34,634 nucleotides of DNA from a virus (taxonomy: Duplodnaviria > Caudoviricetes): IMG/VR virus record IMGVR_UViG_3300033076_001468, positions 1-34,634 of that record. One strand, 5' to 3'. Position numbers and translations under genes: made by a program. Below the pieces are notes generated by a model. It saw only the letters and a program-made list of their open reading frames with translations. It did not search any database and had not been told where the DNA came from. This document shows, one piece after another, positions 1 to 34,634 of this stretch; positions within the stretch are counted from its first letter, which is position 1; each line of letters begins with the position of its first letter.

Positions 1-317
1 AGGCCGAGCAGTGGTGGGACAAGGCCAAGCGACATCGTCAGCAAAAAGCAGCCGTCGCTTACATGCTGCGCCCTCATCGCCATCTTCTTCGCCTTCCTTG
101 TCGGATCGAGCTCATTCGCTTTGCTCCTCGTAAGCTCGACCGCTTCGACAATCTCCCGATGAGCTTAAAATATGTCCTGGACGGCATATGCGAAGTGATT
201 ACTGGCGATTACTGCCCTGGTCGTGCTGATTCCCACGAAGGCTTCGAAGTTAGTTACGATCAGTTTACATCAAAAGAATATTACGTGTTAATAAAAATCA
301 CAAATAAGGAAAAATAA
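1..317 (+). CDS. RusA-like Holliday junction resolvase, 3' part (continues from 34472-34634)
   Basis: The frame is open upstream of the ORF-track ATG at 63 (AEQWWDKAKRHRQQK); LPCRIELIRFAPRKLDRFDNLPMSLKYVLDGI...ADS matches the RusA D-x(1-2)-DN...K...D pattern. Confidence 0.75.
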   Translation, partial: AEQWWDKAKRHRQQKAAVAYMLRPHRHLLRLPCRIELIRFAPRKLDRFDNLPMSLKYVLDGICEVITGDYCPGRADSHEGFEVSYDQFTSKEYYVLIKITNKEK

Positions 318-319
318 AG

Positions 320-601
320 TTGGAAAAAGTTTATTTATTACCAGAGAAGGTTAAAAACGATCCTTTATTGCCATTTGGCGCAAAGATTTTTTATACTGTC
401 CTTACCGACATCATTGGAAAATCCCGCGTACTCGAAACACCCATCGAAGATTTGGCAAAAAAAGAAAGGGTCACTGGAAACACAGTAAGAAGCTGGATCA
501 AGCACCTTGCGGAATGTGGGTATCTCAATGTCGACACAATAAGCACTGGGCATGGGAGAGAGTATCGTTTAAAAATAACATTATTACCGATTGAGCATTG
601 A
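320..601 (+). CDS. Winged helix-turn-helix DNA-binding protein
   Basis: LPFGAKIFY...EDLAKKERVTGNTVRSWIKHLAECGYL resembles HTH_36-type phage wHTH proteins; TTG start after AAGGA. Confidence 0.7.
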   Translation: MEKVYLLPEKVKNDPLLPFGAKIFYTVLTDIIGKSRVLETPIEDLAKKERVTGNTVRSWIKHLAECGYLNVDTISTGHGREYRLKITLLPIEH

Positions 602-876
602 AAATGGATATAACAAACGCAATTAATTTATCTGTTTATCTTAAAAAAGACGAAATAGAAAGATTTAAAGATCTTTTATTAAAAATCTCTGAGTTTGTTT
701 CAATAGAATGCGGAAATGATTCTCCGCACTTGGTTAATGAAACGTTCCTTTTTTTCCTCGCGGCTTTTGCTTTTAGCAACGCCCAAGACAAACGGTTTAC
801 AAAATTAACTCATTTGTCGGCGAAGCACTATCTCGAATATTGTAGAGACATTTGCGAGGAAAACAGGCAAGTTTAG
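598..876 (+). CDS. Hypothetical protein, paralog of 873-1133
   Basis: Coupled to the upstream gene; aligns by eye with the convergent ORF (ETFLFFLA / EALLFFVA; HYLEYC / HFLDYC). Confidence 0.7.
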   Translation: MKMDITNAINLSVYLKKDEIERFKDLLLKISEFVSIECGNDSPHLVNETFLFFLAAFAFSNAQDKRFTKLTHLSAKHYLEYCRDICEENRQV

Positions 877-1133
877 TCTATCTCCGACAATTGCTTACAA
901 TAATCTAAAAAGTGCGCAGCAAGTTTATGAGAAGCTTTCATTACGTACTTTTTTTCTTTAACAGACTCATTTATTAAAGTGGCAACAAAAAACAATAACG
1001 CTTCTGCAAATTCTTGCGGATTTACTTCAGGAAAGTTGGCCGCCATTTCTGTCGCGTAAACAAAAACCTTTCCAAAATCCTTTCTCCCTTTTTCGGAAAC
1101 GTAAATATTTATTTTATCAATCTTCATCGCCAA
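873..1133 (-). CDS. Hypothetical protein, paralog of 598-876
   Basis: Last gene of the leftward operon; its stop codon overlaps that of 598-876. Confidence 0.7.
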   Translation of the reverse strand: MAMKIDKINIYVSEKGRKDFGKVFVYATEMAANFPEVNPQEFAEALLFFVATLINESVKEKKYVMKASHKLAAHFLDYCKQLSEID

Positions 1134-1842
1134 ATATCTCCTTTCTAAGTCTGTCGTGGGTAATTTTATTTACAATCTTTCGTAGTTTTGGGTTTCTTAG
1201 TCTTATAATACCAGCTTTGCATCTTGCGGTGGCGGTTGAAAGACATATTCCAATTGTTTGTGCTACCTGGGCATATGTCATCATTTTCCCGTCAAATAAT
1301 CCATAGCGATATGTTAAAGCAATGGCATAGATGGGATCGATTTTTTCCAGAGCTTCTTTTAAATACTTATGTGGATCTTCTTTTTCGATTTTTCCATAAA
1401 TATCTTTGAGCATCTTTTCTTTCACTCGACTGCGTTTTGTCATTTCATAACCGTCCAAAGTTACGGCTACGTCAAGCTGTTGTGGAACGCCCTTTTTTTT
1501 CAATTCCTCGACAGTTTTTCTCAGTTCAGCCAGCTCTTTTGCCATGAATCTAACTGTCCCGATCAAAGAATCGTCGTGAGCTAATTTTCGCAAGTCTTCT
1601 GAAGCTCTATAGAGGCTTTTGCAGTTTAAGAAAATTTCCTGAACTGCTTTTTTTAGCGCTTCAATGATGTTCAAGTCTTCGTTATTAATAATCAGTTTAA
1701 CGCCATTCTTAAAATGCGCATCGATCGCCCCTTGGGCTAAAGATATGCCCCGAAGAAGTTTTTCGATGTATTCTAATCGGCTTTCCGTTTCTTGATTTTC
1801 AAGCGCCTCCAATCGTGGTAACACATTATAAGGGTCGGTCAT
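1117..1842 (-). CDS. Sigma-70 region-4 domain protein with N-terminal coiled coil
   Basis: C-terminus LEKIDPIYAIALTYRYGLFDGKMMTYAQVAQTIGI...IIRLRNP mirrors the sigma70 r4 pattern (LRFGL.DG...TLEEVG...LRKLRHP); no region 2 visible. Confidence 0.75.
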   Translation of the reverse strand: MTDPYNVLPRLEALENQETESRLEYIEKLLRGISLAQGAIDAHFKNGVKLIINNEDLNIIEALKKAVQEIFLNCKSLYRASEDLRKLAHDDSLIGTVRFMAKELAELRKTVEELKKKGVPQQLDVAVTLDGYEMTKRSRVKEKMLKDIYGKIEKEDPHKYLKEALEKIDPIYAIALTYRYGLFDGKMMTYAQVAQTIGICLSTATARCKAGIIRLRNPKLRKIVNKITHDRLRKEIFGDED

Positions 1843-1972
1843 CTTTTTCCTTTTGTTTTAAATCTTCCAAAGCCTTTTCCGCTTCTTCTTCTGAGTCAAA
1901 GAAGTCTTTCCATGTAAGCTCATATACGTGGATTTTATCGGTTTGCTCATCGATGTGAATCTTGGTGATCAT
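1826..1972 (-). CDS. Small acidic hypothetical protein (48 aa, MITKIHIDEQ...)
   Basis: ATGA overlap with the phosphoesterase stop; the longer 1826-2146 call is probably an over-extension. Confidence 0.55.
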   Translation of the reverse strand: MITKIHIDEQTDKIHVYELTWKDFFDSEEEAEKALEDLKQKEKDDRPL

Positions 1973-2595
1973 AGTACAACTCGTGTAGGGGGATAAATAG
2001 GCTGATACCTTTCGTTCATGATGCTGCAATTGACAAACAGCGTTTCTCCGATTTCTTCTTGTCCATGGGCTTCGTGAATGTGCCCAAAAACATGCAATCC
2101 TGGCGGATCTTCCTTCACTATTCGAGAAAGCTCTCTTGATCCACACCGATCCCCATAAACATTTAGATCCAAGACGCTATATGGCGGGCCATGCGTTACA
2201 AGGATGTCTATGCCTTTTGGTTTTTGGATAAACTTCTTTCTCATCACGGCTTCGCTTCCCGTAAACGCTGCGCAGTGGGGGTTAAGCTCTTTGAAAGAAA
2301 GTGTCCAAGGTGAGCCCCAGATTAAGAGATCGCGAAAGATTGTTACAGAATCGCACAGATATTCGACGCTTGGGTCGTCGACGTAGCGAATGATTTTCGA
2401 GCCGATCAAATAGTTGTCGTGATTACCAGATATCCAGATCTTTTTTTCATATTTCTGCCTAGAAATCCAGCTAATGAATGTTAGATACTCATCGGCCAAT
2501 CCGTGAGCAGCGATATCGCCAGCTACGATCAGAAGATCTCCTTCGTCCAGCTTAGGATAGTGTCCGTGCAGGTCGGCAATGCAATCGATTATCAC
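1969..2595 (-). CDS. Calcineurin-like metallophosphoesterase
   Basis: All motifs present: DLHG, AGDI, GNHD, THGPP, FGHIHE. Confidence 0.93.
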   Translation of the reverse strand: MIIDCIADLHGHYPKLDEGDLLIVAGDIAAHGLADEYLTFISWISRQKYEKKIWISGNHDNYLIGSKIIRYVDDPSVEYLCDSVTIFRDLLIWGSPWTLSFKELNPHCAAFTGSEAVMRKKFIQKPKGIDILVTHGPPYSVLDLNVYGDRCGSRELSRIVKEDPPGLHVFGHIHEAHGQEEIGETLFVNCSIMNERYQPIYPPTRVVL

Positions 2596-2752
2596 GTGCG
2601 AAATATTCCTTTAAGATTTTTACTTTCTCTGCATGGGTGAGTGTTTTATCTCCATAGATAATGATCTTGCTTCCAAGTCTTTTCACTTGTTCATCTAAAT
2701 TACACTGGCAATCCAAGCAATGTTCCCAGCATTTTTCACACTCACCCGACAT
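2552..2752 (-). CDS. Small Cys-rich hypothetical protein
   Basis: N-terminal CEKCWEHCLDCQC; fits the operon packing. Confidence 0.6.
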   Translation of the reverse strand: MSGECEKCWEHCLDCQCNLDEQVKRLGSKIIIYGDKTLTHAEKVKILKEYFARDNRLHCRPARTLS

Positions 2753-2758
2753 ATTTTT

Positions 2759-3043
2759 CTACTGCCAAGCCTTACAGCCACCGCAGCTTGCTTGCCAATT
2801 GTAGTTTGTGGTTCCACATTTTCGGCAAGTCCAGGTATCGCCAGCTCCATCCCAGTGGGTTTTTTCATGATGCGATGCGTTTTCATTTGTCGCAAAGCAG
2901 ATGCCAAATACACAAAAAAACCCCACAATCATCATGATTAGCACTCGAGGGTCAGAATCGCTAATGTTTTTTCTTTTGCTAGAATAAAACTTCTCCTCTT
3001 CCAGCTCGCAATATGTTTTTCTTAATGGTTCTTTTTCTTTCAT
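2759..3043 (-). CDS. Membrane/exported protein with RanBP2-type zinc finger
   Basis: Hydrophobic VLIMMIVGFFCVFGICFA followed by WTCRKCGTTNYNWQASCGGC (W-x-C-x2-C-x3-N-x6-C-x2-C); GGAGG RBS. Confidence 0.7.
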   Translation of the reverse strand: MKEKEPLRKTYCELEEEKFYSSKRKNISDSDPRVLIMMIVGFFCVFGICFATNENASHHEKTHWDGAGDTWTCRKCGTTNYNWQASCGGCKAWQ

Positions 3044-3174
3044 TTTTCCTCCTTTAAAGCATTAATGATTTCATTTAACATTTGTTCTTTATCTTCGGGA
3101 AGCATCCCTATGGATAACTCATGATCCCATTTCTCGAATGTTTCAATTATTTTTTTAATTTGGGTTTTTTCCAT
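3040..3174 (-). CDS. Small hypothetical protein (44 aa, MEKTQIKKIIETFEKW...)
   Basis: Translated by hand; GAGGA upstream; its stop overlaps the ATG of 2759-3043. Confidence 0.55.
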   Translation of the reverse strand: MEKTQIKKIIETFEKWDHELSIGMLPEDKEQMLNEIINALKEEK

Positions 3175-3862
3175 TTAAATCCTCATATAAATGTCTTTTT
3201 AAAGGCCTTTCTAAAGTCAAATGATCCGGATTAAAGCACAATAAATTGCCGCAAGTCGTGAAAACAGGATTAGGCTCGTATGATTCTCCATGTAATAATA
3301 AATACATGCACTTTCTGACGCTCATCCCTTTATTCTTCCAAGAAGTTTTAGGTGTTTTTCCTTTACAGCGATATCCTGTCCATTCCCAACACTCACCATT
3401 CTTTTTCCTAAATTTCAATAGATCTTGATATTTTCTTAAGGACGCTTCTTCAAAAGAAACTTTTTGTCCCCTTCCTTTGTTTTCTTTAGCAATGCATCCA
3501 CAGCTGTGAGGTCTATTTGGACTACAGTATTCAATAAGTTTTCTTCTCGATATTACAGTGAATGCCCCACAATCGCATTTGCATCTCCAAAATGTTCTAT
3601 GATTATATTTGTGGACGTAATCTACAACTTTTAATAATCCTAATTTTTTTCCTATTATGCTAAAATCAATTTCTTGATAGCCCCTACAAGTGTTTTGATG
3701 CGCTTCTTTCGCATCATATGGGCCTTTACATTTTTTAAACTCTCTGTACAAAGTGGTTGTAGCGATTCCAACCATCTCACATATTCTTTTATGAGGTAAA
3801 TTGGAATGCAATAATCCCTCTATCTGTCTTCTATCTTCTAATGTAAGTCTTTTTGAGCTCAT
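3155..3862 (-). CDS. HTH + Cys-cluster + degenerate HNH/His-Cys-box-like protein
   Basis: N-terminal RLTLEDRRQIE...TTTLYREF (HTH_38-like), FWRCKCDCG...SCGC, ECWEWTG...CGNLLCFNPDHL typical of phage homing endonucleases. Confidence 0.75.
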   Translation of the reverse strand: MSSKRLTLEDRRQIEGLLHSNLPHKRICEMVGIATTTLYREFKKCKGPYDAKEAHQNTCRGYQEIDFSIIGKKLGLLKVVDYVHKYNHRTFWRCKCDCGAFTVISRRKLIEYCSPNRPHSCGCIAKENKGRGQKVSFEEASLRKYQDLLKFRKKNGECWEWTGYRCKGKTPKTSWKNKGMSVRKCMYLLLHGESYEPNPVFTTCGNLLCFNPDHLTLERPLKRHLYEDLNGKNPN

Positions 3863-3875
3863 CTGTCCTTTAAAT

Positions 3876-4030
3876 AAAAGTGCCCGATATGGAGCGACCA
3901 GGCAACGGGCGGCCTAGTGAATCTCTGTGTGAATACGGTCTTTTTTAAGGAAGATATTCACATCCTAACGGGTAGTTTCACCAAAATACTCGGGCCGATA
4001 TCGTGAGGCCATACACGGGGCGCGCTTTCC
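3876..4030 (-). ncRNA. Candidate structured leader RNA / attenuator
   Basis: GC-rich intergenic stretch with nested inverted repeats (3882-3887/3990-3995, 3915-3921/3977-3983, 3928-3935/3955-3962) and an alternative hairpin 3882-3886/3906-3910 followed by a U-rich tract on the minus strand. Confidence 0.4.
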
Positions 4031-4036
4031 CAAAAA

Positions 4037-4165
4037 CTAAGTCCTTTGCGAGGTGTAAGATGTTACAAAATCCAGTACCTCTTGCAGGGTAATCTTCTTC
4101 GCGATTTCTGGATATTTCTCGTTAAGAAACTTGACGATCACATCCACTAAAGAAAGTTCGTTCAT
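4037..4165 (-). CDS. Small hypothetical protein (42 aa, MNELSLVDVIVKFL...)
   Basis: ATGA overlap with the 4162-4815 stop; translated by hand. Confidence 0.5.
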   Translation of the reverse strand: MNELSLVDVIVKFLNEKYPEIAKKITLQEVLDFVTSYTSQRT

Positions 4166-4815
4166 GAATTTCCCTGAATTTTCAGAAGCATTTGCATGTA
4201 ATAATCAAATATCTCCGCATGGTTTTTTGCATCTTGAAGATAATAATTGTATTTATTCCACATGTTGTATGTTTGGAATCCTTTTTCTACTGAGAATTTA
4301 ATTGTTTCCCACACGGCAGGAAGTAGATAATTTCGCATTCCTCCACCAGGCACGCTTGATACAGAAGCCATTGCAGCCTTGAAAAGGGCTTCCATCGTTC
4401 CATCATAGAGGTTAGCCAAAATAAGCGTGTTTTCCGCTTCTTGCATGCTTACGTCATATGCAGCCCTTTCGTTAATCATATTTTGCAGTAGAATTTCTGC
4501 TTGGCTAGCTTTGAGTATTTTTACGTCTTCCGCGCTTCCATATTTTTCAAAAATGGCTAAATGCTCGAACATGACCTGTTCGTACATTTTCTGCTCAAAC
4601 AATTTTTTAGAATGTATATTCGATTGTTTAATCAAATCAAACTCTTTGTCATACACTAGAAATTTGTTAGCAGGAAAACAAAACCCTTTGTTTGTCTGTA
4701 TTACTCCACCTTTAAGAAAAGTTACAGGATCTGCGTGGAAAAAATCCTCAGCATGTCCATATGAAGCACAGCAAGTATTTAGGCAGAGTAGCGATAAAAT
4801 AATTCCTTTTTTCAT
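4162..4815 (-). CDS. Exported helical protein with signal peptide
   Basis: MKKGIILSLLCLNTCCASYGHA-E signal peptide; helical C-terminal part. Confidence 0.75.
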   Translation of the reverse strand: MKKGIILSLLCLNTCCASYGHAEDFFHADPVTFLKGGVIQTNKGFCFPANKFLVYDKEFDLIKQSNIHSKKLFEQKMYEQVMFEHLAIFEKYGSAEDVKILKASQAEILLQNMINERAAYDVSMQEAENTLILANLYDGTMEALFKAAMASVSSVPGGGMRNYLLPAVWETIKFSVEKGFQTYNMWNKYNYYLQDAKNHAEIFDYYMQMLLKIQGNS

Positions 4816-4816
4816 A

Positions 4817-5086
4817 TTAATTTCCTTCTCCCTCGTATTCGGCAGCCCACTTACCGCCTTCTAAATAAGCTTCTCCCTCAATGTGATTAAGTTCCTCTGG
4901 CATAGGTTGATCATCACTTCCATTCACCCATGCATCGTGGTCTTCTTGCCAGCTTTTTCCGCCGTATTCATAGCCGTCTCTTGCTACTTTGCATGTAGCC
5001 ATGTAGGCATCTCCAACTTGTGCATGTCCATAAAAAGCGCAGAATGCATTCAAACAAAATAGCGATAAAATAATAGTCCTTTTCAT
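4817..5086 (-). CDS. Small exported acidic protein with signal peptide
   Basis: MKRTIILSLFCLNAFCAFYGHA-Q; AGGAGG RBS. Confidence 0.75.
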   Translation of the reverse strand: MKRTIILSLFCLNAFCAFYGHAQVGDAYMATCKVARDGYEYGGKSWQEDHDAWVNGSDDQPMPEELNHIEGEAYLEGGKWAAEYEGEGN

Positions 5087-5164
5087 TTAGCCTCCTTTTT
5101 TCACAAGATTCTTGGGTCCTTGTGATGACTCCATTATTTATGTTTGTACATCGGATGTTTAGGA

Positions 5165-5698
5165 TCAACTGGCGATGGCGTATCCAAAAGATTGAGCATC
5201 CATCTCAACAGTCTTTTCATCTGTTTCTCCTATATAGTTTTGAATTCCTAGTTCTAAAAGAACTTCTCCCCATTCTCTAAAAAGAGGCTGTGAGCATAGA
5301 TTAAATATTACTGAACCCATCACCGAACAGAGTCCAAATGTCCTATTCACGGGAAGAAAAAGTTTATATTTTATCCCAGAGTTGAATAGGATTTCTTCGA
5401 TTTCAATCCAAAAAATGAGAACATCCATTTCATCGTCATTGGTTTCGCACCCCATCTTCGCAAGTTCATATCGTGCATTGCTAGCGCATTCCTCCATGTC
5501 AAATCGTGCATTCAAAAACTTTTCGAGTTCACTCTTCATCATGACGAATCTTTTTACCACTCGCTGGTTATAAGATCCCTCTGTCTCCATAAAATTTTTG
5601 AGGCTTTTCTCTAAATTTTTTAACTCTTTATCCTCTTCGGCGCTGCAAAACATTGGTACTATGAGGGCGCATAGAATAAAAATAATTTTTTTCTTCAT
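5165..5698 (-). CDS. Exported hypothetical protein with signal peptide
   Basis: MKKKIIFILCALIVPMFCSA-EE; AAGGA RBS. Confidence 0.75.
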   Translation of the reverse strand: MKKKIIFILCALIVPMFCSAEEDKELKNLEKSLKNFMETEGSYNQRVVKRFVMMKSELEKFLNARFDMEECASNARYELAKMGCETNDDEMDVLIFWIEIEEILFNSGIKYKLFLPVNRTFGLCSVMGSVIFNLCSQPLFREWGEVLLELGIQNYIGETDEKTVEMDAQSFGYAIAS

Positions 5699-5774
5699 AA
5701 GAAATTTTCCTTTGGTGAAATGTTGCGTTCATGATAAGAGTTGACCTGAAGAAAAGATTTTTCATTTGACCTCC

Positions 5775-5813
5775 AGCGGTCGGACTCTCACCATGCTTCG
5801 ACCGCTTTTTTTT
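5775..5813 (+). terminator. Intrinsic terminator (plus strand) upstream of the late module
   Basis: AGCGGTCG-N16-CGACCGCT followed by a T7 run. Confidence 0.7.
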
Positions 5814-5910
5814 AGCCTATCATGTTCAATTGAATAACTCCTAGCATTAAAATAATTTATTGTTGTATAAAAATTTGTATACTACAAATTGGTAAAAGCG
5901 AGGAAGTTTT

Positions 5911-6360
5911 ATGACAGATAGATCCGTAGCAGGGGTAAAAGCAAAAAGACCGCGTGGTCGTCCTAAAGAGTATGATTACACTGTTGTAATGAAGGAATTA
6001 GATGAATGGTCAAAGCTTGATGATTCGATAAACATTGTTGGCTTTTGCGCTTCTCACGGATATCTTGCCGATGTTATTAGGCGAATGATTCGCGACTATG
6101 AGGACTTTGAAAACACTTATCTTCTTGCTAAAATGCGTCTTGCAGATCGTCGTGAAAAGCTTCTTAACTCAGAAAAACTCAATTACGGTTCATGGAATCG
6201 TTATCAGAAAATGTTTGATCCTTTCTTGGATAAATTTGAAGAAAAGGAAAAAGACAGAGACATGAAGCGCAAAATGGCTTCTCTAAAGCAAGACGATATT
6301 GTAAACCTAGCTACCATGGCAAAGCTTTTTGCAGATGGTAAAATTTGTCAATCTGAGTAA
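5911..6360 (+). CDS. terS: Terminase small subunit
   Basis: N-terminal RGRPKEYD motif; lies directly before the large subunit with TAATG overlap. Confidence 0.8.
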   Translation: MTDRSVAGVKAKRPRGRPKEYDYTVVMKELDEWSKLDDSINIVGFCASHGYLADVIRRMIRDYEDFENTYLLAKMRLADRREKLLNSEKLNYGSWNRYQKMFDPFLDKFEEKEKDRDMKRKMASLKQDDIVNLATMAKLFADGKICQSE

Positions 6361-7859
6361 TGTCGATCAACGATCAAAGCTGGCGTCTCAACAATCTTTA
6401 TCGCATCATTGACAAGAATTCCAACTCGATTCCGTTTAGGATGAATCGTGTTCAGGAAGATGTTCTCGATAATCTTCACAATCGAAACTTAATCCTTAAG
6501 GCTAGACAGCTTGGAATGTCTACTTTTGCGATTTTATACCTGCTCGACAGTGTATTATTTAATTTTAATTTGTCGGCTGGTATCGTGTCGTATTCCCTGG
6601 AACATGCACAATATATTTTCGGCAGGATCATTGGCCACGCTCTTGATACGTTACCGCCTACACTTAAAGGGCGTCTTGGAATTGTGCGAAGATCGGCCCG
6701 TGAGATATGTTTTGACAATGGTTCTTCACTCCGTGTTGATACTACCTTGCGTGGTGGCAGTTACCCTCTTGTGCTCGTATCTGAATTTGGTAAAACATGC
6801 GCTAGAAATCCCCAAAAGGCTGAAGAGGTCATTACAGGAACTCTACAGGCTGTACCAATAGATGGAACGATTATTATTGAGAGCACAGGGGAAGGGAATG
6901 ACGGCTTCTTTGCTCAGATGGTTACCGAAGCTTCTCGCCGTGGTAACGATGATTTGTCATCATTGGACTATCGTTTATTTTTTTACCCATGGATGGATGA
7001 GCCTTCTTATTGTGTGTTTGAAACAAATATTCGCTACGATGTTTCCTTGACGGATTATTTTGATAAGATAGAAAGGGAAACGGGAAGAACGATATCTCAG
7101 GCGCAGCGTAATTGGTATTCTGTCCAGCAAGTGACGCTTGGTGATAAAATCAAACAAGAGTTTCCGAGCACTGTTTCAGAGGCATTTTTGGCCTCTAGCG
7201 ATGCTTTCTATTTTGCAGATGCAATTTCTAAAGCCTATGATTCCAACCGATGTATTTATACAGACATTTATGATGCATTGCTTCCCGTTTATGTTGCCAT
7301 GGATATTGGGGTTAACGATTTAACTGTGATGGCATTTTTTCAGATCAATCATGGGGAGATTCGCATTATTGACTATTATGAGGACAAAAATAAGGGTGTA
7401 GATTTTTATGCACAATTTCTTCTCAATGACAAGAAATATGTCTATCACACCATCTTTTTACCTCATGATTCTGCAAAACGTAATCCACTTGATGTACTTA
7501 ATTCTTATGATCGCGATTTTCGCCGTCTTTTTAGTCATACCAACACTCGCTTTCATGTGCTTAAAAGGATGGATCGTCAGCTTTCTATTTCGCACTCAAA
7601 AATAATGCTTAATCGCTGCATTTTTAATGTCTCAAAAGTTAAAAACTTCCTCGATCCGGTCGCTAAATACCGAAAAGTTTGGCATGAGCCTACAGGAAGA
7701 TATTTAGAAGATCCTTATCATAATGAAGCTTCAAATTATGCTGACTGTTTTCGCTATGTTTGCCAAGCTGTGGGGCATTTAGAGTCCGCCTCTTCTCTCG
7801 ATTCTCGCCTAGAAAAGCACAAAGTCATCACTGATGCGCGCACACGGCGCGTAATTTAA
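6360..7859 (+). CDS. terL: Terminase large subunit
   Basis: Walker A ILKARQLGMST, Walker B LVLVSEFG, coupling motif IESTGEG, nuclease AMDIGVND...LPHD...NYADCFRY. Confidence 0.95.
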   Translation: MSINDQSWRLNNLYRIIDKNSNSIPFRMNRVQEDVLDNLHNRNLILKARQLGMSTFAILYLLDSVLFNFNLSAGIVSYSLEHAQYIFGRIIGHALDTLPPTLKGRLGIVRRSAREICFDNGSSLRVDTTLRGGSYPLVLVSEFGKTCARNPQKAEEVITGTLQAVPIDGTIIIESTGEGNDGFFAQMVTEASRRGNDDLSSLDYRLFFYPWMDEPSYCVFETNIRYDVSLTDYFDKIERETGRTISQAQRNWYSVQQVTLGDKIKQEFPSTVSEAFLASSDAFYFADAISKAYDSNRCIYTDIYDALLPVYVAMDIGVNDLTVMAFFQINHGEIRIIDYYEDKNKGVDFYAQFLLNDKKYVYHTIFLPHDSAKRNPLDVLNSYDRDFRRLFSHTNTRFHVLKRMDRQLSISHSKIMLNRCIFNVSKVKNFLDPVAKYRKVWHEPTGRYLEDPYHNEASNYADCFRYVCQAVGHLESASSLDSRLEKHKVITDARTRRVI

Positions 7860-7869
7860 ACAAATTTCT

Positions 7870-7918
7870 TTGACAAGATTAAAATTTTCTTTATGTTGTA
7901 AAGTAAAATGTTTACTTT
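7870..7918 (+). promoter_or_regulatory. Sigma-70-like promoter with downstream dyad before the portal gene
   Basis: TTGACA (7870-7875), 16 bp, TATGTT (7892-7897); dyad AAAGTAAA-ATG-TTTACTTT at 7900-7918. Confidence 0.5.
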
Positions 7919-7924
7919 GCATTT

Positions 7925-10096
7925 ATGTCGACAGATATAGAGATTCGTGGCGAGTTTTTAGAGAATTATCGGTATGCCCATGACTTTTGGGCTCCCTTTG
8001 TAAAAGATGCGCAGGTTTATACGCTTGCGGCATCTGGTTATACGTGGAGTGATGAAGAGCGCAAGATATTAATCAAAGAAGGCAGAGAGCCTCTTGAATT
8101 AAATATCATGCGCAGACCTCTCCAGTTCTTTTCGGGCTATCTTAGGGATAATATCAATGAGATTATCTATTCACCGATGGAGGGATCGGATAAAGAAACT
8201 GCGGATCAGTTTACAAAGCTTTCTTACTATATTTGGGATAAGGGGCATGGATTTCCCGTATTTTTAGATGCGTGTGACGAGGCTTTTAAATCGGGTATTT
8301 CTCTTTGCGGCATCCAAATGGATTACACCAAGGATTTCGTTAATGGGGATATTTCCTTTTACAAGCGATGCTACAATCAATTTTATCTTGATCCTACCTT
8401 TACCGAGATTTCGCTTAAGGATTGTTCTTTTGCTATTACTCGCGATCTTATTGACAAGCAGTATGCAAAGCAGCTTTTGCCCTATATTCCGCCAGAAGAG
8501 ATCGATCAGCTTTCCATGGGATACAGGGATGACAAGTTTCTGCAATATCACCCTGAATTTACCACATTCTCTCGAAATCGAAACTTAATCGCCTACGATC
8601 AGTATTACAAGCGTGTCACGAGAAAGAGAAAATTTCTCATAGACATGCGTTCTAATTATTACCGAGATATAACGGATTTATCAGACGAGGAGATTCGCAA
8701 GCTTAAGATGGGAATTAAGCGTTTGCGCGAGCTTCGTCGTGATGCTGATGAGCTTGGCATTGATGAAAACGAAATTCCCGATGTTGAGATTCGCGACGTT
8801 GACAGGTCTTTCATTGAGTTGAATGTGCTTCTCAATGGTCATCGTATGTTTGTTGGTGATGATAAAACGGGAATTAATCAGACCTATCCATTTGTTCCAA
8901 TCATTTGTTATATGGAGCCATCTATTTGGATGCCTTCACAGCGTATCCAGGGGATAGCTTCTTGCAATTGGTCGGCTCAGCGTCAGTTTAATAAGCGCCA
9001 CATGAAGATCGTCGACATGATGGATTCGGATATTTCGACTGGTTTCAAATATATGATCGGGTCAGTTGCAGACCCATCTGATCTTCAACAATCGGGACAA
9101 AACAAAATTATTGGTATTGATCCAGAAAATGCACCCGCAGGCATGGATTCTGTTCAGCAGCTCAATGGCGGAGGAGCAAATCCAGCATTGATCCAGTATC
9201 AGCAGGTGCTCGATCAACTGACGCTCACTCTTTCTAACGTAACAGAGTCTTCACTTGGGATTGATGAGAAAGGAAATACGCAAGTTTCTGGTCGTTTAGC
9301 GCAGGTTCGCATTGCTCAAGGTCTTCGTGGAAATAGAAAGATTTTTGACAACGTTGAAACATCTCAGCAGCTTCTCGGGGGACTTATTCTTACAGCCATC
9401 CAAGAAAATTATTCTCCTGGGAAAGTGGAACGCATTCTCAATGAAAAGCCGACAGATCAATTTTATGAAAGAGAATTTGAGCAATACAACGCAGTGATTA
9501 AAGAGGGCGTGCGCTCCAAGTCTCAGCAAGATGCTTACTACTATGAGTTGGTTCAGCTTAAGAAAGATGGCGTCGTCAATGTTCCTGAGCCTGAAATTGT
9601 CCGCGCACTTTCGATGTCTGGCATTCAGGATCTTGAAAAAGCTATCGAATCTCAATCGCAGATGGTTTCGGCAAAGGCTGCGCAAGCTATGGAAGCAGAA
9701 AAACTCAAAATGGAAGTTCTCAACGCGACAAAAGAAGAAAAACTGGGTCTTGCGAAGGAAAGAGAGTCTCGCGTTGCAAGCAATTTATCACTCAAAGACG
9801 AAAGAGAATCCGAGGCGCAGCAAAATATTGCTCAGGCTGCCTTGGATCGAGCGAGAGCTATCACGGAAATTGCGAAGCTTAATGAAGATCGCATCATGAA
9901 GGTTCTTGAATTCGTGAATGCTCTTGAAAAAGAAGAAGCGGTTGGAAGAGAGGCGCAAAAAGCGCAAGTAAGCAATCAAGCCGACCAGATTTATCACGAC
10001 GTGGACACATCCTACGATCGTTCGCAGGCTGTTGACCAGATGAGTCAGGCGCAAGATCAACAAAGCATTATGCAGCATGTAAACCAAGGGGGATAA
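7925..10096 (+). CDS. Portal protein, P22-like
   Basis: 723 aa after terL; W...ER..L...GR.PL..N motif, YPFVPII, QRQFNKR, SGRLAQVRIAQG, long C-terminal coiled-coil barrel. Confidence 0.9.
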   Translation: MSTDIEIRGEFLENYRYAHDFWAPFVKDAQVYTLAASGYTWSDEERKILIKEGREPLELNIMRRPLQFFSGYLRDNINEIIYSPMEGSDKETADQFTKLSYYIWDKGHGFPVFLDACDEAFKSGISLCGIQMDYTKDFVNGDISFYKRCYNQFYLDPTFTEISLKDCSFAITRDLIDKQYAKQLLPYIPPEEIDQLSMGYRDDKFLQYHPEFTTFSRNRNLIAYDQYYKRVTRKRKFLIDMRSNYYRDITDLSDEEIRKLKMGIKRLRELRRDADELGIDENEIPDVEIRDVDRSFIELNVLLNGHRMFVGDDKTGINQTYPFVPIICYMEPSIWMPSQRIQGIASCNWSAQRQFNKRHMKIVDMMDSDISTGFKYMIGSVADPSDLQQSGQNKIIGIDPENAPAGMDSVQQLNGGGANPALIQYQQVLDQLTLTLSNVTESSLGIDEKGNTQVSGRLAQVRIAQGLRGNRKIFDNVETSQQLLGGLILTAIQENYSPGKVERILNEKPTDQFYEREFEQYNAVIKEGVRSKSQQDAYYYELVQLKKDGVVNVPEPEIVRALSMSGIQDLEKAIESQSQMVSAKAAQAMEAEKLKMEVLNATKEEKLGLAKERESRVASNLSLKDERESEAQQNIAQAALDRARAITEIAKLNEDRIMKVLEFVNALEKEEAVGREAQKAQVSNQADQIYHDVDTSYDRSQAVDQMSQAQDQQSIMQHVNQGG

Positions 10097-10097
10097 C

Positions 10098-10310
10098 ATG
10101 GCAAAGATGAGTGGAAAAGGCATGGGTGGTTCGCCATTCATGAACAATGGTAAAGGGATGTGTTCTTATAAAGACAATCCTATGCCAAAAGCCGCTGAAA
10201 CTTCTCGTCGTTGTGGCCCAGGAATGAACGCGGATCAGCGTAAGGCTGATAAGCTTCTCCAGAAGGCTCACAAAGATTGGGATTCACTTCGCGGAAAGAG
10301 TGGGATGTAA
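10098..10310 (+). CDS. Small basic Gly/Met/Lys-rich protein
   Basis: GGGGA RBS; located in the head operon. Confidence 0.65.
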   Translation: MAKMSGKGMGGSPFMNNGKGMCSYKDNPMPKAAETSRRCGPGMNADQRKADKLLQKAHKDWDSLRGKSGM

Positions 10311-10312
10311 GA

Positions 10313-10699
10313 ATGCAATCAAACTTGCTGGAAGATCCTAAGTCGGGGCTTTTACTTCCTCGTCAATTTATTGATGAGAAGGTTGCCCTAAAAAAGGTGA
10401 TAGATCGTGTTATTGACGATGCTGTTTTAGCTAACCAGCACATTCAAGAGACGTACTATCTTTCTATCCATGCAAAGTTTGACAAGCATGATCCCACAAA
10501 GTTTGTCGTGAGTCAGCCAGTAATAACATATCGCTTACCTCCTTTTCTATCTAATCAGATGGTTTTTTGGGTAAGTAATAAGAAAGGGATATGTGAGCTA
10601 CTTTGGGTTGTGACTCGAGGAACAAACAAAAAGCTCAAAGTTGAGTTTAATAAAGATGGTGTCGCCTACCTACAAGCAAAGGGCGCAATGCCTTCGTGA
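10313..10699 (+). CDS. Hypothetical head-module protein (start reassigned to ATG 10313)
   Basis: ATG directly after the previous stop; 128 aa. Confidence 0.7.
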   Translation: MQSNLLEDPKSGLLLPRQFIDEKVALKKVIDRVIDDAVLANQHIQETYYLSIHAKFDKHDPTKFVVSQPVITYRLPPFLSNQMVFWVSNKKGICELLWVVTRGTNKKLKVEFNKDGVAYLQAKGAMPS

Positions 10700-10732
10700 A
10701 GGGCTATTTCACGCTAAAAATACGGAGTATTA

Positions 10733-11389
10733 ATGGAAAACGAAGTTGAGGAAGCCGTAGAGCCTCACATTGAGGAGATTGTTGAAGAAGCAGTGGTCGA
10801 TCAGGCTGTTGATTCTGATGAATCTGTTCAAGAAACTGCTGAGAAGCCAAAGAAAACGATGGTTCCTTTGTCTGCTTTGCAGAAAGAAAGAGAGAAAAAG
10901 AAAGAGCTTGAATTAGAGCTTGCTTATGAGCGTCGCATGAATCAACAGCGTGCGCAACAAGCGGCTCCGCAGCAAGAGGATGATGCTTCTCGTTATGAGT
11001 CTGCGACTCGTGAAGAGGTGATGGCCTCTCAAGCTCAAACCATTCGTGCCGTAGAAGAAAGGATCTGGATTAGGCAGAATCCCGAAAAATACGAACGCGT
11101 GATGGGAGAATTGTCAACATTTTTAAAACAAAGACCTAATCTCGCGAGGGCTATCGAAGAGTCTCCAAACAGATACGAAGAGGCATATACGCTTATGGAT
11201 GCACTAACGGCTAAACAGCAGATGCAATTAAAAAAAGACTCCGTGCCGCAGGAAAAAAAGAAACCTGCGCCCAATTCTCCTAGCGGAGTCCCCAAGGCTG
11301 CTGCTTTAAATGATGCCGTGGATCTTATGAGCATGTCTGACTCTGAGTTCGCTGCTTGGAGAAAGTCGAAGCAAAAAGCTCGCAGATAG
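10733..11389 (+). CDS. Capsid scaffolding protein
   Basis: Acidic N-terminus, MVPLSALQKEREK coiled coil, C-terminal MSDSEFAAWRK; directly upstream of the capsid gene. Confidence 0.8.
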   Translation: MENEVEEAVEPHIEEIVEEAVVDQAVDSDESVQETAEKPKKTMVPLSALQKEREKKKELELELAYERRMNQQRAQQAAPQQEDDASRYESATREEVMASQAQTIRAVEERIWIRQNPEKYERVMGELSTFLKQRPNLARAIEESPNRYEEAYTLMDALTAKQQMQLKKDSVPQEKKKPAPNSPSGVPKAAALNDAVDLMSMSDSEFAAWRKSKQKARR

Positions 11390-11403
11390 GCTGAAGGAAA
11401 ACT

Positions 11404-12336
11404 ATGTCAGTAACTACAACATCAGGCTATGGCTCGATGTCTGACCGCTGGGCGCATAGAGCCTTGCTTCAGAGATCTAAGCCTCGTTGTGTTCATAATC
11501 TCTTTGGACGTGCGTTTACGCTTCCCCAAAAGAATACGGACACTATGGCCTTTAGAAGACAGGAAAACTTAAATTCTGATCCTGTCGTGCTTTCTCAAGA
11601 TGCTGATCCAGCACCAGAGCAGGTACAAAAATTCGATATTAACGTAACGATCCAGGAATTCGGCAAGGTCGTTCTTCTGGGTAGAAAAGTGCTTCTCGTC
11701 GTCGAGGATGACACAGCTTCTGAAACAGCGGATAACCTTTCACAGTGTATGCACACTATGCTAGACAAGGTTACACGCGATGTTTGGGATGCTTCTGTTC
11801 CTCAGATTTCATGTCTAAACGGAGCTAATGGTAACGCAATTACCGAGCTTACACAGGCTGATATCAATCGAGCTATTCAATATCTCGATGATAACGATAC
11901 TGAGAAGATGACCCCTACCATTGAAGGAACATCACGCTTTGGTACAGGGCCCGTGGAGCCTGGTTTTTGGGTTACTGCACACGTTAACCTCAAGCCAGAT
12001 ATTCGAAACATTGACTCCTTTGTTCCAACTTCTCAATACGGTTCTCAAGAGCCTGTATTGCAAGCTGAGTTTGGTGCAACGGATGAAGCTCGCTGGGTAA
12101 CATCTACACTCGTTAAGTATTCTGCGACAAATCCTGTCGTTTACAACAACACTTTCGTTGGAGCAAACGCTTATGGTTATGTCGGATTGGATGAAGTTTC
12201 TACAGAGATGATCTTGAAACCTCTTGGTTTTAATGATTATCTCAATAGATTCCAGTCTATGGGCTTCACAGCATGGTTCAATGCAGCCATTCTGGATGAT
12301 TCCCACATCGTAACTCTTTTATCAACTAAAGGTTAA
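11404..12336 (+). CDS. Major capsid protein (N4-gp56-like HK97 fold)
   Basis: LPQKNTDTMAFRR, DINVTIQEFG, EFGATDEARWV, VVYNNTFVGANAYG patterns; size and position fit. Confidence 0.88.
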   Translation: MSVTTTSGYGSMSDRWAHRALLQRSKPRCVHNLFGRAFTLPQKNTDTMAFRRQENLNSDPVVLSQDADPAPEQVQKFDINVTIQEFGKVVLLGRKVLLVVEDDTASETADNLSQCMHTMLDKVTRDVWDASVPQISCLNGANGNAITELTQADINRAIQYLDDNDTEKMTPTIEGTSRFGTGPVEPGFWVTAHVNLKPDIRNIDSFVPTSQYGSQEPVLQAEFGATDEARWVTSTLVKYSATNPVVYNNTFVGANAYGYVGLDEVSTEMILKPLGFNDYLNRFQSMGFTAWFNAAILDDSHIVTLLSTKG

Positions 12337-12351
12337 GGGAGGGAACATATC

Positions 12352-13119
12352 ATGGCTGATCTATTTTTAGGACAAACATGCACAGAGGCCTTTCAGTTTA
12401 TTTCTGCTGGTAATGCCCATACTTTTACATTCAACTTCCAGCCTGACAAAGTTGTTTTTAACAACTTGACTCAGTGGACGGCGACAGCTGCTAAGATTCC
12501 TAGATCTGTATGGTTCAGAAATCTGACAACTGCCGCATATGCTTATCAGGAAAAAGTTATTGAAGATTCTGGTGCTGCCAATATCTTCAACTTCCTGCAA
12601 GCATCTTCCAATGGATTTACCGTAGCAGATACTTCGGGCGGCCCGAACAGTTGTCATGCGACAATTTCAAATATCACTGCAGCTGATCCATGCGTTATTA
12701 CGCATAGCACATTCACTTTCCAAACAAATCAGATCGTTCGTCTGACGGATCTTGGAAATTGTGGTGCAGTGGATCACGGGATGTCTGAGCTGAACAACAA
12801 TCGCTATAAGATTGTCGTTCTCTCTTCGACAACTTTCAGCTTGAAAGACGTGATTACTGGCGAGCCTATCGACTCATCGGCATTTGATGCTTATGTGAGC
12901 GGTGGCCGTATTACACTTGAAACAAACGTCATTAGTTTGAACAACCCACAAGTGTATCCTTATTCGAATTCCTCTCCGTATGACCCAAATCCATATGTGT
13001 ACAATCCAATCACATATGAATTAACTGCTGGAACATCAGTTATGGGCGCAAACGCAGACGTATTCTTTATTGAGGTTTATAAGTTTGGACAAATTACTGA
13101 TCTCGGTCAGTTGAGCTAA
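12352..13119 (+). CDS. Virion protein with E1-FCCH-like beta domain (decoration/head-associated)
   Basis: FNFQPDKV N-terminus; ISNITAADPCVIT...GMSELNN...TTFSL...IDSSAFDAYVSGG. Confidence 0.7.
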   Translation: MADLFLGQTCTEAFQFISAGNAHTFTFNFQPDKVVFNNLTQWTATAAKIPRSVWFRNLTTAAYAYQEKVIEDSGAANIFNFLQASSNGFTVADTSGGPNSCHATISNITAADPCVITHSTFTFQTNQIVRLTDLGNCGAVDHGMSELNNNRYKIVVLSSTTFSLKDVITGEPIDSSAFDAYVSGGRITLETNVISLNNPQVYPYSNSSPYDPNPYVYNPITYELTAGTSVMGANADVFFIEVYKFGQITDLGQLS

Positions 13120-13137
13120 TGTAAAGCGGCTTTACAT
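13119..13137. promoter_or_regulatory. Perfect 19-bp dyad ATGTAAAGCGGCTTTACAT
   Basis: Fills the intergenic gap between the two FCCH-like genes. Confidence 0.55.
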
Positions 13138-13140
13138 CGT

Positions 13141-13470
13141 ATGGGACAAACACCGCGTCGATCGAACATCTTGGGGATAACAAATGCACTTCCCTGCGTT
13201 GTTTCGATCGATGTAAATCCAGGATATGTGACGGGCAACTTTGTCCGTCTCACGGATTTAAACGGCGCAATGCCGATCCCTCGCGGTGAAGATCCGCTAA
13301 ACAATTATAGGTGGAAGATCGTGCTTCTTACAGATACAACATTTTCGTTGAAGCATCCCGTTACGGATGTGCCTGTAGATTCCACGAATTTTCCACCTTA
13401 CGTCACAGGAGGCTATTGCAACCTCGTTGACGACAACTTTTTTTATCATAATCCTGATGGAGATGAATGA
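13141..13470 (+). CDS. Stand-alone E1-FCCH-like domain protein
   Basis: ILGITNALPCVV...VRLTDL...LNNYRWKIVLLTDTTFSLK...VDSTNFPPYVTGG; paralogous to the domain in 12352-13119. Confidence 0.7.
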   Translation: MGQTPRRSNILGITNALPCVVSIDVNPGYVTGNFVRLTDLNGAMPIPRGEDPLNNYRWKIVLLTDTTFSLKHPVTDVPVDSTNFPPYVTGGYCNLVDDNFFYHNPDGDE

Positions 13471-13473
13471 CCT

Positions 13474-13920
13474 ATGGCTAAAAATGATCTAATGGAGAAA
13501 AAACTTAAAGAAGTTGAAGGGGAGCTTGCAATTGAAGATATGCCCTTAAACACATTGAGAGACTACCGTCTTTATAATGAGGCTGCAAGAAAAGCTAACA
13601 AAAAGCTGGGAGTCTGCCGTTATAAAATCCAACAATGCCCAGAAGAATTACATCCAAAGCAGAGGGTGAAGTTTGGAAACAACGATAAGTCGCTGCATCC
13701 TGTTCCTGTATATCTCAGCAATGATCTAATTCATTATAACAAAAAATTGACCCCTGGACAAGTTTACGATCTTCCTGAGTGTATCGTTCATTATCTTGCC
13801 GAAAAGGGTTATCCAGTCTGGGATTGGGTGAATCTTGCGGATGGATCTAAAGAAACACGCATGGTCGGAAAGCGTCCACGCTTTAGTTTAACAACTGTTT
13901 ATGCTGGCGGAGAATACTAA
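13474..13920 (+). CDS. Hypothetical protein, late module
   Basis: 148-aa ORF coupled to the next gene. Confidence 0.75.
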   Translation: MAKNDLMEKKLKEVEGELAIEDMPLNTLRDYRLYNEAARKANKKLGVCRYKIQQCPEELHPKQRVKFGNNDKSLHPVPVYLSNDLIHYNKKLTPGQVYDLPECIVHYLAEKGYPVWDWVNLADGSKETRMVGKRPRFSLTTVYAGGEY

Positions 13921-14618
13921 TGGCAACAGGGGAAAGACTGGTAAGTGATGTTTTATCGTTGATGCGCGTGATTCTTGGTCGTCGTAATGAAAACGACCCT
14001 GATGCAAGCGATGACATAATGTTTCGTTATCTCAACGACTTCGTTAGCTTATCTATGCCAAATGATACAAAGCTTTTCGAAAGTTTTGGTACTTTGTCTT
14101 TCTCTATTGACGAAACCAATCCAACGGGTGTTTACACATTTAATGATGTGGGTGCCGATCATGACTTCATTAACACATCTCTAGAGTGTTTTATTTCTTT
14201 ACGCGATCCCGTTGGGAGCTCAGTATCGTGGAATTGGCTTCCAGTTTATCAAGATCCTGGGGAGTTTTATGCAATCTGGGGGATAAACAATGAAGATATT
14301 TTGATCAGGGGCTATCCGACAGGGATGCTTTATTACGGAACGGAGTTTGTTTTTCGTACTCTTCCAAATACCGCTTATCTTATCAAAATGTATGGATATA
14401 AGAAAAATAGTGATTATGGCGACAAAGACGAGCCTTTACAGTTTGATTATTGGCTTCGTTATCTGGCTTATGGCGCATCAATGAACTATGCCAGGGATTA
14501 TCGTTATGCTCCCGACGCAAGATCGTTAATTGAATCATCTTTCAAGAGTGAAAGAAAGCTTCAATTAACGCATGCACACAATCAAGTTAAGAATTCGCGT
14601 GCAGCCCCAAGATTTTAA
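13920..14618 (+). CDS. Head-tail adaptor (P22 gp4/T7 gp11-like position)
   Basis: N-terminal helices (RYLNDFV), GYPTGMLYY...FRTLPNTAY, WLRYLAYGAS C-terminal helix. Confidence 0.65.
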   Translation: MATGERLVSDVLSLMRVILGRRNENDPDASDDIMFRYLNDFVSLSMPNDTKLFESFGTLSFSIDETNPTGVYTFNDVGADHDFINTSLECFISLRDPVGSSVSWNWLPVYQDPGEFYAIWGINNEDILIRGYPTGMLYYGTEFVFRTLPNTAYLIKMYGYKKNSDYGDKDEPLQFDYWLRYLAYGASMNYARDYRYAPDARSLIESSFKSERKLQLTHAHNQVKNSRAAPRF

Positions 14619-14627
14619 GGTAAAATT

Positions 14628-14786
14628 ATGCCCCTAGTAAAAGGAAAAAGCCAAAAGGCGATTAGACAAAACATAGAGACTGAAATGAAAGTTGGAGGAC
14701 GACCGCAAAAACAAGCGGTTGCCATTGCCCTCAATGAGGCAAGAAAGTCTGGATATAAACCCAAAAAGAAAAAAGGTAAGAAATAA
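14628..14786 (+). CDS. Small basic phage protein (52 aa, MPLVKGKSQKAIRQNIETEM...QKQAVAIALNEAR)
   Basis: Translated by hand (below the ORF-track cutoff); the QAVAIAL motif is common in phage head regions; TAATG coupling to the next gene. Confidence 0.75.
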   Translation: MPLVKGKSQKAIRQNIETEMKVGGRPQKQAVAIALNEARKSGYKPKKKKGKK

Positions 14787-14992
14787 TGGCTAAAAGAAAA
14801 GCAGTCAGTGGATGTGACTACGCTGAAGATGATGAAGATTACATCAAAAAACAGCGTCAAGCAGCGAGAAAGCAGATGAAGACAGCTGGTATCGCTAAAA
14901 ATCTTAAGAAGGCTGAGAAGCAAGAGGGATATTCGAAAAAGCCCCGCGTCAAAGCTCAGAAAAAAACAGCAAAACTCACAAAGGTGTACTAA
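14786..14992 (+). CDS. Small Lys-rich protein
   Basis: Coupled TAATG overlaps on both sides. Confidence 0.65.
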   Translation: MAKRKAVSGCDYAEDDEDYIKKQRQAARKQMKTAGIAKNLKKAEKQEGYSKKPRVKAQKKTAKLTKVY

Positions 14993-15204
14993 TGAAAGCC
15001 AAAGAAAAAAAGACAATTCTTTCTCATTTGAAAAAAGACGATAAAGAATTTCGCGGTCAAATTAAAGACGATATGGAACTGAAGGCAAAACTTCTTGGAA
15101 AAAAGAAAAAGAAAAAATCTAAAGAAGCGATGCACGAAAAGAAGGAAGGAAAACGTTACGAGCGCATGGAAGACAAAAAAGAAAAGAAAAAGGAACGAAA
15201 ATAA
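14992..15204 (+). CDS. Small highly charged Lys/Glu-rich protein
   Basis: Coupled TAATG overlaps; poly-Lys runs. Confidence 0.65.
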   Translation: MKAKEKKTILSHLKKDDKEFRGQIKDDMELKAKLLGKKKKKKSKEAMHEKKEGKRYERMEDKKEKKKERK

Positions 15205-15398
15205 TGAATGCGATTGAACTTTCAGTATGTATCAAAACAGAGGGGAAAAAACTCACAAAAAAGTTCGACATTTTTGATGAGTTTCAACTCGACGTTAACG
15301 ATCCGATCATACAAAAACATTTAGAAGAAACGCGCAATGAATTTGGCGATCGTGATAAAAAAAAGAATACTACTATTACCGCTAAATTAGAATTATGA
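15204..15398 (+). CDS. Small hypothetical protein
   Basis: Coupled to the previous gene. Confidence 0.6.
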   Translation: MNAIELSVCIKTEGKKLTKKFDIFDEFQLDVNDPIIQKHLEETRNEFGDRDKKKNTTITAKLEL

Positions 15399-15470
15399 TG
15401 GTTCAGCCCGATGTTGAATGGGATGAGCGGTTGTTTGACTCGATAAAATCCGCTTTGAGGAGCATTAAAG

Positions 15471-15656
15471 ATGGCAAAAGAAATGTGGATAGCAGGGGCG
15501 ATAAAAAAGCCTGGAAGTCTAAGAAAAAGCTTAGGAGTAAAAAAGGGAGAAAAAATCCCTGAAAAGAAGCTTAAAAAAGCTGAGAAATCTAAGAACCCAA
15601 AGACTAGAAAGCGTGCTATCTTGGCAGAAACATTAAAAAAATTTCACAAGAAGTAG
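15471..15656 (+). CDS. Small Lys-rich protein (WIAGAIKKPGSLRKSLGVKKGEKIP)
   Basis: GAGGAG RBS; recognisable basic phage micro-protein pattern. Confidence 0.75.
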   Translation: MAKEMWIAGAIKKPGSLRKSLGVKKGEKIPEKKLKKAEKSKNPKTRKRAILAETLKKFHKK

Positions 15657-15663
15657 GTAATTT

Positions 15664-16317
15664 ATGCCGTGGAATTCAACATGGCCCATAGGCGGAATTT
15701 CCGTTAAAGCCAACCGCACTGCTGGTAATCAAAATACGACCTACATTGAAACAACGATGGGTAATGATATTGTGGGGACAAATACCGTCACAATGCGCGA
15801 TCATTTCTGGAATGTTGGTTCTAATGAAGATGGGCGTCATCGCATGATCCAATCTCCCGCGTTTACTGTTGGGGGGAATCCTGAAGACCCTGTTGTAGGC
15901 ACGGGTATGGACGCTGTTTTGTATGCAAAAACAATTTTAGACTCGGTTCAATGGTTTACAAGAAATGCATCGACGATTTTTCAAGCGACACCAGGTTATT
16001 ACTCTGGGACGGTTACCATCTCCTCATCTTCAAGCTACACGGCCGTTAAAACTGTGCCAGCAAATTGCTATGGTGAGATCTTTCTTTACACGACGGCTAC
16101 GGGAAAATATTCAACGCAATGGGGTTGGTTTAGGTCGGATGTTTCTACGGTTGAAGCCTGGTCGAATAGAACAGTTGTTCAAGGCTCAGGCAACAGCGTT
16201 TCTGCGGTTAAATTTGGTAATGGTTCCGAAGCATCTGGGCTTACAATACAGGCGCGTGCGGACGATGCGTCGAGTGGACAGACCTGGAATTATAAGATCT
16301 TTTATCGGGCACTTTAA
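15664..16317 (+). CDS. Putative tail/virion structural protein
   Basis: Thr/Ser/Gly-rich beta protein located between adaptor and nozzle. Confidence 0.6.
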   Translation: MPWNSTWPIGGISVKANRTAGNQNTTYIETTMGNDIVGTNTVTMRDHFWNVGSNEDGRHRMIQSPAFTVGGNPEDPVVGTGMDAVLYAKTILDSVQWFTRNASTIFQATPGYYSGTVTISSSSSYTAVKTVPANCYGEIFLYTTATGKYSTQWGWFRSDVSTVEAWSNRTVVQGSGNSVSAVKFGNGSEASGLTIQARADDASSGQTWNYKIFYRAL

Positions 16318-18254
16318 TGGATGTTTACGAAATCACAGGATATGCCACGGGAGTTTCTGATGCTGGAGTCAAGTTTTTGCAACCTGTGGACAGTTTTCAA
16401 AATATTTATAATGGTTTTATTTACCGTCAGGTGCTTCAATCTCGTCAAGGATTCGGGTATTTTGCACCACGTGTTAGCTCAAATCGAATTTATGGTATTT
16501 TCGAGCATACGATTACTCAGACCAATAGTACTGAGCTTCTTGTCTTTGATGCGAACAACTTGTACAAGTATAATACTGGCACTGGTGTATTTGATCTTGT
16601 TCCTTTTGGTGGTTCGATGGCTACTTATACTGGATTCAATCTAAGTACACCAGATGCATATATTTCAGGGACAACTTATCCAGATGCTAGCAACAATCCA
16701 AGATTTGTATTTTGTGGTGAGGGAATCGCTCCAAATGGGGCAGGGTCCTCGATATTTTTTTATGATGGCACAAATGTCTTGGATTATACCGATGCTGGTG
16801 ATAATCTTGACTATAATGCTCCTGCATCGGGAGCGTTAACAAACGCCACCTATGTTCTTTGGTTCAATGAACGCATAAATTTTGTAATCCCGATCATTGC
16901 TGGTATCGACTATCAACAGGGTATTTTATACTCAGGCATTCGCGATTCTTCTGGAAATGGAGACGACTTTGACGTTGCTGGCTCAGGGCTTTTCCAAGCT
17001 GATACATCTCTCTATATCACAGGCGCTACAATTCTGGGACAGATCATCATTCTAGACTTTAACCGCATGGCCTATGTTCTTGAAAAAACTCGCGATGCCT
17101 TCAATCCCTATTTCGGCCGTGCTGTTCCTGGAGTTTATGGAACCGATGCAAAATTTTCTTCTTTATCGTGGTCTGATACCGTCCGATCTCTTGGAAAAAC
17201 AGGTGTTCTTGGTAAAGATTCGCGGCAAAATCTGCGTGTTGATAATAAAATCCCTTTCTTTACCCAGAATCAGATAAATCCCATTTACTTCAATTGGACA
17301 TATGGCGGATTTGATCGCCTAAACAATCAATTCTTATGGTCATATCTTTCCTCTGAAAACGATAGTGTCTCTCCCGATACTCAGGATTCTGTTCTTGTAA
17401 ATAACTACGAAGAGAATTCCTGGTCTGTGTATGAGCAGCGATTTTCTGTTCTTGGACAAACAGATATTGGGCTTAGTTTAACGTGGGACGACATTGATGA
17501 GACCGCTGGGAATGAATCTTGGGCAATGTGGGACACAACTACAGAGATTTGGGATCGAATCGGCCTCGGTGAAGCTGTTCAAAAGACTCTTGCTGGAGAT
17601 AATCTAGGATTCGTTTACGAGCTTAACGCAAACTTTTGTGACTACTTATCAGACATAAGCGCTGTTACTCCTGGAGCAACAACGACACTCACAGTGACAG
17701 CTTGTGGAGTTTTAGCTGGCGATGAGATCATTGTTCAGAATGTTGATGGAATGCTCAATGCTGACAACGTTTCTGGCATCAACAATTACACTCCAGGATC
17801 AAATAGCATTTCTTTTAAGCCCTATGTCGTTCTTTCTGCGACTCCGACATCAATAGAGATCGATCTCGATTCAACACTGCTTACGGCATATTCTTCTGGC
17901 GGTTCCATTGCAAAACCCATCAACTTTTATGCAGAAACTATCCCATTTAATCCTTATCGATCACAAGGTCGCCGTTGCTACGTTTCGCACCTTGAGTTCC
18001 TAATTGAATGCAATGGCGGTGGCTTGTTAGTTGATGTTTATGCTGATGAGGATGATTCGCCATTTATCAAAAATGTTCTATGTCAGCCAAGTCTTACAAC
18101 TGTTTCAGCGAAGAAATCTTCGTGGGTAAATATGACCGTGGATCAAGAAGCTAACTTTTTAACGTTTGTAATGAAGCAATCAAGTCCTGAGTCTCAGATT
18201 CGTTTAACTTCAATGCGTATTCATTGTCAACCTGGAGGATATACCAGTGGCTAG
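16317..18254 (+). CDS. Tail nozzle/DNA-stabilisation protein (P22 gp10/T7 gp12-like) with inserted FCCH-like domain
   Basis: 645-aa beta-rich protein with ILYSG and VLVNNYEENSWS propeller-type motifs; insert ISAVTPGATTTLT...GDEIIVQNVDGM...IDLDSTLLTAYSSGG. Confidence 0.65.
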   Translation: MDVYEITGYATGVSDAGVKFLQPVDSFQNIYNGFIYRQVLQSRQGFGYFAPRVSSNRIYGIFEHTITQTNSTELLVFDANNLYKYNTGTGVFDLVPFGGSMATYTGFNLSTPDAYISGTTYPDASNNPRFVFCGEGIAPNGAGSSIFFYDGTNVLDYTDAGDNLDYNAPASGALTNATYVLWFNERINFVIPIIAGIDYQQGILYSGIRDSSGNGDDFDVAGSGLFQADTSLYITGATILGQIIILDFNRMAYVLEKTRDAFNPYFGRAVPGVYGTDAKFSSLSWSDTVRSLGKTGVLGKDSRQNLRVDNKIPFFTQNQINPIYFNWTYGGFDRLNNQFLWSYLSSENDSVSPDTQDSVLVNNYEENSWSVYEQRFSVLGQTDIGLSLTWDDIDETAGNESWAMWDTTTEIWDRIGLGEAVQKTLAGDNLGFVYELNANFCDYLSDISAVTPGATTTLTVTACGVLAGDEIIVQNVDGMLNADNVSGINNYTPGSNSISFKPYVVLSATPTSIEIDLDSTLLTAYSSGGSIAKPINFYAETIPFNPYRSQGRRCYVSHLEFLIECNGGGLLVDVYADEDDSPFIKNVLCQPSLTTVSAKKSSWVNMTVDQEANFLTFVMKQSSPESQIRLTSMRIHCQPGGYTSG

Positions 18255-18513
18255 TATTCCAGAGTATTTTGATTTCGGTAACCGAGAAAACATGAGCATT
18301 GAAGAGTTGATGGTCATCCTTGAGCGCATGTATACCGATTTAGCAATCGCTATCAACCAAAAACCCGATCTTTACCAAAGAAATACTGATGGGCAGGCGT
18401 CTGATGTGGGATTAGCACAAGGTTCGATAAATATAAATCTAGGTACAAACAAGGTTGAAATGCTGACAAATCACACTAATCCGACAACGGTTGTATGGAC
18501 ACAGCTTTCATAA
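18247..18513 (+). CDS. Small tail-associated protein
   Basis: GGAGG RBS with GTG start; LERMYTDLAIAINQK helix. Confidence 0.65.
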   Translation: MASIPEYFDFGNRENMSIEELMVILERMYTDLAIAINQKPDLYQRNTDGQASDVGLAQGSININLGTNKVEMLTNHTNPTTVVWTQLS

Positions 18514-18523
18514 AAATGATTAT

Positions 18524-18688
18524 ATGTGGGAAGATTGTTTATAACTTGTTCATAACTACGAAAAAATTGTTCATAACTTTTTTTTCACGGCAGGGGTGTG
18601 AGATCTATAGCTAGATCCGGGTGAGAGAAGATTTTGGCAAAAAAGCGAACATTTGTCAAACAAAAAAAGTGGAAAGATTGTTTATAAA
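18524..18688. repeat. Cluster of DnaA-box-like direct repeats (TTGTTYATAAC)
   Basis: TTGTTTATAAC 18535, TTGTTCATAAC 18546 and 18567, TTGTTTATAAA 18678; 19-mer GTGGRAAGATTGTTTATAA at 18526 and 18669 (18/19 identical). Confidence 0.75.
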
Positions 18689-18766
18689 TTTTCGAGCGCG
18701 CTTGATTGCGCTTGATAGCTCTCAAATTTATAAAAAAACGAATTGTTCGTCAAGGGGAAATTTTTT

Positions 18767-19390
18767 ATGACTTTTGGTGCAGAATGGTGGGGCCCGCCTC
18801 TTGCAGCAGGCGTGGCAAGCTGGTTATCAGGCAAAGGAAGTGCTGGTAAGGAAACCAAGATGCAAAGGACGCAGAGAAAGCTTGTGGATAGGCTTTTAGC
18901 GTCTTTGAGTGGCGAGGGGGATTTTGCGGATTTATTTAATCCAAGTAATGAAGCTTTTCAGAAATCGTTTGTAGAGCCTGCAATGTCTAAATTTCGCAAT
19001 CAGATAGCTCCACAGATACAGCAGAGTTACATCGCGTCTGGACAGCAAAGAGGAACGGGGCTTGAAGATACACTAACACGCGCAGGAGTAGATCTAGACT
19101 CGATGTTGAATCAATACTATTACCAACATATGCAAGATGCGCAGAATAGAAAGGCTAATGCTATTAATGGTATACTTGGTGCTGGAGCTGGTGCGCCAAA
19201 TTCTACAAGTGGCTTTCAAGATGTGTTGTCGGGGCTTAGCGGATATCTAACAAGCGATAATTTCTCAAACATGTTTAAAACAAGTTCCTCTGCGCCTTCG
19301 TCATCTCCGAATGCTTATGCCCCAAGAAAGGGTTTTGAGCCTGATTGGATGGATTATAAACTAGGTGATAGCAGATGGGGGCAAGTATGA
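18767..19390 (+). CDS. DNA ejection (pilot) protein 1, P22 gp7-like position
   Basis: N-terminal Gly/Ala-rich hydrophobic segment, Gln-rich helices; start moved to ATG 18767. Confidence 0.6.
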   Translation: MTFGAEWWGPPLAAGVASWLSGKGSAGKETKMQRTQRKLVDRLLASLSGEGDFADLFNPSNEAFQKSFVEPAMSKFRNQIAPQIQQSYIASGQQRGTGLEDTLTRAGVDLDSMLNQYYYQHMQDAQNRKANAINGILGAGAGAPNSTSGFQDVLSGLSGYLTSDNFSNMFKTSSSAPSSSPNAYAPRKGFEPDWMDYKLGDSRWGQV

Positions 19391-20613
19391 GTAATCCTTC
19401 GCCGTTTGACATTGGTCGGCAGATTGGCAACAATTTTAACAAAGTGCGAGAGGATAATGCAATTAGCGGAATCCTTTCACAGGCCATGGAGAGCAATGAT
19501 CCTGTGTTTCTTCAAAAGAGCATCGGAAAAATTCTCTCTCAAGTTTCTCCTGAAAGACAAGGCCAAGCAGTGCAATTCTTGCAAAACACGGTGAACAATA
19601 TCCGACAAAGGCAGGCTGTAGAACGATATGGCATTGATCCTAACCTTCCTCCAGCCTTGCAGACAGCGATGTACAAAGAAGCACAGAAGGGGCAAAGATT
19701 GCGAGATGCTGAGCGTGTTTTTGGCAATGAACCTCCAATGTCCCATGTGAACGGGAAAGTAAATCCTGGGGAATTTCCACCTCCAACAGAAACTCCTGTT
19801 CTTTCTTCTAGGCCTAAAAAAGATCAACTGCTTCGCTTAACAGGTCACCCCGATCGAGAAGTAGCCGAAAGAGCCAAGGCACATTTGAGAGATCTTGAAC
19901 ACACGGAAAAGTTAGAAGGCAAAAAAAAGTCTGATCTTTTCAAACATGAGTTAGAAAGAGCCGATAAACTTATTACAAGAGCCGATGAAATTGCAACGGC
20001 TATTCCGCAAAAAGAAACAGCTTTAAATTTGATGAATGATTCAATAGGCCAGAAAAACTTATCGTTTTTTTCTCCAGATAATCTTGCCGAGATCACGGGA
20101 ATAGAAGGTTTCAGATCACCAGAGGGTGCAATATTTAAGACAGCTGGTAAAGAATATTTCCTTGGGAATATCTCGCGAGCTGGGGCTAGGCCGAACCAAT
20201 GGATTGAACAACAAATCGCTGATATGATGGCAAAAATAGGTCGATCTACAGAAGCCAACCTTTCTGTAACTAGAGCTCTCAAAAATGAACTCGATCTAGA
20301 CAAAGAACGTGTGAGAATCACAAATGAGCTTTCAGATCAAATGAAGGGAAAGGGAAACCTTTCTATGGAAGGATTGGGAAGAGAAGTAAATAAACACATG
20401 CTTACTTATGCAGAAGAAAAACAGCATGAACTCTTTAATGATCTGCGAGCAATCAAGTCTATAGCCGAAAAAACTTCTCAAAAGTTTAGAAAGGTTAAAA
20501 AAGATACGCCAATATCTCCTTATATGGCACAGGCTTTATTGAGAAAGTTTAATAATGATCCTAAAAAAGCAGAAGAAGAGGCAAGAAAGTTGGGATATGC
20601 AGAATTCGAATAA
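19387..20613 (+). CDS. DNA ejection protein 2
   Basis: Helical, charged, about 408 aa; ATGA overlap at 19387. Confidence 0.6.
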   Translation: MSNPSPFDIGRQIGNNFNKVREDNAISGILSQAMESNDPVFLQKSIGKILSQVSPERQGQAVQFLQNTVNNIRQRQAVERYGIDPNLPPALQTAMYKEAQKGQRLRDAERVFGNEPPMSHVNGKVNPGEFPPPTETPVLSSRPKKDQLLRLTGHPDREVAERAKAHLRDLEHTEKLEGKKKSDLFKHELERADKLITRADEIATAIPQKETALNLMNDSIGQKNLSFFSPDNLAEITGIEGFRSPEGAIFKTAGKEYFLGNISRAGARPNQWIEQQIADMMAKIGRSTEANLSVTRALKNELDLDKERVRITNELSDQMKGKGNLSMEGLGREVNKHMLTYAEEKQHELFNDLRAIKSIAEKTSQKFRKVKKDTPISPYMAQALLRKFNNDPKKAEEEARKLGYAEFE

Positions 20614-22141
20614 GAACATCTTTGAAAGATTGGCTGAGAAAAATCAATCAGACGATTTTGATTATTCGGATAATTTTGAGAAACCCGAATTTCATGGAAA
20701 TATTTTTGAAAGATTTGCCGAAAAGGCTCGTCAAAAAGAAGAAAATACCTTTGGTTTTATCGATACCTTAGGAGATATTGCACAGCAAGTTCCCAAAAAG
20801 GCTATAGAAGGGGCCTTGGGATCTTATGGGAATATCCTTCAGGGATTTGGATTACAGCCAGAAAATGGAAAAACTCAACTAAAGAACCAGCAGCTTGTTA
20901 ACGACATTCAGGCCGATCTTGCAAGCCGTGTTTCTTCTGGCGAACAACTTTCCCCTCAAGAAATTAAGCTTCTTTCTGATCTGGAACCTTCTGGAATAGG
21001 ACGATTTCCGACATCTAAAGAAGTGGGTGCAGGTATTCAAAAAATTTCGGGAATTGGTGAGGGAAAGACACCAGCTGGTCGGATTGCAGGAAGGGGGGCA
21101 GAATTTTTAGGAGAAGGAGCCGCTTTAGGAGGTGGCTTAAAAACATTAGCTGGTTTAGGTGGATCTGGGATTGCTGGCCAATCTCTTAGAGAAGCAGGAA
21201 TGCCCGAATCTCTGGCTACGGCAACGGAAATTGTCGGCTCCCTAACTTCATCAGCCCTGGAGGGGAAAGTTCGTCCTAGAGCAAAAGAAGCGGAAAAATT
21301 GGCAGAAGGCGGGAGAAAGATCGGTCTTTCGGAAAAGCAACTTTCACCGCTTTTGCAAAATGAAACTAAAATATCCACGCTTTCTAAAGTGGCAAGGAAA
21401 AACGAGAAAACAAAAAATCTTTTTTCTTCTATTAAAAGCTCTCTCGGTGATTCATACGACACACTCAAGAAAATGCCGAATGCTCAGAATAGAATTCCCG
21501 CTCAATCACAATCTGATATGATCCGAAAATTCGCAGATATACGCAGCGATTTGTCTAGAACATTAAATCCTTCCCCCGACAAAGCATCTGCAATAAAATA
21601 TATTGATGATGCATTAGATAATCTTCGAAATAAACCCATTACTCCTGAAGAGTTAATGAATTTTTGGCAGGATATTAATAAATCCGTTAAGTGGAATTCA
21701 ATTAATGGAGGAAAAAAAACTCTTGCCAAACTTAAATCTCCAATTTCCGACGTTTTACAGGCAAATGTTCCTGAGATTGCTAAAGATTTCGAGATTACCA
21801 ACACTCTTTATAGCAAATATGCATCTGTAGCCAAAAAGATGAAGCCTGATATGATTGATGCATTTTTAAATAAAGCCGAAATACTTGGGATTCCAGCTAG
21901 CTCGAGCGCATTGATTTTTGGTAATCCATGGCCATTAGCTGGGGTTGCTGGAGAAATAGCGGTTAGAACATTAGCTACAGAAATGATAACCAACCCGTAT
22001 TTCCAAAATATTTCGAACAAAATGATAAAAAATTTCGACGCTGGATCGGTTAATGCAATAAAATCTACGATGAAGCAGGTAAAGGAATATATGGATAGAA
22101 AACATCCAAATGAAGATTGGGATTTCTTAATCGAAGAATAG
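20597..22141 (+). CDS. DNA ejection protein 3
   Basis: Repeated NIFER motif, Gly/Ala-rich hydrophobic segments (GEGAALGGGL...; LIFGNPWPLAGVAG); last gene of the module. Confidence 0.6.
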   Translation: MQNSNKNIFERLAEKNQSDDFDYSDNFEKPEFHGNIFERFAEKARQKEENTFGFIDTLGDIAQQVPKKAIEGALGSYGNILQGFGLQPENGKTQLKNQQLVNDIQADLASRVSSGEQLSPQEIKLLSDLEPSGIGRFPTSKEVGAGIQKISGIGEGKTPAGRIAGRGAEFLGEGAALGGGLKTLAGLGGSGIAGQSLREAGMPESLATATEIVGSLTSSALEGKVRPRAKEAEKLAEGGRKIGLSEKQLSPLLQNETKISTLSKVARKNEKTKNLFSSIKSSLGDSYDTLKKMPNAQNRIPAQSQSDMIRKFADIRSDLSRTLNPSPDKASAIKYIDDALDNLRNKPITPEELMNFWQDINKSVKWNSINGGKKTLAKLKSPISDVLQANVPEIAKDFEITNTLYSKYASVAKKMKPDMIDAFLNKAEILGIPASSSALIFGNPWPLAGVAGEIAVRTLATEMITNPYFQNISNKMIKNFDAGSVNAIKSTMKQVKEYMDRKHPNEDWDFLIEE

Positions 22142-22195
22142 AGCCATGACTCCGCGAACAGCTACATAAACAAAAAAAGCTAACAAGAATTGCAT
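22127..22195 (-). CDS. 22-aa hydrophobic micro-peptide MQFLLAFFVYVAVRGVMALFFD
   Basis: Strong AGGAGG RBS; single hydrophobic helix. Confidence 0.5.
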   Translation of the reverse strand: MQFLLAFFVYVAVRGVMALFFD

Positions 22196-22204
22196 TTTAT
22201 CCTC

Positions 22205-22288
22205 CTAATCGCAAAACAAATTCACACAAAATAGACACCAGTAAAGACCCCAGCCAACCACAAAAAGTCCTACAACAATTTCAGCCAT
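22205..22288 (-). CDS. 27-aa hydrophobic micro-peptide MAEIVVGLFVVGWGLYWCLFCVNLFCD
   Basis: Starts 2 nt after the previous stop; single TM helix. Confidence 0.5.
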   Translation of the reverse strand: MAEIVVGLFVVGWGLYWCLFCVNLFCD

Positions 22289-22290
22289 GA

Positions 22291-22494
22291 CTATTTTCTC
22301 TCCTTGAGCAGATCTATAAACATTTCATAAAGCTTATCTGTTCTTTTAGCTTGCGAGTAATTTTCTTTTCTTATTTCGTCTATCTCTTTTTTGATTTCAT
22401 TTCGGATATCTCTCGTAAAATACCACAAAATTCCAGTCATCGCTAAAATAGTTTGAACATTAAATGATCCTATAAATTCAATTATTTCTTTCAT
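22291..22494 (-). CDS. TM + coiled-coil peptide ending RTDKLYEMFIDLLKERK
   Basis: AAGGAGG/AAGGA RBS before ATG 22494; paralog of 23021-23179. Confidence 0.75.
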   Translation of the reverse strand: MKEIIEFIGSFNVQTILAMTGILWYFTRDIRNEIKKEIDEIRKENYSQAKRTDKLYEMFIDLLKERK

Positions 22495-22672
22495 GTGTTC
22501 CTTCCTCCTTGAATAAAGCATTGGGAAGCTTCCTTGCCTCCATAGCTTCTTTTTTTATTCTTATTTCACGTCGTTCTTCTCTTGAATCAAACTCATCACA
22601 GATTCTCTTTGGAAACTCTTCAAGCATTTTGAATAGCTGATCGAATTTCTTATCGATTAAGTCTTTGCTCAT
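22478..22672 (-). CDS. Small charged coiled-coil protein
   Basis: ATGA coupling; KFDQLFKML loosely echoes RTDKLYEMF. Confidence 0.6.
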   Translation of the reverse strand: MSKDLIDKKFDQLFKMLEEFPKRICDEFDSREERREIRIKKEAMEARKLPNALFKEEGTHERNN

Positions 22673-22863
22673 GTTTTTTCTCTCTTTCTTTCCTCAATAG
22701 CACACAATCTTCCGTGAAAGTCTTTGATCTCTTCTTGAATAGCTTTTACTTGTGCATCCATGTGTCGCCAATCGTTTCTTGACTCCGATCGCATCCACAA
22801 AACTAATCCAGCATTAGCAAGAAATAGAGAAACAATTTGCATCCATGATTCAGACATTTTCAT
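22669..22863 (-). CDS. TM + coiled-coil peptide (DFHGRLCAIEER)
   Basis: WMQIVSLFLANAGLVLWM hydrophobic segment followed by a heptad helix. Confidence 0.7.
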   Translation of the reverse strand: MKMSESWMQIVSLFLANAGLVLWMRSESRNDWRHMDAQVKAIQEEIKDFHGRLCAIEERKREKT

Positions 22864-22999
22864 TCCCAGAAAAAATGCTTATTTTATACAAAACTTCAAG
22901 CAGAGTGACGAAATCTTCTATGCAAATATTGTTATTTTTCAACATTTCAATTGTTTTTAATGCGTTAACAGTCATTTCTTCTATGTGCATTTTGTCCAT
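22850..22999 (-). CDS. Small hypothetical protein (49 aa, MDKMHIEEMTVNAL...)
   Basis: AAGGAGG RBS; translated by hand. Confidence 0.55.
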   Translation of the reverse strand: MDKMHIEEMTVNALKTIEMLKNNNICIEDFVTLLEVLYKISIFSGNENV

Positions 23000-23020
23000 T
23001 TTTTCCTCCTTGTACTAAAA

Positions 23021-23179
23021 TTACTTTCTTTCCTTAAGTAAATCGATGAACATTTCATAAAGCTTGTCCGTCCTCTGTCCTTGTCTTTCTATTTTTCCAT
23101 CTAAGAGATAGAATCCACCCAAAAGAGTGATGAATAGAACTAGAAACTCTATGAGTGATATTATGTGAGTTAAATCCAT
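23021..23179 (-). CDS. TM peptide (52 aa) ending RTDKLYEMFIDLLKERK
   Basis: AAGGAGG RBS; MDLTHIISLIEFLVLFITLLGGFYLL TM helix; not in the ORF track. Confidence 0.75.
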   Translation of the reverse strand: MDLTHIISLIEFLVLFITLLGGFYLLDGKIERQGQRTDKLYEMFIDLLKERK

Positions 23180-23180
23180 G

Positions 23181-23348
23181 TTATTTATCCTCCTTGATGT
23201 TTTGATTCTTTATCTGATTGATCTTGTCGATGATCGCTAGACGGATAAATTCACCCATTGTCTTTTTCGTCAAAACACACATAACTTTAAGCTCTGTATG
23301 TAGGTGTGGTGTGATTTGAAACGTAGTAGTTAAATGTCTTTTTTCCAT
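23181..23348 (-). CDS. Ribbon-helix-helix regulator (Arc/Mnt/ParG-like, 55 aa)
   Basis: MEKRHLTTTFQITPHLHTELKVMCVLTKKTMGEFIRLAIIDKI: beta strand plus two helices, RHH pattern; not in the ORF track. Confidence 0.7.
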   Translation of the reverse strand: MEKRHLTTTFQITPHLHTELKVMCVLTKKTMGEFIRLAIIDKINQIKNQNIKEDK

Positions 23349-23351
23349 ACA

Positions 23352-23387
23352 TTGAATAATTATTCAACAATTTAGCTTTATTTGCAA
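23352..23387 (-). promoter_or_regulatory. Leftward promoter with overlapping perfect palindrome (putative RHH operator)
   Basis: TTGCAA, 17 bp, AATAAT on the minus strand; TTGAATAATTATTCAA palindrome at 23352-23367. Confidence 0.5.
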
Positions 23388-23458
23388 CTTTTTCTTTGCC
23401 TCCCCACTTTTTTTGTGTAAGTTAAAATTTAAATTTAACACTTTAAGGGATACAACAT

Positions 23459-25228
23459 ATGCCTAAGTTTGCAAGACCTAACTCTTATACAGGAAAACAA
23501 TCAAACCAAAATTGGACTGGATCTGTCAGGGCGGCAAATGCCACCGAGGCAGCAGCAGGAGATAGTGATCAGCTTTATATTAGCCCCTCAACACTAGCTT
23601 CGGCAGTGGTTTCACTTGTTCCTCTTGCGACAAATACTGTAGCAGGTATCGTTAAGGTAACGGCAGCACCTTATGAGACGGGTGTAGTGGCCACGAAATC
23701 TTACGCCGATGCGCTTGCTATCGCAGGAGCTCCTGTATCGACAGAAACAGTTGCGGGTATCGGGCAATTAGCTACAGACAGTGAAGCTGTACTTGGAACA
23801 GCCTCCACACCTGCTTTAGCATTATTTTTGACTCCATCAAACCTGACCCCTGTTTTTGCAGCTCCTCCAAATATTGGTGGAACAACGCCAGGAACAGCAG
23901 CCTTTACAACGCTTTCAGCCGCTGCAACTACATTGTCAGGGCTCTTGACAGCCAACGCTTCTGCTTTGATAAAAACGGCTGGTGTGGCTCTAAATCTAGC
24001 TACAGACGTAGACACAGCAGCAGTTAATATCGGTACAGCAGCAGCAGCAAGAACAATTACCATTGGTAACGTTACTGGAGCTACTGCGGTTGCGATTAAC
24101 ACAGGAACAGGCAGCTTCACAGTAACAAGTACTGGATCAGGAGACATCATTCTCAATTCTGCTGACACATGCTTGATTGATTGCGCTGGTGTTTTAGAGC
24201 TAAACAGTTCTGCTGGAGTGATCTCAATCGGTAACGATGCGGTTGCACAAAACATCAACGTTGGTACTGGTGCAGCAGCTAGAACGATCACAATTGGCAA
24301 CAGCTCTGGCGCTACCTCTGTAGTACTAAATTGCGGCACAGGAAACTTAAACATCGGCACAAATGCAGTTGCACATACAATTACTCTTGGAAATAGTACT
24401 GGAGCCACATCTTTGGTTTTGGATTGCGGTACAGGAGCCTTAAATATCGGCACAAATGCCGTTGCTCACACCATAACAATCGGTAACATTACTGGAGCTA
24501 CAGCAGTTAACGTAAATTCAGGATCTGGAGCTTGTGCATGGACAACAACCAATGGTTCGTTCGGTCTAGTAACAGGAACAGGCGCTATCAATATCGGAGC
24601 TGATGCAGCAGCCAAAACAATCACTATCGGTAACGTTACAGCAGGAACAGCGGTTGCCGTCAATACTGGAACAGGCGGTTTTGCTGTCGCAACGACTGGA
24701 GCAGGTGATATTATCCTCAACTCTTCCGACACATGCTTGATTGATGCCGCAGGAGTTCTTGAGCTGAATAGCTCAGCTGGAGTGATATCAATTGGTAACG
24801 ATGCGGTTGCTCAAAACATCAATATTGGTACTGGTGCAGCAGCTAGAACGATTACTATTGGTAATACCACAACCACAACCGCCGTCAATATTACAGCTGG
24901 TTCAGGAGCTGTTAACTGCGCAACAGACTTTAATCTAAGCAGCGTTGCAACGAAAATTAGCCTAAACGGGGGAGCTGCCACCGACTTCATTGGAACAGGC
25001 ACTCTGACAGCTGGAACAGTGACCATCAACAACACAAATATTTCTGCTTCCGACAGGATTTTCCTATCAAGAACAGCGGTTAACGCTTCGACCACTTTGG
25101 GAATGCTGACTTATACGATCAGTGCTGCCACAAGTTTCACTGTAACAAGTAAGATTGTTGGGACTCCAGGATCGACAGAAACGGGAGATGCGTCAAGCTT
25201 TGCTTACATCATCTTCAGACAAACCTAA
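23459..25228 (+). CDS. Repetitive tail fibre/adhesin-like virion protein
   Basis: N-terminal fibre motifs (VRAANATEAAAG, GIGQLATDSE); roughly 29-aa repeats NIGT.A.A.TITIGN.TGAT.V....GTG. Confidence 0.75.
   Translation: MPKFARPNSYTGKQSNQNWTGSVRAANATEAAAGDSDQLYISPSTLASAVVSLVPLATNTVAGIVKVTAAPYETGVVATKSYADALAIAGAPVSTETVAGIGQLATDSEAVLGTASTPALALFLTPSNLTPVFAAPPNIGGTTPGTAAFTTLSAAATTLSGLLTANASALIKTAGVALNLATDVDTAAVNIGTAAAARTITIGNVTGATAVAINTGTGSFTVTSTGSGDIILNSADTCLIDCAGVLELNSSAGVISIGNDAVAQNINVGTGAAARTITIGNSSGATSVVLNCGTGNLNIGTNAVAHTITLGNSTGATSLVLDCGTGALNIGTNAVAHTITIGNITGATAVNVNSGSGACAWTTTNGSFGLVTGTGAINIGADAAAKTITIGNVTAGTAVAVNTGTGGFAVATTGAGDIILNSSDTCLIDAAGVLELNSSAGVISIGNDAVAQNINIGTGAAARTITIGNTTTTTAVNITAGSGAVNCATDFNLSSVATKISLNGGAATDFIGTGTLTAGTVTINNTNISASDRIFLSRTAVNASTTLGMLTYTISAATSFTVTSKIVGTPGSTETGDASSFAYIIFRQT
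24130..24865 (+). repeat. Internal duplication (about 57 codons, 564-nt offset) in the fibre gene
   Basis: TGSGDIILNSADTCLIDCAGVLELNSSAGVISIGNDAVAQNINVGTGAAARTITIGN recurs near-identically at about 24130 and about 24694. Confidence 0.85.
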
Positions 25229-25235
25229 TTTTTAG

Positions 25236-25264
25236 TTGATATGTGAGTAAAATTTTAATATGGT
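25236..25264 (+). promoter_or_regulatory. Sigma-70-like promoter
   Basis: TTGATA, 17 bp, TATGGT in the intergenic gap. Confidence 0.4.
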
Positions 25265-25304
25265 GAAATTGTTCTCAAAATCCTAAAAAAAAAGGTAATT
25301 TACG

Positions 25305-25562
25305 ATGCAAAAGGCAGTTCAGGCGTTTGAAAGTGCTTGTCAAAAAGCAAAAATTTTTGTCGAAAATGATATGCCAATCGGAAGCTTTCATGATTTTCTC
25401 ATGGAGATCAAAAGCTTGATGGTGGAAAGAATGGTTGAAGCTCACAAGAAGCAGGTAGCCGAGGCGGAAGCGGCAAAAGATCTACCGAAACATGAGAGCG
25501 AAGCTCCTATCCCACCAGAAGATAAACCTTCCTGTTGCTCTGAGGAAAAACAAAATGGCTAA
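25305..25562 (+). CDS. Hypothetical protein
   Basis: 85-aa ORF with AAGG RBS. Confidence 0.65.
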   Translation: MQKAVQAFESACQKAKIFVENDMPIGSFHDFLMEIKSLMVERMVEAHKKQVAEAEAAKDLPKHESEAPIPPEDKPSCCSEEKQNG

Positions 25563-25896
25563 TGGCTTATCAAAAGCATCTTTTGAGTCATTGAAAACAT
25601 TAGCTTTCGGAGGTATCTCTGGAAGCTATGCTGCTGTTGGAAGCGCAACGACTCACTATGTGCGTGCATTCTGCATCACAAATAACACACAAGGGGACAT
25701 GATCTTCTCTTTGGATAATACGGTGAGTGCAGGGCAAATGTTTGTTGCTAAAGGATCATACAAGCTTTATGACGTTCAAGCAAACATGAATACACAATTC
25801 GATGACAAATATGTTCTTCCCATCGGCACAATATTTTACGTTAAACAAAGCACAGCTCCTGTTTCGGGGGATGTTTACGTAGAGTGTTTGTGTTAA
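25555..25896 (+). CDS. Putative small virion structural protein (start moved to ATG 25555)
   Basis: GAGGA RBS; beta-rich, LAFGGISGSYAAVG. Confidence 0.7.
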   Translation: MANGLSKASFESLKTLAFGGISGSYAAVGSATTHYVRAFCITNNTQGDMIFSLDNTVSAGQMFVAKGSYKLYDVQANMNTQFDDKYVLPIGTIFYVKQSTAPVSGDVYVECLC

Positions 25897-25897
25897 T

Positions 25898-26557
25898 ATG
25901 CTGAACAGAAATGATCTTATAAAAAAGTTCGAGCTGACCACACAGCAAGAGATCATTAATCATCGTAATTCTCTCAATACTGTTCTCAAAGAGCTTCGTG
26001 ATATAAGTAAACGTCTCGATGATCTAGAGAAAATCGTTGATGTGAATCAAGCAAAAAATGATTCGGACTTACAGAAATGCAAGTCGAATTTCAACGTTCT
26101 TTTCGGCATCACAGATGAAACAGATAAAAATCTGAAAAAACATATCTCCGATCAAGATATTCAAAATACAAAAACAAGAAATATTTTGAATGTTTATGAT
26201 TCACGCGTTGAAAATCTCCAAAAAAATCATTCCGATCTAAACTCAAAAATTTCTTTTACACAATCTCTTTTTGATAATCATAAGAGCGATATGGAAGCAA
26301 AATGCAGCTACATTCAGCAGTCTTCGATTTCTCAAAGTGTGAGTTTGATGGATCTTATCGACAAGGCAAAACAGGAAATTCTAAATTATCCAAGCGAAGC
26401 ATTGAAGGTAAAGAGCGAGCTTGAGGATAAAATAGGTTCGCACGCTGTAGATGTGTTGGGGCTTTTGAAAGAAATTCGCCTAAACGGAAAAGAACTGCAA
26501 TATATTCAAAAGCAGATTGAGAATATTTACACTCTTTTAGGACGCATAAAAAAATGA
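25898..26557 (+). CDS. Coiled-coil protein
   Basis: Heptad-rich 219 aa; coupled to the next gene. Confidence 0.7.
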   Translation: MLNRNDLIKKFELTTQQEIINHRNSLNTVLKELRDISKRLDDLEKIVDVNQAKNDSDLQKCKSNFNVLFGITDETDKNLKKHISDQDIQNTKTRNILNVYDSRVENLQKNHSDLNSKISFTQSLFDNHKSDMEAKCSYIQQSSISQSVSLMDLIDKAKQEILNYPSEALKVKSELEDKIGSHAVDVLGLLKEIRLNGKELQYIQKQIENIYTLLGRIKK

Positions 26558-28647
26558 GCCAACTTGCAATCATTGATATTACTGGAACTTATCCTGTCAT
26601 TCCCACGCAGTTTGATGCAGACTCGGGCTTTGCGATTCCAATACTAAACGTCCTTGAGATTCTTGGGGAAACAGTTGTCGCAGGGACGACACCTGTCCAA
26701 ACTGTCGGCTCAGGAAACACCATTACGACGCAAATACAGATTTCTCAAGCTATTGCTGCAGCAGATGCGACAAAAATCGGCCTATCGGCATTTGATTCAG
26801 CAGCGTTTTCTGTAGATGCTAGTGGTTTTGTGACGCTGATGGGTGGAGGAGTAGCTGCGACAAACATCGATGTAGATGCACATACAGTGCCAGGCACTGA
26901 CCCAGTCGTCCCCAATGGCTCAGGAAACATCACAATTACAGGAGCTCAAGTAGCTACAGGGACAATAGGGACAAATGTCATTCGTACAAATTCGTTAGCT
27001 GCCAATAGTCTGACGATCGAAATTCAGAGATCGACCGCAGTAGCCGCAACGGATGCTACAAAAAATGGTGTTGTTCACTTTGATTCTTCGGCTTTTTCCG
27101 TAGATGCCAACGGATTCGTAACACTATCTGGCGGATCTGGCCCAGCAGTTGATTCCTTTGCTCCAAATTCTGGAACAAACCCTGTGGTTCCAACGGCTGC
27201 GGGTTTAGTAAACCTTGTAGGAACAGGTAGCTTAACGGTTGTAGGCTCTCTTAATACCTTAACCGCGCAACTTACAGGCCTCACAGCCAACGCAGTCCTA
27301 TATGGTCAAGGAACGGCAACGATTGGTTTGCTGGCTTCTGGAACTACAGGACAAGTTTTGCAGACAAATACAGGAGCTGCGCCAACCTATTCTACCGCGA
27401 CATATCCATCGACAGCGACAGGCACAGGAACAATTATGCGTGCCGACGGAACCAATTGGGTTGCTACAACGGCTACTTATCCAGCAACAACTACAATTAA
27501 CCAGCTTCTTTATTCGTCTTCTGCGAATGTTATCTCGGGTCTTGCTACCGCTAATAATGCCGTATTAACAACAGGGGCAACTGGTATACCGCAAGCAACA
27601 GCTCTCTCGGCAAATGGACAGCTTATTATCGGTTCAGGATCTGGAGCGCCTATCGCAGCAACTTTAACCGCTGGAACAGGAATTTCAATTACTAACGCTG
27701 CTAATAGCATTACTGTGGCTGTAACAGGCTCGGGAGTTGGTCAAACGATTACAGGCGACTCTGGTGGAGCGCTTTCTCCAACTGCTGGAAATTGGAATAT
27801 TGTCGGCTCTGGAAGTATAGCAACATCTGGTTCTGTGAGTACACTCACCGTTGCTTTAACAGGTCTTACAAACCATGCTCTTCTTGTTGGAGCGGGTACA
27901 TCGACAATAACAAAAGTCGGGCCTTCTGCAACAACAGGTCAGGTTCTCCAATCTCAGGGTGCAGCAGCTGACCCAGCTTTTTCAACTGCAACATATCCTG
28001 CAACGGCAACAGGAACAGGAACGATCCTAAGAGCAGATGGAACAAATTGGGTTGCAACTACAGCGACATACCCAAACACGACCACAATAAATCAGTTGCT
28101 TTATTCGTCTTCTGCAAACGTCATCGCTGGAGTAACAAATGTCGCCAGGGCATTGCTTACAACCGACAGTAGTGGAATCCCTACATGGCGTGCTTTGACA
28201 GATGGTCAATTTGTTATTGGGTCTTCTTCTAGCCAACCAATCGCAGCTAATATCACAGCAGGCACAGGAATCAGCGTCACCAACGGAGCAAACTCGATCA
28301 CTATAGCATCGACTCTAGGCGGTTTCTCCTGGACAGATGTGACGGGAGCATCCCAAGCGATTTCTGTTCAAAATGGCTACATTACTGATCGTGGTGGAGG
28401 GGTTTCATATTCCCTTCCAACAACCGCAGCAATTGGTGATACTTTTATTATAATGGGTAAATTGGGAATCACAACTATTACTCAGGCTGCAAGTCAGCAA
28501 ATTTTAATAGGTTCTGGTTCTAGTACTGTAGGAGCAACAGGGACATGCGTGGGTAATAATGTAGGAGATTGCATTACTCTTGTTTGTATTACAGCAAATA
28601 ATATATTTAGAGCCTCGTCCGTTATTGGAACGTGGACACTTTCTTGA
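26554..28647 (+). CDS. Tail fibre protein with duplicated modules
   Basis: Thr/Gly/Ala-rich; duplicated DATK...FDS.AFSVDA.GFVTL and GQVLQ...STATYP.TATGTGTI.RADGTNWVATTATYP.TTTINQLLYSSSANVI; TAGTGIS.TN fibre motifs. Confidence 0.8.
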   Translation: MSQLAIIDITGTYPVIPTQFDADSGFAIPILNVLEILGETVVAGTTPVQTVGSGNTITTQIQISQAIAAADATKIGLSAFDSAAFSVDASGFVTLMGGGVAATNIDVDAHTVPGTDPVVPNGSGNITITGAQVATGTIGTNVIRTNSLAANSLTIEIQRSTAVAATDATKNGVVHFDSSAFSVDANGFVTLSGGSGPAVDSFAPNSGTNPVVPTAAGLVNLVGTGSLTVVGSLNTLTAQLTGLTANAVLYGQGTATIGLLASGTTGQVLQTNTGAAPTYSTATYPSTATGTGTIMRADGTNWVATTATYPATTTINQLLYSSSANVISGLATANNAVLTTGATGIPQATALSANGQLIIGSGSGAPIAATLTAGTGISITNAANSITVAVTGSGVGQTITGDSGGALSPTAGNWNIVGSGSIATSGSVSTLTVALTGLTNHALLVGAGTSTITKVGPSATTGQVLQSQGAAADPAFSTATYPATATGTGTILRADGTNWVATTATYPNTTTINQLLYSSSANVIAGVTNVARALLTTDSSGIPTWRALTDGQFVIGSSSSQPIAANITAGTGISVTNGANSITIASTLGGFSWTDVTGASQAISVQNGYITDRGGGVSYSLPTTAAIGDTFIIMGKLGITTITQAASQQILIGSGSSTVGATGTCVGNNVGDCITLVCITANNIFRASSVIGTWTLS

Positions 28648-28659
28648 GGATAAAAAATA

Positions 28660-29553
28660 ATGCCAACAGCAGCAAACAGTATAAACGAAGCGACAACAGG
28701 AATCTGCGGATTCAACGGTACATCTTTCACAGCAACAGCCGCCACTCAATACAATGTACAGGTTGGAGGCGCAACGACTAGCACATTAGCTAGCGTGGCT
28801 CCATCAGCAACCGTTGGTGTGCCCTTGGTATCAGCGGGTGCGGCTGTTAATCCAGCGTTCGGTACAGCGGTCGTAGCGGGAGGAGGAACGGGCGCTACAT
28901 CGTTTACAGCTTACGCGGTCACGTGTGGAGGAACAACATCAACAGGGGCTTTACAAAGCATAGCTGGCGTAGGAACTTCGGGACAGGTTCTTACATCGAA
29001 TGGAGCGGGTGCTCTTCCTACATTCCAAACAGCAGCGGGAGGCGGAGCTATGGAACTAATTTCAACGGGAACAGCCTCTAGTAGCGCAACGATCGACTTT
29101 ACAGGACTGTCTAGCACCTATTTTGCATATGTTGTGTATATGTCAAACGTTGTCCCCGTGACAAACAGCGTAAACTTCATTATGAGAACCTCTACAAACA
29201 ACGGATCCTCCTATGACTCGGGAGCTTCTGATTATAAATATGTTGGATCAAGAACATCGTATTCTTCAGGGCCAACACCATCTATAACTGGATCTGCTGC
29301 AGATTCTTCTATCGAAATCTATCCAACAATGAGCAATACTTCTACAGATGCAGGATCTTTTTGCTTAACGATTTATAATCCGTCACTTGCAAATACAGGA
29401 AGGATATCCTGGGAAGGTACAGCATCTACCTCTGATAGATATGGGTCTGGAATAAGAAACACAGCAGCTGACATCGACGCCATCAGATTCCTGATGTCTT
29501 CGGGAAATATCTCGACAGGAACCTTCAAACTTTATGGAATCAAGGCAGCTTAA
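28660..29553 (+). CDS. Tail fibre/receptor-binding protein
   Basis: GGTGATSFT, GTSGQVLTSNGAGALPTFQ fibre motifs; C-terminal domain ELISTGTASSSATIDF...AIRFLMSSGNISTGTFKLYGI. Confidence 0.8.
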   Translation: MPTAANSINEATTGICGFNGTSFTATAATQYNVQVGGATTSTLASVAPSATVGVPLVSAGAAVNPAFGTAVVAGGGTGATSFTAYAVTCGGTTSTGALQSIAGVGTSGQVLTSNGAGALPTFQTAAGGGAMELISTGTASSSATIDFTGLSSTYFAYVVYMSNVVPVTNSVNFIMRTSTNNGSSYDSGASDYKYVGSRTSYSSGPTPSITGSAADSSIEIYPTMSNTSTDAGSFCLTIYNPSLANTGRISWEGTASTSDRYGSGIRNTAADIDAIRFLMSSGNISTGTFKLYGIKAA

Positions 29554-29564
29554 GGAGAGAAAAA

Positions 29565-29783
29565 ATGGACGAACCCACACACAGAATTGTTAACGGAATG
29601 CGCGTTGAACTCACCAAAGACGAGTGCATCTCGATTAAAAAAGATTGGGAAGAAAATATGGTCAAGGCAAACGAAGAACAGGAAAAGATTCGTCTTGAAG
29701 AACAAAAAAATCAACAGATTCGAGAATCTATGGCCAAACTTTTAGGAGTATCCGTAGAAGATATCAATAAAGCTCTATTTTGA
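29565..29783 (+). CDS. Small fibre-associated/chaperone-like protein
   Basis: AAGGAG RBS; IVNG.RVELT..E and KLLGVS..DI..L pattern common after fibre genes. Confidence 0.6.
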   Translation: MDEPTHRIVNGMRVELTKDECISIKKDWEENMVKANEEQEKIRLEEQKNQQIRESMAKLLGVSVEDINKALF

Positions 29784-29972
29784 GTCAGAAGGCGTAATAT
29801 CGATCTTCATTCCCGTCTCGGCTTCGATCATCTCCTCGATCTTCACTTCGATGATATTATTATCTCCCAGGATTAAGATAGACGCATAAGCCATCAAAAT
29901 CCCAATAGCAATAATCAGCAAAAAGAACCATTTTATTTTAAGAGCGCTCTCGATGATTTCTTGCGGTATCAT
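29775..29972 (-). CDS. Single-TM membrane protein
   Basis: WFFLLIIAIGILMAYASILILG followed by acidic DNNIIE...ETGMKIDITP. Confidence 0.7.
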   Translation of the reverse strand: MIPQEIIESALKIKWFFLLIIAIGILMAYASILILGDNNIIEVKIEEMIEAETGMKIDITPSDSK

Positions 29973-30130
29973 ATCGCCTTTGGGACTTCAACAGATGGAG
30001 AAGCGGTTTGATTTTCGTTCTCGTCTACCATATCTGTAGCGCTTCCTTCTGTATGCATCATGTTAATGCTATAGTTCAGATTGCATCCCGTAAACATTAG
30101 CATGGCTGCGACAAAAACAAACTTTTTCAT
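29969..30130 (-). CDS. Small lipoprotein
   Basis: MKKFVFVAAMLMFTG-C lipobox; AAGGAG RBS before ATG 30130. Confidence 0.7.
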   Translation of the reverse strand: MKKFVFVAAMLMFTGCNLNYSINMMHTEGSATDMVDENENQTASPSVEVPKAI

Positions 30131-30164
30131 AAAGTTCTCCTTTTTCCCAACCATGCGACTTCAA

Positions 30165-31034
30165 TTATTTTTTATCAATAAAAATTGTCCAGGATTCGGA
30201 AGGACTGCCACGATATTCTTCGAGATTAACAGACTTTAGCTCGGGTATGTCATCATAGCACACTCTGCCTCGTACTACTTTCTTCATGACCTTAACCCCC
30301 CCACCGATCGAACTTTCCCCTTGGCACATCTCGATCAGCTTCTTACGATGCGTTTCCTTCAAAGCCTCGAGCTTCTTGATCTGTTCGCAAACATTGCGAT
30401 ATTCTTCCGCTATGTCAGAAAATATGACATTATCGATCTCTCGATAGTCTTTGTTCGTCATAGGAGGAGCATCGAAGAATATGATGCGATCCCAAAACTT
30501 TTTCGCCTCTGGAATATATTTCTCAAAGAAGCTTTGATCTGGCAATACTTCAATAATCTTAAGATCCCCGTTATTATATGAGAGATAATAGGCTTTCTCC
30601 ACCTGTCCATCTGTGCAAAGAAGTTGATGCTGAATCTGCATCATGTGAAACTCTGGTAAACTTCCATCTTCCAAGCCAAAATGGTACTGCGCTCCGTTAG
30701 ACTTGATCTCGATGATATATTTCCCGCAAGAGCTAATGCCATCTAGAGAAGCAGCCAAGAAAGGAAATCTTCCACTGGTGATGCAGCAAGGGTGGAAATC
30801 TATGCCTGTCTTTTCGACAAACATCTTCCTAACGATAGGCTCATCAGCATGACCTCTAAGCATTGCTGAATTAACCGCCTGCTCTTGAGCCAAACCGAGT
30901 TTTCTTTGCCAACCTTTATAAGGAGTACAATAGGGCGATGCACCCAAAAGCATGGGCGCATCTGTTGCGGTAAGATGAGTTTTCCTCCAATCGAGCCACT
31001 CTTGAGAACCTTGATCTAAATCGACAATCTTCAT
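30165..31034 (-). CDS. YqaJ-like (lambda exo family) recombination exonuclease
   Basis: QGSQEWLDWRK..LTATD, RGH..EP, LAASLDG...IEIK, Q.QHQL. Confidence 0.93.
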   Translation of the reverse strand: MKIVDLDQGSQEWLDWRKTHLTATDAPMLLGASPYCTPYKGWQRKLGLAQEQAVNSAMLRGHADEPIVRKMFVEKTGIDFHPCCITSGRFPFLAASLDGISSCGKYIIEIKSNGAQYHFGLEDGSLPEFHMMQIQHQLLCTDGQVEKAYYLSYNNGDLKIIEVLPDQSFFEKYIPEAKKFWDRIIFFDAPPMTNKDYREIDNVIFSDIAEEYRNVCEQIKKLEALKETHRKKLIEMCQGESSIGGGVKVMKKVVRGRVCYDDIPELKSVNLEEYRGSPSESWTIFIDKK

Positions 31035-31663
31035 GATATTTTTACCTGTTCAATGGATTTAACTGCGCCTTCAAAAGCTGCATACACCTTCGTAAAAGAA
31101 TCTTCCAGAACATCTTCTACCCTTGAGAATCCAATCTTCTTAAGCCAAGCATGCACTTTAACTCGAACCTCTTCTGTAAACTTGGCATCAAGGCTCTTAA
31201 GAATAGATACCTCTTCTAGACTTATTTTCTTCTTAGGCTTAGAAGGTTCTTCTTCTTTCTGCTTACCTCTTCCCATGGCTGTCTCTGCGTCATCATCATG
31301 ATCATCATCAGCTACAACGCCGATCATCGCTGATAAAGAATAACGTTTGGCATATGTCACGGCAGAACCTAAAGCTTGGGGAAGATCCAGATTTTTACCC
31401 ATGATGGGATAGTAACTCTTGATCCACTGGCCAGAAATGTGCGCAAGCATCGTAACCAAATACAGCTTGTCATTCATGGTTTCGCAAAACTGCATCACAG
31501 ATAAGCCATTTTCACACAAGGGCTGACGGCATGCTTCCATGACTGACAAAAAATCAGCGTATCTCGTCAAATGACTCTTCTTGTTAAACTTCGCTGGCTG
31601 AATAGCATTTTGCGCCTTCGCCAACGCTGCCACCAACTCTTTAATATCTTCTGTTTGATTCAT
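31031..31663 (-). CDS. erf: ERF-family single-strand annealing protein
   Basis: LVAALAKAQ...YADF, H.SGQWI, QALGSAVTYAKRYSLSAMIGV..DDD; start at ATG 31663. Confidence 0.92.
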   Translation of the reverse strand: MNQTEDIKELVAALAKAQNAIQPAKFNKKSHLTRYADFLSVMEACRQPLCENGLSVMQFCETMNDKLYLVTMLAHISGQWIKSYYPIMGKNLDLPQALGSAVTYAKRYSLSAMIGVVADDDHDDDAETAMGRGKQKEEEPSKPKKKISLEEVSILKSLDAKFTEEVRVKVHAWLKKIGFSRVEDVLEDSFTKVYAAFEGAVKSIEQVKIS

Positions 31664-31677
31664 AATCTGTTCTCCTA

Positions 31678-31860
31678 TTACCAAGTTAAACCTAAACACC
31701 ACATGCAGTTGCCACATTCGCAACGCACTCTACTTACCCTTATCTCTTCCTCATCACAAAAATCAAAGAACTGATCTTCATCAAAAGGTTCACACAAGAC
31801 ACCATGCATTTCATCAAGCTCCTTCCTGCTGAATTGCTGCCAATATGTTGTTACCGCCAC
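31678..31860 (-). CDS. Small Cys-containing early protein (GTG start)
   Basis: AAGGAGG RBS before GTG 31860; C-terminal CECGNCMWC. Confidence 0.6.
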   Translation of the reverse strand: MAVTTYWQQFSRKELDEMHGVLCEPFDEDQFFDFCDEEEIRVSRVRCECGNCMWCLGLTW

Positions 31861-31906
31861 AAAATCCTCCTTGTTGACGACAATCTTTTTGTTGTTTATA
31901 CTCAGC

Positions 31907-31936
31907 ATAATATCAGTCGACAAGCATTTATGTCAA
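31907..31936 (-). promoter_or_regulatory. Leftward early promoter
   Basis: TTGACA, 18 bp, TATTAT with extended TG on the minus strand, divergent from the Cro-like gene. Confidence 0.6.
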
Positions 31937-31975
31937 TCGACTTTTATTTTTGTTTAACAGAAAGGATATTTACAA

Positions 31976-32182
31976 ATGCAAACCAAGCTAAAGAAGTACT
32001 TACAACACAATGGGATAACTAGCAAGTGGCTCGCGGAGAAGATTGGTACGACGCCCACGAACATGAGCAGTATTGCTAATGGAAAGAGCACTCCAACGAT
32101 CAGGTTAGCTCATGAAATAGAGAAGCATACAAGGGGAAATGTGACCTTATATGATTGGGTGAAGCCAGAATGGGATAAATAA
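31976..32182 (+). CDS. Cro/XRE-family HTH regulator
   Basis: LKKYL...IT..WLAEKIGTT...MSSIANGKSTPTIRLA.EIEK.T.G.V...DW. Confidence 0.88.
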   Translation: MQTKLKKYLQHNGITSKWLAEKIGTTPTNMSSIANGKSTPTIRLAHEIEKHTRGNVTLYDWVKPEWDK

Positions 32183-32213
32183 AATTATTTACATTTATTG
32201 AGGAAAGAATTAT

Positions 32214-32248
32214 CAAAACTGGGCATTAGGATTGCCGTCCTAACACCC
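32214..32248 (-). terminator. Minus-strand hairpin/terminator
   Basis: GGGUGUUAGGA-CGGCAA-UCCUAAUGCCC (G-U pairs close only on the minus strand) followed by AGUUUUG. Confidence 0.5.
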
Positions 32249-32317
32249 GATATAGAACGAAACAACGCTACGATTCTATATCGCATAAACGTAAAAAGTC
32301 CACTATTAAAGGAGTTT

Positions 32318-32605
32318 ATGCTAGGTTATGAATCTTTCCCCCCAGCACCTTTGTTTAAAAAAGTGCTCCTCCACTACCCCAAAGCCTCACTTATGTTTGT
32401 CGATCTTTATAAAGTTTCCGACAAAGAAGGCGGCTTAAAGTTCAACATTCCAAAATCATCCATCAAAAGAGACTTCAAAGTTTCAAACACAATCTTCAGA
32501 AACAACCTTCTTTCGTATTCGCGACTAGAATTACTCTCATTCGATGAGACACCAGAGTTCTTTATCGTCGACATGCGCAAAAGAGGGCTGATCAATGACT
32601 GTTGA
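32318..32605 (+). CDS. Hypothetical, possibly winged-helix protein (start moved to ATG 32318)
   Basis: AAGGAG RBS; IKRDFKVSNTIFRNNL....RLELL helix pattern. Confidence 0.6.
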   Translation: MLGYESFPPAPLFKKVLLHYPKASLMFVDLYKVSDKEGGLKFNIPKSSIKRDFKVSNTIFRNNLLSYSRLELLSFDETPEFFIVDMRKRGLINDC

Positions 32606-32891
32606 AGACCAGCTTATCTGCGATGAATGCCACAGCAATATAGAATCTCTTGGCGAACCGTGCCTAGACATGATCTATATGATTTGCCATCACACAAAGC
32701 TTAAACACCTTGTCTTATATGATGACAGAAAAAGCGAGCGCTGGGTCAGAACCACAGCTCAATTCTTAGAGAAAAAAGGCTACCTAATCTCTACGGATAG
32801 AAAAGAAGAAATCATCGTAAGGCCCTCACCACATTCCTGGAACGAATCTAAACAGTTTTACTGCTGGTGCAAGGGTGAAATTAGATTGTAA
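32595..32891 (+). CDS. Hypothetical Cys-containing, possibly wHTH protein
   Basis: ICDEC...FLEKKGYLIS...YCWC; overlaps the previous gene. Confidence 0.65.
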   Translation: MTVEDQLICDECHSNIESLGEPCLDMIYMICHHTKLKHLVLYDDRKSERWVRTTAQFLEKKGYLISTDRKEEIIVRPSPHSWNESKQFYCWCKGEIRL

Positions 32892-32918
32892 ACAGATTAC
32901 TGCCCGTGATATCTTAAC

Positions 32919-33010
32919 AAAAAAAAGCACTCCGATGGGTAGTCAGAGTGCTTTAGACTTGTTGGACCAGAATAGGAAAAAAACCAGACACAACAACAAC
33001 TTTGAGTTGT
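32919..33010 (-). ncRNA. Predicted ~90-nt antisense RNA over the initiator leader
   Basis: Minus-strand TTGCGT (33044-33039), 17 bp, TAGAAT (33021-33016), and minus-strand terminator AAAGCACUCUGA-7nt-UCGGAGUGCUUU+U5 (32954-32919). Confidence 0.55.
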
Positions 33011-33061
33011 CTCCTATTCTAGCTCAACAAGTTATTAAACGCAATAACTTTGGAGCTACCA

Positions 33062-34042
33062 ATGTCTGAAAGATTCATAAAATTCATCCCATCCGAAGAA
33101 GCATTCTGGTTAATGCAGAAAAAACCTAACGCTTTTTATCTACTAACGCACATAGCAAATACCGCCAGACGATACGAAGGTCACCCCGATGGATTGTCTG
33201 TTGGCCAATGTCATCTAAAATCAGCAGAAAAATACGGTTTTACAATCGGGCAATATCGCGCCGCGAAAAACATTCTCGTGAAAAGAAAACATATCGAAAT
33301 CACCGAGACTAACAGAAATCGCAAAAAGTCGACCACTGGAACGACAACTGTTTCAACACTAGTTCGCCTTTGTAGTTCAACTGTTTATGACATAAACCAA
33401 GAATCGAACGACAACCGAAACGACAACCGAACGACAACTGAACGACAACAAACAAGAAAGAATAAGAAAGAAAAAGAAGATCTCTCTCCCTACCCTCTCT
33501 CTTTCGATCCAGCTTCGCAGGATCAAAAGATTTCGGGCAGTCCGATCGATCAGGGTGAGAGATCTTTTTCAGCAAATAAACAAAAAAAACCTGGGGAAAA
33601 CCCTCTGATACACATCTATGAGCACGTCTACATGACCGAGGATATGCTCAACGAGTGCATTTCGATACGCGGCTCTAGGGAAGATGTCGACAAAGCCGTG
33701 GAACTCATCTCGAGAAAAGCCAAGTACAGCATCAAGGACTGGCCTAGCGCATTGCGGACGTGGAAGGTCGATGACAGCGTTCAGACGAACTCGCAGAGAA
33801 ACACCGATCTCGCGGAGAAGCTGATCAAGCGCTATGAAAACTACTCCGACGGCAATGGTTATCGCTGCAGGCATTACCGAGACAGGGTCAAAGACCAGAT
33901 TGGGGTGCTTTTTGAGGCCGATTCGCCTTACGTTGCTCCGACATTTTTTGCTCTGAGCGATGGCAGGTTTTACGAGAAGGTTACGCAGTTTCAATCCGTC
34001 AAAAAAATGTCAAAAGGTTCAACAGCGGCTAAAAAGGGTTGA
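33062..34042 (+). CDS. Replication initiator (lambda O-like organisation)
   Basis: FIKFIP...NAFYLLTHIA N-terminal wHTH, low-complexity linker encoded by iterons, IKDWPSALRTW C-terminal motif; GGAG RBS before ATG 33062. Confidence 0.75.
   Translation: MSERFIKFIPSEEAFWLMQKKPNAFYLLTHIANTARRYEGHPDGLSVGQCHLKSAEKYGFTIGQYRAAKNILVKRKHIEITETNRNRKKSTTGTTTVSTLVRLCSSTVYDINQESNDNRNDNRTTTERQQTRKNKKEKEDLSPYPLSFDPASQDQKISGSPIDQGERSFSANKQKKPGENPLIHIYEHVYMTEDMLNECISIRGSREDVDKAVELISRKAKYSIKDWPSALRTWKVDDSVQTNSQRNTDLAEKLIKRYENYSDGNGYRCRHYRDRVKDQIGVLFEADSPYVAPTFFALSDGRFYEKVTQFQSVKKMSKGSTAAKKG
33340..33480 (+). repeat. Iterons and A-rich tract (putative phage ori) inside the initiator gene
   Basis: AACGACAAC at 33340, 33407, 33419, 33430 and 33441, followed by purine-rich AAACAAGAAAGAATAAGAAAGAAAAAGAAGA. 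Confidence 0.75.
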
Positions 34043-34092
34043 AGAAAATTTTTGCAAGGGGTAAATATGCCCAACAAAACCAAGGAGTTTTT

Positions 34093-34413
34093 ATGACAAA
34101 AATTGAGTTTGTTTCTCATGATGAATTTCCCGAGGATGAGTACACAAAAGAGCTTGTGTACCTATCTCTGGATGGGAAATACCGCGTTGCATACATCCGA
34201 AAAAAAATGCAAAACGGAGGTATGTTTTGGAGTGTTGCAAGCATTGGCGCGACAAGGCACGGAAAGAAAGAGTTTTTTCCAGCGTTTCTCCAGGACTCGA
34301 ACTTTTTGGAAAAGGACATCAAGGACTTTTTGGAAAAGCGAAAGTGGGAAACGAGTGTGCATAAACCGACATCGATGAGCGAGGTGGCTGAACAAAGCGA
34401 CCTACCCTTTTGA
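34093..34413 (+). CDS. SpoVG/PC4-like putative ssDNA-binding protein with SSB-like DLPF tail
   Basis: AAGGAG RBS; RKKMQNGGMFW...GKKEFFPAF beta hairpins; acidic C-terminus EQSDLPF. Confidence 0.6.
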   Translation: MTKIEFVSHDEFPEDEYTKELVYLSLDGKYRVAYIRKKMQNGGMFWSVASIGATRHGKKEFFPAFLQDSNFLEKDIKDFLEKRKWETSVHKPTSMSEVAEQSDLPF

Positions 34414-34471
34414 ACATGCCGAAATTTCGCATTTTAAGGCACCAAGGTCAAAAGATCTCGGGGGGGTCTGT

Positions 34472-34634
34472 ATGGACATAGCTCCCCCCTCAAAAAATAA
34501 CGAAATTGGGCCTCTAAATAAGTTTTTAAAATTTAAGGAGGGTTATGTCGAAATCTGCATTCCTTTGTTCACTGCATCGGAAGCGAATGGAGGGGTTAAA
34601 AAATCGTATCGCAGCGGAGGAAAAACTCGGTACA
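34472..34634 (+). CDS. RusA-like resolvase, 5' part (joins 1-317; 159 aa in total if ATG 34472 is the start)
   Basis: EICIPLFTASEAN...RYK|AEQWWDKAKRHRQQK reads through the window junction. Confidence 0.7.
   Translation, partial: MDIAPPSKNNEIGPLNKFLKFKEGYVEICIPLFTASEANGGVKKSYRSGGKTRY

What the first reader, a model, noticed from the sequence alone, without database searches (positions are those of the whole stretch)
1..34634. Possible tailed dsDNA phage of environmental Chlamydiae (PVC)
Established: the isolated chlamydiaphages are ssDNA Microviridae, and many Chlamydiae have reduced peptidoglycan. Seen: no endolysin, several signal-peptide cargo genes, a cluster of basic histone-like proteins, eukaryote-associated folds (RanBP2 zinc finger, E1-FCCH). 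From memory, not verified: TM-coiled-coil peptides ending in DFHGRLCAIEE and RxDxLYxMFIDLLK resemble hypothetical proteins of environmental chlamydial genomes. The host assignment is inference only.
Basis: inference. Interest (0 to 1): 0.7.

Follow-up and report, generated by a model that had tools for sequence, protein, structure and literature searches.

The report
Lysin-less podovirus sharing genes with chlamydiae
This complete 34.6-kb phage genome, predicted to be short-tailed, has no detectable cell-wall-cutting enzyme, and several of its regulatory and tail-fibre gene families have their closest named relatives on plasmids of environmental chlamydiae, so it likely infects these bacteria, which grow only inside amoebae and other eukaryotic cells.

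Summary
The window is a circularly complete 34.6-kb phage genome (the ends join inside one gene) with terminase, P22-type portal and N4-gp56 capsid. It belongs to a large uncultured clade (169 IMG/VR capsid matches). Three common lysin families were found in 0 of 33 related records. The host was tested indirectly. Of 6 window proteins searched against 72,556 plasmids, 3 had their best match on environmental chlamydial plasmids (tail fibre, Cro-like regulator, one weak membrane peptide), 2 had none and 1 was generic. Four preselected genes of close relatives also matched Criblamydia or Simkania best, mostly by wide margins. Rhabdochlamydia plasmids carry arrays of the same fibre modules. Against: no prophage or spacer link was found; chlamydial and Babelota chromosomes could not be searched; the only genome-bin labels are Patescibacteria (3) and Bacteroidales (1), the two inspected on phage-only contigs. 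Chlamydiota host about 75%. Tailed prophage genes on chlamydial plasmids are already published, and this scan reported a lysin-less podovirus of chlamydiae earlier on another genome (e1-10428789).

The parts
1..317 (+). C-terminal half of a RusA-like nuclease gene (name from a recalled motif) that continues from the window's right end
   Evidence: Joined ends give one open frame of 190 codons, 51% identical over 176 aa to G003 and G004 proteins, one gap
1117..1842 (-). Coiled-coil protein with a sigma-70 region-4-like C-terminus
   Evidence: Weak NCBIfam sigma hits, E 6e-5 at best; 2 of 15 relatives
1969..2595 (-). Metallophosphoesterase
   Evidence: PF00149 E 8e-13
2759..3043 (-). Membrane-anchored protein with a RanBP2-type Cys4 pattern
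   Evidence: Pattern and hydrophobic stretch; no Pfam hit
3155..3862 (-). HNH homing endonuclease
   Evidence: phrog_826 E 9e-11
4162..5698 (-). Three strain-specific cargo genes with signal-peptide-like starts
   Evidence: 0 of 15 relatives; 4162 has 2 unnamed homologs; shared 5' repeats
5911..7859 (+). Putative small terminase (by position) and large terminase
   Evidence: TerL phrog_2 E 1e-20; TerL in 15 of 15 relatives
7925..10096 (+). P22-like portal
   Evidence: PF16510 E 1e-44
10733..12336 (+). Putative scaffold (by position) and N4-gp56-family major capsid protein
   Evidence: TIGR04387 over cut-off; 169 IMG/VR matches, the 80 kept at 84-97% identity
12352..13470 (+). Two related virion genes, the first with an E1_FCCH domain
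   Evidence: PF16190; homologs in 82 and 80 of 82 capsid loci
14628..15656 (+). Cluster of small lysine-rich proteins
   Evidence: phrog_2423; not Hc1
13920..22141 (+). Putative short-tail adaptor/nozzle (13920, 16317) and three putative DNA-ejection proteins (18743, 19375, 20555); roles inferred from size and position
   Evidence: 13920, 16317 and 18743 in 15 of 15, 19375 in 14 of 15, 20555 in 4 of 15 relatives; no tape-measure, tube or sheath hit
22291..23348 (-). Operon of small membrane/coiled-coil peptides (including the DFHGRLC family, 22669-22863) and a small regulator
   Evidence: 299 homologs; ESM Atlas clusters 100% viral; partial profile match to Simkania pSn SNE_RS00040
23459..25228 (+). 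Tail fibre/spike with a K1-lyase_C-type tip
   Evidence: PF24146 E 5e-9; same domain in a Rhabdochlamydia porcellionis plasmid gene
26554..28647 (+). Tail fibre with a repeated stalk motif and a T4 gp9/gp10-type terminal domain
   Evidence: 3 of 6 plasmid matches chlamydial, best E 9e-11; model pLDDT 88 matches CBA120 TSP4, E 2e-5
29775..29972 (-). Small membrane protein shared with the Criblamydia phage-plasmid
   Evidence: Whole-collection E 0.2; family profile E 6e-12
30165..31723 (-). YqaJ exonuclease and ERF recombinase
   Evidence: PF09588, PF04404
31976..32182 (+). Cro-like HTH regulator, divergent from the recombination genes
   Evidence: Best plasmid match Simkania pSn SNE_RS00045, E 5e-9, 1 of 8 records; profile also hits Protochlamydia and Criblamydia plasmids
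33050..34042 (+). Putative replication initiator (by position)
   Evidence: 6 of 15 relatives; no family hit
34039..34413 (+). Putative single-strand-binding protein with an acidic C-terminal tail
   Evidence: Profile match to Criblamydia phage-plasmid HXH92_RS00180, E 8e-6

Best explanation
The window is a complete dsDNA phage genome, predicted to be short-tailed, with no detectable endolysin, from a large uncultured clade that likely infects environmental Chlamydiota (Parachlamydiales). Likely cycle, all steps inferred: the fibres bind the free elementary body; the phage enters the protist or arthropod cell with it; it ejects its DNA through a short tail using three internal proteins; it replicates lambdoid-style (initiator, ERF/YqaJ, RusA-like nuclease) in the dividing form; it packages DNA through a P22-type portal; and it leaves without a murein hydrolase, likely by small membrane proteins damaging a cell with little peptidoglycan. 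This member has no integrase; some relatives carry one or a ParA, which would let phage genes settle on chlamydial plasmids.
For: (1) Search of 72,556 plasmids with 6 window proteins: best match chlamydial for the fibre (3 of 6 records), the HTH and 29775 (weak, E 0.2); no match for 2; YqaJ generic. (2) Four genes of relatives with 86-95% identical capsids, picked because they had hit chlamydial plasmids locally, were also best chlamydial in the whole collection: methylase 514 vs 322 bits, DUF1064 125 vs 100, Bet 213 vs 116, and a tail protein matching only Criblamydia. (3) 355 protein families from 16 genomes against 443 kb of chlamydial plasmid and 308 kb of control plasmid DNA (controls picked as next-best hits): 25 families hit, 16 best chlamydial (12 exclusively), 9 best control. 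(4) For proteins from 80 metagenome loci and 5 distant genomes, 53 of 55 with a hit were best chlamydial against the first three controls. (5) Nine chlamydial fibre-end domains fall at three places among 29 phage copies. (6) Simkania pSn 6836-8615 has a membrane peptide, a Cro-like HTH and a divergent Bet; L176 has the same HTH-Bet arrangement. (7) No lysin: 0 of 33 records for three families, none among 150, 150 and 142 accessory proteins scanned; the Criblamydia myophage also showed none in its annotation or in 31 proteins scanned. (8) Shine-Dalgarno-like motifs before 356 of 697 ATG genes vs 10% background argue against Bacteroidota.
Against: No integrated copy was found: the GTDB capsid scan gave 2 contigs, labelled Bacteroidales and Parcubacteria, none chlamydial; two more NCBI capsid records are labelled Patescibacteria. 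None of 80 metagenome peptide loci lay on a contig over 41.5 kb. The plasmid collection gave no Babelota or Patescibacteria hit and probably holds few or none of their plasmids, so 'best hit' cannot rank those hosts. The fibre-end domain also occurs on a cyanobacterial plasmid, which outscored the chlamydial copies with the window's family profile (81.9 vs 76.8 bits), and it is a gp9/gp10-type connector fold, not a proven receptor-binding tip. The DFHGRLC motif itself is absent from the chlamydial plasmids fetched. The strongest single matches come from relatives, not from the window. A lysin of an unknown family cannot be excluded.
Confidence: 0.75

Rival explanations
1. The host is another obligate intracellular bacterium of protists, Babelota (Dependentiae) first, and the chlamydial matches come from a gene pool shared inside amoebae.
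For: Lack of a lysin fits any wall-poor intracellular host. The relatives' ParA and serine recombinase score best on a Ca. Megaera plasmid. Chlamydiae and Babelota co-occur in protists (PMC12644861, passages).
Against: Matches of 57-61% identity to Simkania and Criblamydia elements, spread over three chlamydial families, need frequent exchange with chlamydial elements. No Babelota sequence was seen in any call.
Confidence: 0.12
2. The host is a Patescibacteria (CPR) bacterium.
For: Three capsid records carry Patescibacteria labels; the fibre stalk repeat occurs in large proteins of 7 of 401 Patescibacteria genomes.
Against: The one contig inspected (12.9 kb) holds a run of this clade's virion genes; the other two are 26 and 38 kb, phage-sized. 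In 401 genomes the capsid matched closely only that same bin (3 of 401 in all, others 21-29%), the peptide profile gave 2 weak hits, one on a coiled coil of an unrelated 349-aa protein and one at E 3.5e-4, and no hit covered the fibre-end domain.
Confidence: 0.07
3. The host is a free-living bacterium (Bacteroidota or other) and the phage uses a lysin too divergent to detect.
For: A 33-kb contig with a 95% identical capsid is binned as Bacteroidales; a cyanobacterial plasmid carries the fibre-end domain.
Against: That contig is phage-sized with 28 of 58 genes behind Shine-Dalgarno-like motifs; 1 of 401 Bacteroidota genomes, that bin, has the capsid. No isolated phage exceeds 26% capsid identity.
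Confidence: 0.06

Closest known systems
Prophage gene set on the Criblamydia sequanensis plasmid NZ_LK031773 (the 'phage group' of chlamydial plasmid genes, PMC7846284)
   Same: Tailed phage of an environmental chlamydia; shares fibre domains, a small membrane protein, an SSB-like gene and an HTH with the window, and methylase, DUF1064, RecT-like and tail genes with relatives; no lysin detected.
   Different: It has contractile-tail genes (DUF3383, baseplate, spike) and a DUF2184 capsid and lives on a plasmid; the window has a P22-type portal, N4-gp56 capsid, no long-tail genes and no integrase.
Chlamydiamicrovirus (Microviridae, Gokushovirinae)
   Same: The described phages of Chlamydia (PMC8936141 and PMC5010888, passages); same need to reach a host inside a eukaryotic cell.
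   Different: Small tailless ssDNA viruses of Chlamydiaceae; the window is a 34.6-kb tailed dsDNA genome.
Salmonella phage P22 and other podoviruses with a P22-type portal and lambdoid early genes
   Same: Portal family, ERF recombinase, divergent early control, inferred ejection proteins.
   Different: Different capsid family, no integrase, no holin-endolysin-spanin cassette detected.
Earlier scan finding e1-10428789 (37.7-kb lysin-less podovirus, another genome)
   Same: Size class, lack of lysin, proposed chlamydial host.
   Different: Not retrieved by the window's capsid or peptide sequence, so at most a distant relative; its prophage claim was not checked here.

Membership tests
Caudoviricetes | Large terminase, portal and HK97-lineage major capsid protein | tested here: met
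   phrog_2, PF16510, TIGR04387; capsid fold taken from family membership, not modelled
Podovirus morphotype | No tape measure, tail tube or sheath genes | tested here: met
   0 of 58 proteins hit such families; genome circularly complete
Podovirus morphotype | Short tail seen by electron microscopy | not testable with these tools
   No isolate
P22-like phages (Lederbergvirus) | P22 coat protein, integrase and lysis cassette | tested here: not met
   N4-gp56 capsid; no integrase or lysin in the window
Chlamydiamicrovirus | Small ssDNA genome with a microvirus capsid and Rep | tested here: not met
   34.6 kb with terminase and portal
Criblamydia plasmid myophage group | Contractile tail and DUF2184 capsid | tested here: not met
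   Capsid, portal and terminase profiles gave no hit on that plasmid
Phage of Chlamydiota | Prophage flanked by chlamydial chromosome genes, or spacer match | not testable with these tools
   No Chlamydiota genome could be opened; the GTDB capsid scan finds close relatives only and gave none chlamydial
Phage of Chlamydiota | Accessory and host-contact genes closest to chlamydial mobile elements | tested here: met
   limited by which phyla have plasmids on record
Chlamydial histone-like Hc1 | PF07432 match | tested here: not met
   0 of 1 record
Pgp3 N-terminal domain | PF20858 over its cut-off and whole-domain match | tested here: inconclusive
   21.1 bits vs cut-off 27; PDB E 0.04-0.06; 42-45 columns at 43-45% identity, E 1.7-2.7; an extended profile missed Pgp3

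The most novel reading that the evidence does not exclude
This is a member of an abundant, worldwide family of lysin-less podoviruses of environmental chlamydiae, and its tail-fibre genes are the source of chlamydial plasmid surface genes: the seven-gene array on the Rhabdochlamydia porcellionis plasmid and, through a shared fibre-stalk repeat, the N-terminal domain of the Chlamydia plasmid protein Pgp3.
Probability: 0.25. Interest if true: 0.85.

Novelty: new variant of a known kind. Interest (0 to 1): 0.62.

Why it matters
The described phages of Chlamydia are small ssDNA microviruses; tailed ones appear in the papers read only as prophage gene sets on two plasmids and one region in a genome bin. 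A large free-living tailed clade would add a widespread predator of protist and arthropod symbionts, offer a route for the gene flow seen on chlamydial plasmids, and give a testable case of phage exit without a murein hydrolase. The fibre-plasmid link bears on where chlamydial plasmid surface genes came from.

Tried and rejected
Taxon names from protein collections: peptide 22669 (299 homologs, the only organism name 'uncultured Caudovirales phage'), capsid (Patescibacteria labels only), 4162 (2 unnamed homologs). ESM Atlas: nearest clusters viral, no host taxa. Metagenome scan with P0101 for a host-flanked prophage: 80 loci, longest contig 41.5 kb, no clear host housekeeping genes among those scanned. 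Integrases of G006 and G014 are not Pgp7/8-like (best E 0.02). Window 23459 vs Simkania SNE_RS00590 gave no significant pairwise match, though a relatives' family did. Fibre end vs isolated phages: only a 37-residue match to Synechococcus phage S-CBS3. Whole fibre and a C1q-tipped fibre vs PDB: no Pgp3. Sequencing runs: 20 listed, no RNA holder listed; none laid. No tRNA. Sigma region-4 tree, k-mer host prediction, co-abundance and spacer matching were not run. E1-FCCH, RanBP2 and basic proteins rejected as host markers. Paper searches listed no paper whose title or abstract describes this clade.
Full report
What the window is. It is an IMG/VR virus record, classed linear and 95% complete. Its two ends join into one open frame of 190 codons that aligns at 51% over 176 residues with proteins of two relatives, so the genome is circularly complete. 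Among 58 called proteins are a large terminase, a P22-type portal, an N4-gp56-family capsid, YqaJ and ERF recombination proteins, an HNH nuclease, a phosphoesterase and a Cro-like HTH. No tape measure, tube, sheath, integrase or lysin was hit; a short tail is inferred from that. The capsid has 169 confirmed matches in IMG/VR (80 kept, 84-97% identical) and a 369-member cluster, while isolated phages reach only 26%. Fifteen near-complete relatives share the virion block.

The missing endolysin holds: three lysin families were found in 0 of 33 records in six frames with working controls, and none appeared among 150, 150 and 142 accessory proteins scanned in Pfam (these were subsets of the families called, chosen by size and coding score). 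The basic proteins, the E1_FCCH domain, the RanBP2 pattern and the signal-peptide-like genes exist but do not point to a host: the basic proteins are not Hc1 and one is a common phage family; the FCCH gene has homologs in 82 of 82 capsid loci; the RanBP2 gene and the three cargo genes are in 0 of 15 relatives. The DFHGRLC peptide is a large viral family; only its N-terminal half matches a Simkania plasmid protein.

Host evidence. Chlamydial chromosomes could not be opened, so I used the 72,556-record plasmid collection, where environmental chlamydiae are a tiny share. Of 6 window proteins, the fibre 26554 matched 6 records, 3 chlamydial with the best E-values; the HTH matched Simkania pSn best of 8; 29775 matched the Criblamydia plasmid weakly; two had no match; YqaJ matched 1,145 records, the 25 listed all non-chlamydial. 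Four genes from relatives, preselected by local hits, were again best chlamydial: methylase 59% (514 vs 322 bits), DUF1064 61% (125 vs 100), Bet 57% (213 vs 116) and a tail protein found only on the Criblamydia plasmid. With profiles of all 355 families from 16 genomes, 25 hit either 443 kb of chlamydial or 308 kb of control plasmid DNA: 16 best chlamydial, 9 best control. Both sets were chosen partly from earlier hits, so this is not an unbiased rate. Nine chlamydial copies of the fibre-end domain fall at three places among 29 phage copies, the single cyanobacterial copy unresolved among them (39 rows). On the R. porcellionis plasmid, six of seven similar-sized genes at L086 141-7284 match the clade's two fibre types. 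The Criblamydia plasmid carries a myovirus-like gene set with no lysin detected.

Evidence against. The GTDB scan found the capsid on 2 contigs, labelled Bacteroidales (33 kb) and Parcubacteria (12.9 kb); both hold runs of this clade's virion genes. Two further NCBI records are labelled Patescibacteria. I read these as misbinned phage contigs: the capsid was found in 1 of 401 Bacteroidota and, closely, 1 of 401 Patescibacteria genomes, each time the same bin, and Shine-Dalgarno-like motifs precede 356 of 697 ATG genes against 10% background (that Bacteroidota lack them is recalled). No prophage with host flanks was found. The fibre-end domain is a T4 gp9/gp10-type fold as in CBA120 TSP4 and also lies on a cyanobacterial plasmid that outscored the chlamydial copies with one profile. 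Babelota remain untested.

How it likely works. Shown: genome organisation, gene families, absence of known lysins and of an integrase. Inferred: binding to elementary bodies and carriage into the eukaryotic host (as recalled for chlamydiamicroviruses), ejection through a short tail, lambdoid replication, and exit by small membrane proteins; the Atlas's automatic name 'putative holin' for the peptide's nearest cluster is a lead only. Some environmental chlamydiae do have peptidoglycan sacculi (recalled), so exit without a lysin is not yet explained. Among the relatives' accessory families scanned, two tyrosine integrases, one serine recombinase and a ParA family in two genomes were seen, which would allow temperate or plasmid states and explain phage remnants on chlamydial plasmids.

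Pgp3 lead. A profile of the fibre stalk repeat built from 10 phage sequences ranked the three Pgp3 entries first among 177,635 PDB sequences (E 0.04-0.06), and the model aligned to Pgp3 over 42-45 columns at 43-45% identity and 2.2-2.5 A, with non-significant E-values. The region was chosen after a weak Pfam Pgp3_N hit, an extended profile missed Pgp3, and the repeat also occurs in 7 of 401 Patescibacteria genomes. It is suggestive only.

What is known. PMC7846284 (passages) describes a phage gene group on the Criblamydia and P. massiliensis plasmids; its data files were not read and may list shared families. PMC5010888 (passages) reports a terminase island and CRISPR spacers without matches in Protochlamydia; the spacers were not compared here. 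PMC5654357 (passages) lists one prophage region in a Parachlamydia bin. PMC12644861 (passages) reports unclassified viruses predicted for Chlamydiales. PMC8936141 (passages) lists only chlamydiamicroviruses. PMC9723776 (passages) has no mention of phage in its main text on Rhabdochlamydia plasmids. Eight searches (listings only for the rest) showed no description of this clade. This scan noted a similar phage earlier on another genome (e1-10428789), unreviewed and not independent support.

Verdict. A real, complete, lysin-less phage of a large uncultured clade; Chlamydiota host about 75%; new variant of a known kind; interest 0.62.

Noticed in passing
L086:141-7284 (R. porcellionis plasmid NZ_CP075586) and L087:153-5143: Tandem arrays of hypothetical genes that match this clade's two fibre types (gp9/gp10-type end and K1-lyase_C end); look like domesticated tail-fibre modules.
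   Followed up: partly
L125:5723-6742 (G006, capsid 95%): Cargo protein with a glycine-rich hydrophobic stretch and a weak U-box match (E 6.5e-4), near a XerC-like integrase; U-box proteins are typical of amoeba symbionts (recalled).
   Followed up: no
L177:4836-5252: Tandem HTH_17 protein whose architecture recalls the chlamydial regulator Euo (recalled, not tested).
   Followed up: no
L084:6836-8615 (Simkania pSn): Membrane peptide, Cro-like HTH and divergent Bet: looks like a remnant of this clade's early module.
   Followed up: partly
L143:109-5232 (G016): 1,708-aa protein with an LPD38 domain; the putative ejection proteins vary strongly in size across the clade.
   Followed up: no
L109:4729-5802, L097:1858-3474, L096:12450-13715: Fibres with C1q-domain tips in distant relatives.
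   Followed up: partly
window:24014-24877 and 27371-28130: Internal duplications of 300 and 169 nt inside the two fibre genes.
   Followed up: no
window:4789-5876: Four copies of a 35-nt motif; three lie at the starts of the cargo genes, the fourth upstream of them.
   Followed up: no
L156:6767-7921, L232:534-1505, L115:3081-3833: RtcB and RNA ligases in distant relatives, suggesting repair of host-cut tRNA.
   Followed up: no
G026, G028, G029, G030, G034: Capsid matches in pieces or with stops; LAGLIDADG/HNH genes in these records hint at introns.
   Followed up: no
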